Source: an uncultured Phycisphaeraceae bacterium (GTDB taxonomy: Bacteria > Planctomycetota > Phycisphaerae > Phycisphaerales > UBA1924). From it: DNA of 55,911 bases. The position numbers were made by a program, and so were the translations under genes. Position 1 is the first letter of the stretch, and every line of letters starts with the position of its first letter. The stretch is taken from contig CAZBXF010000003.1 of assembly GCA_964495635.1 (NCBI GenBank), positions 1 to 55,911 on the forward strand. The letters run 5' to 3'. The notes beneath the pieces are model-generated. The model did not search any database. It was not told where the DNA came from and saw only the letters and a program-made list of their open reading frames with translations. Shown here piece by piece: positions 1-55,911 of this stretch.

Positions 1-369
1 GGGCGGTGAGCCGACCAACTCAACGCGTCGAATGCGGTCGGCCTTCAGATCAGCTGCCGGAGCGAAGGAGAAGGAGATTCGTCCGCGTTCTAGTACGACC
101 AGACGGGGCATCAACAAATAGTTACCACCGACGACGGCCACAAAGAGCAGCGGCCAGACAGTGATCAGCAGAAGCTGAGGCCAGGGAAGGAACATTGCTG
201 GAAACGTCCACAGGATGTACGCGGACGAAGCGGCGAGGAACAAGGCGGGAATGCCGATCACCTTCGCCCAGAGCGAAGGCCGATTGAGGCCCATCGCCCG
301 CATCTCCGCAAGCGCCCGTCGTCGGTTCGCGTAGTGAGGCTCCCACCAACTGACTCGATCAACTTGCAT
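1..369 (-). CDS. hypothetical membrane protein, 3' end cut by window edge (ORF absent from supplied track)
   Basis: Hand translation of the reverse strand from the ATG at 369..367 gives 123 codons with no stop down to position 1: MQVDRVSWWEPHYANRRRALAEMRAMGLNRPSLWAKVIGIPALFLAASSAYILWTFPAMFLPWPQLLLITVWPLLFVAVVGGNYLLMPRLVVLERGRISF... It has two clear hydrophobic helices and is divergent from rnr. No family recognised. Confidence 0.4.
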   Translation of the reverse strand, partial: MQVDRVSWWEPHYANRRRALAEMRAMGLNRPSLWAKVIGIPALFLAASSAYILWTFPAMFLPWPQLLLITVWPLLFVAVVGGNYLLMPRLVVLERGRISFSFAPAADLKADRIRRVELVGSPP

Positions 370-552
370 GGCTCTGAATGGTACGGTTGGGAGCAGCAGC
401 ACAAAGGCACCCGAACGAGGAGTCCAGCCCTGCGGCCCATCGCTCCTGATGCAGTTGCGTCCGTCGCCTCGACAGGACAGCCCGGAGAGGCCCTGCGAAT
501 TGTGGCGTACGTCCGCCGAACCTGACCCGCCCCTGCGACGTACGATCTGCAC

Positions 553-3036
553 ATGACCGATCGTTACGAACGCAGAGTCCTAGATCACGTCCGACACTCC
601 ACCTACACGCCGCGACGCATTGCGGAACTGGCCGATGACCTTGGTGTCCCTGGCGAAGACCGCGAGCTTTTCGCGGGCGTCGTCAAGGGCCTTGTTGAAG
701 CAGGCAAGCTCGAGATGGGCCAGGGAGGCGGGGGCGGGCTTGTGAGCCTGCTGAGCCTCGCGACCCTCGCCGCACGCGGCGATGGCACCGTGATCGGGAC
801 CTTCCGCAAGAACCTCCGCGGCTTTGGCTTTGTCAGCACGAAGGAGCCCGTCAAGGAGGGCAACGTCTTCATCCCGGCCGACGCGACCGGCGATGCGCTC
901 TCGGGCGACGTTGTCCGCATCACCTTCGCTCGAGACCGGCGCAGCCCCGGCGGCGACGGCTACGCCGGCACCATCGTCGAGGTCGTCCAACGCAAGAAGA
1001 GCAGCTACACCGGCACGATCCAGAAGCGCGGCGGGCAGTGGATCGCCGTTCCGGATGGAAAGCAGATCTCTCAGCCCATCGTCGTGCGCGATGCGGAGTC
1101 CAAGAACGTCAAGGAGGGCGACAAGGTCGTCCTCGAGCTCACGCTCTGGCCCGAGGGAGATTACCTCGGCGAGGGCGTGATCGTGCGTGTGCTCGGCGAG
1201 GCGGGCCGGCCGGACGTCGAGACCCAGGCCGTCATCGCGGCGTACAACCTGCCCGGCGAGTTCCCCGAGGCCTGTGTCGATCAGGCGCGCGAGGCGGCGG
1301 GGATGTTCGAGGAGGAGATCGCGCGATACGTCACAGAGGGCCCGAAGGCCCTTGATGGACGTGAGGACCTCACCGAAGAGTTCATCATCACGATCGATCC
1401 GCCCGACGCCAAGGACTACGACGATGCGATCCACATCAAGCGTGTGGACAACATCGAGGGTGGCGGCTGGGAAGTGGGCGTGCACATCGCGGACGTTGCC
1501 CACTACATCAAGCGCGGCAGTCCGCTCGACATTGAGGCGATGGACCGGGCCAACTCGTGCTACCTGCCGCGCCACGTGATTCCGATGCTGCCTGAGGTGC
1601 TGAGCAACGGCATCTGCTCGCTGCAGGAGGGCGTGCACCGCTACTGCAAGTCGGCGTACATGATCTACGACTCGCACGGCAACATCCGCGGCGAGCGCGT
1701 CTCGCAGACGCTGATCAAGTCCGCCAAGCGTCTGACGTACCTTGAGGCGCAGGCCCTGATCGATGGCGACATCGACGAGGCCCGCAAGCACGCGAAGACG
1801 CCGCCGCGATACACGGACCAGCTCATCGAGACGCTGCAGGAAATGAACAAGTGCGCCAGGGCCATCCAGGGCCGGCGCAACCGCAGGGGGATGATCGTCC
1901 TTGACCTGCCCGATGTCGTGCTGATCTACGACGAGCACGGGCATGTCGTGGATGCCGAGCGCGAGGACGACGCGTTCACGCACAAGCTGATTGAGATGTT
2001 CATGGTCGAGGCCAACGAGGTCCTCGCGAGGCTCTTTGAGGGGCTGAGGGTGCCGCTGCTGCGCCGCATCCACCCGGATCCGGTCCCCGGCGACGTCGAC
2101 AAGATGCGCCAGACGGCGATGGTCGCGGGCTTCAAGATCCCCAAGAACCCCACGCGCGAGGAACTCCAGAACCTCCTCAACGCCACGCGCGGCACCCCCC
2201 AGGCCCGCGCCGTCCACCTCGCCGTGCTGCGGACGCTGAGCAAGGCCGAGTACAGCCCCGCGCTGATCGGGCACTTTGCCCTCGCGAGCGAGGCGTACGC
2301 GCACTTCACAAGCCCGATCCGGCGTTACGCGGATCTCACGGTCCATCGAGCGCTTGCCGAGTATCTCAAGCGCACCGAGAACGGCAGCAAGCGTCCACGA
2401 TCGGACGCGGAGAAGCACCGCCTGGGTGAAGATCTCCTCCGCACCAAGGCGTGCCCGAGTGAGGATGAGCTCACGGAGATCGGTCGCAACGCCACCATGC
2501 GTGAGGTGAACGCCGAGCAGGCCGAGAAGGAGCTGCGGAGCTTCCTGGTGCTGCAGCTTCTTGAGAAGCGCGTCGGCGAGGTCTTCAAGGGTGTCGTTAC
2601 CGGCATCTCGCCGCGAGGCATCTATGTGCAGCTCGACAAGTTCCTCGCTGATGGCTTTGTGAAGAGCGAGGACCTGCCCGGCGACGTGACCCGGGAGAAC
2701 CTGACGCCGATCTGGCGCGTGGATCCCAAGAGCGGCGCGCTCGTGGACATTCGAAGTGGACGCAGCTTCAACTTTGGTGATCTGATCAGCGTCAAGATCG
2801 CGAACGTTGACCTTGCTAAGCGACAGCTTGACCTCGTCGTCGACGACGCCGAACGCCGCGCGGGTGGGAAGATCAAGGTCATCGCGCCCAAGCCCGGCGG
2901 CCTCGGCGGCGGCTTCGTCGGCAAGGGTGCGGGCTTTGGCGATGGCGGCAAGTCATCGCGCACGGGCTCACAGAAGCGCAGCATGCGGAGCAAGGCTCGG
3001 GACCAGCGGAAGAAAGAGCACCGTCGCGATACGTGA
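553..3036 (+). CDS. rnr: ribonuclease R (3'-5' exoribonuclease, RNB family)
   Basis: 827-aa ORF starting at ATG 553. Shows an N-terminal OB/cold-shock-like segment (LRGFGFVS), the RNB catalytic motif ITIDPPDAKDYDDAIHI, a C-terminal S1 domain (FKGVVTGISPRGIYVQL) and a Lys/Arg-rich tail. Confidence 0.95.
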   Translation: MTDRYERRVLDHVRHSTYTPRRIAELADDLGVPGEDRELFAGVVKGLVEAGKLEMGQGGGGGLVSLLSLATLAARGDGTVIGTFRKNLRGFGFVSTKEPVKEGNVFIPADATGDALSGDVVRITFARDRRSPGGDGYAGTIVEVVQRKKSSYTGTIQKRGGQWIAVPDGKQISQPIVVRDAESKNVKEGDKVVLELTLWPEGDYLGEGVIVRVLGEAGRPDVETQAVIAAYNLPGEFPEACVDQAREAAGMFEEEIARYVTEGPKALDGREDLTEEFIITIDPPDAKDYDDAIHIKRVDNIEGGGWEVGVHIADVAHYIKRGSPLDIEAMDRANSCYLPRHVIPMLPEVLSNGICSLQEGVHRYCKSAYMIYDSHGNIRGERVSQTLIKSAKRLTYLEAQALIDGDIDEARKHAKTPPRYTDQLIETLQEMNKCARAIQGRRNRRGMIVLDLPDVVLIYDEHGHVVDAEREDDAFTHKLIEMFMVEANEVLARLFEGLRVPLLRRIHPDPVPGDVDKMRQTAMVAGFKIPKNPTREELQNLLNATRGTPQARAVHLAVLRTLSKAEYSPALIGHFALASEAYAHFTSPIRRYADLTVHRALAEYLKRTENGSKRPRSDAEKHRLGEDLLRTKACPSEDELTEIGRNATMREVNAEQAEKELRSFLVLQLLEKRVGEVFKGVVTGISPRGIYVQLDKFLADGFVKSEDLPGDVTRENLTPIWRVDPKSGALVDIRSGRSFNFGDLISVKIANVDLAKRQLDLVVDDAERRAGGKIKVIAPKPGGLGGGFVGKGAGFGDGGKSSRTGSQKRSMRSKARDQRKKEHRRDT

Positions 3037-3234
3037 GGGCGTGTGAGTCTGCTCACCCGGTAGCGGCCGCGCCGAGACGAAGCTCGCCATGGTCTGAGAC
3101 GACGGCGACTGACACGACCTCGCGACCACCCAATCAGGCTAAGTAGTTTCCACCAGTTGACGCCACTGTGGCGGAAGAAAGTTTTTCCTCAGAGACTTAC
3201 CGGGGGAAATTCTGGGCAATCTGGCGTGATGCGA

Positions 3235-3263
3235 TTGACAAGTTAGGCAATCGCCGTCATGAT
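3235..3263 (+). promoter_or_regulatory. candidate sigma70-like promoter (TTGACA-17 nt-CATGAT) upstream of the response regulator
   Basis: TTGACA at 3235..3240, a 17-nt spacer, then CATGAT at 3258..3263 (4/6 match to TATAAT). Sequence pattern only. Confidence 0.25.
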
Positions 3264-3312
3264 GATGGCTGAGCGGTTCGCGCATCCTCGTGACCGCTCC
3301 GGAGCACTCGAG

Positions 3313-3972
3313 ATGATCGAGGGCAACCCCATTCGGGTTCTGCTCGCCGACGATCACGGCATGCTGAGGGGCTCCCTCGGCTCGATCATCGACGAGACGC
3401 CGGGCATGACGCTCACTGGCGCGGTGACGAACGCTGACGACGCGCTGGACGTGTGTCTGCGTGAGCAGCCCGACGTCGTGATCCTGGACGTCGACATGCC
3501 CGGTGCGCCGTTTGATGTGGCAAGAACGATCATCGCTCGATGTCCGCGGACGAGCCCGATGTTTCTTTCCGCCCACGCGCACGACCGGTACATCGAGGCG
3601 GCGCTGAAGTCGGGCGCGCGGGCATATGTCAGCAAGGCGGACACGCCGGAGACGCTGCTGCAGGCCATCCGGCACGCGGCGGCGGGGCGGTGGTTTTTCT
3701 CGGCGGACATCCGCGACCGCATCGTGGTGGAGGAGGACGGGGTGCGGCTGCGGGACGGTGCTGGCGGGAAGCTCGCCGCGCTCACGACGCGTGAGATCGA
3801 GGTGCTCCGGTTCGTCGCGCAGGGGCTCTCCAAGAAGGAAATCGCGGAGAAGCTGCACCTGTCTGTCAAGACCGTCGAGAACCACGCGACGAATCTGATG
3901 AACCGGCTGAAGATCCACGACCGCGTCGAACTGACGCGCATGGCCATCCGCGAAGGGCTCGTAGAGGCCTAG
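3313..3972 (+). CDS. two-component response regulator, NarL/FixJ family (REC + LuxR/GerE HTH)
   Basis: REC motifs IRVLLADDH and VVILDVDMPG, plus the HTH LTTREIEVLRFVAQGLSKKEIAEKLHLSVKTVENHATNLMNRL. The ORF opens at 3259 (ATGATGATG). I chose the ATG at 3313 because it has GGAG 8 nt upstream and lies downstream of the promoter-like element; 3259 remains possible. Confidence 0.9.
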   Translation: MIEGNPIRVLLADDHGMLRGSLGSIIDETPGMTLTGAVTNADDALDVCLREQPDVVILDVDMPGAPFDVARTIIARCPRTSPMFLSAHAHDRYIEAALKSGARAYVSKADTPETLLQAIRHAAAGRWFFSADIRDRIVVEEDGVRLRDGAGGKLAALTTREIEVLRFVAQGLSKKEIAEKLHLSVKTVENHATNLMNRLKIHDRVELTRMAIREGLVEA

Positions 3973-4025
3973 GCCGACCTTCTGGAATTCCTGATTAACA
4001 TCTCAAGAACGGGATGAGCTCCCCA

Positions 4026-4042
4026 CACAGGGACTCCCTGTG
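4026..4042 (+). terminator. short hairpin downstream of the response regulator (weak terminator candidate)
   Basis: CACAGGG-ACT-CCCTGTG forms a perfect 7-bp stem. No T-tract follows it. Confidence 0.2.
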
Positions 4043-4181
4043 CCGTTCCAACCACCGGATGTCACGGCAGCCGCCGCAACCTGTGTGCCTGCAACAGTTT
4101 CAGGTACTTCCATCATGGATATGAAACCCCAATTGAAGGTCGGTGTAGGACCGGGACCTTCCGAGTGACGAATGATAATGT

Positions 4182-4475
4182 GTGGGAACCTTCATTACTA
4201 CCGTCGAACCTCCCAAGGCTGGCTCTCGCGAGTACGCGACCATGATCCTCGCTTCGCGTCCGGATCTGGCGAAACAGGTGAGCCCGGCCCAGCGTGCAGT
4301 GCTTGAGTTGCTCCTCACCTCGCTCTCCGAGCCGGAGATTGCCGAGGTGCTGGGTCGAAGCAAACACACGATTCACGACCACACGAAATCCATCTACCAG
4401 GCCCTCAAGGTGAACAGCCGCGTCGGCCTGGTGCTGCTGTTCACGCAGCTGCCCCAGCCCGCCGCGGTCGCCTGA
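4182..4475 (+). CDS. small stand-alone LuxR/GerE-type HTH transcription regulator
   Basis: HTH segment AQRAVLELLLTSLSEPEIAEVLGRSKHTIHDHTKSIYQALKVNSRVGLVLL. The track start at 4182 is GTG; an in-frame ATG at 4242 would give a 77-aa GerE-sized protein. Confidence 0.6.
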   Translation: MGTFITTVEPPKAGSREYATMILASRPDLAKQVSPAQRAVLELLLTSLSEPEIAEVLGRSKHTIHDHTKSIYQALKVNSRVGLVLLFTQLPQPAAVA

Positions 4476-4743
4476 CACGGCGGATGCGGGTACGGCCCCT
4501 CGGGGCGGGTGAGATTCGGCGTAGCGCTGCTCGGGACCGCTCGCCGCGCTTGTGGCGTTCCGGGCCGAAGGCGAGCCCGCCACGGCCACCATCCGCCGCG
4601 TTCGGCTTGCCTGCCGCGACCGCGGCGAGCTGACCGGAAAACCGCCGGGCCACGCAGCCGAAGAACCCGTGGTACGCTACTGCAGCGACTCGAGCCGCGG
4701 ATGGAAGCCGCGGTCTTGTCGCCCAGATCGAGGGTTGAGAAAC

Positions 4744-5949
4744 ATGCACACCACGTTGCTTGCTGGTCGGCTGGCCTCTCGTTTCGCTCGGGTTTCGGGC
4801 TTGGCCGGGAGGGGAGACTGGAATCGCGGGGGCTCAGGCCTCCTGCGTCCGGCGTTGTGGGTCGCCGCGGGCTCGCTGGCGCTGTCGCCTGTGGCCCTCG
4901 CTCAGGAGCAGGTGACCGAGGATGGCGTGATCGCGGGGACGATGTCGATCACGTTCAACACCCACACGAACAAGGACACTACCGGTGACCTGGTCGCGGG
5001 CTCGGCTGCGATGGGCACCAAGGACGTCTACAAGTTCGACCTCACGGTCGCGAAGACGACCAACTTCGCGGGCGAGATCACCCGCCAGCCGAACCTCTAC
5101 ACCGCGACGCTGCGCCGCCGCAAGCAGGACGCGGAACTGGCCTACGCGGTGGATCTGGCGGTGATGAACCCGCGCGACCTCAAGCAGCGGCGTGTCGTGG
5201 GCAAGTGGGTGGGGCGCGTCCCGATCGACCAGGCCTCGGGGGCCTTCGACCTCGCGGGCGGCTCGGCGAAGGACTCACCCTTGCGGATCGCCGTCGACAC
5301 CGTCGGGAAGGCCCAGGGCTTCGAGGAGCGCTTCGGCGGGCGCCTGGTGGGCAAGGCGGAGAAGAAGGACGGGCTTGCGGGCTACACGTACAAGCGCCTC
5401 GTCGGCGGGAAGGAAGTCAGCCTGGTTGTCAAGCGTTCGGACCCGATGCGCTTTGAGAACATCCAGCTGGCGATGGGCCCGGCGAGCATCTATCCGCGCA
5501 CGATCGTCTCCGGGCGGCTCGACTACGACTACGAGACGGGCAACTGGATCACCGACGGGATCCGCTTCCGTTACTCGCTCGACGGCAAGGAGATCGAGGA
5601 CATCGTGACGGGCACGATCAAGTGGGTCGAGGATCCGGACCGCGCGTCCAACGGCAAGGGCTACTACGACTTCAACCTCCGCTTCAACGAAGAGAAGAAC
5701 AAGTCCGCCACCGGCGAGGGCGCCGCCTTCGAGGGGGCCGCGGGAGAGGACGCCTTCTTCGCCGTGGATAACTCGATCCCATGCCTCACGGGCCGCATCA
5801 GCTACACCGACAGCTTCGCGTCGGACGGTGAGACGGTGACCACCAGCCAGATCGTCTACGACCTGGATGCCAACAAGCTCACCAAGCAGCAGATCGTGAA
5901 CTTCTTCAAGCTCTGGCTGCTCTGCGTCGGCCCGACGAATGACGAGTGA
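4744..5949 (+). CDS. hypothetical secreted protein
   Basis: The in-frame ATG at 4744 (GAGGG upstream) gives a signal-like N-terminus ending ...ALWVAAGSLALSPVALAQEQ. The body is a beta-rich, non-repetitive sequence with coding-like G/C third positions. The upstream part of ORF 4552.. is Arg/Pro-rich and looks non-coding. No family recognised. Confidence 0.6.
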   Translation: MHTTLLAGRLASRFARVSGLAGRGDWNRGGSGLLRPALWVAAGSLALSPVALAQEQVTEDGVIAGTMSITFNTHTNKDTTGDLVAGSAAMGTKDVYKFDLTVAKTTNFAGEITRQPNLYTATLRRRKQDAELAYAVDLAVMNPRDLKQRRVVGKWVGRVPIDQASGAFDLAGGSAKDSPLRIAVDTVGKAQGFEERFGGRLVGKAEKKDGLAGYTYKRLVGGKEVSLVVKRSDPMRFENIQLAMGPASIYPRTIVSGRLDYDYETGNWITDGIRFRYSLDGKEIEDIVTGTIKWVEDPDRASNGKGYYDFNLRFNEEKNKSATGEGAAFEGAAGEDAFFAVDNSIPCLTGRISYTDSFASDGETVTTSQIVYDLDANKLTKQQIVNFFKLWLLCVGPTNDE

Positions 5950-5950
5950 A

Positions 5951-5977
5951 CAGGCACTGGGCATCAGGCACTGGGCA
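5951..5977. repeat. 14-bp-period tandem direct repeat (CAGGCACTGGGCA x2) in the intergenic region
   Basis: CAGGCACTGGGCA at 5951..5963 and again at 5965..5977, separated by a single T. It lies directly after the stop at 5949 and about 90 nt upstream of the amine oxidase start. Confidence 0.8.
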
Positions 5978-6069
5978 CTAAGGAAGACAGAAACCATCGG
6001 ATCATGCACCAACGGCCTGACCTGCGCAGCCTTGTGCAGGTCAGGCCTCTTCGTTCGGCGATCAACACC

Positions 6070-7542
6070 ATGAAAAGCATCTCATCGCTCCTGCGTGCGA
6101 AGTTTGGGCCCAAGGTCACGCGTGAAGACCGCCGCCACGCGCTCCGCGTGACGCTTGCGGCCTCCGCCGGGCTGCTGCTCTCCGGCCCTGCTGCGCTCGC
6201 GCGTCGGGCGGGTGCTGGCAAGAGTGTCGTTGTCGTGGGTGCCGGCTTCGCCGGGCTCGCTGCGGCGTACGAGCTCACCAGCGCGGGATATGACGTGACA
6301 GTCATCGACGCGCGCAATCGCGTCGGTGGGCGCGTGCTGTCGGTCAAGGACTTCGTCCCCGGCCGCAACATCGAGGCGGGGGCCGAGCTCATCGGATCCA
6401 ACCACCCCGCCTGGGTCGCCTATGCCGACAAGTTCGGGCTCGAGTTCCTGGATGTCTCTGAGGATGCCGAGTCCGACTTCCCCATCGTGCTCGGCGGCAA
6501 GCTCCTCTCCTTCGAGGAGTCCGCCAAGCTCTGGGAGGAGCTCGAGGAGGCCCACGCGCTGATGAACGACGACGCGCGCCCCATCGACGCGGACGAGCCC
6601 TGGAAGAGCCCCAACGCCGAGGCGCTCGACAAGCGCAGCCTCAAGGACTGGATCGAAGCGCAGAAGATCTCCGATCGTTGCCGCCAGGCGCTGATCATCG
6701 AGAACGCCGCGAACAACGGCGTTGACAACGCCCGGGCCAGCTACCTCGGCATGCTCACCGCCGTCAAGGGCGGGGGGATCGAGAAGTACTGGTCCGACAG
6801 CGAGGTCTACCGCTGCAAGGGCGGCAACCAGCAGCTTGCGCAGAAGCTCAGCGAGCCCTTCAAGCAGCGGCTGGTTCTGGGGCTCGCGGTGACCGAGATC
6901 GCGCCCAAGGGCAGCGGCATGGTGGTGACGTGCAAGGATGGCCGCACGATCGAGTGCGATGACGTGATCCTCGCCGTCCCCCCCACCACCTGGAAGAAGA
7001 TCGACCTCAAGGTCGGTCTCCCCGCTGCGCTGACGCCGCAGATGGGGATCAACACGAAGTATCTGACGCACGTGAAGCGTCGCTTCTGGAAGGACACCAA
7101 CCTCTCGCAGTACGCCCTCACCGACGGCGATGTGGCGATGACCTGGGACGGCACGGACGGCGTCGAGGGTGATGAGAACGCGTGTCTGACGGTCTTCGCC
7201 GGCGCCGCCGCGGCAGAGGCCGCCCGCAATCGCACTCCCGAGGAGCGCACCGCCGAGTACGGACGCGAACTCGAAGCGATGTACAAGGGCTTCGGCGAGA
7301 ATCGCGTCGCCAGCCGCTGGATGGACTGGCCCAGCGATCCATGGTGTCTCGCGGGCTACTCCTTCCCCGCGCCCGGGCAGGTCACGACCGTCGGCCCCGC
7401 GCTCGCCAAGGGGGTCGGCCGACTGCACTTCGCGGGCGAGCACTGCTCGTACAAGTTCGTGGGGTACATGGAAGGCGGCCTCCAGTCCGGCATCGCGGCG
7501 GCACGTCGCATCGCTGCGCGCGATGGCGTGACGCTGCGATAG
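6070..7542 (+). CDS. flavin-containing amine oxidase family protein (possibly Tat-exported)
   Basis: FAD dinucleotide-binding motif VVVVGAGFAGLAAAYELTSAGYDVTVIDARNRVGGRV and the C-terminal amine-oxidase-type segment LHFAGEHCS. The ATG at 6070 gives an N-terminus with RRHALRVTLAASAGLLLSGPAALA (twin-Arg-like). Confidence 0.85.
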   Translation: MKSISSLLRAKFGPKVTREDRRHALRVTLAASAGLLLSGPAALARRAGAGKSVVVVGAGFAGLAAAYELTSAGYDVTVIDARNRVGGRVLSVKDFVPGRNIEAGAELIGSNHPAWVAYADKFGLEFLDVSEDAESDFPIVLGGKLLSFEESAKLWEELEEAHALMNDDARPIDADEPWKSPNAEALDKRSLKDWIEAQKISDRCRQALIIENAANNGVDNARASYLGMLTAVKGGGIEKYWSDSEVYRCKGGNQQLAQKLSEPFKQRLVLGLAVTEIAPKGSGMVVTCKDGRTIECDDVILAVPPTTWKKIDLKVGLPAALTPQMGINTKYLTHVKRRFWKDTNLSQYALTDGDVAMTWDGTDGVEGDENACLTVFAGAAAAEAARNRTPEERTAEYGRELEAMYKGFGENRVASRWMDWPSDPWCLAGYSFPAPGQVTTVGPALAKGVGRLHFAGEHCSYKFVGYMEGGLQSGIAAARRIAARDGVTLR

Positions 7543-7657
7543 ACATCAGCCTGCCTGGGCGGACCTGGGTTTCCTGGGTGGGCCGACGGTCCCCTTCGGT
7601 GCTTGTGGTGCGCACTATCCTTCCTCCGAGTCTCCCGTCTCGGAAGGAGTGATCGCC

Positions 7658-8089
7658 TTGCAGAAGAGCCACACGGTCCATCGCCTCGCTCTTGCGGTCG
7701 TGCTCTGCCTTGCCTCCGCGACATCACTGCCCGGCTGCTCGAAGGAAGCTGCAGCGCCCGAGAAACCCGCGGCCGTCGCACCAACACCGGGCGATCGCAC
7801 CTACACGACGCGCGGCCGCATCACGCAGCTCCCGCTCAAGGGTGATGCACGCCTTGGCCTGCGCATCACGCACGAGGAGATTCCAGACTTCCTCGACCGG
7901 ACCGGAAAGGTCGTGGGGATGAAGGCGCACGACATGGGCTTCCCGTGGGTTGCGGATGGCGTGTCGCTCGATGGATTTGCCATCGACGACATCGTCGAGC
8001 TCACGTTCGAGGTGCGCTTCAATGCCGATGAACGGCACGTGCTGACGAAGCTCACGAAGCTGCCGCCCGAGACGCCGCTCAAGCTCTGA
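7658..8089 (+). CDS. hypothetical lipoprotein (small beta-rich domain, CusF-like fold possible)
   Basis: Lipobox LASATSLPG-C-S after a hydrophobic stretch. GGAAGGAG at 7643..7650 lies 7 nt before the TTG at 7658; the track start GTG 7649 overlaps that SD. The C-terminal segment MKAHDMGFPW..IVELTFEV is only weakly reminiscent of CusF. Confidence 0.6.
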   Translation: MQKSHTVHRLALAVVLCLASATSLPGCSKEAAAPEKPAAVAPTPGDRTYTTRGRITQLPLKGDARLGLRITHEEIPDFLDRTGKVVGMKAHDMGFPWVADGVSLDGFAIDDIVELTFEVRFNADERHVLTKLTKLPPETPLKL

Positions 8090-8095
8090 CGCAGA

Positions 8096-10399
8096 TTACC
8101 TTCTTCCGCCGCTGCGTCCCCCTGAGGGTCTGGAGCGCTGGACTCCGCTGCGGCGCGTCTGCTGGGCGGCGGCGCTGTTGCGGGTGCCGCGTTCACGAGC
8201 TGCGGCCTGTTGCTGGAGTTCGGCCGAGCTCGATGCTGATGACGTGGAGGTCGGTCGCGAGGTGGGCTTCGTGGCTGTCGTGTTGGCCGCCTTTGTCGCG
8301 GGGCTGGTGCCCGTCGGGTTGTTGCGGGTCTGCTCCCAGCCGTCGTCACCCTTCTTGTACACGTTTCCGTTCTTGGCGGCGTAGTAATCGCCCTCGCTGT
8401 CCTTCGCGACGGTGGTGCCGTTTCCGTACGCTCGTTGAGACGTCACCATGGCTCCACCCTGGGAAGTCTGGATCGCTCCCACGGTGCCACGCGAGGTCGT
8501 GCTCTGGCCAGCTCGAACCCACTCGTCACCATTGGTGACCGCGGCACGCCCCCAGCTGCCGTACGGACTCGTGCCGCCAGCGCGTGCTCCCGCGACGCCC
8601 GTTGATGGGTTGTACGCGGTGCGGTATCCCGTGGCTCCGGTTGGGCCGTACGCGTAACCAGCTCGCGAGTAGACGCCGGTTGACGGGTTGTACGCCGCGG
8701 CCCGACCTGCGCCGCCGTAGGGCCCGTAGTGGCGCGACGCGGCTACGTAGCCACCGCTCGAGCTGTGCCAGACCGCGCCCGATCCGTACGAGGGCGGATA
8801 GCGATACACCCAGTAGTGATCATCGTCATCGAGCGCCTCCGCAACGACAAGTCCCAGCCCGAACATCACAACCCCGGTGGCTGCCACGCTGGCGCCGCTG
8901 TAGCCAGAGGTGTAGCCCGTGGTGACGGTGGTCGGTGTCGATTCATAGACGGTCACATATGTTACATTGTACTTCGGACTGGTGGGCGGGATCGTGTAGA
9001 TCGCCTTCGGGACTTCGCTCGTCACGGTCCAGGCTCCCGTCGGAGTCGGCGCCTCGAACCAGACCGCGTTGTTGCACGCGTAGTACTTGCCGTCAACGAG
9101 GAAGACGCTGAAGGGCGTGTTGTACGCGTACTGCACCGTCGTTGACTCGATGGGCCTGAAGGCGGGTGTTCCGTCGTAGGTCACGTTCAGCGTGGCCTCA
9201 GAACGGTTGATGGTGGCCTTCTCCGGGATCGAGGCCATGACCACCGCTTCCTTCGCGGCCGCTGTGCCGGGAACCGCGACGAGCACGTCGGCCGCGGCTG
9301 AGTCTTCCGGGATCTTCTTGAAGTCTTCGGGGAGGGAGTTGCTCGCGGCTGACCAGGGTCCGCCAAAGTCACTGGCCTTGAACCAGCGGCCCGCCGCGAG
9401 GAGATAGAACTGCTTCTGGACAGGCTCGTAGAAGAGATCGTCTTCGGTGTTGGCCACCATCATGATGCTGGTGCCGGAGATGGGCTCAAACTCGGGCTCG
9501 CCCTGCGTGACCACGAGCTCGGCAGGCTGGTAGACGACATGGACCGCGGGCACCTGCGTGAGTGGAGTGCCCGGGATCGCCGCGAGCACGTCGCTCCAGT
9601 TCTCATCGGGTGGGAGCTTGGAGAGAGACTCGGGCAGCGTCGAGGCGGCAGTCCACGGGCCCTTGTCGAGATCGGCGGTGACGAGCCACGACTCGCCATT
9701 TCGCATGTAGAACTTCTTCGCCGCCGGGTCCTGAAAGATGTCCCAGTTCGTGTTGATCGCAAAGAGCAGATCGCTCTGGGGGACGGGCTTGAACCTGGGC
9801 TTGCCCATGAAGATCACCATGATCGCGGGCGACTGGCTGGTGATGATGGTCGGCGGCTCGATATTGAGCTCGACCTTGCGGACCGGAACCTGGCTGGGGT
9901 CCACCGCGGCAATCAGCCGATCGAGCGAGACCGACTGCGGCTTTGAGGGCGGCATCGCGGCGTCGACGATGGCTCTCAACCGCGCGGACTCGTCGGGCTC
10001 CACGCCGGGGAACGACACTTCCTGGACCTGGCGGTCTGTCAGGATCACGAGGCGCTCTTCAACTGAGATCTTCGTCGCGGCACTCACCCGGATGATCCCG
10101 AAGACCCGATCTTCGGATCCCTTGGAGGCTACCGAGATGGCCGAGCGGAACGTGATGCGGTCAAAGTTGGGCCACTCGTCGACCTGCGGCGCGTAGACCG
10201 TGATTCGATTTCCGTCGGATTCGAACTGGCGTGGCCAGCCCCGATCCTGCGCGTCAGACTCGGTCGAGGCCGGCGAAGAGACCGGCTGAGACGGCGGCTT
10301 CGGCTGCGAGTCCGGCTGCGCCATCGGCGCCGCCAGCGTCGTCACGCCAAGCCACGTGCAGGACGTGAACGCACACGCGATTGAAGCCAGGCGCACCAT
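8096..10399 (-). CDS. hypothetical single-pass membrane/secreted protein with three internal repeats and a Gly/Tyr/Ser-rich C-terminal tail
   Basis: The ATG at 10399 gives the signal-like start MVRLASIACAFTSCTWLGVTTLAAPMAQ. Three copies of an [FY]Y...W[FL]..A....GPW[ST].A repeat are present (KFYMRNGESWLVTADLDKGPWTAAS, QFYLLAAGRWFKASDFGGPWSAAS, KYYACNNAVWFEAPTPTGAWTVTS). These are followed by a hydrophobic helix (VAATGVVMFGLGLVVAEAL) and then a low-complexity tail containing AYNPSTGV twice. Confidence 0.7.
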   Translation of the reverse strand: MVRLASIACAFTSCTWLGVTTLAAPMAQPDSQPKPPSQPVSSPASTESDAQDRGWPRQFESDGNRITVYAPQVDEWPNFDRITFRSAISVASKGSEDRVFGIIRVSAATKISVEERLVILTDRQVQEVSFPGVEPDESARLRAIVDAAMPPSKPQSVSLDRLIAAVDPSQVPVRKVELNIEPPTIITSQSPAIMVIFMGKPRFKPVPQSDLLFAINTNWDIFQDPAAKKFYMRNGESWLVTADLDKGPWTAASTLPESLSKLPPDENWSDVLAAIPGTPLTQVPAVHVVYQPAELVVTQGEPEFEPISGTSIMMVANTEDDLFYEPVQKQFYLLAAGRWFKASDFGGPWSAASNSLPEDFKKIPEDSAAADVLVAVPGTAAAKEAVVMASIPEKATINRSEATLNVTYDGTPAFRPIESTTVQYAYNTPFSVFLVDGKYYACNNAVWFEAPTPTGAWTVTSEVPKAIYTIPPTSPKYNVTYVTVYESTPTTVTTGYTSGYSGASVAATGVVMFGLGLVVAEALDDDDHYWVYRYPPSYGSGAVWHSSSGGYVAASRHYGPYGGAGRAAAYNPSTGVYSRAGYAYGPTGATGYRTAYNPSTGVAGARAGGTSPYGSWGRAAVTNGDEWVRAGQSTTSRGTVGAIQTSQGGAMVTSQRAYGNGTTVAKDSEGDYYAAKNGNVYKKGDDGWEQTRNNPTGTSPATKAANTTATKPTSRPTSTSSASSSAELQQQAAARERGTRNSAAAQQTRRSGVQRSRPSGGRSGGRR

Positions 10400-10566
10400 G
10401 TATAGCTCTCTCTGTTCAGAGGAGGAAGGCGGACACGAACGCAGTGTACCGCGAGAGCGTTCCGGTGTGGGCCAGCACGGAGGACCCTCAGAGGCACCAA
10501 TCAAGCGCAACGCCCTTCGGGCGGCCTACTCCCCTTCCCCACTGCTGATCACACGCGCCCAGCACA

Positions 10567-10612
10567 CAAAAAAGAAAAAACCCGGCGCTCAGAAACAGAG
10601 CCGAACGCCGGG
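10567..10612 (-). terminator. Rho-independent terminator candidate downstream of the UDG gene
   Basis: On the minus strand, CCCGGCG (18-nt loop with an inner CTC/GAG pairing) CGCCGGG is followed by TTTTTTCTTTTTT. This A/T run is striking in GC-rich DNA. Confidence 0.55.
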
Positions 10613-10766
10613 TCTCGTGGGGGTCAGAATTTCGATGCGAGGCTGAACCTCTTCTCTCAATGATTCGCTGGTTCCAGGCTCGCGGTTCCATTCTGGGGCT
10701 GATCTGGGACGATTTTTTTGCGGATCCGGCGGAAAGGCCGTAAATCCCGTATTCCCAGCCGCTTAT

Positions 10767-11642
10767 TCAACCGGACAGGGCCCTGTCGGCGGCCTTCTTG
10801 ATGTCAGACCAGACCTGGCCCCGCACCTCGGGCGTGTAGTTCCGCAGGACGTAGGCCGGGTGGAAGGTCGGCATGACCGGGACCTTGGTGCCATCGGGCA
10901 GCGCCACCTCCCGCCAGGAGCCCCGGGCCCGCGTGATGGACTCATCGGTGCGAAGCAGGGCCTTGAGCGCGGATGCACCCAGCACAACGATCGCCTTGGG
11001 GGCGATGATGGCGAGCTGGCTCAGGAGGTAGGGCAGGCAGGCCTCGATCTCGCGGTCGGTCGGCTTGGCGTTGTCAGGGGGGCGGGTCTTGAGTGTGTTG
11101 CAGATGTAGACGTCCTCGCGTCTGAGGCCGAGGGCGACGATCGCCTTGTTGAGCAGCTCTCCACTGCGTCCGACGAAGGGGATTCCCTGACGATCTTCTT
11201 CCTCACCCGGAGCTTCGCCGACGAAGACGAGACGCGCATGCGGATCACCATCACCCCAGACGATCCTGGTATGGGCTGTGACGAAGTTCTTGTGGGGAGC
11301 CTCCCGCTCGTAGCGCAGGCGGAGTTCCTCGAGCCGTTTTCCCTTCTCGGCGCGAAGGGCTTCGAGTCCGAGTGCCGGGGCGGTCGGTGTGACGCGGACG
11401 GGGGTGTTCACAGAGGCCGCGGGTGAGGCGGGTGACGAGGGCGCGCGTACTGCCGCGGGCCGGTGCGTGGCGGCTTCGTTCTCCGGCGGCTGCTGGGGCA
11501 GTGAGGCTGGGGCAGACTGCCGCACCTCTGGGGTGATCGGCTCGCTGCCCGCGCGGCGATATCGAGGGACAAAGTCGACGCCCAAGAGTCTGGCGGTCTC
11601 AGCGTGCTGACGGACCTTCTGCTTCAGTTCGACCTCGTCCAT
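10767..11642 (-). CDS. uracil-DNA glycosylase, family 4
   Basis: Motif A LVFVGEAPGEEEDRQGIPFVGRSGELL and motif B FHPAYVLRN. The ATG at 11642 (MDEVELKQK...) precedes an Ala/Pro-rich linker. The longer track ORF to 12032 has a Pro/Arg-rich extension that overlaps another ORF and looks non-coding. Confidence 0.9.
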   Translation of the reverse strand: MDEVELKQKVRQHAETARLLGVDFVPRYRRAGSEPITPEVRQSAPASLPQQPPENEAATHRPAAVRAPSSPASPAASVNTPVRVTPTAPALGLEALRAEKGKRLEELRLRYEREAPHKNFVTAHTRIVWGDGDPHARLVFVGEAPGEEEDRQGIPFVGRSGELLNKAIVALGLRREDVYICNTLKTRPPDNAKPTDREIEACLPYLLSQLAIIAPKAIVVLGASALKALLRTDESITRARGSWREVALPDGTKVPVMPTFHPAYVLRNYTPEVRGQVWSDIKKAADRALSG

Positions 11643-11757
11643 GCGCCAACGGTACGAGACCTGGTGCGGCGATGCGGAGGTCGGGATCGTCGGAGATGTC
11701 AGGACATGCCGGGACATGACCGGACATGACCGGACAGCCCGTGACGCGCACTCGCGT

Positions 11758-12123
11758 TCAGCGTCCCGGGGCGGGGGCCGGCGCGGGCTCCGCGGGTTTG
11801 GTTTCAGAGGGCTTGGGCTCGGTGGGTGTGGGCTCGGTGGGGGCTGGCTCGGTCGGGGCCGGGCTGCCTGCGTCCGGCGCCGGGGCGGCGGGCGCGGGAT
11901 CGGTCTCGGGCTGGGCCGTGGTGCCCGGGCGCGGATCACGCGCCTGGGCCGCCTGACCAGCGGGGCGCTGCGAGGCATTCGCGGCCTGCGGTGCGCCGTC
12001 GAAGATGACAGGGACAAGGACCGCACCGGCAAAGCCGCCGACGATCAGCCCGATGACGAGACCGGGGATGAAGGCCCCGACAAACGAACCACCCTTACCG
12101 GACGAACCAACACCATCTGCCAT
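11758..12123 (-). CDS. small membrane protein with a Pro-rich tail (TEP[AT]P tandem repeats)
   Basis: ATG at 12123 with GGAG upstream. Has a Gly-rich hydrophobic helix (FVGAFIPGLVIGLIVGGFAGAVLVPVIF) followed by ...APTEPAPTEPTPTEPKPSETKPAEPAPAPAPG. No family recognised. Confidence 0.45.
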   Translation of the reverse strand: MADGVGSSGKGGSFVGAFIPGLVIGLIVGGFAGAVLVPVIFDGAPQAANASQRPAGQAAQARDPRPGTTAQPETDPAPAAPAPDAGSPAPTEPAPTEPTPTEPKPSETKPAEPAPAPAPGR

Positions 12124-12236
12124 GGCCGAACTCCTGGAGGGAAGGGGAGTCTAGCGGACTCCCGGCCGGTGGATATCGGTCCGCCGCAGACTTCACATTT
12201 GCCCGGTTTGGAATCGGGCGGCGGGAAGGAGGCCGG

Positions 12237-12497
12237 TCAGGGCCGACGGATGCGCCGCATCCAGATGCCATACTCGATCACGCTGGCGTAGAGCTCGGCG
12301 CGGCTGGCCGGATAGCCCCGACCGAACGCGGTGTGAAGGCGCCAGGTCCAGTATGGCCCGCGGAAGCGGAAACGGGTGATCAGCGCGAGGCGGGCGAGCT
12401 CAAACAGTCCGCCGGGCACGTCGCGAAGGCGGAAGGAGTGACTGAGCCGCTGCGAACCGGGGAGCTTCGAGCCGGCACCGGAGGGGGCGATGGCCAT
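12237..12497 (-). CDS. small basic hypothetical protein, translationally coupled to the upstream epimerase gene
   Basis: The ATG at 12497 lies 3 nt after the epimerase stop (TGA at 12503..12501). The 86-aa product is Arg/Trp-rich with no recognised family. Support is positional only. Confidence 0.4.
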   Translation of the reverse strand: MAIAPSGAGSKLPGSQRLSHSFRLRDVPGGLFELARLALITRFRFRGPYWTWRLHTAFGRGYPASRAELYASVIEYGIWMRRIRRP

Positions 12498-12500
12498 GGA

Positions 12501-13517
12501 TCAGGCATCCTTCCCGGCGAGGACGCGGCGACTCCAGTCCACTGTCTCGGCGAGACCTTCGGAGAGCGACGCGATGGGCTCGTAGCCGATCAGGGCCTTG
12601 GCGGCGGCGATATCGGCCTGGGAATGACGCACGTCGCCGGGGCGGGCTGGCTTGAAGATGGGCTGGATGTGGGGAACGCCGCACGCCTCCGCGAGGGTGG
12701 TGGCGAGTTCGAGGATGCTGGTGCGGCGACCGGCACCGATGTTCACGACCTGGCCCGAGAGCTTGGCCGTCGAGGCTCCGCCGAAGAGAAGCGCCAGCAC
12801 CGCATTGGAGACGAAGGTGAAGTCGCGGGTTGCGGCACCATCGCCATAGATGACCGGTGGTTCCTGATTCAGGTAGGCACGAATGAAGGCAGGGACGACG
12901 CCCGCGTAGGCGCTATCGCCCGGCTGGCGAGGCCCGAAGATGTTGAAGAAACGCAGCGCCAGCGTTGAAACCCCATAGGTCTGCGACCAGGACGTGCAGA
13001 GGTGCTCGCCGGAGAGTTTGCTCGCGGCGTAGGGGGAGATCACGCGGGGCAGATGTGTCTCGATGCGGGGAAGCTCGCTGGCATCGCCGTACGCGGAGGA
13101 TGAGGCGGCGTAGACCACGCGTGAGGCGTTCACGGCCCGGGCCATCTCGAGGACGCGGAGCGTGCCGGTGGCATTGACCGACCAGGCCCGCTGGGGCTGC
13201 TCGATCGAGCGCGGGACCGAGCCCATCGCCGCGAGGTGAAAGACGATCTGCGCATCCTTCCCCGCGACCCTGAGGGCGTCGTCGTCCAGGATAGAGCCAT
13301 GGACGAAACGCACACGCTCGGGATCCATCTCGATCAGCGACGAGAGGTGCTCAAGGCCTGAGTTGGAAAGATCATCGATGACAGTGACGACAGCACCGAC
13401 GCCGAAGAGGGCGTCCACGAGGTGGCCGCCGATGAAGCCAGCACCGCCTGTGACCAGCACGGGGCGTCCCTCGTAGAAGGAGCGGAGGCGGCTGACTTTG
13501 TCGGCAGGGAGCTTCAT
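12501..13517 (-). CDS. NAD-dependent epimerase/dehydratase (extended SDR; UDP-sugar epimerase/decarboxylase-like)
   Basis: Rossmann motif VLVTGGAGFIGGHLVDAL, the VVYAASSSAYGD segment and the catalytic YAASK (YxxxK). ATG at 13517 (MKLPADKV...). The upstream part of the track ORF is Arg/Pro-rich. Confidence 0.9.
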   Translation of the reverse strand: MKLPADKVSRLRSFYEGRPVLVTGGAGFIGGHLVDALFGVGAVVTVIDDLSNSGLEHLSSLIEMDPERVRFVHGSILDDDALRVAGKDAQIVFHLAAMGSVPRSIEQPQRAWSVNATGTLRVLEMARAVNASRVVYAASSSAYGDASELPRIETHLPRVISPYAASKLSGEHLCTSWSQTYGVSTLALRFFNIFGPRQPGDSAYAGVVPAFIRAYLNQEPPVIYGDGAATRDFTFVSNAVLALLFGGASTAKLSGQVVNIGAGRRTSILELATTLAEACGVPHIQPIFKPARPGDVRHSQADIAAAKALIGYEPIASLSEGLAETVDWSRRVLAGKDA

Positions 13518-13604
13518 GAAGTGACAACATGGTACCGCGGGCGGGGCCGGAACGCGATGGGGCTCTCTGGAACGCGGATCGGACGAAATTCGCCCCCGGG
13601 TTGG

Positions 13605-13644
13605 AAGCCAAAAGGAAAGGCCGCCCGCTTTCGCGGGCGGCCTT
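13605..13644 (-). terminator. Rho-independent terminator downstream of the 13747..16617 gene
   Basis: A perfect 12-bp stem AAGGCCGCCCGC / GCGGGCGGCCTT (13617..13628 and 13633..13644) with a 4-nt loop. On the minus strand it is followed by TCCTTTTGG. Confidence 0.65.
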
Positions 13645-13746
13645 GGGAGGATTCGGTTCCGTTTCCACGACTCTCTCGTCAAAGTCCGAGATGGTCGTTG
13701 CACTCAGGAGAGCGTGCCGGAGACCGGCACACCACCCAAGAAGGGC

Positions 13747-13938
13747 TTAGAGGGCGCAGGAACCGGTGACGACGAACTGGGCGAGGATCTGGGCGTCGGT
13801 CAGGTCGGCGTTCTCGTCGCCGTTGAGGTCGCCGTCGAGCCAGTTGGCCTCGGGGGTGACAAGACCGACGAAGACCTGGGCCATGAGCTGGGCGTCGGTC
13901 AGGTCGACGTTCTCGTCCTGGTTGAAGTCGTAGTTGCA
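13747..13938 (-). repeat. copy A of the dispersed 192-nt coding repeat (63-aa C-terminal dockerin-like module + stop)
   Basis: Encodes CNYDFNQDENVDLTDAQLMAQVFVGLVTPEANWLDGDLNGDENADLTDAQILAQFVVTGSCAL*. Aligns without gaps to the six other copies. Confidence 0.9.
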
Positions 13939-16617
13939 GGGCGAGGGGCAGATGATGTCCAGGTCGGCCTGGGTGATCTGGCCGTTGCCGTCGACATCGC
14001 CGCGAGCCCAGCCGCCGGCGGTGCCGAGGTTGGCGGTGGCGATGGTGCAGTCGGCATCGTTGCGAACGCCGTCGAGGTTGACGTCGCCGAAGACGGTGCC
14101 GAGGATGCCGGTGACGAGCTCGGTCACGTCGGCCTGGTTGATGACGAGGTCGCCGGTGATGTCGGCCGAGAGGTCGGCGCCGACGGCCTCGGCGGTCACG
14201 TTCCAGTTCAGCGCGCCATCGGTGACGTTGGCGTTGCGGAGGAACTGCTTGGTGACGTAGTCGATGTCGGCGGCGTTGATGGTGTTGGCATCGGTGATCG
14301 ACGCGCCGGGGCCGCCGGTAGCGCCGATGGGAGCAAAGCCGGGGGTGATGTTGCCGGCGGTGTTGGCGACGTCGCCACGGGCATCACCAGCAACGTACGC
14401 GTTGCCGGTGGCCTTGGTGGTGCCGAAGAAGTTGGTGTTGCCGGTGAGCGTGGCCCAGGCGTTGTCGACGGCGATGAAGCCAGCCTTGCGGTTGAGCTGG
14501 CCGCCGGCGGGACCGCCGTTGCCGGTCATCGCGAGGCCGTCGGCGAAGTAGCGGACGTCCTCGGCGTTGAAGCTGCCATCGCCGTTGAAGTCGCCGAGGA
14601 CTTCGATGATGGCGTCGGTGCCGGGAGCGCCGGCGATGGTGCCGGTGCCGGCGGGCGGGTTCCAGTTGAAGGTCGACTCGCCGACCTGGCGCTGGCGGAA
14701 GGCCTTCATCATCTCGGTGGTGTCGGAGATGTTGCGGAGGCCGTTGCCGTCGAAGTCGCCGGCGGTGAGGTTGCGGAGGGTGAGGTTGCCGCCGTAGGAG
14801 ACGGTCGCGCCACCCTCGCTGATGTAGTTCGCGCCGTTGGCAACGCCGTCGGAGTAGACGGTGCCGGTGGCGCGGGTGGGGACGCCGCCGCCGACGTTGG
14901 CGGGGTTGAACTGGAGGAAGCGGGCGTTGTTGAGGACCGAGACGTTACGGACGGCGGTGCGGAGGTCGTTGTTGAAGGAGGGGTTGTTCACCATGTTGGT
15001 CGGGACCAGAGCACCATGGAGGTAGGGCTGGGCGCTGGTCAGGATGAAGACGGTCGCGGCGAGCTCACCGGGCATGAAGAGGGCGCCGGTCGCGTTGGGG
15101 TCGCTGATGTAGGCGGCGATGGAGCGGGTGATGTTGTTCAGGTACGCGGCCGCGGCGGGGTTGGCCATGCGCGGGTTGGTGTTGCCAGGATCGCCACCGA
15201 TCTCGGCCTGGTTGCGCGGGTCGCCGTAGGTGGCGAAGACCGCGGGACCACCGATCACATAGCCCTCAACGATGGGGGTCGTGGTGCCGGAGTTGCTCAG
15301 GTAGAGAACGTCGTCGATGAAGGGACGGCTGTAGGGGGCGGTGGCGCCGCCGGGGTAGGTGTCGGGCTGGATCGCGAGGATCTCGACACGGTTGCCGGAG
15401 AGCCAGGTGCCGGGAGCGGAGCCCTGCACGCCGCGCTCGGCGCCGGCGTATCCGATCGCGAGGCGGTGGTTGCGGACGGCGCGCTCCATCGCGGAGTTGC
15501 CACCCTTGTTGGAGGGGAGGAAGTTAGCGCCGAGGTTGTCGTTGGTCGCGGTGTTGTTCTGAGCGCCGACGTTCTCGCCGTTGCCGAAGGAGGGATCGAT
15601 GCCCTGGGTGTTGTTGAAGGCGTTGCGCGTGCCCGAGCCGACGTCGCGCGTGATCGCCATGATGTTCTCGCCGTTGTTCATGCGGCCCGTGATGAAGAGG
15701 TGGTTGATCTCGGTCATCTTGGCCTGCGAGTAGCCCGTGCCGTAGTTGGTGATGGCGGCGATGGGCGCGAAGGCGAAGGGCGTGTCGAAGATCGTGTCGC
15801 TGTTGGCGTTGGCGGGGATGCCGTCGTAGAGGTTGGCCGCGCCGCCGATCGAGCGGGGCGGATCCTGACGGACCAGCGTCGAAAGGACGCTCGTGCGGCC
15901 GGCGCCGGAGGTGCCGCCGGTCTTGTTCACCGAAACGACGGGGTTGCGGCCGTAGCCAGCCTGGAGGGGCGTGCGGATGGCGGAGGGGGTGCCGGCGGTG
16001 CCCTGGGTGGCCCAGGTGGTTGCGACGTCGAGCGGGGAGATGTCGATGCGGATGCCGCCGCCAGCGGGCGTGGGGCTCGCGGCGTAGAGGGCGCGGAGCG
16101 TCGTGGTGTTGCTCGTGACGGGGGCCGCGCCGGGGTTACCAGGGTTCGCGGGGCCCGTGAGAGGGTTGTTGGTCAGGTTGCCGTCGATGTAGCGGATGCT
16201 GTTGTAGAAGGCGAGGGTCGCGCCGGCGTTGCCGAGGGCGGCGATGCGGCGATTGGGGTCGGACTCACCCTCGGTCACGAAGACCTTGCCGTACTGGATC
16301 AGCTCGTTGAAGCCGTTGACGGAGCCCACGACGCGGTACTGGCTGGCCCAGATGTACAGTGGGTCGGAGCTCCAGCCCGGGGGAGCGACCTGCGGGGCGA
16401 GAGCCTGCACGCTCAGCACGGCGCCGCTGTTGAAGCGACCGGCGAGGCCATCGCCGTTCACGTCGATGAAGTCGTGGGCGGATGCGGGGCGGTTCAGGAA
16501 GTTCTCAAGGAGGGTGGCGCCCGAGATGTTGATGACGGAGGGCTGGGCAGCCGCGACACCGACGCAGGCGACCGAACCGGCCGCGGCAACGAGCATGGAC
16601 AGACGGGTGAGCTTCAT
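13747..16617 (-). CDS. secreted PstS-like (type-2 periplasmic-binding fold) protein with internal dockerin-type repeats and the shared C-terminal Cys-bracketed module
   Basis: ATG at 16617 (GGGAGA upstream) gives the signal MKLTRLSMLVAAAGSVACVGVAAAQPS. PstS-family-like segments are INISGATLLENFL and ITRDVGSGTRNAFNN. Dockerin/EF-hand loops are GDFDGNGLRNISD, GDFNGDGSFNAEDV, GDVNLDGVRNDAD and GDVDGNGQITQADL. It ends in CNYDFNQDENVDLTDAQ...GDLNGDENADLTDAQILAQFVVTGSCAL. Confidence 0.85.
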   Translation of the reverse strand: MKLTRLSMLVAAAGSVACVGVAAAQPSVINISGATLLENFLNRPASAHDFIDVNGDGLAGRFNSGAVLSVQALAPQVAPPGWSSDPLYIWASQYRVVGSVNGFNELIQYGKVFVTEGESDPNRRIAALGNAGATLAFYNSIRYIDGNLTNNPLTGPANPGNPGAAPVTSNTTTLRALYAASPTPAGGGIRIDISPLDVATTWATQGTAGTPSAIRTPLQAGYGRNPVVSVNKTGGTSGAGRTSVLSTLVRQDPPRSIGGAANLYDGIPANANSDTIFDTPFAFAPIAAITNYGTGYSQAKMTEINHLFITGRMNNGENIMAITRDVGSGTRNAFNNTQGIDPSFGNGENVGAQNNTATNDNLGANFLPSNKGGNSAMERAVRNHRLAIGYAGAERGVQGSAPGTWLSGNRVEILAIQPDTYPGGATAPYSRPFIDDVLYLSNSGTTTPIVEGYVIGGPAVFATYGDPRNQAEIGGDPGNTNPRMANPAAAAYLNNITRSIAAYISDPNATGALFMPGELAATVFILTSAQPYLHGALVPTNMVNNPSFNNDLRTAVRNVSVLNNARFLQFNPANVGGGVPTRATGTVYSDGVANGANYISEGGATVSYGGNLTLRNLTAGDFDGNGLRNISDTTEMMKAFRQRQVGESTFNWNPPAGTGTIAGAPGTDAIIEVLGDFNGDGSFNAEDVRYFADGLAMTGNGGPAGGQLNRKAGFIAVDNAWATLTGNTNFFGTTKATGNAYVAGDARGDVANTAGNITPGFAPIGATGGPGASITDANTINAADIDYVTKQFLRNANVTDGALNWNVTAEAVGADLSADITGDLVINQADVTELVTGILGTVFGDVNLDGVRNDADCTIATANLGTAGGWARGDVDGNGQITQADLDIICPSPCNYDFNQDENVDLTDAQLMAQVFVGLVTPEANWLDGDLNGDENADLTDAQILAQFVVTGSCAL

Positions 16618-16662
16618 GATCATCTCCCTATAGCTGGACACTGGACGAGCAACACATCTACT

Positions 16663-16712
16663 GGTGACACGGAGCGACACGGGTGACACGGAGTCGGTGC
16701 GCACACACGGAC
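16663..16712. promoter_or_regulatory. phased GACACGG repeat array in the leader/promoter of the 13747..16617 gene
   Basis: GGTGACACGGAG at 16663..16674 and 16682..16693. GACACGG cores start at 16666, 16676 and 16685 (about 10-bp phasing), with a degenerate CACACGG near 16704. The array lies 46-95 nt upstream of the ATG at 16617. Confidence 0.3.
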
Positions 16713-16989
16713 TCAGTTCCCCAGACACCGGGACTCTCTCAATCCCGGAAACGACCGAGCGGGCAACGCGCCAGCGACCACGGATTCAGCGACACACGGA
16801 GTAAAGACCTTCCGCGCTCCGCCTCTGCAAAGAGGCGGCTCAGAGTTTGTGAAACCTGCGTGAGTGGCCGAGTCCTGGCCTTGCCCAAACCACCAACGAT
16901 CGCCTCGGGGACACTCGCGCCCACGGGGCTGCAGCGCTCGGGCCTTGCGCTGCTGTAGCAGACGATCACTGGAGACTGGCCGAGAAACG

Positions 16990-17017
16990 CCGCACGCCCC
17001 GTTTCCGGAGCGTGCGG
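16990..17017 (-). terminator. hairpin directly downstream of the DUF1559 gene (terminator candidate)
   Basis: An 8-bp stem CCGCACGC / GCGTGCGG with a 12-nt loop, 13 nt after the stop at 17031. On the minus strand it is followed by CGTTTCTCG, a weak T-tract. Confidence 0.35.
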
Positions 17018-17030
17018 GTGAAGGAGTCGG

Positions 17031-18092
17031 TTATGGCGTCTGACGGACGTCGGTGCCCGTGCCGGTCAGGCTGTAGAACTTGGTTCCCCAGCGGCGGGCC
17101 TCGATGGTCTTCACGATGGTGGACTGCTCAACGTGGCCATCGACATATGCGAAGTTGACCTGGCCACCCTTGCTGTCCTTGCTACCGGGGTGGTGACGAC
17201 CCACGGCGTTCATCTGTGTCGGGGGGCTGTCGATCATGTTGTTGGTGAGCTGGCTCTCGGGGAGGATCTCCGCGGCCGTGGGGTAACGGAAGCGCGGGAT
17301 GTTGCCGCCGGAGGTGGGCTCCTGGAAGACCTGGTAGCCGGAGCTGATGCCGAGGAAGGGCGTGATGGGACGGTGGCTCTTGATGAGGCCGTCGACGCCG
17401 ATCGACTGCCAGTTGTTCGCGAAGAGGAACTCGGTGACGAGAATTTCAGAAGAGGGGTTCTGGATCCAGGCGTCCTTCACGAGCTGATTGCGACGCGGGC
17501 CGCTGATGTTGAACTTGTTGCGGGTGAAGATCGCGGCGTTGCCCGTGTAGGCGGTGCGCTTGACCTGACGGTCCTGCGGAGTCTGCGAGACGGGGCCGTT
17601 GCCGAGGTCATTGACCTGGCCCTGCTCCCAGTCGGCGAGCTCAGGGCCCGGGTTGGTCCGAGGCGCGCCGCCGTTGGGGATCTGCGGGCACTCGAAGGAC
17701 TCCTGGTTGGTGGAGCCGTCGTTGAAGAGGGCGTAGGACCAGTGGACGTAGCCGTTGGCGGGGTTGGGGTTGCTGTCGAGCTGGTCAGCGACGCGCCAGT
17801 CCATGCCCTCCTCATCCTTGCCATAGACGTACGAGGGGGGGAAGAAGTTGGTCGTGGCGTTGTAGCCGGCGACGCCCTGGACGACCGAGCGGGCGTTGGC
17901 GGCACACTTGATCATGCGGGCGGTGGCGCGGGCGGAGCCCAGCGCGGGAAGGAGGATGCCGATCAGCACCGCGATGATCGCGATCACGACCAGCAGCTCG
18001 ATCAGCGTAAACCCGGGCCGCGTCTCGGCCGGGACGGGGAGCGATCCATGGGTGGGGCTCTTCTTGCAGAGGCTTTTCTGGCTCACGGTCAT
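17031..18092 (-). CDS. DUF1559 family protein with prepilin-type N-terminal cleavage/methylation domain (planctomycete H-X9-DG protein)
   Basis: N-terminal [27 protein letters not shown] and a C-terminal H-X9-DG-type segment [26 protein letters not shown] at 18092 with GGAG upstream. Confidence 0.9.
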
Positions 18093-18827
18093 CGAGGGAA
18101 CTCCGGTTCGTCGCGTCGCGGACGGGGGTGGTTGGCCAGGTTGGCCCAGACGGTGTTTCGATCACCCTCGGCGGCACAGGACCCGCATCAGTGACCCGTG
18201 GCGAATGGAGATCGCCGCCACGAATGGACCGGGTGTCCTGATGCGGAAGAACAATACACGCGAGCCTGCACATTACTTTCTTTGTTTGGTGTGATTTACA
18301 CTAAGAAGTGATGAAGGCAGGTCACCTCCACGCCACGGGGCGGTGCCGGGGCCAGAAGTTCGCAAGCCCATTCCTCACAGTGCCTTGGATTCGCAGGAAT
18401 CAGTGCGTCCCGCGAGGAAACGCAACCCACAGCCTGCGGGACAACCACCAGTCGGAGTATTCTCTCCGCACCCGCTGCGCAACCTTCGGGATCTCCCGAG
18501 GGTCGGCGAGAAGACCCTAACACTCAGCCTTCAATGATCTTAGGTTTGTCCTGGTACTCGCCACTTGTCGTGTGCCGGGTGCGACGCACACTTATGAAGA
18601 TCACACAATCTGCATATTGTCTTAATGATTTTCGAATGGTCAGACCCGCTCTCTCGGGGGGTATGCCCGGATCGCCCGGGCCGGACCAACCCCGCGCGGC
18701 CTCGCTCCAAGGCCACGACGCACGTCTACGGGCGGGGGTCCGGACCGGGTACCCTCCTTGATGGTTCTGCGAACGCCCTGCCGGGTCGCGCGGCTGTCGG
18801 ATCGCTGGAGACGCTCTGGAGACTGCG

Positions 18828-20705
18828 ATGCGTGTTGAGGTTCGGACCACCCTTCGTGCTCGAGGCCGGATCGCGGGCGGGCTGGCGTTCGCGGCTGGAA
18901 CCCTCGCCGCGTCGATGCTTCTGAGTGCCCCTGAGGCCCGTGCTCAGGAGGCGCTCCAGCGAACCACGCTCATCGAAGATGGTCACCAGCTGGGCGTGGG
19001 ACGCCTGGTTCGGGATCTGGACCTGCTCGCACTCGGCACCGGTGCCGGGGCGGCTACACCCGCCACGCGCCGGTTGTCACAGATTCTGGAGGGTCGTTCG
19101 CTGGTCGTGATCGCGATGACGAGCGTCACCTGCCCGCTCTCGAAGAAGTACGCGCCGCGGCTGGCGGCGATGGAGGACGAGCTGCGCCAGAGGGGCGTCG
19201 GCTTCGTTTATGTGAACACGGTCGAGGCCGAGTCTGAGTCTGACATGCGGCGGCAGGCCCGCGAGCAGGGCTGGGAGGGGCCATACCTGGCGGACCGGGA
19301 CCGCTCGGTCTCGGGCGGCCTGGGCGCGAGGACCACCACGGAGGTCTTCCTCATCGACGCATCACGCACGCTGCTGTACCGCGGCGCTCTGGACGATCAG
19401 TACGGCGTGGGGACGAGCCTGCCGGAGGCGCGGCGGCACTTCCTTCGCGATGCGATCGAGGCGGGGCTGGCGGGCGAGCGGGTACGGGTCCGCGCCACCT
19501 GGCCGCCGGGCTGCCTGCTCGATGAGGCCAAGGACGCGCCGAAGGCGCCGGCTAACGCCGCGCCCGAGCCGCTCACCTACCACGGTCGAGTCTCGAGGAT
19601 CCTGGCGCAGAGCTGCGTTGAGTGCCACCAGAACGGCGGCGAGGCACCTTTCTCGCTCGAGTCACTGGCCGATGTGCAGGGACGGATCCGGATGATCGAG
19701 GCGGTCGTGGGCGACCGGATCATGCCGCCATCTCACGGCCAGCCTTCGCCCTCTGCTCCCGCGCTCGATAATGCCAGCGGCGGGGCCCGATGGATGAACG
19801 ATGAGGATCGGTCGGATCTTCTTGAGTGGCTCGCTTCGGCGCGGCCGGTGGGCGAGCCGGGCGACGCGGTTCGGGCGCGGGTGGAGGCGCCGTCCGGCTC
19901 GTGGCGCATCGGTCCGCCTGAGGTCGTGCTCTTTGGCGCGCCGATGGCGCTCCCGGCGGTGGGGCCGCTGGTGCACAGGCGTGTGCTGATCCCGACCAAC
20001 TCGGAAGCGGATCTGTGGCTGAGTTCGGTGGAGGTGCGGCCCGTGGAGCGCGGCACCGTGCATCATGCGCTGCTGTGGATCGTGCCACCGGGCGGGCGGT
20101 TGCCGGGGCCGGGCGAAGTGCCGACGGACCTCGAGCTCTTCGCGACCTACTCACCGGGCGACAGCGTGGTGCGGCTTGCGCCGGGTCGGGGGCGGCGCGT
20201 GCCTGCGGGCTCGCTGCTTGTGGCTGATGCGTACTTGCGGCCGATGGGGCGCGAGATGAACGCCGGCCTGCGGATCGGGATGAGGACGCTTGTGGCAGCG
20301 CCCACAACGCCGCGCACGGCTCAGACGCTGGTCGCGTCGCTCCCAGAGATCGCGCCGGGGGCCCGGGATGTGCGGGCGAGTGCGGAGATGGTGCTCGATC
20401 GCACGACGCGGGTGGCGGCCCTCACGCCGTCGGCCTCGGCGCGGTGCGTGAGCCTGCGAGTGGAGGCGATGCTGCCGGATGGCTCCACGCGCGTGCTGCT
20501 GGATGCTCCGAAGCATGACTTCCGGTGGCAGATCCGGTCGGACTTTGCGGAGCCGGTGGAGCTTCCGGCCGGGACCCGTGTGAGGCTCACCGGAGTCTTC
20601 GACAACTCCGCGTCGGCACCGAACAACCCGGCCCCCAGCGAGGCGGCCCGGGGAGGCGCGGGTGCCGCGGAGGAGCGACTGCTCGTCTCGATCGAGTCGG
20701 AGTGA
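18828..20705 (+). CDS. secreted multidomain redox protein: thioredoxin-like (redoxin) domain + mono-haem c-type cytochrome motif + C-terminal beta-sandwich (Cu-monooxygenase-like, tentative)
   Basis: Signal-like N-terminus ...AFAAGTLAASMLLSAPEARAQE. Redoxin-like segment LVVIAMTSVTCPLSKKYAPRL...TEVFLIDASRTLLYRGALDDQYG. Haem-c motif SCVECHQNGGEAPFSL. A later VHHALLW segment gives only weak resemblance to copper type II monooxygenase folds. Confidence 0.8.
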   Translation: MRVEVRTTLRARGRIAGGLAFAAGTLAASMLLSAPEARAQEALQRTTLIEDGHQLGVGRLVRDLDLLALGTGAGAATPATRRLSQILEGRSLVVIAMTSVTCPLSKKYAPRLAAMEDELRQRGVGFVYVNTVEAESESDMRRQAREQGWEGPYLADRDRSVSGGLGARTTTEVFLIDASRTLLYRGALDDQYGVGTSLPEARRHFLRDAIEAGLAGERVRVRATWPPGCLLDEAKDAPKAPANAAPEPLTYHGRVSRILAQSCVECHQNGGEAPFSLESLADVQGRIRMIEAVVGDRIMPPSHGQPSPSAPALDNASGGARWMNDEDRSDLLEWLASARPVGEPGDAVRARVEAPSGSWRIGPPEVVLFGAPMALPAVGPLVHRRVLIPTNSEADLWLSSVEVRPVERGTVHHALLWIVPPGGRLPGPGEVPTDLELFATYSPGDSVVRLAPGRGRRVPAGSLLVADAYLRPMGREMNAGLRIGMRTLVAAPTTPRTAQTLVASLPEIAPGARDVRASAEMVLDRTTRVAALTPSASARCVSLRVEAMLPDGSTRVLLDAPKHDFRWQIRSDFAEPVELPAGTRVRLTGVFDNSASAPNNPAPSEAARGGAGAAEERLLVSIESE

Positions 20706-20713
20706 GTTCAGAG

Positions 20714-20905
20714 CTACACGCCGCAGCTGCCTGAGACGACGAAGGTGGCGATCAGCTGGGCGTCACCAAGGTCCACGTTCTCATCGTTGTTGACGTCGCC
20801 GCTGAGCCAGGAGGCTTCGGGCGTGACAAGGCCGACGACCGTGCGGGCCAGATCCTGGGCATCGGCGAGGTCGATGTTCTGGTCCTGGTTGAAGTCGTAG
20901 TCGCA
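20714..20905 (-). repeat. copy B of the 192-nt coding repeat (C-terminal dockerin-like module)
   Basis: Encodes CDYDFNQDQNIDLADAQDLARTVVGLVTPEASWLSGDVNNDENVDLGDAQLIATFVVSGSCGV*. This is the most divergent of the seven copies. Confidence 0.9.
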
Positions 20906-22642
20906 TGGCGAGGGGCATCCCATCGATCCGCAGAAGAAGGGGATTCGTGCGACCGTCGAGCGCGCCTGACCCTGAGGCCCTGCGGGATCGTTCACGATCC
21001 ACTGCGCGAAGAGGATCTGCCCGCCCCGGACCGTGCCGCCGGAGAGGGGCCAGTGGACGGTGCCGACGCCCTGACCGTTGCCACTGCCCTCAGCGAGGAC
21101 AGTGACGGGCAGGATGCGCTCGGGGTTGATGCGCCCGTTCACGGGTGGCTGCGAGGAGAGGGCGAGCTGCGCCGTGGCGCCGCCGAGGGCGCCATCGAGG
21201 CCGATGCGATAGTCGAGGTTGCCGATCATCGGCGGCGAAGACACGATGATGCGCGGGATCAGCCCGCCGGAGCCCGCGATGCCCGCGCCGCCCTGCTGGG
21301 GCGGCACGATCGTGGCCTGATTCTCGGGGCGCTGGGCCGCGAGGGTCGGACGATCGAAGGGGAAGGTCTGGGCCGCGACGCGCGGATCAAGCAGGCCGCC
21401 ACGCAGGAAGGCCTCGATGTCCGCCGCGGGGGGAGGCGGCACGTTCACGTTGAGCATGATCGGGTCGCGGTTGTCGGGGAACTGCGGCGCCGCGCCGGGC
21501 GCGCGGGCGTAGAAGCGGATGACCTCGGTCAGCGGCGTTGAGCCCGGGGGCGTTGCGCCGGGATTGAACTGGCCGTTGTGCATGAACGTGGTCTTGAGGC
21601 CGACGTTGCGCAGGCCCGGGACCTTGAACTTGCCGCGGTCCGCGGCGTTGCCCGTGGTGAGCTGGAGGCCGAGGTCTTCCGCTGGCGGACGCAGGCCGAT
21701 GTTGCGGAAGCCGTTGCCGGTAAAGAGCGGCGGGATGTGGCACTGATTGCAGTTGCTGGCCTGGAAGGCGTTCCAGCCGCGGGTCTGCGCGGGCGTCAGC
21801 GCGGCGGGATTGCCCGCGATGAACGAATCCCACGGCGTCTGGTTCGCGATCAGCGTGCGCTGGTACGTCGCGAGGGCGAAGGCGATGCGGGTGGGCGTGA
21901 TGGCGCCATCACCAAACGCTCGCTGGAAGAGCTCGGGGTAGCCGGGCTGATCGGCGAGGGCGGCGGCGACATCGGCGGGGTGGTTGGTCGCGAGGTCGAG
22001 CGGGCGCGAGCGCTCAAGGCGCGAGGCAACCTGGGCCCAGTCGATCCCATCGTGGGCCATCTCGACCGTGCTGAGTGGCGGCTGGACACTCTGACTCTCG
22101 AGCGCGCCGCCGACGGGGATGATGACGGAGTTGGTCGTCGGGTCGCGGAACTCGCCGCGGGCGCGGCCGTCCCAGAAGAGGACGGGCGCGAAGGCGGCGT
22201 TGATGTTGGAGTTGGCCGCGCGGTCGGTGACCTGCGGATTGAGCGCGAAGAGCGCATCGCGGAGGTAGTCGTTGTCGGCATCGGAGCGGATCACGCCGGG
22301 CGAGGCGATGCGATCATCGCCGTTGTTCAGCAGTCCATCGGGTCCGGGGTGGCGGGCCTGGCGCGGATCAGCGCCGGCGCGGTTGGGCTGGTGGCACGAG
22401 CCACAGGACATCGTCAGGCTCGTCGAGAGCTGCTCATCCCAGAAGAGGATCTTGCCAAGCACGGCCTTCTCGGGCGTGATGGGGTTCTGCGGCGGAGCCT
22501 GCACCTGCGGGAAGGGCTGCGCCGAGGCCGTCGTGACGCTGCCCGACACGACGGAGAGGATCGCGGCCGTCAGCAGGACCGCCGAGGTGGAGCGGATCGG
22601 AAGAGGGTGACCGACCAATGAAGGGAACCGAAGCGCGCTCAT
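20714..22642 (-). CDS. di-haem cytochrome c peroxidase (CCP/MauG family) fused to the shared C-terminal dockerin-like module
   Basis: Two CxxCH motifs (SCGSCHQPNRAG and NCNQCHIPPLF) and the conserved FKVPGLRNVGLKTTFMHNGQF. Signal MSALRF...VVSGSVTTASAQP from the ATG at 22642 (GGAGA 7 nt upstream); the ATG at 22669 is an alternative. Ends in CDYDFNQDQNIDLADAQ...VSGSCGV. Confidence 0.9.
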   Translation of the reverse strand: MSALRFPSLVGHPLPIRSTSAVLLTAAILSVVSGSVTTASAQPFPQVQAPPQNPITPEKAVLGKILFWDEQLSTSLTMSCGSCHQPNRAGADPRQARHPGPDGLLNNGDDRIASPGVIRSDADNDYLRDALFALNPQVTDRAANSNINAAFAPVLFWDGRARGEFRDPTTNSVIIPVGGALESQSVQPPLSTVEMAHDGIDWAQVASRLERSRPLDLATNHPADVAAALADQPGYPELFQRAFGDGAITPTRIAFALATYQRTLIANQTPWDSFIAGNPAALTPAQTRGWNAFQASNCNQCHIPPLFTGNGFRNIGLRPPAEDLGLQLTTGNAADRGKFKVPGLRNVGLKTTFMHNGQFNPGATPPGSTPLTEVIRFYARAPGAAPQFPDNRDPIMLNVNVPPPPAADIEAFLRGGLLDPRVAAQTFPFDRPTLAAQRPENQATIVPPQQGGAGIAGSGGLIPRIIVSSPPMIGNLDYRIGLDGALGGATAQLALSSQPPVNGRINPERILPVTVLAEGSGNGQGVGTVHWPLSGGTVRGGQILFAQWIVNDPAGPQGQARSTVARIPFFCGSMGCPSPCDYDFNQDQNIDLADAQDLARTVVGLVTPEASWLSGDVNNDENVDLGDAQLIATFVVSGSCGV

Positions 22643-22775
22643 GCTGGATCTCCGTGCGGCCCCTCTCATGGGTGGGAAAACGCCGCGGCAGATCCGGTAT
22701 TGCGGACAAGGACGAAACAGTCTCGCGGGCGAGGGAGGTTCAGGGGAAGCACGGAGGGGAGGCGGGGAATTCGAA

Positions 22776-22837
22776 GTTAGGCATTTGGAGTTAGGCATTC
22801 GGCATTCGGGCTTTGCGAATGCCTCACCACGAATGCC
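22776..22837. promoter_or_regulatory. cluster of GGCATT / AATGCC hexamers (3 direct + 2 inverted) upstream of the peroxidase gene
   Basis: GGCATT at 22780, 22794 and 22801; AATGCC at 22818 and 22832. GTTAGGCATT is repeated with a 14-bp period (22776 and 22790). GGCATTCG (22801..22808) can pair with CGAATGCC (22816..22823). The patch is relatively AT-rich. Confidence 0.35.
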
Positions 22838-22861
22838 GAGTGCCTTCCGCGCCCCCACCAT

Positions 22862-23053
22862 TCACACGCCGCAGGTTCCCCTCACGACGTACGCCGCGAG
22901 GAGCTGGGCGTCGGTGAGGTCGGCGTTCTCGTCGTTGTTGAGGTCGCCGTCGAGCCAGTTGGCTTCGGGTGTGAGCGAGCCGACGAAGACCTGGGCCATC
23001 TGCTGCGCATCGAGGAGATCGATGTTCTCGTCGCGGTTGAAGTCGTAGTCGCA
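22862..23053 (-). repeat. copy C of the 192-nt coding repeat (C-terminal dockerin-like module)
   Basis: Encodes CDYDFNRDENIDLLDAQQMAQVFVGSLTPEANWLDGDLNNDENADLTDAQLLAAYVVRGTCGV*. Confidence 0.9.
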
Positions 23054-24409
23054 GGGGTTGCGGGGTGTGCGGTAGGCGCGGAGGTAGGTGTCGGTGCTTG
23101 CGACGATGAGGGTGCCGTCGGTGGCGAGGACGGGGGCGCCCTGGTTGAGGTTGCCGGTGACGGGCATCGACCAGCGTTCCGTGAGGTCGGGGTTGAAGGA
23201 GTAGAGCATGCCGCCGCCGAGGCCGCCGGCGTTGCCATTCGAGACGTAGAGCACGCCCCGCTGATCGACCGCCATGTGGATCTGCATGTAGTCGGCGGTG
23301 ATGGTTGCGGAGGTGTTGAGGACCGCGCCCGTCGCGGGATCGAGGCGCTGGAGCTGGCCCTGGGCCTCGAAGTCCTGCGTGCCGGTCCAGGTCATGGAGT
23401 AGATCGAGCCATCGGCCCCGACGCCCCAGCGGGAGAACTCGCCGCCGCCGCCGGAAGAGACGCGCCAGTTCTGGACGATCTCGGTGCCGGTGTCGGTGAA
23501 GGAGTAGAGGAAGTCGCTATTGACGTTGAAGTTCTGCGAGTAGTTGAGGTAGATGCGGCCGTCGGTGCCGATGAAGAGGCCGTTGTGCAAGAGGCCGCCG
23601 GTCAGGAGCGGGCCGCGGTAGAGGGGGGCGCCGGTCGTCGCGTCGATCTTGCGGACGCCGATGCGGTTTCCGGAGTAGAGGTCCGCGGTGTAGACGGCGT
23701 TGCCCTCGATGACGACGCCGGTGGTGTTACCGACCTGCTCGACGCGCGACGTCCGCCAGACGAGGTTGCCCGTCTCGGCGTCGATGCGTTCGATCCAGCG
23801 GAATGAGCCGAAGATGATGTCGCCATCGGAGGCGAAGACGGCGCTCGTGTACGGACCAGCCAGGATCTCATAGCGCGGCGGAAGCGGGCTCGGACCGCCC
23901 GCGGTGTGCCAGAGGATGGCGCCGGTAGCCGCGTCGAGGCAGTAGACCGGCGCGGCGATGCTCCCGCCGTTGCCGGAGCGGCTGGCGTAGAGGCGGCCGT
24001 TCTTCACGCCCGCGATCCACGTCGTCCAGTCGCCGGGCTCGAAGGGGAGATCGGCGGTCCACAGCGTGGCGCCGGTATCGAGATCGAGCGCGTAGATCGT
24101 GGCGTCGTTCGGGGGCGGGTTGTTCTGCGGAAAGTCCGACTGCCGGACGATAAACACGCGCCGTCCCTCGACGACGGGGTTCCAGGCGATCCAGCTGAAC
24201 GCGCCATCCTGCCAGAGGAGGTCCGACTCACCCACGCCATCAGGACCGACGACATCCACGAGGCCGTTGCAGCGGCCATTGCCGCCGAGGTTGGACCAGT
24301 CCTGGATCTGTGCCGAGGCAGCCGAAGCGGGCGCGAGCAGCGCGGCGCAGCAGGAGAGGAGGCCCGAACGGAAACGCCGTGAACGGAGAAGCGATCCTGC
24401 AAACATCAT
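22862..24409 (-). CDS. secreted PQQ-like/BamB-like beta-propeller repeat protein with the shared C-terminal dockerin-like module
   Basis: Signal MMFAGSLLRS...LLAPASAASAQ (GAGGAG upstream; the ATG at 24409 or 24406 could be used). Recurrent LD..TG..LW blades: IYALDLDTGATLW, VYCLDAATGAILW, IERIDAETGNLVW, RKIDATTGAPLY, LQRLDPATGAVL. Ends in CDYDFNRDENIDLLDAQ...VVRGTCGV. Full-length paralog of 35454..36935. Confidence 0.85.
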   Translation of the reverse strand: MMFAGSLLRSRRFRSGLLSCCAALLAPASAASAQIQDWSNLGGNGRCNGLVDVVGPDGVGESDLLWQDGAFSWIAWNPVVEGRRVFIVRQSDFPQNNPPPNDATIYALDLDTGATLWTADLPFEPGDWTTWIAGVKNGRLYASRSGNGGSIAAPVYCLDAATGAILWHTAGGPSPLPPRYEILAGPYTSAVFASDGDIIFGSFRWIERIDAETGNLVWRTSRVEQVGNTTGVVIEGNAVYTADLYSGNRIGVRKIDATTGAPLYRGPLLTGGLLHNGLFIGTDGRIYLNYSQNFNVNSDFLYSFTDTGTEIVQNWRVSSGGGGEFSRWGVGADGSIYSMTWTGTQDFEAQGQLQRLDPATGAVLNTSATITADYMQIHMAVDQRGVLYVSNGNAGGLGGGMLYSFNPDLTERWSMPVTGNLNQGAPVLATDGTLIVASTDTYLRAYRTPRNPCDYDFNRDENIDLLDAQQMAQVFVGSLTPEANWLDGDLNNDENADLTDAQLLAAYVVRGTCGV

Positions 24410-24498
24410 GGACTCCTCTACTTGGCCCCCCACTCCAAGAAGAACCACTCTTGGACTTGGGCATGCACGCGTGCACACGAGAAACGACCTGCGAAAGC

Positions 24499-24526
24499 GC
24501 ACGCGCCGGACCGAGCCGGCGCGTGC
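24499..24526 (-). terminator. GC-rich hairpin downstream of the PEP-CTERM gene (terminator candidate)
   Basis: A perfect 11-bp stem GCACGCGCCGG / CCGGCGCGTGC with a 6-nt loop, 28 nt after the stop at 24554. Only a weak T-run (GCTTTCG) follows on the minus strand. Confidence 0.4.
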
Positions 24527-24553
24527 ACGAGAGAGCTGGAGCGATGATGCCGT

Positions 24554-25453
24554 TCAGCGGCGGCGACGAAGGCCTGCAACCGCGCCAAGGCACAGGAGGC
24601 CCAGCGAGGCTGGCGCGGGGATGGCGTAGCCCTGCCACGCGCTCCGGGCGCCGTCGTAGACGAAGAGCTGACCATTGGCAAAGCCGACGCCGTACGCGAA
24701 GGGCGCGGCGATGTCGAGGTCCCAGGTGTCGACGTAGCTGCCATCGAGGCGGAAGGTGTACGCCTGGTTGGTGGCCGAGGAGGCGACGACGAGCAGGTCG
24801 TTCTGCTCGTCAAATCCGCCCGCGAAGAACGAGAAGCCGGGGTTGCCGATCGGCGCCGTGTCGAGCGTGATGGTTCCGAGGAGCGAGCCATCCACGCGGC
24901 TCACGCGGTGCACGGTGTTGGCGATGCTGAAGGAGTAGAAGAGGTTGCGACCGGTGTCGTAGACGGGCATGGTCTGGCGGCCGAGGTTCCCGGGGACGGT
25001 CGCGAGGAGGAGGCTCGTGGAGCCCGTGACGAGTCCGCTTCCATCAAGGCCAGCCGCAAAGAGCCCCTGTGCTCGGCCGCCGATGTCGCCGATGCCGCCG
25101 TCGCGCGCGTTGAAGGTCATGAGCTCGAGATTGCCTGTGTTGGCGTTGTAGTTGATCGAACGCAGGTCGTGCTCGATCTCGCCGAACTCCTGGAGCGGCG
25201 CTCCGGTCTCTGAGTAGACGTAGAGATCAGAGAGGAGGGGCTCTCCCGCACCTGCGCCGGCGGCGTAGTACTGCCGGAAGCCAGGGTGCCAGGTGACGTT
25301 CAGACCCGCACCCGGAGGCGCGGAGGTCGGGAGCACGATCGTCCGGGTTGCCACGCCCGCCTCCGCGGGGGCCGACGCCCCGACAACGCCCAGCGCCGCG
25401 ATCGAGCCGGCGAGCAGACTCACGAGGGCCGAAGAACGACAACGCTGCACCAT
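24554..25453 (-). CDS. secreted hypothetical protein with a PEP-CTERM-like C-terminal sorting signal
   Basis: The ATG at 25453 gives the signal MVQRCRSSALVSLLAGSIAALGVVGASAPAEA. The extreme C-terminus IPAPASLGLLCLGAVAGLRRRR* has the PEP-CTERM architecture (Pro-x-Pro motif, hydrophobic helix, Arg cluster). Confidence 0.75.
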   Translation of the reverse strand: MVQRCRSSALVSLLAGSIAALGVVGASAPAEAGVATRTIVLPTSAPPGAGLNVTWHPGFRQYYAAGAGAGEPLLSDLYVYSETGAPLQEFGEIEHDLRSINYNANTGNLELMTFNARDGGIGDIGGRAQGLFAAGLDGSGLVTGSTSLLLATVPGNLGRQTMPVYDTGRNLFYSFSIANTVHRVSRVDGSLLGTITLDTAPIGNPGFSFFAGGFDEQNDLLVVASSATNQAYTFRLDGSYVDTWDLDIAAPFAYGVGFANGQLFVYDGARSAWQGYAIPAPASLGLLCLGAVAGLRRRR

Positions 25454-25530
25454 GGTGATACCTCTCTGGATTGAGTGATCCTTCCCGGATTCGGGTGAGC
25501 CACACTCCCCGACAGTTCGGGAGTCTATCA

Positions 25531-25574
25531 GAAAACGCTGCCTCTGCAACCACTTTTGAAAGCGTTTTCAAAAG
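25531..25574. promoter_or_regulatory. AT-rich overlapping dyad symmetries in the divergent promoter between 24554..25453 and 25672..26940 (operator candidate)
   Basis: Dyad B: CTTTTGAAA (25553..25561) - GCGT - TTTCAAAAG (25566..25574). Dyad A: GAAAACGCT (25531..25539) pairs with AGCGTTTTC (25561..25569). It sits at the centre of a 218-bp divergent intergenic region. Confidence 0.35.
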
Positions 25575-25671
25575 TTTGTGTTTCTCTTGGTTTCCACCTC
25601 AGTCCCTGTTGGTTTTGCTGCTAAACTGCCACGCTGCGGCCCCGAGGGCCGATCCGGAGCATCACTGGTCC

Positions 25672-26940
25672 ATGAGTGACGAACGACAGCCACGCCTCGG
25701 AACTGGCCAGCTGGCCTTGGAGGCCATGAGCTTCGAGGCGGCTGCCACGGAAGTGGGCTGCCAGCTCCAGGAGGCGGTCAACGCACTCCTCGGCGAGCTG
25801 CCAGGCGCAGGTCCAGCTCCGACGGGGCCCGAACTCAGCGCGGCACTCGGGATCGACATCAACCTTGCCTGGAAGCTCCTGATCATCGCCAGGCCCGGCG
25901 CGAGCCTTGCGGGCCTGCTGCGCATGCCCGGCGAGGGCGCGCTCCGCATTCTCCTGAACGCTGCCAAGCGTCGGGGTGTCTCCGCGGCGACGCTGGAGCA
26001 GATCCGAGATGCCTTTGCCTCATTCGATCAGCTGATCGACAAGCACGCGGGGAGCCGGGCCGCGCTGGCTTCACTTCTCTCGCACGTTGATGGAGGACCG
26101 CAGCGCATCGATGTCGCGACACGCCGCGCGGCGTTCCGGGCCAACTCCTCGATGCTGGGGGTTCAGGCGGCGGTCCAGTTGGCGACGTACGTCTTCTGGC
26201 CCGAGACGATCGAGGGGGAGCGATCGTCGGCCATGGCGATCCTGCGTGGGCTGGGCGGGTTTCGTCGGCTGCGCTCAGACGTCTCGTGGATCATCGGCCG
26301 CGGCCGCCGCACCGACCACCAGGGGCGGCTCTATGGGCAGCCCTTCCCGCAGCCGCTCGATCCGGAGACTGCCAGCCTGCACGGCGGCGTTCCGCTGGTG
26401 AAGTTCTTCTCCTCTGCTGACCTGCCGCCTGTCCAGCGGACCATCACCGCCGACGGCATGGCGATCGATCGCATCGTCGCGGGGCCGGTTGGGCTCAAGG
26501 GCTCGCAGTCCTTCTTCCTCGCGGAGACGATGAGGCCGGGCCTGGCGAAGGCGCAGGACGCACAGAACCCGTCGCTCCGCCTCGTCACGTCCGTTCACAC
26601 GCCGTGCGAGCTGCTCGTCTTCGATGTGCTCTTCCATCAGGATCTGCCCGGGCTTGGCCCGCCGTCGCTGGTCACGGCGTCCGAACTCGGCGGCACCTCG
26701 CTGGGGTATTGCGATCCGAAGGACCGGGTGCTCCTGCACCTTGGCGCGGAGATCGAGGACCACGGCCGCGGCCTGCGCACGGCCCACATCCCCGAACTGC
26801 CGCGCTACCCCGAGATGCTCGGTTCGATCTGCGACCGAATCGGCGTTCGAAGGGAGGAATTCCAGATGCACCGGGTCATGATCGCCTTCCCGCCGATTCC
26901 GTGCGGCGTGATGATCGAACGCGACGTGAGAACGGCCTGA
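25672..26940 (+). CDS. uncharacterised cytoplasmic protein, paralog 1 (family not recognised; possible N-terminal HTH)
   Basis: 422 aa from the ATG at 25672, with no signal peptide or TM helix. Full-length similarity to 32478..33725, for example LAWKLL/LAWKVW, FASFDQLIDKHAGSR/FQALEALLRQHAGDR, RRAAFRANSSMLGVQ/RRGGFRAQSHFLGVQ, VHTPCELLVFDVL/VSTPCEHLVHDVL, LPRYPEML/LPRHAEML. Confidence 0.75.
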   Translation: MSDERQPRLGTGQLALEAMSFEAAATEVGCQLQEAVNALLGELPGAGPAPTGPELSAALGIDINLAWKLLIIARPGASLAGLLRMPGEGALRILLNAAKRRGVSAATLEQIRDAFASFDQLIDKHAGSRAALASLLSHVDGGPQRIDVATRRAAFRANSSMLGVQAAVQLATYVFWPETIEGERSSAMAILRGLGGFRRLRSDVSWIIGRGRRTDHQGRLYGQPFPQPLDPETASLHGGVPLVKFFSSADLPPVQRTITADGMAIDRIVAGPVGLKGSQSFFLAETMRPGLAKAQDAQNPSLRLVTSVHTPCELLVFDVLFHQDLPGLGPPSLVTASELGGTSLGYCDPKDRVLLHLGAEIEDHGRGLRTAHIPELPRYPEMLGSICDRIGVRREEFQMHRVMIAFPPIPCGVMIERDVRTA

Positions 26941-26947
26941 GAGAGCC

Positions 26948-27139
26948 TCACACGCCGCAGTTGCCGCTCACGACGTACGCCGCGAGGAGCTGCGCGTCCG
27001 TCAGGTCGGCGTTCTCGTCGCTGTTGAGGTCGCCGTCGAGCCAGTTCGCGCCGGGCGTGAGGAGTCCGACGAAGACCTCGGCCATCTGCTGCGCGTCGAG
27101 CAGGTCGACGTTCTCGTCCTGATTGAAGTCGTACTCGCA
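26948..27139 (-). repeat. copy D of the 192-nt coding repeat (C-terminal dockerin-like module)
   Basis: Encodes CEYDFNQDENVDLLDAQQMAEVFVGLLTPGANWLDGDLNSDENADLTDAQLLAAYVVSGNCGV*. The first 73 nt on the plus strand are identical to copy F (33852..). Confidence 0.9.
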
Positions 27140-28978
27140 GGGGTTGCAGGAGACCGGGCAGACGGTGAGGGTGGCCGCGTTGGTGAAGTTCGGGGCACAG
27201 ATCTCGCCCTTGAGGCGGAAGCGAAGGCGCGGCGCGAAGGTGCTGATCGCCTCGTCGATCCCTGTGATGGTGAGCGTTCCGGTCGAAGACCCGGAGACCT
27301 GGGCGCTGCTGAAGATGTCTGAGAATTCTCCGTCGAAGAGGTCCGTCCAACGGATGAGGGGTGGGTTGAACTCTGTCAGCACCTCGCCCCACTGCCAGGT
27401 GTAGGTAACGTCGGTGGAGCCGGTCATTGAGGCTTCGTACGACACGGTGCCGCCGAGCACCGCGGACGCGGACTCGGGCTGCGTGAGCACCGTCGGCTGC
27501 TCGCAAGGGACGGAGGTCAGACGAAGAACGTACTGCTGGTAGCCGCTGCCGCAGACGAAGCCATCGGCGAAGAGGTGAGCGACCGCGACGAAGTACTCAC
27601 CCGGCGTGAGGACAACCGAGCTTGAGGCGGGCACGCAGGGAGCCAGCGGGTTGGTGGTGCGCGAGAGCGTGAGTTGCTCTCCCGAGCAGGCCCCCACGGT
27701 CTGCGGCGGTCCGAGGATCACGGCCTCGACCGCGACCTGGCCACTCACGGATAGATTGACCTGCGCAGCTTCGGTGATGGTGAGGCGATACCAGTCGCGG
27801 TCACGATCGTTGAAGGCAGTCCCATTCCAGAGTGTGCCGACGATGGCCTCGTTGGGCGCGATCACACCAAACTCGCCACCGGGCAGGTTGCAGCCGTTGT
27901 TGAGAGTCTCGCCGCAGGCCTCGGGCTCGATGGTGGCGCCGGGCGGCACCGCCAGCGTGCACGGCGATCCGAGCGGATCGATGTTGAGGACGATGCTGCC
28001 GACGCCGCCCGCGCGGCCGGCCACCGAGAAGAGAACCGGCTCACCCTGCGTTGCGAAGAGCGTGAGGCGCGTGCCGCCCGCGAAGACGAAGTTACCACCC
28101 CCGCTGCATCGCTCGGGCACACCGAAGCACCCGGAGAACTTCGTCAGGATCGGAGAGGCAGAACCCGAGGCCACGACCTGCACCCAGCCCGTCTGCGTGG
28201 GCGTGTAGCTGAACCAGACGTCCTTGAACGTCAGGCCCGGGATGTTCGCGTAGCAGGGGCTCGTGCCGTCCTGCGTCGCGCCCTCGTTGGTGCCGACGAA
28301 GGCCGGGGTGGCGCCGACATCCTCAGAGATGGCGGCCGCGGCGTCGCAGTTGTCGTTGAAAGGAGGTGGCAGGGGTGTGGTGTTGCCGCCGGCGAGTGAC
28401 ACCTCGAGATAGGTGTCCTCGTCACCGAATCCGAGCTGATAGGAGGCTGAGGTCTGGACGCTCCACGCTGTTTCGCCGAAGGAGACTTCGGGCCCCACGC
28501 CCGCGACCACGGCGAGCCAGTACTCACCCGCCGCGAGCGTGGGCCCGGACTGGCCCCGCAGGCGCGGGAACTCAGGCGGGGTGCGCTCCGCCACCGATCC
28601 GAAGGAGAGGCCTGAGCCCGGCCGGCCACGGCCGTCGGTCGTGTCGTCCGAAGCTACCAGCGCGCCAGCAGCGTCGTAGAGGCCCAGGGCGATGTCCCCG
28701 CCCGCCGCGAAGAGGGAGGCCGAAACGTCAAGGTACAGCTCGCCCGCGATCGGCGTGGTGAGATCGAACCTCAGCCACTTGACGGAGAGAACTTCACCGG
28801 GCGAGACTCCATCGCCAAAGTCGAAGGCGAGCGATGTGTCGATGGGCTCCTGAGCCGAGGCGGGGATTGCGGGCGCGATGACCTCGCCAAGGTCGACGAA
28901 GTCCGTGGGTTGTGCGAGTGCTGCGGGAGCAAGGCTGCCACACACGAGCGCCGTCATCGACCAAAGTGCGTTTCGCAT
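26948..28978 (-). CDS. secreted multi-beta-sandwich protein (PPC/pre-peptidase-C-terminal-like and Ig-like domains) with the shared C-terminal dockerin-like module
   Basis: The ATG at 28978 (AAGGA upstream) gives the signal MRNALWSMTALVCGSLAPAALAQP. PPC-like segments: GELYLDVSASLFAAGGDIALGLYDAAGALVASDD and DRDWYRLTITEAAQVNLSVSG. Ends in CEYDFNQDENVDLLDAQ...VVSGNCGV. The domain call is tentative. Confidence 0.8.
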   Translation of the reverse strand: MRNALWSMTALVCGSLAPAALAQPTDFVDLGEVIAPAIPASAQEPIDTSLAFDFGDGVSPGEVLSVKWLRFDLTTPIAGELYLDVSASLFAAGGDIALGLYDAAGALVASDDTTDGRGRPGSGLSFGSVAERTPPEFPRLRGQSGPTLAAGEYWLAVVAGVGPEVSFGETAWSVQTSASYQLGFGDEDTYLEVSLAGGNTTPLPPPFNDNCDAAAAISEDVGATPAFVGTNEGATQDGTSPCYANIPGLTFKDVWFSYTPTQTGWVQVVASGSASPILTKFSGCFGVPERCSGGGNFVFAGGTRLTLFATQGEPVLFSVAGRAGGVGSIVLNIDPLGSPCTLAVPPGATIEPEACGETLNNGCNLPGGEFGVIAPNEAIVGTLWNGTAFNDRDRDWYRLTITEAAQVNLSVSGQVAVEAVILGPPQTVGACSGEQLTLSRTTNPLAPCVPASSSVVLTPGEYFVAVAHLFADGFVCGSGYQQYVLRLTSVPCEQPTVLTQPESASAVLGGTVSYEASMTGSTDVTYTWQWGEVLTEFNPPLIRWTDLFDGEFSDIFSSAQVSGSSTGTLTITGIDEAISTFAPRLRFRLKGEICAPNFTNAATLTVCPVSCNPCEYDFNQDENVDLLDAQQMAEVFVGLLTPGANWLDGDLNSDENADLTDAQLLAAYVVSGNCGV

Positions 28979-29052
28979 CGCTGAGTCCTTCGTGCTTTGG
29001 GGGAAGTCCATGGGGACGAGCTTGGGGAAGACACACCAACAGGCAACCGGAC

Positions 29053-29244
29053 TCACACGCCGCAGTTGCCCGTGACGACGAACGAGGCCAGCAGCTGCGC
29101 GTCGGTCAGGTCTGCGTTCTCGTCGCCATTGAGGTCGCCATCGAGCCAGCCCGCCTCGGGTGGGATCAGGCCGACGAAGACCTGGGCCATCTGCTGAGCG
29201 TCGAGCAGATCGACGTTCTCGTCCTGGTTGAAGTCGTAGTCGCA
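29053..29244 (-). repeat. copy E of the 192-nt coding repeat (C-terminal dockerin-like module)
   Basis: Encodes CDYDFNQDENVDLLDAQQMAQVFVGLIPPEAGWLDGDLNGDENADLTDAQLLASFVVTGNCGV*. Confidence 0.9.
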
Positions 29245-32200
29245 GGGGTTGCCGCCCTGGAACTCGAAGGCTCCGATGTCGAGGCCGCCGCCCGCGACGC
29301 GGGCCGCGCGGGACAGATCGAGCGTGATCTGAGGGGGCAGCGACGCGGCGTCGCCAGCGTTGATGGAGGTTGACGAGGCAGTCAGGGCGTAGTCACCCGA
29401 AGCCGCGTTCGCGAAGGCCGGATCATCATCGATGTTCCCAAGGCCGAGGTAGCCGCCCGCGATGTTGGAGTAGGTCACGTCGACGGTGGGCTGAGTGCCG
29501 CAGAAGTTCTGGATGTTGGCCAGACCGGTGCTGGCTCGGACGATGGTGTTGCTGACCGAGCTCTCGGCGACGGCATCGCATGATCCGAAGACCACGCCGC
29601 CGGCGGCATTGCCGACGATTGTGGAAGCCGAGAGAACGTGCTTGCGAGGTGTGCCGCCGATGCCATCGAGCATGATGCCGCCGCCGCGATCGGTGGCGGT
29701 GTTGCCGGCGATGAGCATGTTGGTGAGCGTGGCGTCGAGCGAGTCGGACCAGAGCCCGCCGCCGCGCCCGGCGGTGTTGCCAATCAGGCGGATGCGATCG
29801 AGCCGGGTGGGCCCCTGGCGGCTTACGAAGATGCCGCCGCCGCGGGCGTTGTTGGCGTTACCGCCGGGGGCAGGGGCCGCGATGCCGCCGATGCAGGTGA
29901 TGTCCTCGAGGATCGCGGTCGAGGTCGTCCCGCCGCCAGAGAGGTGCAGGCCAGCGCCGACGCGGGCGCGGTTGTTGACGAAGGTGAGGTTGCGGGCGAT
30001 GACGTTGAGACCATCAAGTCGGGCGCCGCCACCATCGCCAAAGCTGTCGGAGGCGGTGGGGATCGCCTGACAGTCGGTGAAGGTGCTCTCCTCGACGGTG
30101 AGGGTGCCGGTGCTGATGGCCCAGAGTCCGCCGCCGATCTTCGAGCGGCAGTTGTTGAATGTCAGGCGTCGCGCCGTGGCGGTGGTGCCGCTGAGGCGCA
30201 GGCCGCCGACATCGCCGAAGGAGCCCGAAGCGGTCGGGATTCCGAAGCAGTTCGTGAAGGTCGAGTCTTCGACCAGCGACGACGTGCTCCCTCCGACGGC
30301 CAGGCCGCCGACGAACTTCGCCGAGCAGTCGGAGACTGTGACGTTGCGAACGACCGTGATGCCGCCACCGATATCGCCCGCGCCGTAGTCGCCGCCGTTG
30401 TTGTTGACGGGCGTCGCGACGAGGTTGCGGAAGATGGAGTCCTGGATCGTCGTCGTGGACGTGGTGCTGGTGCCGGCGGTCTTGATGCCCGCGACGTTGC
30501 GTGCGGTGCAGTTCTCGACCAGAACGCGGTTCAGGAGGATGGTGTTGGCCGTGACGTTGGCCGCGGCCCAGTCGCCCCCCTGATTGTCGGGCGTCACCGC
30601 TGCGTGCAGGTTTCGGAACTGCACGTCGGTGAAGGAGACGGTGGCGTCGGAGCGGGCGGGGAAGATGATGCCCGCGCCCTGGCGCGACGTCGCGTCGCGG
30701 AAGATCGTGTTCGAGACGATCAGCCCGCCACCCAGCTGCTCGTTCCAGATGTGGGCACCGGCGTTGGGAGCGATGTTGTTGGCAAAGTCTGAATTCTCGA
30801 TGGTGAGAACGACACGACCGCTCATGCCGATGGCGCCGCCCTGCTGGTTGGTGGGGCCGAGCGTCTCGTTGCCGGTAAAGGTGCAGTTGCGGATCAGCGC
30901 GTTGCGGGCCGTGCTCTGGAGTGCTTCCAGCCAGATGCCGGCCCCGCGGTTGTTGGTGGCGGTGTTGTTCTGGAAGGTGCAGTCGATGAACGAGACGTTG
31001 CTCCGGCGGACGCGCACCGCGCCGCCCTCGTTGTCGGACGTGCTGCCGGAGTTCACGTTGTTGTTCCGGAAGGTGCAGCCGTCGAAGGTCGTGAGCTGTG
31101 CACCGCTGTTGACGCGCACCGCGCCGCTCCCACCGCTGAGCACGAAGCTCCCCGACGTGGCCCCCACCGCGCGGTTGCCTTCGAAGAGACAGTCCGTGAC
31201 CGTCGTCTGGTGCGTGGTGGCCAGTGCGCCCGCGACCGCCGCGGTGTTGTTGCGGAAGATCGTGTTCTCGATGATGGAGCCGCCTGGGGGCGCGTTCGTG
31301 CTGCCCTGCGCGATGGCCCCGCCGATGCCGCCATTGGCAACGTTGCCCTCAAAGAGGGCGTTGCGCACCACAAACGCACCTGCGGCGGCGGTCTCGACGG
31401 CCGCGTTGCCGCTTGCGGTGTTGCCGGTGAAGGTCGTGCCATCGATGATGATCGAGGCGGTGTTGCCGGTGCCGATGCCCTTGATCGCGGAGCCGTTGCC
31501 GCGCGTGACGCTGTTGGTCGCGAACGAGCCCCCGGTGATCGTGAGCGTCGCGCTGTCGCGGATCGCGATGGCGCCGCCGCCGCCGAAGGTCGTGCTGACA
31601 GAGCCCGTGGAGGTGGTCGTGGCAGAGTTGCCGGTGAAAGTGCTCGAAGTGATGGTCACGATGCTCGTGCCACTGGCACCGATCGCGCCGCCGCCAAGTT
31701 CGACTGACTGATTCGCCTCAAAGGTCGAGCCCGAGACGATCAGGGTCCCATCCACCACCGAGATGGCGCCACCGAGCCCGGCGCCGGTCGTGATGACCGC
31801 CGCGGCGTTGTTGCGGAAGGTCGACGAGACAATCTCAACGGTCCCGCCGACGACGGACAAGCCCGCTCCCGCGCCGTCGAAGCTCACGTTCCCCTCGACG
31901 ATGCAACCCTCGATCCGCAGCGGCGTCGCCGTGGTAGAGATGCCCGCTCCCGTCCCGCTCGAGCCGAGGTTCCCGCCGCTGATGGTCAGTCCCTGGAGCG
32001 TGACGCCGCCGCCGATCGTGCTCATGGTGATGACCGGACCGGTCGTGCCGCCGCCACTGATCGTCGTCTGGGCCGCCCCTGCCGTGCCGCGGATCACAAG
32101 CGCTTTGCCGAGCAGGTCGAGCTGCTCGTTGTACGTGCCCGGCGCGACCAGGATCAGATCGCCCGGACTCGCGGCGGCGATCGCCCCCTGGATCGTCGGC

Positions 32201-32322
32201 ACATCCGCCGGAACGTTGATCGTCGCCGCGGATGCCGCCGTTCCGACCAGCATCGTGAGCAGCGTTGCCGACAGCGGGAGGACCGAAGAGGAGCGCGTAC
32301 AGAGTCCGGTTCGACACGACAT
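29053..32322 (-). CDS. large secreted right-handed parallel beta-helix protein with Pmp-like (GGA[IV] / FxxN) repeats and the shared C-terminal dockerin-like module
   Basis: The ATG at 32322 (GGAGG 7 nt upstream) gives a signal ending ...LLTMLVGTAASAATINV. More than 10 alternating motifs are present, such as GGAISVV, GGGAIGAS, GGGAIAIR, GGAIAQGS, GGAVRVR, GGAIGMSG, GGGLWAIS, GGGIFVS and GGGIMLDG. These alternate with FRNNAA, FEANQS, FTGNSA, FATNSV, FTGNTA, FEGNVA, FRNNTA, FQNNTA, FANNIA and FVNNRA. Ends in CDYDFNQDENVDLLDAQ...VVTGNCGV. Confidence 0.85.
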   Translation of the reverse strand: MSCRTGLCTRSSSVLPLSATLLTMLVGTAASAATINVPADVPTIQGAIAAASPGDLILVAPGTYNEQLDLLGKALVIRGTAGAAQTTISGGGTTGPVITMSTIGGGVTLQGLTISGGNLGSSGTGAGISTTATPLRIEGCIVEGNVSFDGAGAGLSVVGGTVEIVSSTFRNNAAAVITTGAGLGGAISVVDGTLIVSGSTFEANQSVELGGGAIGASGTSIVTITSSTFTGNSATTTSTGSVSTTFGGGGAIAIRDSATLTITGGSFATNSVTRGNGSAIKGIGTGNTASIIIDGTTFTGNTASGNAAVETAAAGAFVVRNALFEGNVANGGIGGAIAQGSTNAPPGGSIIENTIFRNNTAAVAGALATTHQTTVTDCLFEGNRAVGATSGSFVLSGGSGAVRVNSGAQLTTFDGCTFRNNNVNSGSTSDNEGGAVRVRRSNVSFIDCTFQNNTATNNRGAGIWLEALQSTARNALIRNCTFTGNETLGPTNQQGGAIGMSGRVVLTIENSDFANNIAPNAGAHIWNEQLGGGLIVSNTIFRDATSRQGAGIIFPARSDATVSFTDVQFRNLHAAVTPDNQGGDWAAANVTANTILLNRVLVENCTARNVAGIKTAGTSTTSTTTIQDSIFRNLVATPVNNNGGDYGAGDIGGGITVVRNVTVSDCSAKFVGGLAVGGSTSSLVEDSTFTNCFGIPTASGSFGDVGGLRLSGTTATARRLTFNNCRSKIGGGLWAISTGTLTVEESTFTDCQAIPTASDSFGDGGGARLDGLNVIARNLTFVNNRARVGAGLHLSGGGTTSTAILEDITCIGGIAAPAPGGNANNARGGGIFVSRQGPTRLDRIRLIGNTAGRGGGLWSDSLDATLTNMLIAGNTATDRGGGIMLDGIGGTPRKHVLSASTIVGNAAGGVVFGSCDAVAESSVSNTIVRASTGLANIQNFCGTQPTVDVTYSNIAGGYLGLGNIDDDPAFANAASGDYALTASSTSINAGDAASLPPQITLDLSRAARVAGGGLDIGAFEFQGGNPCDYDFNQDENVDLLDAQQMAQVFVGLIPPEAGWLDGDLNGDENADLTDAQLLASFVVTGNCGV

Positions 32323-32413
32323 GAAAGAGCCTCCGGGACTGCTTGAAATGGGGACCGGGTGGGGCCGACGGATCACTTTCGGTAACCTACCGGGGGGAGC
32401 GGTGCCTGTCCAG

Positions 32414-32433
32414 CAAAATGTTCAAACATTTTG
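32414..32433. promoter_or_regulatory. AT-rich perfect palindrome in the divergent promoter between 29053..32322 and 32478..33725 (operator candidate)
   Basis: CAAAATGTT-CA-AACATTTTG has 9-bp perfect arms. It lies 45 nt upstream of the ATG at 32478 and 92 nt upstream of the ATG at 32322. It is the most AT-rich stretch in this intergenic region. Confidence 0.35.
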
Positions 32434-32477
32434 GTGAACCCGACCAGAGCCTTTGGTATGCTTGCGCCATTCAGTCG

Positions 32478-33725
32478 ATGGAGAGGCCGCACATGCCCGT
32501 GAAGACCCCTGCGAGTATCGCGACGGACCCACCCGAGACCGACTTCACCGAGGAGGCGCGGCATGTCCTCGCGCTCCTGCGCCGAGCCACGGGCGCGCTG
32601 ATCGGGTCGCTCGCGGATGCGGATCGGCCCGTCCGCCTGGCCGACCGCCTGTCGATCGATCGGAGCCTGGCGTGGAAGGTCTGGCAGGTGGGGCACGGTG
32701 AGGCCGCGTGCCCTTCGGCGGCACACATTCCCGGGTCGGCGGGCTTCGAGCACTTTCTCCAGGCTGCGGGCACGGCGGGCGCGCCGCTCTCGCTGGTGGA
32801 ACGGGCGCGATCGGCCTTCCAGGCGTTGGAAGCGCTCCTCCGGCAGCACGCCGGCGACCGCACCTCCGGCGCCATGATGCTCGGCTCACTCTCCGACGAG
32901 GGACGGGACCGGCTCGAGCGTGCCGTGCGACGCGGCGGATTCAGGGCGCAGAGTCACTTCCTGGGCGTGCAGACGCGTGTGCTGTATCAGGCCGATCTCC
33001 TTATTCCCACACAGGCCGGATTCTGGCCGGATGTGGCGCGTCTGCGAGGACACTTCGGACTTCAGCGCACCCGCGCCAATGTTCCCTGGATCATCGCGAG
33101 GAGCACGCCCGTCAACGCCGACGGACCCATCTGGGAACACACGCGCCAGCCGCTCGAGCCTGGCGCTGCGGCCGAAGGAGAGTCGCCGCTGCTGGTGAAT
33201 CGCTTCTGCTCGTCGCCACGCCCGCGCGTCAACCGGCGCGTGCTGGTGGGTGTCACCGTGGAAGATGAGCTTGAACCCGGACCGATCGGGCAGACGGGCG
33301 CGGTTGATGTCGTCACGGGCGAACTCGTGCGCGTGAAGGAGCAGGCCGACACACTCACCAACGCCGTGACGATGGCCGTCTCGACGCCTTGCGAGCACCT
33401 CGTGCATGATGTGCTCATCGTGCAGGGCAGGCCGGGTGCCGCGGCGGGGCCGGTGGAGCTGAGGCTCCACGCGACCGTGCACGGCGACCTTCCCTACCTG
33501 CGCGGGCGCGAGTCGTACGCCGTTCCGGTCATGGAGCAGTTTGTCGATCTCGGCCCCGTGAGCGAGGCTCCCGCGTACCCCTCGCTCCCGCGCCACGCCG
33601 AGATGCTGGACTGGCTCTTGGAACGCACGGGCAACGACCCGGCGAAGGTTCGGCTCTACAGACTGACGATGCGCATGCCGCCACTCCCGAGCTGCGCCGC
33701 GGCGATCTACCGCATCGGCGGCTGA
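32478..33725 (+). CDS. uncharacterised cytoplasmic protein, paralog 2 (same family as 25672..26940)
   Basis: 415 aa from the ATG at 32478 (alternative ATG at 32493), with no signal or TM. Collinear similarity to paralog 1 along the whole length; see that entry. Confidence 0.75.
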   Translation: MERPHMPVKTPASIATDPPETDFTEEARHVLALLRRATGALIGSLADADRPVRLADRLSIDRSLAWKVWQVGHGEAACPSAAHIPGSAGFEHFLQAAGTAGAPLSLVERARSAFQALEALLRQHAGDRTSGAMMLGSLSDEGRDRLERAVRRGGFRAQSHFLGVQTRVLYQADLLIPTQAGFWPDVARLRGHFGLQRTRANVPWIIARSTPVNADGPIWEHTRQPLEPGAAAEGESPLLVNRFCSSPRPRVNRRVLVGVTVEDELEPGPIGQTGAVDVVTGELVRVKEQADTLTNAVTMAVSTPCEHLVHDVLIVQGRPGAAAGPVELRLHATVHGDLPYLRGRESYAVPVMEQFVDLGPVSEAPAYPSLPRHAEMLDWLLERTGNDPAKVRLYRLTMRMPPLPSCAAAIYRIGG

Positions 33726-33851
33726 GGCTCGATGCGCGTGGATACTCCCGACACTCCGCGCCTGTTCTGACTGCGATTGAGTGGCGACGAACAAGCACGT
33801 GGGCGAGCGCACGCACGCCTCGACACGAGCGCGGACCCAGAGCCGTCATCA

Positions 33852-34043
33852 TCACACGCCGCAGTTGCCGCTCACGACGTACGCCGCGAGGAGCTGCGCG
33901 TCCGTCAGGTCGGCGTTCTCGTCGTTGTTGAGGTCACCATCGAGCCAGTTCGCGCCGGGCGTGAGGAGCCCGACGAAGACCTGAGCCATCTGCTGCGCGT
34001 CGAGGAGATCGATGTTCTCATCCTGGTTGTAGTCGTAGTCGCA
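33852..34043 (-). repeat. copy F of the 192-nt coding repeat (C-terminal dockerin-like module)
   Basis: Encodes CDYDYNQDENIDLLDAQQMAQVFVGLLTPGANWLDGDLNNDENADLTDAQLLAAYVVSGNCGV*. By hand count it has about 13 mismatches to copy D over 192 nt. Confidence 0.9.
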
Positions 34044-35291
34044 GGAGTTGCCGCAGCGTTCAAGGGTTGCGATGCCGCGGGCGTCGACGGGGCCGATGGA
34101 GACGAAGCTGCCGCCGATGACGAGATCGCCGCGCCACTCGCCCATGCCGAAGGCGCTGGGCCAGTTGCCGCTGGTGGTGCGGTTGGGCGTGGATGAGTCG
34201 CGCAGGCTGCCGTCGACGGACTCCCAGGTGTTGCCGACGAGCTTGCCGAAGTTGTTGATGCCCGGGAAGGCCGTGCCGGAGAAGTAGAGGGAGGTGTCGC
34301 TGCCGTTGTTCCAGGAGCGCAGCGCGGTGACGCGGCCGGTGCCGAGGCTCTGGCCGACGAAGGCCCAGTTGCTGCCATTCCAGCGCGCGGTGTGGCGCGT
34401 GCCGCTGACACCGGTGATGCCGAAGGACGTGCCGCCGACGTAGAGCGCGGGACCAGTGCCGGGATTGTGGATCGTCATGGAGTCGAGCTGGCGGAGCGAA
34501 TCACCCAGGCGCGTGAGGCCGAAGCCGATGCGCTGCCAGGTGCCATTGCGGAACCGCGCGGCGAGGGCGGTGTTCTGGCCGTCGATCGTGTCGAAGCGGC
34601 CTACGGCGTAGAGCGCGGGGCCCGTGCCATCATCGAAGATCTCAAGGTCGGCGATGTAGGGGCTGAAGACGCCCGCGATCCCGACGCCCGTGCCCACCGC
34701 CGACCACGACTCACCATCGAACTGCGCGATGCCGCCGAAGGGCACGGTCGAGCCGCCCGCGACAAACAGGCGCGGGCCCTGGCCAAGGTCCCCCACCACC
34801 ATGTCCCAGATCGCCGTGCCCTGCGGCACGTTGAGGGAGAGGGACTGCCACTGCGACCCATTCCACGCGGCGATGGACTGCGTGTTCGCGACGCCGCCGG
34901 CGTTGGCGAAGAGACCCGCGACAATCAGGCGCGTGCCGGAGCCGTCGTTGAAGGGAACCATGCTCGTGAGGAACCCGTTGGTGAAGCCAAGCCCAAGGCC
35001 GGTGCCGAGGCGCTCCCAGTCGTTGGTCACGGGGTTGTACCGCGCGAGGAGCTGGCTCACGAGCCCGCCGATCTCGCTGAAGGAGCCGCCGACGTAGAGC
35101 TTCTCACCCGAGCCGTCGTCGTACGCAAGGATCGGATCGGCGTAGCCGTCCTGAAGGCCGGGCGTGCCAATGAAGCCGCTGTACGTCGGCGGACACTGGG
35201 CCGAGGCCGCGGGCACACAAATCCCGGCAGCGCTGATGCAGATGAGGCCAGAGAGCAGCGAAGCGGTAGCGCGATGGGCGTGATTCTTCAT
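33852..35291 (-). CDS. secreted 7-bladed beta-propeller-like repeat protein with the shared C-terminal dockerin-like module
   Basis: Signal MKNHAHRATASLLSGLICISAAGICVPAASAQ. Seven repeats of the type L[YFI]V[GA]G.F..IGG.......A[RW]....W...G, for example LYVGGSFSEIGGLVSQLLARYNPVTNDWERLG and LYAVGRFDTIDGQNTALAARFRNGTWQRIG. Ends in CDYDYNQDENIDLLDAQ...VVSGNCGV. Confidence 0.8.
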   Translation of the reverse strand: MKNHAHRATASLLSGLICISAAGICVPAASAQCPPTYSGFIGTPGLQDGYADPILAYDDGSGEKLYVGGSFSEIGGLVSQLLARYNPVTNDWERLGTGLGLGFTNGFLTSMVPFNDGSGTRLIVAGLFANAGGVANTQSIAAWNGSQWQSLSLNVPQGTAIWDMVVGDLGQGPRLFVAGGSTVPFGGIAQFDGESWSAVGTGVGIAGVFSPYIADLEIFDDGTGPALYAVGRFDTIDGQNTALAARFRNGTWQRIGFGLTRLGDSLRQLDSMTIHNPGTGPALYVGGTSFGITGVSGTRHTARWNGSNWAFVGQSLGTGRVTALRSWNNGSDTSLYFSGTAFPGINNFGKLVGNTWESVDGSLRDSSTPNRTTSGNWPSAFGMGEWRGDLVIGGSFVSIGPVDARGIATLERCGNSCDYDYNQDENIDLLDAQQMAQVFVGLLTPGANWLDGDLNNDENADLTDAQLLAAYVVSGNCGV

Positions 35292-35453
35292 GCGTGCAAG
35301 ATACCACGCGGCACACGGATTGTGAAGGGCTGCTTCGATGTTTCTCCCCCACTTCTCCCCCTCTGCGGGCGTCGCCGCGGTCTGCTCGGAGGCAGGAAGC
35401 GAGGCTGATCCGATTGAGCTTGTAGAGACAAGGCGACCGTCGGCCCCGAAACA

Positions 35454-35645
35454 CTAGATCCCGCACGTACCGCTTACGACAAACGCCGCGAGCAGCTGCG
35501 CATCCGTCAGGTCTGCATTCTCATCGCCATTCAGATCACCATCAAGCCAACCTGCCTCGGGCGCGAGAATCCCCACAAAAACCTGGGCCATTTGCTGCGC
35601 GTCGAGCAGGTCCACGTTCTCATCGCGGTTGAAGTCGTACTCGCA
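35454..35645 (-). repeat. copy G of the 192-nt coding repeat (C-terminal dockerin-like module)
   Basis: Encodes CEYDFNRDENVDLLDAQQMAQVFVGILAPEAGWLDGDLNGDENADLTDAQLLAAFVVSGTCGI*. Confidence 0.9.
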
Positions 35646-36935
35646 CGCGATCCGCTCCGTGCGATACGCGCGGACGCTGTTGGCGCCTGTCGATGCGATG
35701 ATGAGCGTTCCGTCCGTGCCGATTGGCGGTGCGCCCTGGTTGAGGTTTGGCACTGGGATGGACCAGCGTTCTGTGAGGTCGGGGTTGAAGGAGAAGACGC
35801 GGCCGTTTGCGAAGGCTCCCGTTGACACGAAGAGCACGCCGCGGCTGTCGACCGCCATGCGGATCTGGAAGAAGTCGGCCTGGATCGGTGCGGACTCGTT
35901 CAGCACGGCGCCGGACTCTGGATCAAGGCGCTGGAGGCGTGCCGTGTTGGGCGTGCCGGTGCCGATGAGGTTGTAGATCGAGCCATCGAGCCCGACGCCC
36001 CACTCCGCCGCGGCACCGCCGCCGAGCGATGGCACGCGCCAGTTCTGTGTGAAGCCGCTGCCGCTGTCGGCGAATGAATAGAGGAAGTCGACCGCCGCGT
36101 TATTCTGCACGCGCGGCAGGTACACATTTCCCGACGGATCCACGTACGGCGTGTTCTGGATCAGGAAGCCCGACATCAGCGGGCTCTGATACTGGAACGC
36201 GCCGGTGTCGATGTTGAAGCGCTTGATGACCTGCCCACCCGCGACGCTGTCGGCCGCGTAGACCGCGCTGCCGTTCGCGGCGGCGCCGCAGTTGCCCGAG
36301 ACCGAGCACTGCCGAGCAGTACGCCACACGCGCGTGCCGGTCGCTGAATCAAACCTCCAGATGAAGCGGAACGAACCGATGATCGGATCACCATCGGGCG
36401 CGAAGACCATGCCGTCGTACGCGCCGGCGTCGATCTCTTCCGTCGTCGTCCAGAGGACCGCGCCCGTCGCGGCATCGAGGCAGTAGAGACGCGCCGACGA
36501 ACTCGCTCCGTTGCCCGAACGCGCGGCGTAGAGCCTGCCGTTGTTCACGCCGCCGATCCAGGTCGTCCAGTCGCCCGTCTCGAATGGGATGTTGAAGCGC
36601 CACAGCTCAACCCCGGTGTCGAGGTCGAGCGCGACGATCGGTGAAGCGTTGCTGGAGGGCTCGGGCGGGAAGCCCGTCTGGCGGACCATGAACACTCGCC
36701 GCCCTTCGATCACCGGCTGCCAGGCGATCACCGACGAGGGGGCACCCTGCCAGAGAAGCGTCGAGGCGTCTGCGGCGTCGGGCCCCTGCACCGCAACCTG
36801 CCCATTTCGCTGGGCGTTGCCGCCGGAGTTGGACCACGGCTGATCCTGAGCCGCCGCCGACTGCGGCAGCATTCCAGCCGCCACTACAAGGCCCAAAACG
36901 GAGAGGGACCACGCGCAAGAACGGCCGCACAGCAT
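35454..36935 (-). CDS. secreted PQQ-like/BamB-like beta-propeller repeat protein (paralog of 22862..24409) with the shared C-terminal dockerin-like module
   Basis: ATG at 36935 with AGGAGG upstream gives the signal MLCGRSCAWSLSVLGLVVAAGMLPQSAAAQ. It is collinear with 22862..24409, for example WQPVIEGRRVFMVRQ / WNPVVEGRRVFIVRQ, GDWTTWIGGVNNGRLYAARSGNG / GDWTTWIAGVKNGRLYASRSGNG and LYCLDAATGAVLW / VYCLDAATGAILW. Ends in CEYDFNRDENVDLLDAQ...VVSGTCGI. Confidence 0.85.
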   Translation of the reverse strand: MLCGRSCAWSLSVLGLVVAAGMLPQSAAAQDQPWSNSGGNAQRNGQVAVQGPDAADASTLLWQGAPSSVIAWQPVIEGRRVFMVRQTGFPPEPSSNASPIVALDLDTGVELWRFNIPFETGDWTTWIGGVNNGRLYAARSGNGASSSARLYCLDAATGAVLWTTTEEIDAGAYDGMVFAPDGDPIIGSFRFIWRFDSATGTRVWRTARQCSVSGNCGAAANGSAVYAADSVAGGQVIKRFNIDTGAFQYQSPLMSGFLIQNTPYVDPSGNVYLPRVQNNAAVDFLYSFADSGSGFTQNWRVPSLGGGAAAEWGVGLDGSIYNLIGTGTPNTARLQRLDPESGAVLNESAPIQADFFQIRMAVDSRGVLFVSTGAFANGRVFSFNPDLTERWSIPVPNLNQGAPPIGTDGTLIIASTGANSVRAYRTERIACEYDFNRDENVDLLDAQQMAQVFVGILAPEAGWLDGDLNGDENADLTDAQLLAAFVVSGTCGI

Positions 36936-37145
36936 TTGGGAGCCTCCTGTCCGGTAGAAGTCCTCATCCCCGGAACGATTCGTTCAGACTAACGGCAGGC
37001 TCGGGGCTGTCAAGGTGCGGCCGGATGACTTGCATAACCTTCATGGAGGGAACGGGTCGTGCTGTCGATGACCCAAGACCCGCATTTCGATCGCCCTTCC
37101 GCGGGCAGGAACGCCCGCAGACGCACACGCACGAGGACACCGGTC

Positions 37146-38699
37146 ATGATGATCAACTTCCCGTCTGGCATTCTCCCCGGTTCGACCCGGCTTGTCTCGG
37201 CCACGATGCTCCTGGTCGCGACGGCCTGCGCTACGGCATCCGCACAGGTTCAGGACGTGACCGCCTTCGCCGCGATCGCGACCGAGCGAGCCGCGCTTCA
37301 CGCGGGCAACGGTTCCAACTTCTACCGCGTGGGTGAGCTTGCCTCCGGGGCGCTTGTGCTGGTGGACGGCGAGGGTGGCGGATGGTCGCGCGTCTCGTAC
37401 CCCGCGGAAGCCACCGCGTTTGTCCGCGTGGAGGACGTCACCGTCGAAGGAAGCTCGGCCACGGTCAAGGAGCCAACGCGCCTCAAGGCCGCCAACGCCG
37501 CCGCGGGCTATGCCGGCTCGTGGCGAGCCCTTCTCAGCCAGCCCCTCCCTGCAGGCACCGTGCTCAAGATTGTCGAGCCGGCAAAGGATGGCGAGTCTGT
37601 CGTTGGCTACCGAGTCCGTGCGCCTGAGTCGGCGCGCGCCTTCGTCGAGACGCGCCTGCTGCGCAAGGCCACCGAAGCCGAGGCCGCGGCGATCAAGAGC
37701 CGCCTGCCCGCGGCACCCAAGCCCGCGCCAGCCGCCACGCCCTCTACCCCCACTAACCCCACCACCAACCCAACTCCCGCCGGAACACCCGCCGCGACGG
37801 GCACGGACCTCACGGCTCCAATCGTCACCACGCCCGGTGGCACTCCGACAGCCCCGCCGACGACGCCCGGTCCGGTGACCATCACGCAGGAGACGGGCAC
37901 GAATCCCTCGGGCACCCAAACGGGGAGCGCGCCCGCCACGACGCCCGTCGCCGTCCCTGAGACACCGGAGCAGCGCCGCTGGGCAAACGTCACGAACCTT
38001 GAGCGCACGTTCCAGAACGTCTGGCGTCAGCCGATCCTCGCCGCTGAGGTCGATGAACTCCTTGCGCAGTACGACGCGGCCCTCGCGGAGGAGACGAACG
38101 CCAACCGTCGCCGCTCGTTGCAGCAGCGTCGCGACGCTCTGCAGCTGCGCATCGACTTCCGCAATCAGATGCGGGCGATGGAGGAGAGCCGGGCCCAGAT
38201 CGATCAGCAGACCATCCGCCTTGCCGACCAGATCCGGCAGCTCGAGGCCTCCCGCTACTACACGATCGTCGGACAGCTCCAGCCCAGCACGGTCTACGAC
38301 GGCCAGCGCCTGCCGCTGATGTACCGCGTCGTCTCGGTTGGCGGGAGCGCACCCCGCACGCTCGGCTATATCAAGAAGACCGATCGCTTCGAGCTTGACG
38401 CGATGCTCGGGCGTGTCGTGGGCGTGATCGGCGACGCGGTGATCGACCGCTCGCTCCAGCTCAACATCATCACGCCGGTCTATGTTGATCAGCTTCGGTC
38501 GGATGGTTCGCGTGAGGCGGTTCCCACCGCCGACGGTTCGCCCAACGTCGCTCCGCCCGCGGGAGCCCAAGGCGCCCCCTCCGCGACGCCGATGACCTGG
38601 CCCGCTCCCACGAACCTCCCACCGCCAAACCAGGGCATCCCGCGGACGCAGCCGGGCACAACGACCCCCGCCGAGCCCGGCGAGACCTCCCCCGAGTGA
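37146..38699 (+). CDS. hypothetical secreted protein (N-terminal SH3b-like region, Pro/Thr-rich linker, coiled-coil segment)
   Basis: The ATG at 37146 gives the signal MMINFPSGILPGSTRLVSATMLLVATACATASAQ; the track start at 37059 would add an Arg-rich extension. Also has a PT-rich linker (PAPAATPSTPTNPTTNPTPAGTPAATG) and a heptad-like segment RRRSLQQRRDALQLRIDFRNQMRAMEESRAQIDQQTIRLADQIRQLE. The SH3b call is weak. Confidence 0.7.
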   Translation: MMINFPSGILPGSTRLVSATMLLVATACATASAQVQDVTAFAAIATERAALHAGNGSNFYRVGELASGALVLVDGEGGGWSRVSYPAEATAFVRVEDVTVEGSSATVKEPTRLKAANAAAGYAGSWRALLSQPLPAGTVLKIVEPAKDGESVVGYRVRAPESARAFVETRLLRKATEAEAAAIKSRLPAAPKPAPAATPSTPTNPTTNPTPAGTPAATGTDLTAPIVTTPGGTPTAPPTTPGPVTITQETGTNPSGTQTGSAPATTPVAVPETPEQRRWANVTNLERTFQNVWRQPILAAEVDELLAQYDAALAEETNANRRRSLQQRRDALQLRIDFRNQMRAMEESRAQIDQQTIRLADQIRQLEASRYYTIVGQLQPSTVYDGQRLPLMYRVVSVGGSAPRTLGYIKKTDRFELDAMLGRVVGVIGDAVIDRSLQLNIITPVYVDQLRSDGSREAVPTADGSPNVAPPAGAQGAPSATPMTWPAPTNLPPPNQGIPRTQPGTTTPAEPGETSPE

Positions 38700-38730
38700 T
38701 CGATCGCCCACCGCCAGATTGTGAGTCCCT

Positions 38731-40098
38731 GTGAGCAGCGAACCATCAGGTCCCCAGCCAGTACCGGAACATCCGGGCGACGGCACCAGCGATTCGTCCA
38801 GCGCTGCCCACTGGGGAGGCGGGCCCGCGAGGCCGCCTGTGCTGGGGCTGCGCATCGCGTCTGGCGCTTCCCTCTCCCCACTGACTCAGACGGCCATCGA
38901 GCAGGCGTGCGCCCAGGCCCAGGAGGGCCTCGCCGGGCGCACCGCGAACCTTGTGATCGCCTTCTTCAGTTCATCGCACGTCGATCACGCGGGCGTCATC
39001 GCGATGGAGATCGGCGCGGCCTTTCCGGACGCGAGCGTCGTGGGCGTCTCTGGCCAGGGCGTGATCGAGGCAGACCGCGAGTACGAGAAGGGCCCGGGCG
39101 TCAGCCTGCTCGCCCTTTCGCTCCCTGGCGTCAAGGTGCACACCTTCACCTCGGAGCGGATGCCCGTCTTTGACGACTCTGCCGAGTCGCGTGCCAAGCT
39201 GCGCGAGGCGATCGACGCCTCGGACGCGCAGCGACTCACGCTGCTCCTGGCAGATCCCGCCAGCGTGCCGCTGGTCAAGCTCCTTCCGGCTTTCAATCAG
39301 GCCAAGGGGCGTGCGGCGGTTGTGGTGGGCGGCATCGCGTCCGCTGGGGCGGGCGAGCCAGGCCGCAACGCGCTGATCGTCGACCGGCGCGTGATGCGCA
39401 GCGGCATGGTCGGCGTCACACTCTCTGAGATCGTGCCGGGCTCACTCTCGGTCTCCGCCGTGGTGTCGCAGGGATGCCGTCCCTTTGGCCCGGCCATGAT
39501 CATCACCAAGGCCCAGCGCAACATCATCATCGAGCTCGGCGGGCGCCCCGCGCTCGAGGCGGTCCAGGACGCCGTCGAGACTCTTGCCGACGATGAGAAG
39601 GAGCTGCTCAAGCAGGGCCTGCTCATCGGTCGCGTCATCGACGAGTACAAGCCACACTTCGGTCGTGGCGACTACTTGATCCGCAACGTGATCTCGGGCG
39701 ACTCACAGCGAAAGACGCTCGCAGTCAACGACCTCATCGGCGTCGGCCAGACCGTTCGTCTGCATGTGCGCGACGCCAAGACCGCCGACGAGGACCTCTC
39801 GCTCCTGCTCGACGCTCAGAAGCTCTACGACCGCCCCGCCGGCGCCATCCTCATCACCTGCGATCAGCGCGGGAAGGCCTTGTTTGGCCAGTCCCACCAC
39901 GACGCGAGCGCCATCTGCCGCGCCTTTGCCCCGGCGCGCTCGGGGCCTCAGGCCGCCAAGGCCGGCATGGCCATCGCGCCCAATGAGCGGCCAAGCCTGC
40001 CGCTCGCGGGCTTCCTTGCAAGTGGCGAGATCGGCCCGATCGGTGCGGGACAGAGCTTCCTGCACGGCCAGACGGCCTGCGTTGTGCTGCTGCGCTGA
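38731..40098 (+). CDS. FIST domain signal-transduction sensor protein (FIST_N + FIST_C)
   Basis: Typical FIST segments are LVIAFFSSSH...AFPDASVVGVSGQGVI, then GGIASAG, and the C-terminal PLAGFLASGEIGPIGAGQSFLHGQTACVVLL. The track start at 38731 is GTG; an in-frame GTG at 38839 is an alternative. Confidence 0.85.
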   Translation: MSSEPSGPQPVPEHPGDGTSDSSSAAHWGGGPARPPVLGLRIASGASLSPLTQTAIEQACAQAQEGLAGRTANLVIAFFSSSHVDHAGVIAMEIGAAFPDASVVGVSGQGVIEADREYEKGPGVSLLALSLPGVKVHTFTSERMPVFDDSAESRAKLREAIDASDAQRLTLLLADPASVPLVKLLPAFNQAKGRAAVVVGGIASAGAGEPGRNALIVDRRVMRSGMVGVTLSEIVPGSLSVSAVVSQGCRPFGPAMIITKAQRNIIIELGGRPALEAVQDAVETLADDEKELLKQGLLIGRVIDEYKPHFGRGDYLIRNVISGDSQRKTLAVNDLIGVGQTVRLHVRDAKTADEDLSLLLDAQKLYDRPAGAILITCDQRGKALFGQSHHDASAICRAFAPARSGPQAAKAGMAIAPNERPSLPLAGFLASGEIGPIGAGQSFLHGQTACVVLLR

Positions 40099-40112
40099 GC
40101 GGAGCGCTTCGC

Positions 40113-40254
40113 GAAATGGCCAGAGGGCCAAATGGTCAAATGGCTAAATGAAGGCATCGCGCAGGGAGCGCCCGCTCTTCATTTGGCCATTTAGCCCTTT
40201 GGCCGTTTAGCCATTTGGCCGTTTAGCCATTTGGCCGTTTGGTCCTTTGGCCGC
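40113..40254. repeat. octanucleotide tandem repeat array forming a long imperfect hairpin between convergent genes
   Basis: Five units of AAATGGCC-type octamers (40114..40153) face nine units of NTTTRGCC octamers (ATTTGGCC ATTTAGCC CTTTGGCC GTTTAGCC ATTTGGCC GTTTAGCC ATTTGGCC GTTTGGTC CTTTGGCC; 40181..40252) across a GC-rich loop. The array fills almost the whole 160-bp gap between the stops at 40098 and 40259. Confidence 0.85.
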
Positions 40255-40258
40255 CGGC

Positions 40259-40954
40259 CTACATCCCCGGCGGCAGACCCAGGGCCCGACGCAGGGCCGC
40301 GATCTGGCCCAGGTGCCAGCCATCGTGCCAGGCCACGCGAGAGATGACATCCAGCCTCTGCGTGGCCATGCCACCCGTGTCCTTGGTGGGCGGGAGCGCA
40401 AGATCGCTCGCCGGGAGTGCCTTGGCGACCTCGATGAATGCGGCGTACGCCGCATCGAAGTTGGCCTTCACCTCGGCGAAGGGTGGATAGACGGAAGCGT
40501 CCGGATTCAATGTGCTGCCCCAGCCAAAGAGCGTGTGGTACGACTCGGGAAGCTCGGTCTTCTGACCGTCCATCAGCGCCCGGAAGTAGGCGTACCCCGT
40601 CGCGAGGTGGCCGACCTGCCAAGTGAGGTGGTTGTGCCCCACGCCCGGGCTCGCGAGCGCCTGCTCCACGGGCGTCTTGGAGATCATGCTCAGCACCATC
40701 GAGTGGGCGAAGGCAAGGTCGGAGAGCAGCTGCGGCCGGAGCACAAGGTCGGGCGTCCCGGTCGCAGGGGCGCTGGCCGGCATCGCGGTCGCGGCCGGCG
40801 CGGACTTGGCTCGGGCGCTCGCCGGGCGCCGGCCTGAGATCTTCGCGCCGCCCTTGGAACGTGTCGCCTTGGGTGCGGTCTTCTTGACGCCCGCCGACAT
40901 CTGCGACTTCTTGGACCGCGCCGCAGCCTTCTTCGTGCTCTTCTTCTTGCTCAT
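40259..40954 (-). CDS. DinB-superfamily (DinB_2/YfiT-like) protein with a Lys/Ala-rich basic N-terminal extension
   Basis: The ATG at 40954 gives MSKKKSTKKAAARSKKSQMSAGVKKTAPKATRSKGGAKISGRRPASARAKSAPA..., followed by a four-helix DinB-like body with His motifs (HNHLTWQVGHLA and VAWHDGWHLGQIAALRR). The track start at 40969 is GTG. Confidence 0.8.
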   Translation of the reverse strand: MSKKKSTKKAAARSKKSQMSAGVKKTAPKATRSKGGAKISGRRPASARAKSAPAATAMPASAPATGTPDLVLRPQLLSDLAFAHSMVLSMISKTPVEQALASPGVGHNHLTWQVGHLATGYAYFRALMDGQKTELPESYHTLFGWGSTLNPDASVYPPFAEVKANFDAAYAAFIEVAKALPASDLALPPTKDTGGMATQRLDVISRVAWHDGWHLGQIAALRRALGLPPGM

Positions 40955-41192
40955 CGTCGATGCTCCCACTGGTGGACCCCGCCAGGCCCGGACGCTGCAT
41001 CAGCACGACCGGGCCGGGCCGAGCACGAGAGTATCGACCTCGGACCGTGCGTTCCCACCCCGCACCGGATGGTGCCTCAGCCTGCCGTGCACGCCCCGGG
41101 CCTGGCTCTGTACGCTGTTGAGATCACAACCGTGCCGCACCCGGCCATCGCTGCATCGACGCCGCGAGCCGGTTCGAAGACAGGCGTTATCG

Positions 41193-41993
41193 ATGTCAAG
41201 CTCGCCCCCCGCATCAGCCTCCCTGCCCCTCGCCGACCTCCAGCCGGGCCAGGACCCCCACAATCCTCACGCCCTCACCCCGCCCCAGCGCGTCTACCTC
41301 TGGCTGGTCTCGGTCAACGTAACGTGCCTCCTGCTGGCGAACATCATCGGCGCCAAGCTCTTCCAGCTCGAGCTCGATCTCGCTGCGGTGGGCCTTTCGG
41401 GCAAGATTCCCGTCGAGCACACGATGGGCATGCTCCCCTTCCCGATCACCTTCCTGCTCACCGACCTTGTCAACGAGTACTTTGGACGACGCGCGGCCCG
41501 CAGGATGGCCTACGTCTCCTTCTCGATGGCGGCCCTGACCTGGGTGCTGATCTACGTCTCCCGAATGTTCCCGACCCTCGAGGGGATCCCGGGCACTGCC
41601 ACCGACGCCGCGTTCGAGAACATCTTCGGTGCCGCGGCGGTGATGTACCTGGCGTCCATCATCGCGTTCCTGCTCGCGTCGCTCCTGGACATCTACCTCT
41701 TCTCGCTCCTCAAGCGGCTCACCGGCGGCAGGCTCGTGTGGCTCCGGACCACCGGGTCGACGGTCATCAGCCAGGTCTTTGACTCGCTCCTGATCACCTT
41801 CCTCTTCTTCTTCCTGCTGCCGCGCCTGATGGGCAACAACTCCGCGACGCTCACCTTCGTGATTCAGACCGCCGCGACCGGGTACATCCTGAAGTTCGTC
41901 ATCGCCGTTGTTCTGACCCCGGCGGTCTACGCGGGGCGCTGGGCGATCCGGCGTCTCTTTGGGATGACGCCCCTGCCCGCGAGCGAGGCGTGA
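41193..41993 (+). CDS. yhhQ: queuosine-precursor transporter family protein (YhhQ / VUT, DUF165)
   Basis: ATG at 41193. Polytopic membrane protein with the family-typical FPITFLLTDLVNEYFGRRAARR and ...STVISQVFDSLLITFLFF. The upstream 570 nt of track ORF 40623.. are antisense to the DinB gene and look non-coding. Confidence 0.8.
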   Translation: MSSSPPASASLPLADLQPGQDPHNPHALTPPQRVYLWLVSVNVTCLLLANIIGAKLFQLELDLAAVGLSGKIPVEHTMGMLPFPITFLLTDLVNEYFGRRAARRMAYVSFSMAALTWVLIYVSRMFPTLEGIPGTATDAAFENIFGAAAVMYLASIIAFLLASLLDIYLFSLLKRLTGGRLVWLRTTGSTVISQVFDSLLITFLFFFLLPRLMGNNSATLTFVIQTAATGYILKFVIAVVLTPAVYAGRWAIRRLFGMTPLPASEA

Positions 41994-42093
41994 GCGAGCC
42001 CGCCCCTCGGGTCCAGCCCGCGCGGATCGGGCCCTCCCCTTCCCGGCGGGTCTTGGGCTTCGTAGACTTGGAGCGTTCACAGGAGCCCCCGCC

Positions 42094-42669
42094 ATGTCGA
42101 GCCTGAATCTGGTTCTTGGTGTTCTTGCCGCGGGCGTCGTCGGCGGCACGCTCTATCTCGCCGCGACCGCGACACCGCCGGGCTCCTCGAGCTCGACGCC
42201 GCCCGGCGGGCGCGTCCCCTTGGGCGGGGGCGACATCACCAAGGCCGCGCCCAAGGTCATCGGCCCGCCGCCCGGTGCGACCATGGCCCCCTCGGACCCC
42301 TCCGCCGTCATCGGCTCCATCCTCGGCGTCCGCAACCCCACCGAGCGCGACGTCATCGCGGCCAACTGGAACAACCAGTGGGTCCCCAACGAGGGCTGGG
42401 AGGGCGAGGTCGTGGACGTCAAGCGAGAGCTGATGGAGGGTGGCTACTCGATCCGGCTCGAGTTCAAGACCGGGAACATGCTCCGCGACTTCTTCGTCGT
42501 GTGCCACGTTCCCGACAACGATCAGGACGTCCGCAAGGGCGACAGGGCCAAGGTTCAGGGACGCATCGAGAAGGTCGAGGTCCTTCCCGGCGCTGCCGGC
42601 ACGCCGATCAACCGAATCCTGCTCAAGAGCGGACGGGTGGTTGAGCTCATCAAGATGGCTCCGCGATAG
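42094..42669 (+). CDS. hypothetical membrane-anchored protein
   Basis: ATG at 42094 with AGGAG 8 nt upstream. Has an N-terminal helix LNLVLGVLAAGVVGGTLYLAA, a Pro/Gly/Ser linker and a small beta-rich C-terminal domain. No family recognised. Confidence 0.6.
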   Translation: MSSLNLVLGVLAAGVVGGTLYLAATATPPGSSSSTPPGGRVPLGGGDITKAAPKVIGPPPGATMAPSDPSAVIGSILGVRNPTERDVIAANWNNQWVPNEGWEGEVVDVKRELMEGGYSIRLEFKTGNMLRDFFVVCHVPDNDQDVRKGDRAKVQGRIEKVEVLPGAAGTPINRILLKSGRVVELIKMAPR

Positions 42670-42696
42670 GAGCTGGCGGCACCCTCGTCCTCGCGA

Positions 42697-43338
42697 TCAG
42701 GCCCGCAGCACAGCCACCACCAGCGACGCGAAGATCACCATTCCCATCACGACCGCGAGCAGAAGGTGCCGCCCGTGTGGGTTCGAGCTGCTGGGCAGAT
42801 GCCTGCGCGGGCTGGGGTCATGGCGACCGCCTGGAGTCGTATCGCGCTGACCGCGTGGTCGCTGATCACCGACGGCTGTCACGGGCAGCCCGGCGTAGGC
42901 GAGCACCTCGCCATGGCGAGCCGCGTCCTGGACCATCGCGATCGTGAGTTGGGCCTCGAAGGGGCGAAGTCCTTGTGCCTCCGCCGCGGCGGCGAGTTCG
43001 CGCCGTGTTTCGGGCCGGATGATCGCGGCTCGCCCACCCTCGATCGATTCCTCGACGAGCTTTGCGAAGGCCAGCCGCGCCCCGTCGGAGTGACGCGCGG
43101 CCGAGGCGTTCTCGTACGCGATGAACCGGCTGCTCTCGCGCCGCCGCGAGTCCTCCTCGCGCTCGGCTTCGATCCCGCGGCCGAACTCCTCGCTGACGGG
43201 CACAGCCTCGCCAGACTCCGCCCGCCCGCCCGCCCGGCGCGATTCGCGCACGCCGGCAGACCGCGAGCCCGGCACCTCGTGGGTCCCGACCAACCGCAGC
43301 GGCGTCCGACTCGGCCTGGGTGGCAGCGCGGATTCCAT
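42697..43338 (-). CDS. hypothetical tail-anchored membrane protein
   Basis: ATG at 43338 (the track start at 43377 is TTG). Has a charged N-terminal region, a helical middle (RELAAAAEAQGLRPFEAQLTIAMVQDAARHGE) and a C-terminal TM (HLLLAVVMGMVIFASLVVAVL). No family recognised. Confidence 0.5.
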   Translation of the reverse strand: MESALPPRPSRTPLRLVGTHEVPGSRSAGVRESRRAGGRAESGEAVPVSEEFGRGIEAEREEDSRRRESSRFIAYENASAARHSDGARLAFAKLVEESIEGGRAAIIRPETRRELAAAAEAQGLRPFEAQLTIAMVQDAARHGEVLAYAGLPVTAVGDQRPRGQRDTTPGGRHDPSPRRHLPSSSNPHGRHLLLAVVMGMVIFASLVVAVLRA

Positions 43339-43478
43339 CTCCCAGAGCGTACGACCTGCGCCGGCAAACGCAAGCAATCTCCAGCCTTCGACCCCGGTAC
43401 CGTTCAGGCTGTTCCGGCCAGGGACCGAAAGTCCCTACGCCGACCACCGGACCCAGACCCACGAGACGACTGCGCGAC

Positions 43479-44039
43479 GTGACACCCCCCCCAAACAGCA
43501 CCCAGCCCACGCCCGCGGCACCCGAGATCAAGCTTCTCGGACCGCTCCCTCCGCTGCCGGCGCTCTCGACCCCGCTCGACGCCAGCGCGATCCTCGCCCA
43601 ACTCGACGCGTTGGCACGCCGCGGCAAGCTGGCGGGCTTCGAGCCCGCGTCCGCTTCGGCAGGGCACCTCTTCTCGATCGAAGCGCCCGGAGCCCCGTTC
43701 GACCACGCCCTCCTCGTGGGCGGCCAATCTCGAGATGGCGTGACGACGCTGACGGCACAGCTGCGGATGCTCCCGAAGCTTCCGGCGATCTTCGCGCTGC
43801 TGCTGGCCTTCTCTGTCTGGCCGGGCGTCTGGCTGACGCACTCGATGCTCCGAGCGTACTTCTCGTTCTACACGTTCGAGGAGTGGGTCACATGGGCGTG
43901 GTACATCCCGCTGACGGTGCTGCCCCTGCCCTGGATGCTCGCTCGAATGGTGCGGCGCTCGCGCGAGGCGGCGTACGCGAGCGCGCTGGAGAGCCTCGAG
44001 CTGCTCCGGAAGGCGCTGAACACGCGGAGCCTCGGCTGA
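43479..44039 (+). CDS. hypothetical membrane protein
   Basis: The frame of track ORF 43320..44039 has coding-like third positions and two TM helices (LPAIFALLLAFSVWPGVWL and WAWYIPLTVLPLPWML). The GTG at 43320 would overlap the divergent neighbour, so I chose the in-frame GTG at 43479. The start is uncertain. Confidence 0.5.
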   Translation: MTPPPNSTQPTPAAPEIKLLGPLPPLPALSTPLDASAILAQLDALARRGKLAGFEPASASAGHLFSIEAPGAPFDHALLVGGQSRDGVTTLTAQLRMLPKLPAIFALLLAFSVWPGVWLTHSMLRAYFSFYTFEEWVTWAWYIPLTVLPLPWMLARMVRRSREAAYASALESLELLRKALNTRSLG

Positions 44040-44079
44040 TCGCCGGCCGCGCCTCGCCATCGATACTTGTGGAGGCGAT

Positions 44080-45141
44080 TCACTCGGCCCGCGCAACGGC
44101 CGCGTGGAGCGTGTATGCCGCGGTGTGACGGTCATGCACGCGCACGTTCCATGGCACATCGTGCCTTGACGCGACCAGCCTCGTCGACGAGAGCGACGCC
44201 GGGTTCGCGCCCGGAGTCAGCAGCATCTCGAGCACGCGTGAAGGATCGCCCGCGCCGTGCGCACGCTTGGAGTGGCCGCCGAGCCACGCCTCCATGCGCG
44301 TGGCGCCGGCGTTCCAGTCGTAGGGCGTGCAGACCATCAGAACACCGCCGGGCCGCAGCACGCGCCGCATCTCGCGCAGCAGCCCCAGCGGCGATGCCGT
44401 CACATCCAGCACATTGATCGCGACCACCACACCGACGCTCGCATCCGCAATCGGCAGCATCGCGCCATCCGCGCACCAGCCATCCACGCGCCCGGCGCAC
44501 TCGCGCTGCGCGTGGCTCAGCAGGATCTCCGTCTCGTCATAGACCGTGCCCGAACGCCGCAGCGGGACGCGGGCGTGCCCGGTCGCGAGCATCGACTGAA
44601 AGAGCCGCACGAGCGGATAGAAGAGATCAACGCCAAGCGCAGGCCCGCCCGTCAATTCCGCCAGTTCCAGAGTCACGCCACCCGCGGCACAGCCGATCTC
44701 GAGGGCCGGCCCGTGGATCTCGCCGCCAGCCATCTCGACCATCGTCGCAATCAACCGACGTGCTTCACCCGCCTCCGGCGCAGCACCATAGTGATCAAGG
44801 CCATAGGTCGAGGCGTACTGGCGAGCCTGATCGAACCATGTGCCCGGTCCTGCGCAGTCGCCCAGCAGGTTCTCGATCTCATCGTGCATGGGCTCGCGCC
44901 GGGTGAGATGGTGCAGGTTCGCCGCGACGAATCCGCGCGCGTCCGGAACGAGCAGCGGCACGCCATCGATCACCGGGAACTCCGCCTGGCACGAGGGCTC
45001 AAAGCACTGCACGATCGCGCTCGCCGTCCGCGAATCGGGCTGCTCGAAGACGCGCGAGAGTTCGAGCCGACCACCCGCGCGACCCGCCGCGCGGCAGGCC
45101 GGACAGATCGCGGCGAATGTCGACAGGAATGCTTCAAGCAC
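44080..45141 (-). CDS. class I SAM-dependent methyltransferase with an N-terminal Trm112-like zinc-ribbon
   Basis: GTG start at 45141, 21 nt after the PAAR gene stop. N-terminal Cys pairs CPAC...C..SC followed by FPVIDGVPLLVPD. SAM motif I ALEIGCAAGGVTLELA and the post-I/II segments VVVAINVLDV and LRPGGVLMVCTPY. Confidence 0.8.
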   Translation of the reverse strand: MLEAFLSTFAAICPACRAAGRAGGRLELSRVFEQPDSRTASAIVQCFEPSCQAEFPVIDGVPLLVPDARGFVAANLHHLTRREPMHDEIENLLGDCAGPGTWFDQARQYASTYGLDHYGAAPEAGEARRLIATMVEMAGGEIHGPALEIGCAAGGVTLELAELTGGPALGVDLFYPLVRLFQSMLATGHARVPLRRSGTVYDETEILLSHAQRECAGRVDGWCADGAMLPIADASVGVVVAINVLDVTASPLGLLREMRRVLRPGGVLMVCTPYDWNAGATRMEAWLGGHSKRAHGAGDPSRVLEMLLTPGANPASLSSTRLVASRHDVPWNVRVHDRHTAAYTLHAAVARAE

Positions 45142-45162
45142 GGCCGCCAGCCCTCCGCACGG

Positions 45163-45543
45163 TCAGCCGTTGATCATGACCGTGGGCTCGCCCGGGGGCT
45201 GGATCGTGCCGGTCGGCGCCGGCACCGGCGCCACGCACGAGGTGTGGGCCGTCATGTCGCCCACGCGCGCCGCGGGAAGGTTGCAGATCATCACCGTCGC
45301 AGAGCCCTTGGAGATCATGCCCGGTCCGCCGGGCGTGCACCCGGGCAGCGAGCACGGGGCACTCTGGTCCGTCGCGCGGGCCGCGGGCTTCTTGCCGACC
45401 ATGACCGTCGTCGCGCCCGGCGGGACGATCGCCAGCGGCAGCGCCGGATGCGGGATCGGCACCGGCGGCGTGCCCGGGTGGAGCATGTGGCAGTGCGGAC
45501 TGGGCTGGAGGATGTTGTCACCGACGCGGGCTGCTGGAGGCAT
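45163..45543 (-). CDS. PAAR-repeat protein (stand-alone, 126 aa)
   Basis: Three PAAR motifs: MPPAARVGDNI, GKKPAARATDQS and CNLPAARVGDMT. ATG at 45543 with GGGAGA upstream. Confidence 0.85.
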   Translation of the reverse strand: MPPAARVGDNILQPSPHCHMLHPGTPPVPIPHPALPLAIVPPGATTVMVGKKPAARATDQSAPCSLPGCTPGGPGMISKGSATVMICNLPAARVGDMTAHTSCVAPVPAPTGTIQPPGEPTVMING

Positions 45544-45613
45544 GATGATCTCCCGCTGGAGTCTACCACGCCGCCACGGACTGCACCATGTTTCCTGCCG
45601 CTATCCTGAGCAC

Positions 45614-46138
45614 ATGACGGATCCAAAAACGCCGCCCGAGACTGCGCTGGCGCCCGCCGCCACCCCCTCCAACCCCTCTACCCCTTCTACCGCCCCTAGC
45701 GCCGCCACGCTTCCATCCGGCCGCACACTCACGGTCCGGCCGGATGCGATGGGCGAGGCCATCGAAGTGCGGTCGGCCTCGGGCGATCTCGAGCTGGCGC
45801 TTGTGCTGACGCCGGAGGGGCCGGTCCTCAAGCTGCGCGGCGTGCGGCTGCAGCTCGACTCGACCGAGTCGGTTGACCTCACGTGCAAGCAGTTCAACGT
45901 GCACACCAAGCAGGGCATCAACCTCACGAGTGAGGGGGAGTTCCGCCTCAAGACACAGGGTCAGAGCCATCTCGATGCGGAGCTCATCCACCTCAACGGC
46001 GGCGACCGAAGCGGCTATCCCGATGAGGCCAACACCGCGAAGATCATGGCCGAGCTCGCGCCCAAGCTGGCCGAGCAGGAGCGCAAGCTGCTCGCAGCGC
46101 ACCAGGCCGCGATCGAAGCGCACGGACACAAGCACTGA
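45614..46138 (+). CDS. hypothetical protein (Pro/Thr/Ser-rich N-terminus, beta-strand-rich core, His-rich C-terminus), divergent from the PAAR gene
   Basis: ATG at 45614. Only this last third of track ORF 44840..46138 avoids the opposite-strand genes. The core IEVRSASGDLELALVLTPEGPVLKLRGVRLQLDSTESVDLTCKQFNVHTKQGINLTSEGEFRLKTQGQSHLDAELIHLNGG has alternating hydrophobic periodicity. No family confidently recognised. Confidence 0.6.
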   Translation: MTDPKTPPETALAPAATPSNPSTPSTAPSAATLPSGRTLTVRPDAMGEAIEVRSASGDLELALVLTPEGPVLKLRGVRLQLDSTESVDLTCKQFNVHTKQGINLTSEGEFRLKTQGQSHLDAELIHLNGGDRSGYPDEANTAKIMAELAPKLAEQERKLLAAHQAAIEAHGHKH

Positions 46139-46169
46139 GCCGAGCCCGGGAACAATCGGCAAAGCTCAG

Positions 46170-47708
46170 CTACTGGGCGGGAGCCGGTGCTGGGGCGGTC
46201 GTGGCCGTGGGCTGGGGCTCTTGAGCGGGCGCGTCCGCATCCCAGCCGCCGCCAAGGGCCTTGTACAGCGCAATCAGCGAGCGTGAGACGTTGATGCGGC
46301 TGATCACCAGGGCCTCCTGCGCGTCGTAGAGCGAAGACTGCGTCTGCAGGACGTTGATGAAGTCGCCGATGCCGCTGGTGTAACGATCGTTGGCGAGGGA
46401 GACAGCCTGGCGATTCGCCGCGACACCCTCCTCCAGCACGCCGCGCTGAACCTGATCCTGGACGAGCGTCGTGAGCGAGTTCTCGACCTCTTCGAGCGCG
46501 ATCAGCACGGTGCGCTCGTAGGTCAGCACCGCCTGCTCCTCACGAGCCTTGGCGGCCTCGATGTTGCTGCGGATCGCGCCGCCGTCGAAGAGCCGCCAGC
46601 GGATCGCGGGGGCGATGGACCATCGCCGGCTGTTCATGTCGATCAGGTCGCCGATATCGCCGGACTCAAGGCCGAATCCGCCGGTGAGGGAGAACTTCGG
46701 GAAGAGCTCGGCGGTCGCGACACCGATGCGGGCGGTCGAGCCAGCGATGCCGCGCTCGGCCTCGCGGATGTCGGGCCTTCGGCGCAGCAGATCGGAAGGT
46801 AGCCCGACGGGAACCTGGGAGGGAGGCTGCGGGAGCGTGCCGGACGCGGTCAGCTCCTTCACAAGCGTTCCCGGCTCCTGACCAAGCAGGACACCCAGGC
46901 GATGGGCCGACTGCCGAAGACCGGCATTCAGCGGCGGGATCTGGGCTTCACGCTGCTTGAGCTGGGCGGTGGCCTGTGCCACCTCAAGGTCGTTGGCAAG
47001 CCCGGCCTTCGCGCGAGACTGGGTGAGATCAACGGACTCCTTCTGGGCCTTGACCTGCTCGCGGGCGAGCTCGAGGCGATCCTGGAAGCCGCGCAGCTCG
47101 ATGTAGTTTCGCGCAACCTCGCTGAGCAAGGTCACAAGCACGCCGCGCCGACTCTCCTCGGTGCGCATCAGGTCCGCGTCGGCGGCTTCGATGCCGCGAC
47201 GGATGCCGCCGAAGACGTCGATCTCCCAGCTCGCGTCCAGTCCGGCCTGGAAGAGAGTGATGTCGTCGTTCGCGCCCGGGTTGGGGAAGTCGAGATTCTC
47301 GCTGCCGCGGCTGCGACTCGCGGCGCCGGTCGCATCGACGGTCGGGTAGAGGGCAGAGTCCGCGATACCGCGGATCGCGCGCGCCTCACGAACGCGGGAT
47401 GCGGCGATGCGAAGGTCCAGGTTCTCCGCGACGGCCCGCTCCACGAGGCCGTCGAGCGTCGGATCCTTGAAGACCTGCCACCAGCGGGTGATGTCACCCA
47501 CGTCACCCGTGACGGGCGTGGTGGTAAGGCCAGCCGCGCCGGCCTGGTCGAGCGCGGAGAAGGACTCGCCGACCTTCTTCTCTGGTGCCTTGTAGTCGGG
47601 GCCGACCGTGCACCCCGCGAGGGCCGCGAGCAGCGCCGCCGGCGCGAGCGACCTCGTGAGGACCGAGCAGACTTGGCGGGCAGAGCGAGGCTGGATCGGA
47701 AGAGTCAT
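46170..47708 (-). CDS. efflux outer-membrane factor lipoprotein, NodT family
   Basis: The ATG at 47708 gives the lipobox LLAALAGC followed by the family hallmark TVGPDYKAPE. Two TolC-like repeats with long coiled helices are present. Confidence 0.9.
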   Translation of the reverse strand: MTLPIQPRSARQVCSVLTRSLAPAALLAALAGCTVGPDYKAPEKKVGESFSALDQAGAAGLTTTPVTGDVGDITRWWQVFKDPTLDGLVERAVAENLDLRIAASRVREARAIRGIADSALYPTVDATGAASRSRGSENLDFPNPGANDDITLFQAGLDASWEIDVFGGIRRGIEAADADLMRTEESRRGVLVTLLSEVARNYIELRGFQDRLELAREQVKAQKESVDLTQSRAKAGLANDLEVAQATAQLKQREAQIPPLNAGLRQSAHRLGVLLGQEPGTLVKELTASGTLPQPPSQVPVGLPSDLLRRRPDIREAERGIAGSTARIGVATAELFPKFSLTGGFGLESGDIGDLIDMNSRRWSIAPAIRWRLFDGGAIRSNIEAAKAREEQAVLTYERTVLIALEEVENSLTTLVQDQVQRGVLEEGVAANRQAVSLANDRYTSGIGDFINVLQTQSSLYDAQEALVISRINVSRSLIALYKALGGGWDADAPAQEPQPTATTAPAPAPAQ

Positions 47709-47806
47709 GATGAGTCCCTTGGTGCCGAGCGCACCCTCGTGGCTGGCAGTGACTGATTCGGAAGAAACCCCGACGGGTCGTAGCATATCCGGTGGAGGCC
47801 GCGCGT

Positions 47807-48940
47807 TCAGGATCCGGTCGAGGGGGCGGTCGGGCGTGCCCCGCCCCGGTCCACAGGCTGAGCCTCGATGTAGACGTCCATCTGCTGCCCCACGAAGATC
47901 GGAAGTTCCGCGGGATCAAACGAGTAGATGACCTGCAGCACACGGGTGTCGACACGCTCGGTGCTCTCACCTGTCAGCGATCGCTTGGGTACGACAAAGG
48001 GCTCGTAACGGACGAAGGTCAGTGTGGTCTTGATGTCCTTGTTGCCGCGGACGAAGGCCTCGGCCCGGGCGCCCGGCTTCACGCGCCACGCCTCGTGCTC
48101 GTCCACGTCGATGCGGACGTGCAGCGGCGCGACCGACCCGACCAGCATCAGCGGCGTCGCCAGTGCCCCCGCCGGCGCGAACTCGCCGGCCCGGATGTTC
48201 GACTGGAGCACGCGCCCATCGATCGGCGATCGCACGATGCGTCGATCGAGCTCGATCTTCACGGCCTCGACCGCGGCCTGGGCCTCCGCCACCTGCGAGC
48301 GCGCCACCGCGATCGCCGGTGCCCAGGTCCCGGCCCGGAGCAGCGCCACCTGCGCCTGTGCTTCAGTGAGGCCCGCGACGGCCTGGGCCACCCGCGCCTG
48401 AGCCGCGGCGACCGCGAACCGGCGGCGCGCGATCTCCTCGACCGAAAGCGATCGTGCATCTTCCATCGCCTCCGCACGCGAGAGCTGCGACTGGGCCTCA
48501 TCAAGCACGGCCTGAGCGGCTCGCTGGGCGGCCTCGGCCTCCAGCACTCGAGCCTCGGCGGGCGGCAGTTCCTCCGGACGCGTTCCCTGCAGGAGCTGGT
48601 CGAGCTGCGCCTGAGCCACGCCCACCGCGGCCTCGCGCGAGACCAGCTCGGCCTGAAGCTCTCGCGGATCGAGTTCGAAGAGCACATCACCCTTCTTGAC
48701 CGAGTCCCCCACCGTCACGGCCACGCGCTGCACCACCGCGCCGACGGGAGCACCGACCGCGATGTTCTGCGACGAGGCCTCGACCAGCCCGGAGCCCGCG
48801 ACGAAGGCGGCGTAGGGCGCCTTCGGCGGCTCGATCACCGGTGGCTGCGCGGCCGGAGGACGCGCCCCTGAGACCACCGTGTACACGGCGAATAGAACAC
48901 CCGAGATCGCCAGCAACGGAATGAGATACGCGCGAATCAT
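47807..48940 (-). CDS. HlyD-family periplasmic adaptor (membrane fusion protein)
   Basis: N-terminal TM (LIPLLAISGVLFAVYTVV), a lipoyl-like hairpin (VAVTVGDSVKKGDVLFELD), a long Ala/Gln-rich coiled coil, and then a second lipoyl half (IRSPIDGRVLQ). Confidence 0.85.
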   Translation of the reverse strand: MIRAYLIPLLAISGVLFAVYTVVSGARPPAAQPPVIEPPKAPYAAFVAGSGLVEASSQNIAVGAPVGAVVQRVAVTVGDSVKKGDVLFELDPRELQAELVSREAAVGVAQAQLDQLLQGTRPEELPPAEARVLEAEAAQRAAQAVLDEAQSQLSRAEAMEDARSLSVEEIARRRFAVAAAQARVAQAVAGLTEAQAQVALLRAGTWAPAIAVARSQVAEAQAAVEAVKIELDRRIVRSPIDGRVLQSNIRAGEFAPAGALATPLMLVGSVAPLHVRIDVDEHEAWRVKPGARAEAFVRGNKDIKTTLTFVRYEPFVVPKRSLTGESTERVDTRVLQVIYSFDPAELPIFVGQQMDVYIEAQPVDRGGARPTAPSTGS

Positions 48941-49034
48941 GTCACTTCCCTTTGGTTCGACCGCTCAGTCTGCCCCCGCCTCGCCATCCCTTGTCATGCC
49001 CCGCCTCGACCTGTCACGCCCTGTCACGCCCGTC

Positions 49035-49841
49035 CTATTTCCCCTCGACGTGGTGCGCTGAGACCTTGTGCCCTTGTCCCGTGGAGACGCTGACGATGTG
49101 ACCGTCGTCCATCGTCGCCATCCTGTCCGCGAACTCGAAGATGCGCTGGTCGTGCGTCACGACCACGAGCGAGAGGTCGCCGCCGCTGGCAACCTCGCGC
49201 AGGAGTTCCATGACCTTCTGGCCGGTCGCGTGGTCCAGCGCGCTCGTAGGCTCGTCGCAGACCAGCAGGCGTGGCTTGTGCACCAGCGCGCGAGAGATCG
49301 CGACGCGCTGCTGCTGCCCGCCCGAGAGGCGGCTCGGCACGTCGTTCACGCGCGTCCCGAGACCCACACGGTCGAGCATCTCCTTCGCCCGGCGCAGCGC
49401 CTCGCTCCGCCCGACACCATTGATGAGCAGCGGCACCGACACATTCTCAGCGATCGTGAGCGTCGGGATGAGGTTGAAGGCCTGGAAGACAAAGCCGACG
49501 TTCCTCGCCCTGAAGGCCGTGGTCCTGTCGGGCCCGAGCTTCTTGAAGTCCTCACCCAGCACGGTGCACTCACCGTCGTCGCGATCCAGGACGCCGGCGA
49601 CCACGCTGATGAGCGTCGTCTTGCCGCAGCCCGAAGGCCCCACGAGCATCATCATCTCACCCTGATGCACGTCGATATCCACGCCCCGCAGCGCCCGGAC
49701 GGCCGAGCCACCCTTGCCGTAGGTCTTGGTCACGGCGCGGCATCGAACCGCCACCGGTCGCCCCGCCATGGAGGCCGTCACGGCCGCGGCGGATTCGGTC
49801 ATTCGATTCGGGACGTCGCCCGTGCCGGCTGCAACAACCAT
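49035..49841 (-). CDS. ABC transporter ATP-binding protein (MacB/LolD/DevA-like)
   Basis: Walker A GPSGCGKTTL, signature LSGGQQQRVAISRAL and Walker B LLVCDEPTSALD. I chose the ATG at 49841 (AAGGA upstream); 49865 (GTG), 49802 and 49769 are in-frame alternatives. Confidence 0.9.
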   Translation of the reverse strand: MVVAAGTGDVPNRMTESAAAVTASMAGRPVAVRCRAVTKTYGKGGSAVRALRGVDIDVHQGEMMMLVGPSGCGKTTLISVVAGVLDRDDGECTVLGEDFKKLGPDRTTAFRARNVGFVFQAFNLIPTLTIAENVSVPLLINGVGRSEALRRAKEMLDRVGLGTRVNDVPSRLSGGQQQRVAISRALVHKPRLLVCDEPTSALDHATGQKVMELLREVASGGDLSLVVVTHDQRIFEFADRMATMDDGHIVSVSTGQGHKVSAHHVEGK

Positions 49842-49890
49842 CTGAAGTCCTTTCGAAGAGCGCACGACCCCTCAGAGGGTCGTCGCCCGA

Positions 49891-51045
49891 TCAAGCCTTG
49901 AACACAACCCCTGGCTCAAGCCGCAGCACCCGCACCGCCGCCAGCATGGCCGCCGACAGGCAGATCAGCATGATGCCCACGCACGCCCCGACCAGCAGCT
50001 GCCAGGGGAGGAAGAACCCAACCCCCGCAAGCCCCATGAAGCGCCCGGAGATCGAGGCGATGCCCGCTCCGAGGCCGAAGCCCAGCAGCCCCAGCACCAC
50101 AACCTGCGTGAAGATCATCCCGAGCAGTCGCACGTTCGAGAGGCCCAGCGCCTTGAGCGCCGCGAAGAGCCTCGCGTTGTCCGAGACGTAGGTGAAGAAC
50201 GTCTGACCACAGACGAGCAGCCCGATCACGAAGCCGAGCCCGACGGTGATGCCGAAGTTGATCAGGATGCCGGTCTTGAGGAGCGTGTACCACATGGTGA
50301 GGGCGCCGAAGTCCGAGCGAGTGCGGGCCGCGAGCCCGGTGCGGGCCGTGATGTTCGCGGCGACGGCCTCGGCCGACTCACCCTCCTTGGCCTTCACGAG
50401 CACGTACGTGAGCTGCTTGCGCTGCGGCGGCGCGAAGCGGACCGCGCGCCCGTAGGTCGTGTAGATCACGGGCTGCCAGTAGAAGGCCGTCGCGTTGTCG
50501 CCGATGCCCACGACCCGCGCAAAGTTGTCGTTGATCGAGAGCGAATCGCCGACGCGCAGGGGGCGCTTGGTTCCGTCCGGGAGCGTCATCGCAAGGTCGC
50601 CGTTGGCCGCGGCCTTGTCCACGATCACGCCGTCGCCCTGGCGCAGGTCTTCGAGGGTCCCCTCGATCATCCGCATCGGACCGCCCATCAGCGTCGCATC
50701 GTCCACGCCGATGATCGTCGAGAACTCCTGCGTCCCATCCGCGAGCTGCACGAGCAGGTTGTTGCGGTACATCGGCAGGGCCCACTCCACACCCTCCACA
50801 GCTCGGACGCGCAGCAGCGCGGTCTCCTGGAGCGGCTTTGGATCTTCGGTGAAGCGTACCTGAGGGTCCATGACCCACACATCAACGTGCGGCGTGTCGT
50901 CGATGAAGGCCCACATGCGCTTTGTGTAGCCCATGAAGATCGCCGCCTGCTGCGTGATCAGCGTCGCGGCGAAGGTCAGGCCGATCAGCAGCCCCAGGTA
51001 CTTGAGGCGGTCGCCCATCAGCATCTTGATCGCGAGGAAGTTCAT
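49891..51045 (-). CDS. ABC exporter permease, DevC/FtsX-like
   Basis: The ATG at 51045 gives MNFLAIKMLMGDRLKYLGLLIGLTFAATLITQQAAIFMGY, followed by a large periplasmic loop and three C-terminal TM helices (FtsX-type). The start overlaps the TetR stop (ATGA at 51045..51042). Confidence 0.85.
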   Translation of the reverse strand: MNFLAIKMLMGDRLKYLGLLIGLTFAATLITQQAAIFMGYTKRMWAFIDDTPHVDVWVMDPQVRFTEDPKPLQETALLRVRAVEGVEWALPMYRNNLLVQLADGTQEFSTIIGVDDATLMGGPMRMIEGTLEDLRQGDGVIVDKAAANGDLAMTLPDGTKRPLRVGDSLSINDNFARVVGIGDNATAFYWQPVIYTTYGRAVRFAPPQRKQLTYVLVKAKEGESAEAVAANITARTGLAARTRSDFGALTMWYTLLKTGILINFGITVGLGFVIGLLVCGQTFFTYVSDNARLFAALKALGLSNVRLLGMIFTQVVVLGLLGFGLGAGIASISGRFMGLAGVGFFLPWQLLVGACVGIMLICLSAAMLAAVRVLRLEPGVVFKA

Positions 51046-51758
51046 GAGCGTGCCTCCGGCGTTGCGGTCGCTGCCCCTGTCGCTGCTCCTGTCACGGCAG
51101 TCGCCACACGCGGCGTTGCGACCATCCCATCCAGCACCGCGTCCAGCAGCAGGTGCGCCGAGCGTTGCGGCGCGCGGAAGTCGACCCACGGATCGTGCCC
51201 GTGCGTGATGAAGAGCGACACGATGCCATGGGCCGAGGCCCAGCACATCTGCGTCACGACGCCGACATCGGTGTAGGGCTCCTTGAAGCGACCCTGCTCG
51301 ATACACGCCGCGACGCCATGACGCAGGAACGCGTACGCATCCTCGTCCGGGTTGCCGTGCTTGATGGCCTTTTTCTCCCCCGCGATGATCATCTCCGCCT
51401 CGACCGTGGAGGGCCAGGGCGTCATGAACATGAACCGGTAGTGGTGCGGATGCGCGAGCGCGAAGTCGACGTACGCGCCGCCGATGGCGCGCACCCGCTC
51501 CACGGGATCCTCGATCGCGTCGGCCGTCCGCATCGCCTCGCGCAGGAGGCCGAAGTCCTGATCGCACAGCGCCGACATCAACGCGTGCTTGTCCTCAAAG
51601 TGCACGTACAGGGCCGCAGGCGTGTACTCGATCGCCTCGGCGATCCGGCGGAGCGTGACCTTCTCGAACCCCTCGCGCACGAAGAGGTCACGAGCCGCGG
51701 CGAGGATCCGCTCGCGCGTTGCATTCCGCTCACGTGCTCGGCGTTCCTGAGATCCCAT
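51042..51758 (-). CDS. TetR/AcrR family transcriptional regulator
   Basis: The ATG at 51758 gives MGSQERRARERNATRERILAAARDLFVREGFEKVTLRRIAEAIEYTPAALYVHFEDK, a TetR N-terminal HTH. It is the first gene of the exporter operon. Confidence 0.9.
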   Translation of the reverse strand: MGSQERRARERNATRERILAAARDLFVREGFEKVTLRRIAEAIEYTPAALYVHFEDKHALMSALCDQDFGLLREAMRTADAIEDPVERVRAIGGAYVDFALAHPHHYRFMFMTPWPSTVEAEMIIAGEKKAIKHGNPDEDAYAFLRHGVAACIEQGRFKEPYTDVGVVTQMCWASAHGIVSLFITHGHDPWVDFRAPQRSAHLLLDAVLDGMVATPRVATAVTGAATGAATATPEARS

Positions 51759-51944
51759 CGCGACGCTGGCTCCTGAGCTAGATCGCCCTGACAGATTCCG
51801 ATCAAAGAGAGCCCCAGGGGAAACATTGAACACGGTCAAGTCAGTGAACAGCGTTAGCTTACCTTCGAACAGACACTTCATCAAGCGTGTACGCTGATTC
51901 ACCGGCGAACGATTCAAGCATTCTCGCAAGATTCTGACTGGCAA

Positions 51945-52886
51945 TCACTTGCGGATCGCGGCCACGACGCGATTCAGCCCTTCGAAGTCGCGCAACACCC
52001 GAACTTCCACCAGGAGTTCGTTCGCCTCGAAGAGTTCTCGGGCCTGCTCGGCCCGGGCATCGGCGACCTCGACCAGCACCATGCCACCGGGCTTGACCAA
52101 CGCCGCGCCGTGGCTGGCGAGGGGGCGGATGAAATCGAGACCGTCGACGCCGCCACGGAGGGCACCGTGCGGCTCGTGATCCTTGACGTTGGGCTCGACG
52201 GCGCGCCACTCATCGTCGGGGATGTAGGGCGGGTTCGAGACGAGGTAATCGAGCGCGGCGTCGCCCCGTGTGGGTGGATGGTCGCGCAGCGGGGCGAGCA
52301 TGTCGCCCCGCAGGAACTCCATCCGGTCGATGACGCCGTGGCGCTGTGCGTTGAGGCGTGCCACCTCGAGCGCGTCGGAACTGATGTCGCTCGCGACGGC
52401 CCGCGCTCCGCGCAGGTTCTTGAGGATCGCCACCGAGATGCACCCCGAGCCGGTGCAGACATCGCCGATGAGCACGCCGTCGCCAGTGGCGTTGGCGCTG
52501 CCGTGCGTGGCGCGATGGTGCTGCAGCACCTCCTGCACGATCGTCTCCGTTGCCGGGCGCGGGATCAGCACGCGCCGATCAACGTGGAAGGGCAGACCGA
52601 AGAACCACCCCTCGCCCACGAGATACTGCACGGGCTCGTGCTTGAGCGCGCGAGCGACAAGATCGCGCAGCGACTCACGCTCCAGCGGGCTCGCGGGGCG
52701 GTCCGTGTCCATGTAGAGCCGCAGGCGGTCGCACCCGATCACGTGCGACAGGAGCAGTTCGCTCATGAGCCTGGGTGAGTCGAGCCCCTTCTTCGTGAAC
52801 GCCTCGCCCATCCACGCCAGCAGGCGGCGTGTCGTCCAGGTCTGGGCATGTGCGGAAGGGCTCGACATACGCAACGGTATTGCCAT
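51945..52886 (-). CDS. prmC: peptide chain release factor N(5)-glutamine methyltransferase
   Basis: SAM motif VLIGDVCTGSGCISVAIL and the catalytic LVSNPPYIPDDEW (NPPY). The ATG at 52886 or 52868 could be the start. Confidence 0.9.
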   Translation of the reverse strand: MAIPLRMSSPSAHAQTWTTRRLLAWMGEAFTKKGLDSPRLMSELLLSHVIGCDRLRLYMDTDRPASPLERESLRDLVARALKHEPVQYLVGEGWFFGLPFHVDRRVLIPRPATETIVQEVLQHHRATHGSANATGDGVLIGDVCTGSGCISVAILKNLRGARAVASDISSDALEVARLNAQRHGVIDRMEFLRGDMLAPLRDHPPTRGDAALDYLVSNPPYIPDDEWRAVEPNVKDHEPHGALRGGVDGLDFIRPLASHGAALVKPGGMVLVEVADARAEQARELFEANELLVEVRVLRDFEGLNRVVAAIRK

Positions 52887-52912
52887 GTGACAGCGAAGTC
52901 GCCATCGAATAT

Positions 52913-52952
52913 GCCATCGAAGTCGCCGCGGCTTCGCGGCGACTTCGATGGC
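52913..52952 (-). terminator. 18-bp perfect hairpin between the DUF2256 gene and prmC (terminator/attenuator candidate)
   Basis: GCCATCGAAGTCGCCGCG - GCTT - CGCGGCGACTTCGATGGC. A third partial copy of CGAAGTCGCC is at 52894..52903. It lies 19 nt after the stop at 52971, and only a weak T-run follows on the minus strand. Confidence 0.45.
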
Positions 52953-52970
52953 GTCCGGATCTGTCCCGCG

Positions 52971-53351
52971 TCACACCTTCCGCAACCGGATCGGCCCCTT
53001 CGCGGTGGAGCCATCGACCGCGCGCCCACCCTGGGTGATCTCGATGGAGCCCTTGGCCACCAGCCGCCGCGCCGCCATGCGGGCACGCTCCATCAGAGCC
53101 TCCCAATCGCCATCGTCACCCGTGACCTTCCGCGCGGCTTCGGATGGGCAGATCGTGCCACCGCCGCGGCGCGCCCCGAGCAGGTCCATGATCGCCCTCT
53201 CGAGCGCGACGTCGGTCGCGTCAAGCCGCCCCTTGCGGCAGGCCTCCGAGCAGACCTTGATGTTGTCCCAGTCACGCTCCCACTTCTTCCGCCAGACGAT
53301 GCGGCGGCCGCAGACTTCGCATGGTTTCTCTGGGAGGGGCTTGCTGGGCAT
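52971..53351 (-). CDS. DUF2256 zinc-ribbon / DUF3253 fusion protein
   Basis: The ATG at 53351 gives [39 protein letters not shown] (DUF2256 signature CxxCGR..WRKKW...W..V..CS..CR). This is followed by a roughly 80-aa winged-helix-like part ([10 protein letters not shown]...[16 protein letters not shown]). Confidence 0.7.
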
Positions 53352-53601
53352 GTCGCCTTGGTCTTCGCCTGTCGAGCGCGTTCCGATGCTGCGGCCGCGA
53401 GACACGCAAGGAGCCAGACTCGGAGAGACTGGCCTACCCAGCGACTACTCTCTCGCGATGACCACGGCGGCAACAAGCGGCGCAGGGTGCAAACCCGGCG
53501 GCAGGAAGTCAGATGCTTCTGCCGCGCGCACGGTCTCCCTCGGCGTCCTGCCTGATAAGCCGGCGAAGCCGAAGAAGCCGCCCGGCTGGGGCGCCACCAG
53601 C

Positions 53602-55911
53602 ATGGGGCGATGGCGTGCCATCGTCCTCATCACGATCAACCTCCTGATCGCGGCCCACATCGTCCAGTGGATCATCACGGGCTTCACCGTCACGCCCGTT
53701 GAGCCCAGCGAGTCGATGTACACGCTCGAGCTCGGCCAGGTGAACGCGGGGTTCATCTTCTTCATCGCGGCGCTTGTTTCGACCTTCCTCTTCGGACGCT
53801 TCTTCTGCGGCTGGGGCTGCCATGTCGTCGCGCTGCAGGACCTGTGCGCCCACTGGATGCACAAGCTCGGCGTGCGCCCCAAGCCCTTCCGCACGCGCCT
53901 GCTCCTCTACGTGCCGCTGCTGCTGGCCCTCTACATGTTCGTGCTCCCCACGTTCAATCGCCTCGTGCTCGGTCCCGCGCTGGAGGCCGCGGGCGTGGGC
54001 TGGCCCGCGTGGCTCTCGCTGCTGGTCGGTGAGCTGCGCCCTTTTCCTGGCTTTGACAACCGCCTCATGACCGAGGACTTCTGGAAGACCTTCCCCGCGT
54101 GGTACGTCGCGATCCCGTTCCTGGCCGTCTGCGGGTTCGCCACCGTCTACTTCATGGGCAGCAAGGGATTCTGCACGTACGGCTGCCCCTATGGCGGCTT
54201 CTTCGCGCCACTGGACAAGGTCTCCATCGGCCGCATCGTCGTCAGCGATGCCTGCGAAGGGTGCGGCCACTGCACCGCGACGTGCACGAGCAACGTGCGC
54301 GTGCATCAAGAGGTCCGCGACTTCGGCATGGTCGTGGATCCGGGCTGCATGAAGTGCCTCGACTGCGTCAGCGTCTGCCCCAACGACGCCCTCTCCTTCA
54401 AGTTCGCCTCGCCCGCGATCTTCGCAAAGCCTCGCACAGAAGAAGCCAAGGCCGCGGCGAAGTCCGGTGAGGGGGCAGCATCGCGCCGCCCGGACTATGA
54501 CGTCTCGCGCGGTGCCGAGATCCTGCTCTTCATCGCGCTCGTCGCGCTCACGCTCTCCTTCCGCGGCATGTTCGGACAGGTTCCGCTGCTCATGGCCGTC
54601 TCACTCGGCGGCATCGGCGCGTTCCTCCTCTGGAAGCTCTGGCAGCTCGCCTTTGAGCCGCACGCTCGCCTCCAGAACCTCCAGCTCAAGCACGCTGGCC
54701 GGATCAAGCGCGCGGGCTGGATCACGATCCTCCTCGCCGTCCCCTTCCTCGCGATGGGCGTCTGGGGCGGCGTCGTCCGCACCATCGCCTACATGGGTGA
54801 CCTCGAAGATCAGAAGATCACGCTCACGCTCGACCGCGTCTTCGCACCCGGCTACGTCCCGTCGGAAGAGCACAAGGCCATCGCGCTGCGCGCCATCGCG
54901 CTCAAGGAACTCGCTGGCTCTCGTTTCGAAGCCAACGGCAACTCTGGCACGCGCGGCATCGGGTGGCAGCAGGGCCCCTCCACGTGGGTCCGTCTCGCAT
55001 GGCTCCGCGCCGTGGCGGGCGACCTCCCAGGCGCCGAGCGCGAGCTCCGGCGTGCCATCGATGAAGTCACACCCAGCGACGAGTGGGTCAGTGGCCTCGC
55101 CGATGTCATGCGGCTTCAGGGACGCAGCCCTGCGGCCATCCGCGAGATGTACGCATCGCTCGTCGAGAAGCACCCCAATCGCCACAGCCTCCGCACCACG
55201 CTCGCGACCATGCTCACCGAAGACGGCAAGGCCAACGAGGCTCAGGCCGCGGCGAGGCACGTGCTCGGCTTCACGGGCCGTCCGCAGCCCAAGGGCCCGG
55301 AGGTCGCCGCAGCCGCGAGCGTGCTCCTGCAGCTCGGCCTCGTCGATGAGGCCTCGCGCCACCTGGATGAGTGGATCACGCGCACCAACGACGCGCCGCT
55401 CCATCTCCTGAAGGCCCGAGTCCTGGCAAGCCAGAACAAGCCAGCGCAGGCCGTCGCGCAGGCCAAGATCATCCTGAACGAAGCCGACGCCACCGACGCG
55501 CACGCGGGCGAAGTCATCGCCGCGGCAAACCTCATCGCACAGCTCGGTGAGCCCGACGCGGCCCTCGCCGCCCTCGACAAACTCGCAGACTCACGCAAGC
55601 TCGGCTTCCACCAGATCCGCCTCGCCCGCGCCCAGATGCTCGCCCAGCTCGGCCGCGGCCCCGAAGCCATCCTCGACGCGCGCGAACTTCTCGAGACCAC
55701 GCGCCTCCCACTCCCAGAGCCCGGCGAGGTTGCGAGCGCTGCCGAACTCCTCCTCGCTCAGGACCAGACCGCCATCGCCCTCCCGCTCCTGGAGCGCTGG
55801 ACCACCCGCTGGCCACAGGCCATCTTCCCAAGGGTTGCCAAGGCCCGCGCCACCTTCTTCAGCGGTAAGCCCGACGAAGCCATCAGGCAGATGCAGGCCA
55901 CCATCGACCTC
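53602..55911 (+). CDS. membrane polyferredoxin (NapH/MauN-like, two 4Fe-4S motifs) fused to a TPR-like C-terminal region; 3' end beyond window; ORF absent from supplied track
   Basis: Hand translation of frame 1 from the ATG at 53602 is open for 770 codons to the window end. It reads MGRWRAIVLITINLLIAAHIVQW...LFGRFFCGWGCH...GFCTYGCPYGGFF...CEGCGHCTATCTSN...CMKCLDCVSVCPND, followed by TM helices and Ala/Leu-rich TPR-like repeats. In-frame ATGs at 53458, 53386 and 53350 are alternative starts. Confidence 0.8.
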   Translation, partial: MGRWRAIVLITINLLIAAHIVQWIITGFTVTPVEPSESMYTLELGQVNAGFIFFIAALVSTFLFGRFFCGWGCHVVALQDLCAHWMHKLGVRPKPFRTRLLLYVPLLLALYMFVLPTFNRLVLGPALEAAGVGWPAWLSLLVGELRPFPGFDNRLMTEDFWKTFPAWYVAIPFLAVCGFATVYFMGSKGFCTYGCPYGGFFAPLDKVSIGRIVVSDACEGCGHCTATCTSNVRVHQEVRDFGMVVDPGCMKCLDCVSVCPNDALSFKFASPAIFAKPRTEEAKAAAKSGEGAASRRPDYDVSRGAEILLFIALVALTLSFRGMFGQVPLLMAVSLGGIGAFLLWKLWQLAFEPHARLQNLQLKHAGRIKRAGWITILLAVPFLAMGVWGGVVRTIAYMGDLEDQKITLTLDRVFAPGYVPSEEHKAIALRAIALKELAGSRFEANGNSGTRGIGWQQGPSTWVRLAWLRAVAGDLPGAERELRRAIDEVTPSDEWVSGLADVMRLQGRSPAAIREMYASLVEKHPNRHSLRTTLATMLTEDGKANEAQAAARHVLGFTGRPQPKGPEVAAAASVLLQLGLVDEASRHLDEWITRTNDAPLHLLKARVLASQNKPAQAVAQAKIILNEADATDAHAGEVIAAANLIAQLGEPDAALAALDKLADSRKLGFHQIRLARAQMLAQLGRGPEAILDARELLETTRLPLPEPGEVASAAELLLAQDQTAIALPLLERWTTRWPQAIFPRVAKARATFFSGKPDEAIRQMQATIDL

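Follow-up and report, generated by a model that had tools for sequence, protein, structure and literature searches.

Genes and Modules of the Locus

The window, i.e., the whole stretch of DNA that was analysed (55,911 nucleotides), contains seven minus-strand open reading frames with stops at 13747, 20714, 22862, 26948, 29053, 33852 and 35454, all of which terminate in the same type of ungapped 63-residue C-terminal module. This common tail had been described in a first-pass annotation and is confirmed both by the ORF ends and by a profile hidden Markov model (HMM) built from the seven copies, which, when run on all six reading frames of the window, detects these seven copies with E-values of 1e-38 to 1e-42 and nothing else, the best score after these having E > 5. 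The carriers and their modules are listed below.

13747..16623, minus strand: carrier 1 (approximately 956–958 aa); a signal peptide and a large body precede several EF-hand/dockerin-like repeats, a single canonical dockerin and the module
13750..13938, minus strand: module of carrier 1; 63-aa Cys-bracketed dockerin module
20714..22669, minus strand: carrier 2; signal peptide, di-haem cytochrome c peroxidase (CCP_MauG / MbnH-like), module
20717..20905, minus strand: module of carrier 2; the most divergent of the seven (Pfam 15.3 bits)
22862..24409, minus strand: carrier 3; signal peptide, PQQ_2-type beta-propeller, module; paralogue of carrier 7
22865..23053, minus strand: module of carrier 3; HMM match, alignment
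26948..28978, minus strand: carrier 4; signal peptide, body with a weak galactose-binding-like domain (GBD_T9SS_assoc), module
26951..27139, minus strand: module of carrier 4; one boundary of the 8.3-kb segment missing from MAG EUL_253
29053..32322, minus strand: carrier 5; signal peptide, right-handed beta-helix, choice-of-anchor Q domain, module
29056..29244, minus strand: module of carrier 5; HMM match, alignment
33852..35291, minus strand: carrier 6; signal peptide, Rax2/Kelch/DUF5122-like beta-propeller, module
33855..34043, minus strand: module of carrier 6; top sequence in the alignments behind the structure model
35454..36935, minus strand: carrier 7; signal peptide, PQQ_2-type beta-propeller, module
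35457..35645, minus strand: module of carrier 7; the other boundary of the segment missing from MAG EUL_253

As had been proposed, a signal-peptide-like N-terminus follows a plausible ATG in 7/7 window carriers, and a heuristic assigns a signal peptide to 55 of 59 complete carriers. The claim that the seven bodies are unrelated was somewhat too strong, as carriers 3 and 7 are paralogous PQQ-type propellers. The di-haem peroxidase, PQQ propeller, beta-helix and propeller assignments agree with CCP_MauG, PQQ_2, Beta_helix and Rax2/Kelch-like matches, respectively. The sandwich body of carrier 4 likewise holds, as a weak galactose-binding-like domain. The "PstS-like" body of carrier 1 finds no match outside the dockerin region in Pfam, NCBIfam or PDB searches; in this protein, Pfam Dockerin_1 reaches 46.2 bits over two stretches. 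By eye, carrier 1 and P0191 (956 aa) appear to be one and the same protein. Look-ups by exact sequence give no record for carriers 1, 6 and 7. A neighbouring gene within the carrier cluster (24554–25549) has a true PEP-CTERM tail.

Pairwise identity among the seven window modules is 63–92% at the amino acid level and 65–93% at the nucleotide level. The expression "near-invariant", which had been applied to the tail, overstates its conservation: amino acid identity averages approximately 79% among the window copies and 77% among 122 distinct copies, the lowest value being 41%. Nevertheless, 34 of the 63 columns do not vary within the set of seven; these comprise, among others, the two Cys and every Ca-ligand position. 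Differences at codon positions 1/2/3 number 195/155/455, a pattern which shows divergence under purifying selection and not an artefact of assembly. Independent NCBI, JGI and ENA assemblies also contain related copies.

Sequence and Predicted Fold of the Module

The dockerin-like character of the module, in which a helix comes after each of the two Ca loops, is upheld by Pfam, by a profile search of the PDB (dockerins only) and by structure prediction. Dockerin_1 (PF00404) matches all window modules at 15–24 bits; the scores of the window carriers are 46.2 (including the extra canonical dockerin of carrier 1), 24.4, 24.2, 22.7, 22.2, 22.1 and 15.3 bits. The Pfam scan recommended earlier therefore gives scores on both sides of the gathering cut-off (22.9 bits), with four of the seven window modules below it. 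In two metagenome-assembled genomes (MAGs), Dockerin_1 matches 70 of 77 carriers at E <= 1e-3, and many module copies are already labelled PF00404 in the precomputed annotation of several sources.

The AF2 model of the module, computed from a 26-sequence alignment, has a pLDDT of 88.5 (53.5 with the seven window copies alone) and places helices at residues 13–23 and 46–58. When the PDB was searched with this model by Foldseek, ranks 1–33 were all dockerins (type I) with TM-scores of approximately 0.6–0.76; the closest matches have an rmsd of approximately 2 Å over about 60 columns. The two tandem segments (residues 4–24 and 37–57) are identical at 12 of 21 consensus positions and agree with the dockerin plan of repeated units of approximately 22 residues, in which a 12-residue Ca loop leads into a helix. 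Over the 122 distinct copies, conservation is no lower than 97% at any of the Ca-ligand positions D4, N6, D8, D12, D15 and D37, N39, D41, D45, D48, and the loops would be expected to bind Ca. The first-pass annotation had correctly noted non-canonical residues in place of the loop glycines. Glycines at the fourth and sixth loop positions are typical, not strictly defining, for dockerins, and this pattern is lacking in the module: position 4 is Gln or Arg in loop 1 and Gly, Asn or Ser in loop 2, and position 6 is Glu in both. Divergent family members such as P0081–P0083 have Gly at loop position 6.

By sequence and modelled structure, the module is thus a real but unusual dockerin with a type I-like fold. 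The idea of a tag of a new kind, beyond the dockerin family, is not borne out, as both fold and sequence fall within type I-like dockerins and PF00404 labels pre-exist.

Cys residues just before loop 1 and near the C-terminus had also been pointed out. These residues, Cys1 and Cys61, bracket the module, and the pair is kept across 137 complete copies; Cys1 is absent in five copies, in four of which a replacement Cys lies 1–2 residues away. The C-terminal placement is as strict as was claimed, since all 137 complete copies stop 62–63 residues past module position 1 and the last Cys lies 1–2 residues from the C-terminus in every one of them. According to published work, the two ends of a dockerin are in contact, an arrangement called the "intramolecular clasp", and those of Doc48S are joined by Tyr5–Pro66 stacking. 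By analogy, Cys1 and Cys61 could form a disulfide, and the module would represent a Cys-clasped variant within the known dockerin family.

Distribution and Cargo

Approximately 90 clusters match the module among 1.84 billion representative proteins. Scan patterns for the module match 2 of 185,579 species genomes, both of them Phycisphaerales MAGs. These two MAGs contain at least 58 and at least 34 copies, respectively. The module forms a distinct, narrow dockerin subfamily that appears to be lineage-specific.

Carrier bodies cover 49 Pfam families. The cargo includes combinations of Reprolysin_4 with P-domain (P_proprotein), as well as LTD and Peptidase_S8 domains; among the top cargo families listed there are essentially no GH families, save one alpha-amylase-like NCBIfam match. 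A module-only relic ORF (L073/P0159) was also found. The 8.3-kb segment between the modules of carriers 4 and 7 is missing from MAG EUL_253, and a chimeric module occurs in a related MAG. These sequences indicate that module copies serve as recombination sites at which gene cassettes are added or removed.

Position of the Module Relative to Sorting Signals

In carrier 5, the choice-of-anchor Q domain comprises residues 995–1040 of the 1107-aa ORF, and the module lies immediately C-terminal to it. Other carriers contain choice_anch_X (5) and choice_anch_B (1), and some are homologues of NCBIfam families named myxosortase-dependent or LPXTG-anchored. HAF repeats, which are often PEP-CTERM-associated, are also present among the carriers. 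Since the cargo includes choice-of-anchor families, defined in the literature as surface proteins with alternative C-terminal anchors, the module sits in the anchor position that elsewhere bears PEP-CTERM, LPXTG or T9SS anchors. The comparison with an anchor tag is to this extent well founded.

The module shares with the PEP-CTERM/exosortase, LPXTG/sortase and T9SS CTD systems its strictly C-terminal position, its occurrence in dozens of copies per genome on unrelated surface proteins, and its place after choice-of-anchor domains. The closer likeness to these signals that had been suggested does not hold. The module lacks a hydrophobic stretch and its last three residues are C-x-x, differing from PEP-CTERM, LPXTG and GlyGly-CTERM signals, and unlike PEP-CTERM and LPXTG tails it has no transmembrane helix, basic tail, PEP or LPXTG motif. 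NCBIfam sorting-signal models match none of the window carriers, and no sortase-like gene was recognised near module carriers. The T9SS CTD is a beta-sandwich of approximately 80–100 aa, whereas the fold predicted for the module is alpha-helical and Ca-binding (two helices and Ca loops). T9SS is not known from Planctomycetota.

Search for a Receptor and Neighbouring Genes

Cohesins, the partners of dockerins, had not been recognised in the window, and the searches agree. Pfam detects no cohesin in the 27 window ORFs, nor in 20 large or internally repetitive ORFs flanking or bearing modules at related loci. Likewise, jackhmmer and hhalign find none in 626 ORFs (277,000 residues) from approximately 1 Mb of related DNA, the best hhalign probability being 2%. 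The jackhmmer search used three cohesin seeds, one of them a CipA cohesin sequence, and the hhalign probe was a four-sequence profile of Gemmatimonadota-type cohesins. The negative result is weak because part of each genome was sampled, the probe was of the Gemmatimonadota type, and the Pfam cohesin model overlooks some divergent cohesins. In a database-wide search, the same four-sequence profile finds four proteins, and the labelled one is from Gemmatimonadota.

An internal-repeat screen for a scaffoldin-like neighbour gave repeats almost confined to carriers or antisense ORFs. The features of a cellulosome (a multi-cohesin scaffoldin together with dockerin-bearing glycoside hydrolases) were not found in the DNA sampled. 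One gene family that recurs as a neighbour (famX) was weighed as a possible partner and rejected, since its members lack a signal peptide and begin with an HTH-like motif; no match was obtained for it in the PDB or Pfam. The Redoxin-domain protein encoded at 18828–20705 could be a dedicated disulfide catalyst for the carriers. Given that it is conserved next to the carrier with the di-haem peroxidase, a role as redox partner is equally likely.

Comparison with Known Dockerin Systems

Type I cellulosomal dockerins (PF00404; C. thermocellum Doc48S, 2MTE; Xyn10B, 1OHZ; A. cellulolyticus Cel5, 5NRK) and the module are both composed of approximately 60–70 aa with a duplicated Ca-loop and helix, and have Asp/Asn at loop positions 1, 3, 5, 9 and 12. 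Both are C-terminal on secreted proteins and occur as many near-identical copies per genome on unrelated bodies; the predicted fold of the module superposes on the cellulosomal one (TM up to 0.76), whose termini lie close together to form the clasp. The module differs from cellulosomal dockerins in lacking the canonical Gly pattern in the loops, in its terminal Cys pair (a putative covalent clasp in place of Tyr–Pro stacking) and in always lying 2–3 residues from the stop codon. Its host is a Gram-negative-type planctomycete with cargo that is mostly not glycoside hydrolases, its Pfam scores are borderline, and no cohesin or scaffoldin was found for it in the window and the related DNA of approximately 1 Mb.

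A non-cellulosomal system has been proposed for the same bacterial class. In the passages of Andrei et al. (2019, ISME J, PMC6461901) drawn on here, cohesin/dockerin proteins of Nemodlikiaceae (Phycisphaerae) underlie the "planctosome" hypothesis, a model with reprolysin, P-domain and LTD component types which rests on identified cohesins. As in the present lineage, the dockerins are borne by non-cellulosomal secreted proteins, and the components overlap with the carriers in M12B reprolysin-like peptidases, proprotein-convertase P-domains and lamin-tail domains. In the CAZy table of that paper, Nemodlikiaceae MAGs have 0–6 dockerins and 0–1 cohesins each, whereas one MAG here has at least 58 modules; conversely, none of the DNA sampled here yielded a cohesin. 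The same passages of PMC6461901 make no mention of a Cys-bracketed subfamily. Limihaloglobus (Phycisphaerae) has a two-cohesin scaffoldin.

Among the nearest relatives outside the family are the dockerins of Gemmatimonadota-type cohesin–dockerin fusions (P0088, P0134, P0135, P0145), whose helix motif D-[IL]-[IL]-D-A-Q-Q-[IM]-A-[RQ]-x-x-V-G-L nearly equals DLLDAQQMAQVFVGL of the module. P0223, a homologue of these fusions, is labelled Gemmatimonadota by its source. In contrast to the module, the fusion dockerins are internal, located right after an N-terminal cohesin; their loops contain the canonical Gly or Asp, and a bracketing Cys pair is missing. With the module profile they score approximately 45–76 bits, while family members score at least about 75 and mostly more than 100 bits.

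Proposed Function and Alternative Explanations

The module is probably, with considerable room left for doubt, a disulfide-clasped, lineage-specific dockerin which acts as a common C-terminal anchor for the non-cellulosomal surface display of mixed secreted proteins. Carriers would leave the cytoplasm via Sec, guided by the signal peptide, and outside the cytoplasm the tail would fold into two Ca-binding loop–helix units with D4/N6/D8/D12/D15 and D37/N39/D41/D45/D48 as Ca ligands. A Cys1–Cys61 disulfide could then tie the termini together, as a covalent form of the cellulosomal clasp. The near-identical helix surfaces (DL-x-DAQ motifs) would dock non-covalently on one shared receptor. The best candidate for this receptor is a cohesin-type module borne by a scaffold protein of the cell envelope, the gene for which would lie in another part of the genome. 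In this way, more than 50 enzymes, propellers and adhesin-like proteins per genome could be shown on the cell surface in a "planctosome"-like, non-cellulosomal arrangement. This model presumes that the carriers are located on the surface and that a receptor of this kind exists. One shared partner is favoured, since modules that are 77% identical stand on bodies from 49 Pfam families and their changes fall mainly at the third codon position.

A lesser possibility, doubtful at present, is that the dockerin has been repurposed as a new, self-contained "choice of anchor". Here, the disulfide-locked Ca module would have a non-cohesin receptor, e.g., a lineage-specific outer-membrane or envelope component, or would be read by dedicated export/attachment machinery. 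If true, this would be an unrecognised surface-display route, by which each cell of a Gram-negative-type bacterium could present approximately 60 proteins.

An unlikely variant assumes that no cohesin exists and that the module anchors its carriers in a Ca-dependent manner to another ligand, such as an envelope glycan, an S-layer-like protein or a second dockerin (Doc–Doc). The lack of a detectable cohesin in the sampled DNA is consistent with this, as are loops and helix surfaces unlike those of cellulosomal dockerins; many bacteria, as Peer and colleagues are said to have found in 2009, have dockerins but no recognisable cohesins. However, the nearest outside relatives are DAQQ-type dockerins, some of which (the four fusion proteins named above) adjoin a cohesin in the same protein, and both helix faces are highly conserved, as would fit a protein–protein interface of the cohesin–dockerin type.

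It is quite unlikely that the tail is an export or sorting signal, i.e., a dockerin-derived sequence recognised by an outer-membrane translocation/processing machinery in the manner of the T9SS CTD and later removed or covalently attached. The strictly terminal placement with the last Cys 1–2 residues from the end, the dozens of carriers per genome, the occupation of the sorting-domain slot in choice-of-anchor families and the absence of a cohesin from the window and approximately 1 Mb of related DNA all agree with such a signal. They are opposed by the predicted alpha-helical dockerin fold, which differs from a beta-sandwich, and by the lack of the hydrophobic helix or basic cluster that would be expected by comparison with the true PEP-CTERM protein in the same cluster (24554–25549). 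No candidate machinery gene recurs next to carriers, and dockerins are not known to serve as secretion signals.

It seems highly improbable that the module has no targeting role and spread by domain shuffling as a Ca-binding, disulfide-stabilised C-terminal cap which stabilises secreted proteins. Passive spread could follow from the recombination of module copies, which moves or deletes gene segments, and the module-only relic ORF (L073/P0159) is in line with it. Nevertheless, the strong conservation of helix surface positions in at least 122 distinct copies on unrelated bodies is hard to explain without a common partner, and strict C-terminal placement and the replacement of known anchors in choice-of-anchor families also argue against a passive cap. 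Finally, short-read assembly could in principle go wrong at 189-nt repeats that are up to 93% identical, and one related MAG has a chimeric module. An assembly or annotation artefact (collapsed repeats, chimeric contigs) can nevertheless practically be dismissed, as the seven DNA copies differ by 7–35%, mainly at third codon positions, each in frame with its own body, and the same architecture recurs in three MAGs that were assembled independently as well as in metagenomes from JGI and ENA.

Implications

If the display of carriers through a disulfide-clasped dockerin is true, the repertoire may be, to our knowledge, the largest of dockerins outside cellulosome-producing Firmicutes. It would belong to an uncultured planctomycete lineage, and its cargo consists of peptidases, oxidoreductases, propellers and adhesin-like proteins, not cellulases. 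Dockerin display could then act as a general organiser of the surface proteome in an outer-membrane bacterium. Recombination between module copies may be one route by which such a repertoire can evolve.

The module may also be a natural dockerin stabilised by a terminal disulfide, which could suit designer scaffolds; according to work cited in PMC12484212, disulfides have so far only been engineered into cohesin–dockerin pairs. The 63-aa profile offers a clean marker for the secreted and surface proteome of this lineage, as well as a bait for the receptor.

The Module and Its Seven Carriers

Translation of the window (GC content 64–70%) gives seven minus-strand ORFs that share one and the same ungapped 63-residue ending, referred to here as the module (consensus of the seven copies: CDYDFNQDENVDLLDAQQMAQVFVGLLTPEANWLDGDLNxDENADLTDAQLLAAFVVSGxCGV; 34 of 63 columns invariant). 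An HMM built from these copies recovers, in the six-frame window, exactly the seven that the first-pass annotation had described (E from 1e-38 to 1e-42; E > 5 for the next best). The signal-like N-termini which it claimed are likewise present, after an ATG, in all seven carriers. Pairwise identity of the modules is 63–92% for amino acids and 65–93% for nucleotides, with 195, 155 and 455 differences at codon positions 1, 2 and 3, respectively. These are old copies shaped by purifying selection, not collapsed assembly repeats; the reading of the shared tails as an artefact is given practically no weight.

Carriers in the window (position of stop codon, strand, body)
Carrier 1: 13747, minus, large body without family match, with additional dockerin/EF-hand-like repeats
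Carrier 2: 20714, minus, di-haem peroxidase body
Carrier 3: 22862, minus, PQQ_2 propeller, paralogue of carrier 7
Carrier 4: 26948, minus, weak galactose-binding-like domain
Carrier 5: 29053, minus, beta-helix and choice-of-anchor Q domain
Carrier 6: 33852, minus, Rax2/Kelch-like propeller
Carrier 7: 35454, minus, PQQ_2 propeller, paralogue of carrier 3

The folds are diverse across the carriers, but, contrary to what had been proposed, the bodies are not all unrelated, carriers 3 and 7 being paralogues. The 'PstS-like' body of carrier 1 found no confirmation in Pfam, NCBIfam or PDB searches. The module of carrier 1 is directly preceded by a dockerin of the canonical, Gly-containing kind (13939-14200, minus strand; GDVNLDG…GDVDGNGQITQADLD), with more EF-hand-like repeats further upstream. 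This arrangement is a natural 'double dockerin' and suggests that the canonical and Cys-bracketed types are not redundant.

Affiliation with Dockerins

On sequence profiles and predicted fold, the module is placed within the dockerins and not in a new category. Pfam Dockerin_1 (PF00404) matches all seven window modules with 15.3–24.4 bits, which straddle the cut-off of 22.9 bits; carrier 1 reaches 46.2 bits because of the canonical dockerin just upstream. The same model matches 70 of 77 related carriers, and dockerins are the only matches of the seven-copy profile among all PDB sequences. The AlphaFold2 model (26-sequence alignment, pLDDT 88.5) has helices at 13–23 and 46–58, and its Foldseek ranks 1–33 in PDB are all dockerins (TM ~0.6–0.76; rmsd ~2 Å for the closest). 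Both halves have Asp/Asn at loop positions 1, 3, 5, 9 and 12 (at least 97% conserved over 122 distinct copies). The dockerin-like double Ca-loop proposed earlier is borne out by these searches, and so are loops that lack the Gly typical of positions 4 and 6; a tag distinct from known systems stands as a distinct subfamily, but the module itself is recognisable as a dockerin. Gly persists at position 6 in the divergent family members P0081–P0083, so that Glu there probably arose secondarily within dockerins.

Counted from module position 1, the stop codon follows after 63 residues in 130 of 137 complete copies and after 62 in the other seven. Cys occupies position 1 in 132/137 (in four of the five exceptions a Cys lies 1–2 residues off), and the C-terminal Cys is found in all 137, followed by 1–2 residues (CGV, CPL, CGL, CAL, CP and others). 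In type I dockerins the two termini meet in an 'intramolecular clasp', realized in Doc48S by Tyr5–Pro66 stacking; by analogy with this contact, a Cys1–Cys61 disulfide is plausible and may reasonably be inferred. A metagenome contig of a different lineage (locus L141, ~300-760) has a C-terminal array of Cys-rich dockerin-like loops (…DINQDCSVNQAD…, …DLNRDCRIEQTD…) ending in …AGC-stop; in other forms, dockerin-like tails stabilised by Cys may occur more widely.

Distribution and Copy Number

Among 1.84 billion representative proteins the module HMM has 392 matches at E <= 1e-3. About 90 are high-scoring and full-length (from ~75 bits upwards), and in practically all of these the match runs to within a few residues of the protein C-terminus; further down come a few fragments, followed by multi-repeat dockerins of the ordinary kind (~66 bits and lower). 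Two peptide patterns, which bound the sensitivity of the scan, matched two of 185,579 species-representative genomes, EUL_253 and Co_metawrap_953, both labelled Phycisphaerales MAGs. The loci retrieved, part of each genome, hold at least 58 and at least 34 distinct copies, respectively. Carriers beyond the window form a narrow Phycisphaerales set with dozens of copies per genome. A search of 241 million metagenome records yielded 66 close matches (>=59% identity) that are confined to eight sample accessions, of which seven are JGI samples and one is an ENA 'microbial mat' contig. Where carrier proteins have a source-given name, it is 'hypothetical protein'.

The window shares 82–92% DNA identity with syntenic EUL_253 loci and is assigned on this likeness to a related species. 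Planctomycete hallmarks near the carriers are a DUF1559/N-methyl protein and a weak PSD5 match (Pfam, window ORFs). A module-only 86-aa ORF (P0159; locus L073, 10001-10261), with an in-frame stop just upstream, no signal peptide and a substituted loop 1 (…DEIVNLTDARQ…), seems to be the degenerating remnant of a carrier gene.

Recombination and Neighbouring Genes

The syntenic EUL_253 locus (L013, 3001-3189) carries a single chimeric module in place of the window's two (26951-27139 in carrier 4 and 35457-35645 in carrier 7). It follows carrier 7 over its 5' two-thirds and carrier 4 over the last ~30 nt and the DNA downstream. Missing from EUL_253 is the 8.3-kb stretch that separates the two modules in the window (27139-35461) and holds the body of carrier 4, all of carrier 5, a famX gene and carrier 6. 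The chimera and the missing segment therefore point to module copies as sites of homologous recombination, by which cargo genes could be inserted or deleted.

Other genes in the window (position, strand, product)
8096-10525, minus: 809-aa ORF with signal peptide, without Pfam match
18828-20705, plus: secreted 625-aa protein, Redoxin/AhpC-TSA thioredoxin-like domain and CxxCH motif
25471-26940 and 32343-33725, plus: famX paralogues, ~440–555 aa
46173-51594, minus: tripartite efflux or export operon with outer-membrane factor (OEP), HlyD-type adaptor and two more ORFs

FamX, a gene family recurring beside carriers (also in the carrier-centred loci L009, L013, L037, L046, L048, L110 and L112), directly adjoins them, mostly convergently. 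Its products have no signal peptide and no Pfam or PDB match; with an HTH-like N-terminal motif (…L-x-W-K/R-V/L…), famX may be a lineage-specific regulator. The Redoxin-domain gene adjoins carrier 2 (20714-22669), an adjacency kept in EUL_253 (L060), and has homologues in carrier loci L038 and L132; its product may serve the peroxidase as redox partner or take part in disulfide chemistry. The two further ORFs of the operon resemble, by eye from translation, an ABC ATPase and a MacB/FtsX-like permease. The C-terminal third of the 809-aa ORF is Gly/Tyr/Ser-rich low-complexity sequence, followed by a basic tail.

Cargo and the Anchor Slot

The bodies of 77 carriers cover 49 Pfam families, including subtilases, PKD/Ig domains, PPC, lamin-tail domains, P-domains, propellers, a multicopper oxidase and GDPD. 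The commonest NCBIfam family is choice-of-anchor X (5 carriers), alongside choice-of-anchor B, HAF repeats, ELWxxDGT repeats and homologues of a 'myxosortase-dependent' and an 'LPXTG-anchored' peptidase. 'Choice-of-anchor' denotes surface proteins with alternative C-terminal anchors in different bacteria; in carrier 5 the end of a choice-of-anchor Q domain lies 5 residues ahead of the module. The Cys-bracketed dockerin appears to be the anchor of choice in this lineage.

Two dockerin-tailed genes flank the gene for a secreted protein with a classical PEP-CTERM tail (24554-25549, minus strand; …PAPASLGLLCLGAVAGLRRRR). The organism therefore has at least two kinds of C-terminal anchor, of which the dockerin tail forms a class of its own. 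The earlier idea of an anchoring or sorting tag agrees with the position after choice-of-anchor domains, but the hydrophobic helix and basic tail of PEP-CTERM signals are absent from the module. An export or sorting signal is accordingly an improbable role for the tail.

Candidate Receptor and Proposed Mechanism

Carriers would be exported via Sec; the tail would fold outside in a Ca-dependent way and be closed by a disulfide clasp, and its conserved two-helix face would dock onto a shared cohesin-type receptor on the envelope, where dozens of different proteins could be displayed. This sequence of steps is considered moderately probable. The high conservation that both helix faces show across unrelated bodies and the position in the anchor slot argue for a common binding partner; a stabilising cap devoid of a targeting role is quite improbable. 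A cohesin as this partner is favoured by the dockerin fold and by nearest relatives that are linked to cohesins; anchoring to a non-cohesin ligand is unlikely.

No cohesin was recognised by Pfam among the 27 window ORFs, in line with the first-pass annotation, nor in 20 large or repetitive ORFs of related loci, nor by jackhmmer and hhalign in all ORFs of ~1 Mb of related DNA; this negative is weak, since the DNA amounts to a portion of each genome and a scaffoldin gene may lie away from its cargo genes. The probe was a cohesin family fused to dockerins with a nearly identical helix motif (DIIDAQQIARFSVGL). In P0088, P0134, P0135 and P0145 (and P0220–P0223) of another lineage, an N-terminal cohesin directly precedes dockerin repeats that contain DIIDAQQIARFSVGL. 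The cohesin is recognised by Pfam in P0135 and, marginally, in P0134, and missed in two of the four fusion proteins; one homologue is labelled Gemmatimonadota by its source. Cohesins on record elsewhere in class Phycisphaerae are precedents. With no cohesin recognised in the DNA searched, a more novel reading, with a non-cohesin lineage-specific receptor or dedicated export/attachment machinery, stays in view, though it is rather unlikely.

In predicted fold and in sequence the module falls within the known dockerins, and it would work as they do. The nearest published idea is the 'planctosome', a non-cellulosomal cohesin/dockerin hypothesis for Nemodlikiaceae (Andrei et al. 2019, PMC6461901), whose MAGs listed there have 0–6 dockerins each; no description of the Cys-bracketed subfamily was found in searchable literature. 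What is new is this strictly terminal subfamily, with its glycine-poor loops, its non-cellulolytic cargo and its expansion, within one narrow and uncultured lineage of Phycisphaerales, to some 60 copies in each genome.

Follow-up and report, generated by a model that had tools for sequence, protein, structure and literature searches.

LysR-type transcription regulators (LTTRs) are one-component proteins with an N-terminal helix-turn-helix (HTH) and a C-terminal effector domain. They are typically divergent from their target operon, with a dyad in the shared spacer near the target's -35 element, and are often activators that autoregulate. Regulators of the MarR/winged-helix type bind short palindromic operators as dimers. 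In CRP/FNR-type class II activation, the dyad is centred near -42 to -47 and abuts the -35 element of the target at a constant distance.

Planctomycetota genomes encode many hypothetical proteins and few characterised regulators, and to our knowledge the control of their very large secreted and surface-anchored repertoires is essentially unknown. Here we analysed two paralogous proteins encoded in a 55,911-nucleotide stretch of DNA from an uncultured Phycisphaeraceae bacterium (contig CAZBXF010000003.1), hereafter called the window. Judging from sequence and predicted structure, we propose that they are probably one-component transcription regulators of the divergent exoprotein operon, with an HTH-like N-domain and a sensor C-domain, and that they probably act as activators.

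Results

The two proteins are encoded on the plus strand:

25672..26940, plus strand: paralog 1, 422 aa, subfamily 1 of an unnamed family
32493..33725, plus strand: paralog 2, 410 aa from the ATG at 32493 (415 aa from the start at 32478), subfamily 2

They align collinearly from end to end, with 31% identity over 408 columns (BLASTP, E 5e-44), in agreement with the initial annotation, which had described a 422-aa and a 415-aa protein as collinear paralogs. Both ORFs are present in the frames given there, but for paralog 2 the ATG at 32493 is a likelier start than position 32478, because a GGAGAG Shine-Dalgarno sequence (32480-32485) lies 7 nt ahead of this ATG and the database copy of the protein is 410 aa long. 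The shared blocks were found in paralogs 1 and 2, respectively, as LAWKLL and LAWKVW, HAGSR and HAGDR, RRAAFRANSSMLGVQ and RRGGFRAQSHFLGVQ, TPCELLVFDVL and TPCEHLVHDVL, and LPRYPEML and LPRHAEML; the residues had been quoted correctly except for a '[VM]..' prefix to the TPCE block, which was off by one residue. GC3 is 0.83 for both, a value in keeping with real genes. As had been noted, both proteins lack a signal peptide and transmembrane segments: the top Kyte-Doolittle 19-mer reaches only 1.16 in paralog 2 and 1.64 in paralog 1, where the stretch includes D, N, K and R. Both are cytoplasmic.

The paralogs are embedded in a cluster of minus-strand exoprotein genes:

20714..22861, minus strand: di-haem cytochrome c peroxidase with tail
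22862..24502, minus strand: PQQ-like beta-propeller with dockerin-like tail
24554..25453, minus strand: 299-aa exoprotein with signal peptide and PEP-CTERM tail, divergent from paralog 1
20714..25453, minus strand: presumed target operon of paralog 1 (the three genes above, with gaps of 51 and 0 nt)
26948..29056, minus strand: galactose-binding-like domain and dockerin-like tail, converging on paralog 1
29053..32322, minus strand: NosD-like beta-helix with choice-of-anchor Q domain and dockerin-like tail, divergent from paralog 2
26948..32322, minus strand: presumed target operon of paralog 2 (the two genes above, with a 4-nt overlap)
33852..35291, minus strand: gene with dockerin-like tail, converging on paralog 2

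The paralogs are the sole plus-strand genes between 20.7 and 37 kb, where none of the remaining plus-strand ORFs looks gene-like, and their divergent secreted-protein genes and convergent dockerin-tailed genes are likewise as first described. The product of 24554..25453 scored 16.8 bits with PEP_CTERM (TIGR02595), against a cut-off of 16. With Pfam Dockerin_1 the tails in the window scored 22-24 bits, around the cut-off of 22.9.

Both paralogs belong to an unnamed family of 2,791 clusters at 50% identity, all of them unnamed and essentially all from Phycisphaerae (Planctomycetota). Each has orthologs in other genomes at 45-93% identity, with synteny kept. In searches of Pfam, NCBIfam, PADLOC and PHROGs, neither paralog matched a well-characterised enzyme family or any other model above cut-off; the best scores, for DUF1552 (E 0.31) and MmpB (E 0.028), were far below the cut-offs. 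No HTH or other DNA-binding family was matched in Pfam or NCBIfam, and ten distant family members matched nothing in the family libraries. Sequence profile searches of the PDB returned only a weak match to the winged-helix ribosomal protein S25e (E 0.0066 with a 34-sequence profile, 0.099 with a 150-sequence profile). Literature searches on the family found nothing. A candidate PilZ-like c-di-GMP motif (RxxxR near NxSxxG, residues ~152-163) was rejected: its second motif is unconserved in an alignment of 150 sequences, and the spacing does not fit.

AlphaFold2 (AF2) gave a confident model of paralog 1 (pLDDT 88.5), with a helical N-domain (residues ~11-162) and a beta-rich C-domain (164-420). 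The N-domain, ~160 aa long, is made up of helices and lacks a predicted beta wing. Within it, two helices (52-59 and 63-73) joined by the turn GID adopt a helix-turn-helix arrangement exactly at the ELSAALGIDINLAWKLL segment, where an HTH had been suspected. This HTH-like pair is the most conserved N-terminal element of the family: L65, W67 and K68 each reach at least 90% conservation, and the flanking helix positions vary by subfamily (DIN..KLL versus DRS..KVW). With a fold match defined as E ≤ 1e-3 together with TM ≥ 0.5, Foldseek found no known fold for the full model in the PDB or BFVD; the best matches were PDB 3kd4 (E 1.3e-3, TM 0.23) and, in BFVD, one with E 0.04 and TM 0.09. A single-sequence model of the N-domain, of mediocre quality (pLDDT 67), also had no significant match in the PDB; its non-significant matches included MepR, of the MarR family (E 1.1, probability 0.15). 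The predicted helix pair at the quoted segment is in line with the proposed N-terminal HTH, but no HTH family or fold match reached significance.

The locus set that we compared was modest, the narrower alignment leading to 11 genome loci and one metagenome locus. For 21 of the 24 family genes examined, the 5' neighbour lies on the opposite strand and encodes a protein with a signal peptide and a PEP-CTERM or GC-type dockerin tail; two others (L006 and L007) are co-directional with their upstream neighbour. In subfamily 1 the ~300-350-aa partner is retained at 58-68% identity and the PQQ gene at ~68-70%; in subfamily 2 the retained partner is a NosD-like beta-helix protein, with 44% full-length identity in L003. 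With dockerin_GC (NF041540; cut-off 29), the L003 partner scored 33.4 bits and the L005 partner 25.1, below the cut-off. The partners have folds unrelated to one another (beta-helix, ~300-aa protein, FGE-sulfatase-like, DUF11 repeats, pseudopilin-like), and even orthologous partners vary in their tails. The initial annotation had raised a linkage of the family to genes carrying the window's 63-aa tag. We rejected this, as an HMM of the tag matched seven window genes and gave a single weak match in 20 homolog loci, with no real matches outside the source genome. The conserved trait is a partner that combines a signal peptide with some C-terminal sorting tail, either PEP-CTERM or GC-type dockerin.

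The spacers between the divergent genes contain palindromes and putative promoters:

25552..25575, no strand: subfamily-1 palindrome, ACTTTTGAAAGCGTTTTCAAAAGT, AT-rich, with 10-nt arms and the core ACTTTTnnAAGT
25522..25549, minus strand: putative sigma70-type promoter of the operon divergent from paralog 1; -35 TTGCAG (25549-25544), 16-nt spacer, -10 TAGACT (25527-25522)
32416..32431, no strand: subfamily-2 palindrome, perfect, AAATGTTCAAACATTT, extending to 32414-32433, CAAAATGTTCAAACATTTTG
32384..32412, minus strand: putative sigma70-type promoter of the operon divergent from paralog 2; -35 TGGACA (32412-32407), 17-nt spacer, -10 TAGGTT (32389-32384)

These two are the window's only AT-rich perfect palindromes, and its other exoprotein genes have no such AT-rich block. 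Each orthologous group keeps its own palindrome: that of paralog 1's group reads ACTTTTnnAAGT, and that of paralog 2's group AAATGTTyrAACATTT. G and C positions within the block are invariant, and dyad symmetry is perfect in several genomes. Eight subfamily-2 loci each contain a single copy of AAATGTTnnAACATTT (at most one mismatch), placed 40-110 nt ahead of the start codon, and no other occurrence was found in 351 kb with up to two mismatches. Exact matches to ACTTTTnnAAGT in 385 kb lie upstream of subfamily-1 genes only. The same 351 kb contain 13 AT-rich perfect palindromes, nine of them no more than 200 nt ahead of a family gene. Further subfamilies carry dyads of the same xxxTT-NN-AAxxx type but of other sequence: GTTTT-TG-AAAAC, adjoining TGTCAA, in L020, ATTTTC-CA-GAAAAT in L021 and ATTTCTAATTAGAAAT in L022. 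The distant members L019 and L006 showed no clear AT-rich dyad. A reading of the dyads as RNA hairpins was discarded, since loops of 0-2 nt and AT-only stems are not viable.

Apart from the palindrome, the only conserved parts of these otherwise unalignable spacers are a TTGACA-like hexamer and AnnnTA. Neither window spacer yielded a promoter when scanned with a strict sigma70 consensus, and our exoprotein-side promoter calls rest instead on conservation of position across genomes. The palindrome lies 2-3 nt upstream of the conserved exoprotein-gene promoter (TTGACA-like hexamer, 16-17 nt, TAnnnT). In the window, the putative promoter at 25522..25549 begins 2 nt from the subfamily-1 palindrome, a position conserved across 5-6 loci, and that at 32384..32412 begins 3 nt from the subfamily-2 palindrome, as conserved across 10 loci. 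A minus-strand TAnnnT is found 24-25 nt from the palindrome in 5/5 subfamily-1 loci and 25-26 nt from it in 9/10 subfamily-2 loci; its background rate is 0.0012 per position. At L007, which lacks a divergent partner, one half-site is degenerate, and so is the -35 element.

Discussion

We infer that the family protein itself binds the palindromes. In the mechanism that we propose, a dimer would contact the AT-rich palindrome via the HTH-like segment of its helical N-domain, with the invariant L-A-W-K helix. The palindrome would be centred at about -42 to -47, uncertain by a few nt as the transcription start sites are predictions, placed at about 25515 and about 32377 on the minus strand. Given this placement just upstream of the -35 element, the most likely effect on the exoprotein operon would be activation of a class-II-like kind. 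The ~260-aa beta-rich C-domain may serve as the sensor of a signal. Each paralog would have its own operator, through which paralog 1 would act on the 25453->20714 operon and paralog 2 on the 32322->26948 operon.

The family shares the layout of LTTRs, with divergent genes and a dyad next to a -35-like hexamer, and its proposed role would share their one-component architecture; we take this as a functional analogy only. Unlike LTTRs, the family has no match to HTH_1 (PF00126) or LysR_substrate (PF03466) (hmmscan of the window proteins and ten distant members against Pfam, with E values up to 1 considered), its proteins are ~100 aa longer, their C-domain is beta-rich and not periplasmic-binding-protein-like, and its dyads do not follow the T-N11-A pattern. 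The pattern hydrophobic-x-x-L-G-I-D-x-x-L-A-W-K recalls MarR/winged-helix regulators, as would binding of a short palindrome by a dimer, but there is no Pfam MarR match and the N-domain is helical without a predicted wing. The abutment of dyad and -35 element resembles that of CRP/FNR-type class II activators; the proteins themselves are unrelated to these, as no cNMP-binding or HTH_Crp domain was found.

The initial annotation had offered two readings, dedicated regulators of the neighbouring exoprotein genes or chaperones or modification factors for them. The former is favoured by the conserved divergent pairing, the group-specific palindromes, the fixed promoter distance and the AF2 helix pair, with DNA binding itself deduced from these features and no significant HTH match among them. 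In the latter, the palindrome would be the operator of another regulator, and the co-regulated family protein would assist the exoprotein in the cytoplasm, for instance as chaperone, as adaptor for secretion or sorting, or as an enzyme that modifies PEP-CTERM- or dockerin-tailed proteins. The conserved neighbourhood with tailed exoproteins would suit such a helper, as would the lack of a recognised DNA-binding domain, and the many conserved arginines together with the large conserved beta-rich domain could bind a substrate. We nevertheless consider it unlikely, because in 21 of 24 cases the genes are divergent from their partners and not co-operonic, because partners of unrelated folds and varying tails fit a regulator and not a dedicated chaperone or enzyme, and because a separate unknown regulator would be needed for every subfamily, each having its own palindrome. 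An HTH-like pair as the most conserved N-terminal element also speaks against it.

The AT-rich block might instead be promoter architecture, either an UP element contacted by the alpha subunit of RNA polymerase or the core of a shared bidirectional promoter, and so be silent on the function of the family protein. Relative to the minus-strand promoter it does occupy the zone of UP elements, at about -39 to -54; it is AT-rich although the genome has 67% GC, and its outer A and T tracts are ~11 nt apart. We know of no reason to expect UP elements to be palindromic or group-specific, however, and the invariant inner G/C positions, the perfect symmetry, the conservation of a distinct sequence within each orthologous group and the absence of the block at the window's other exoprotein genes make this explanation improbable. 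Hardly credible is a recent local duplication, or a mobile module of exoprotein gene plus accessory gene. Two copies do lie within 8 kb in similar arrangements, and the L021 and L014 contigs also carry two, but the paralogs are less similar to each other than to their orthologs elsewhere in conserved synteny, and we saw no flanking repeats, transposase or integrase in their neighbourhood. The two genes are, by these comparisons, ancient paralogs and not a local duplication; the shared local arrangement noted earlier holds for both copies, but is a feature of the whole family.

If the family proteins are regulators, a function could be assigned to ~2,800 sequence clusters, with an operator and a target operon predicted for each, and the control of dockerin-tailed and PEP-CTERM-tailed exoproteins would become directly testable. 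Their combination of DNA-binding and sensor domains would have no counterpart among solved structures. More tentatively, and with somewhat more doubt than confidence, the family may be a new superfamily of lineage-specific transcription factors with a new two-domain fold, the main class of local regulators for surface-anchored exoproteins with GC-dockerin or PEP-CTERM tails in Phycisphaerae, with a readable operator code that relates the variable residues beside the invariant LAWK helix to the dyad of xxxTT-NN-AAxxx type. It would then be feasible to predict regulons, and perhaps inducing signals as well, across thousands of uncultured genomes.

The family protein probably autoregulates its own gene too. 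Possible elements of the paralogs' own promoters, read by eye, are:

25619..25627, plus strand: possible extended -10 of paralog 1, TGcTAAACT, weak
32454..32462, plus strand: possible extended -10 of paralog 2, TGgTATGCT

A TGnTAnnnT sequence like the latter is present in six of the ten orthologous loci.

Two paralogous proteins in the exoprotein gene run

The GC content of the window is ~67%. A run of minus-strand secreted-protein genes at 20.7-38.9 kb is interrupted by two plus-strand ORFs, whose translations (25672..26940 and 32478..33725) align end to end with 31% identity and 45% positives (E 5e-44). All of the shared sequence blocks listed in the initial annotation were found in both. 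Signal peptides and TM segments are absent from the two proteins, whose genes each have a GC3 of 0.83. The start of paralog 2 appears better placed at ATG 32493, which follows a GGAGAG Shine-Dalgarno sequence by 7 nt and gives the 410 aa of the database copy. The arrangement of neighbors is as that annotation described it, with signal-peptide or tailed genes around both paralogs:

25672..26940, +: paralog 1, 422 aa
24554..25453, -: divergent partner of paralog 1, signal peptide and PEP-CTERM tail (TIGR02595, 16.8 bits, cut-off 16)
26948..29056, -: gene converging on paralog 1, same dockerin-like tail as 29053..32322
32478..33725, +: paralog 2 from the start first proposed, 415 aa
29053..32322, -: divergent partner of paralog 2, NosD-like beta-helix, choice-of-anchor Q domain and dockerin-like tail
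33852..35291, -: gene converging on paralog 2, same dockerin-like tail as 29053..32322

Further along, the longest ORFs at 37041-38855(-), a 604-aa gene without a Pfam match, and 38731-40098(+), a FIST-domain gene, overlap by ~125 nt at their 5' ends.

Family size, spread and predicted structure

Searches of Pfam, NCBIfam, PADLOC and PHROGs gave no near-threshold match for either paralog, nor did Pfam for ten of their distant relatives. Word-indexed searches returned 20 and 32 relatives, none of them named, and an exhaustive profile search at a 50%-identity clustering returned 2,791 clusters reaching E <= 1e-3, 1,376 of them reaching E <= 1e-30. When the search was seeded with distant members, every entry returned was a "hypothetical protein" of a Phycisphaerae or Planctomycetota MAG; the genome loci with family genes are titled Phycisphaerales or Phycisphaeraceae, plus one "Eisenbacteria" bin. 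Many members are ~30% identical to both window proteins, so the family is old and diversified. Two copies often share a contig, as in the window and in two homolog loci from other genomes (L021 and L014).

An AlphaFold2 model built from a 34-sequence alignment is confident (pLDDT 88.5, pTM 0.68) and consists of a helical N-domain (residues ~11-162) followed by a beta-rich C-domain (164-420). Foldseek found nothing convincing for the full model in the PDB (best E 1.3e-3, TM 0.23) or BFVD, nor did an N-domain model predicted from one sequence (pLDDT 67) give a convincing match (MarR-type MepR at E 1.1). The sole match in PDB profile searches was the winged-helix ribosomal protein S25e (E 0.0066 with 34 sequences, 0.099 with 150), in an alignment that covers the family's ...LGIDxxLAWKv... 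segment. The best-conserved N-terminal element is a helix, a G-I-D turn and a second helix with an invariant L-A-W-K, whose flanking residues differ by subfamily: DIN-LAWK-LL versus DRS-LAWK-VW, with DRT, DKS and DMK in others.

A conserved divergent exoprotein partner

Genomic context was examined for 24 family genes: the two in the window plus 22 from 20 further loci. For 21 of them, the 5' neighbor lies on the opposite strand, starts with a signal-peptide-like segment and ends in a sorting-type tail, at a distance of 150-550 nt (once ~1 kb). Two kinds of tail occur, PEP-CTERM and a Cys-terminated dockerin-like sequence, the GC-type dockerin of NCBIfam (NF041540, cut-off 29 bits; 33.4 bits in L003, 25.1 in L005). 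Two exceptions to divergence, L006 and L007, are co-directional with the upstream gene.

The partner is kept within each orthologous group. In subfamily 1, that of paralog 1, a ~300-350-aa partner (58-68% identity) is followed by a PQQ-like propeller (~68-70% identity) in L001, L004 and L008, and L024 has the same gene order as judged by gene sizes and Pfam family. The subfamily 2 partner is a NosD-like beta-helix with identities of 44% along its full length in L003, 41% in L023 and 38% in L013; in L009, L011 and L015 the similarity lies at the N terminus. Between subfamilies the partners are unrelated and include FGE-sulfatase-like, DUF11-repeat and prepilin-type N-terminal domain proteins. 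The gene downstream of the family gene is not conserved.

The orthologous ~300-350-aa partners (58-68% identity) carry different C-terminal sorting tails, a swap of tails between exoproteins that are otherwise conserved:

window 24554-25453(-) and L024 4883-5803: PEP-CTERM tail
L001 8764-9795, L004 8719-9750 and L008 8178-9227: Cys-terminated dockerin-like tail

The subfamily-2 gene of L014 is divergently paired with a gene (5807 downwards, -) for a prepilin-type N-terminal methylation-domain protein instead of a beta-helix. A second paralog on that contig (311-1567, +) is transcribed divergently from a further signal-peptide gene, with a TTTCT-CCAA-AGAAA dyad upstream of the paralog. In L022 (11663-16101) and L025 (8981-13173), family members have a gene pair for an ECF sigma factor and a repeat-domain Ser/Thr kinase a few genes away, which may be coincidental.

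Palindromes in the shared spacer

Only eight stretches of the window have at least 12 A/T in 16 nt, and two of them lie directly upstream of the paralogs. These two hold the only perfect AT-rich palindromes in the window whose arms reach 6 nt or more:

25552-25575: ACTTTTGAAAGCGTTTTCAAAAGT, upstream of paralog 1
32414-32433: CAAAATGTTCAAACATTTTG, upstream of paralog 2

In the window and loci together (351 kb) there are 13 such palindromes, and nine fall within 200 nt upstream of family genes, regions that total 4.4 kb. In subfamily 2, AAATGTTnnAACATTT occurs with at most one mismatch once per locus in the window, L003, L009, L011, L013, L014, L015 and L016, in every case 40-110 nt upstream of the start codon; L005 and L023 have weaker copies at the corresponding position. 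In the 351 kb, no further match with up to two mismatches was found; the count expected in the window at up to three mismatches is 0.09. In subfamily 1, exact matches to ACTTTTnnAAGT across 385 kb occur only upstream of the family gene (L001, L004, L024, L025), and the window has a copy with one mismatch upstream of its family gene; only three unrelated one-mismatch matches exist on both strands of the 385 kb. In other subfamilies the dyad differs but follows the shared pattern xxxTT-NN-AAxxx (L020, GTTTT-TG-AAAAC; L021, ATTTTC-CA-GAAAAT; L022, ATTTCTAATTAGAAAT), and some distant members (L019, L006) show no clear one.

The window's other AT-rich stretches (18270-18309, 18611-18638, 3986-4009 and 8953-8974) may be further regulatory sites; two lie within the divergent spacer between 17031-18092(-) and a redoxin-domain gene, 18828-20705(+). 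The member on the contig binned as Candidatus Eisenbacteria (L017, DAOVQB010000232.1), which could be a mis-binning or a rare occurrence outside Planctomycetota, has the helix ERSLAWKIW, close to DRSLAWKVW of subfamily 2. Upstream of it, TGTCAA overlaps a CAACATGTTG palindrome, reusing the AACAT/ATGTT half-site of subfamily 2.

Geometry of the predicted promoters

MAFFT alignments of the spacers conserve only three elements: the dyad, an adjacent hexamer and AnnnTA. For the hexamer, subfamily 2 has TGTCAA/TGTCAG (TTGACA on the minus strand) and subfamily 1 has TGCAAG (TTGCA(G/A) on the minus strand); AnnnTA reads TAnnnT on that strand. By script, the distance from the dyad edge to the start of the minus-strand TAnnnT is 25-26 nt in nine of ten subfamily-2 loci (the tenth has TATCTG) and 24-25 nt in all five subfamily-1 loci; the background frequency is 0.0012 per position. 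This layout (-35, 16-17 nt, -10) is that of a predicted sigma70-type promoter for the divergent exoprotein gene; the dyad lies upstream, separated from the -35 by 2-3 nt. The call rests on conserved position, since a strict sigma70 consensus scan finds no promoter in either window spacer, where the predicted hexamers (TTGCAG/TAGACT and TGGACA/TAGGTT) are too weak.

With start sites predicted at the usual 7 nt from the -10, the dyad is centered at ~-42 to -47, a typical activator position adjoining the -35. On the plus strand, an extended -10 (TGnTAnnnT) read by eye lies 19-33 nt after the dyad. Given the fixed minus-strand spacing and this variable one, the dyad keeps a rigid position relative to the exoprotein promoter, and its link to the promoter of the family gene itself is loose. 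In the single case of L007, which lacks a divergent partner, the -35 and one half-site are degenerate. This subfamily-2 gene (~9940-9960, on the same contig as L010) lies downstream of a prepilin peptidase gene and keeps only half of the palindrome (AAATGTTCAGACAGAG), without the adjacent TGTCAA hexamer.

A candidate one-component regulator

In comparative genomics, gene pairs that remain divergent across genera are reportedly most often a regulator and its target (Korbel et al. 2004). The simplest model, which we think probable, is that each family protein would bind its own dyad as a dimer and control the divergent exoprotein operon, probably as an activator, with the beta-rich C-domain as sensor. 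It is favored because the divergent pairing is kept, a group-specific dyad is fixed at the target's -35, and the helix/turn/helix has subfamily-specific flanks. The predicted targets are:

25453->20714, -: target of paralog 1; PEP-CTERM protein, PQQ propeller and di-haem peroxidase, gaps of 51 and 0 nt
32322->26948, -: target of paralog 2; beta-helix protein and galactose-binding-domain protein, overlap of 4 nt

It is unlikely, though worth weighing, that the dyads are bound by some other factor and that the family protein instead assists the exoproteins in the cytoplasm: the genes are divergent, the partners have unrelated folds, and one additional regulator would be needed for each subfamily. 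We give still less credence to the AT-rich block being a UP element or a bare promoter core, against which stand its invariant G/C positions, its dyad symmetry and its specificity to the orthologous group. That the two copies reflect a recent duplication or a mobile module is highly improbable, as the orthology pattern contradicts it.

In function, the model comes closest to LysR-type regulators, which are encoded divergently, use a dyad near the target's -35 and autoregulate, and to class-II activators. Tests for membership in LysR, MarR or any curated family were negative; neither Pfam nor NCBIfam has a model for the family, and no PDB fold matches it. We regard these proteins as candidate one-component regulators of new architecture; the argument is coherent though indirect, and it would offer testable operator/target/regulator triplets at once for an under-studied phylum.

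The 63-aa tag

A linkage of the family to the window's C-terminal 63-aa tag had also been proposed. An HMM of this tag matched seven window genes (110-158 bits) and gave one weak match in the 20 homolog loci; the exact tag is a property of this genome, and the proposed linkage does not generalise. The tag-bearing ORFs, given stop-to-stop, each end in a Cys...Cys dockerin-like tail of ~63 aa:

13750-16785, 20717-22861 and 22865-24553, -
26951-29392, 29056-32421, 33855-35453 and 35457-36983, -

One of these genes (20714-22861) encodes a di-haem cytochrome c peroxidase. The tails are nearly identical among the seven genes and hardly occur in homolog loci from elsewhere, and their near-identity suggests recent homogenisation or strong selection.
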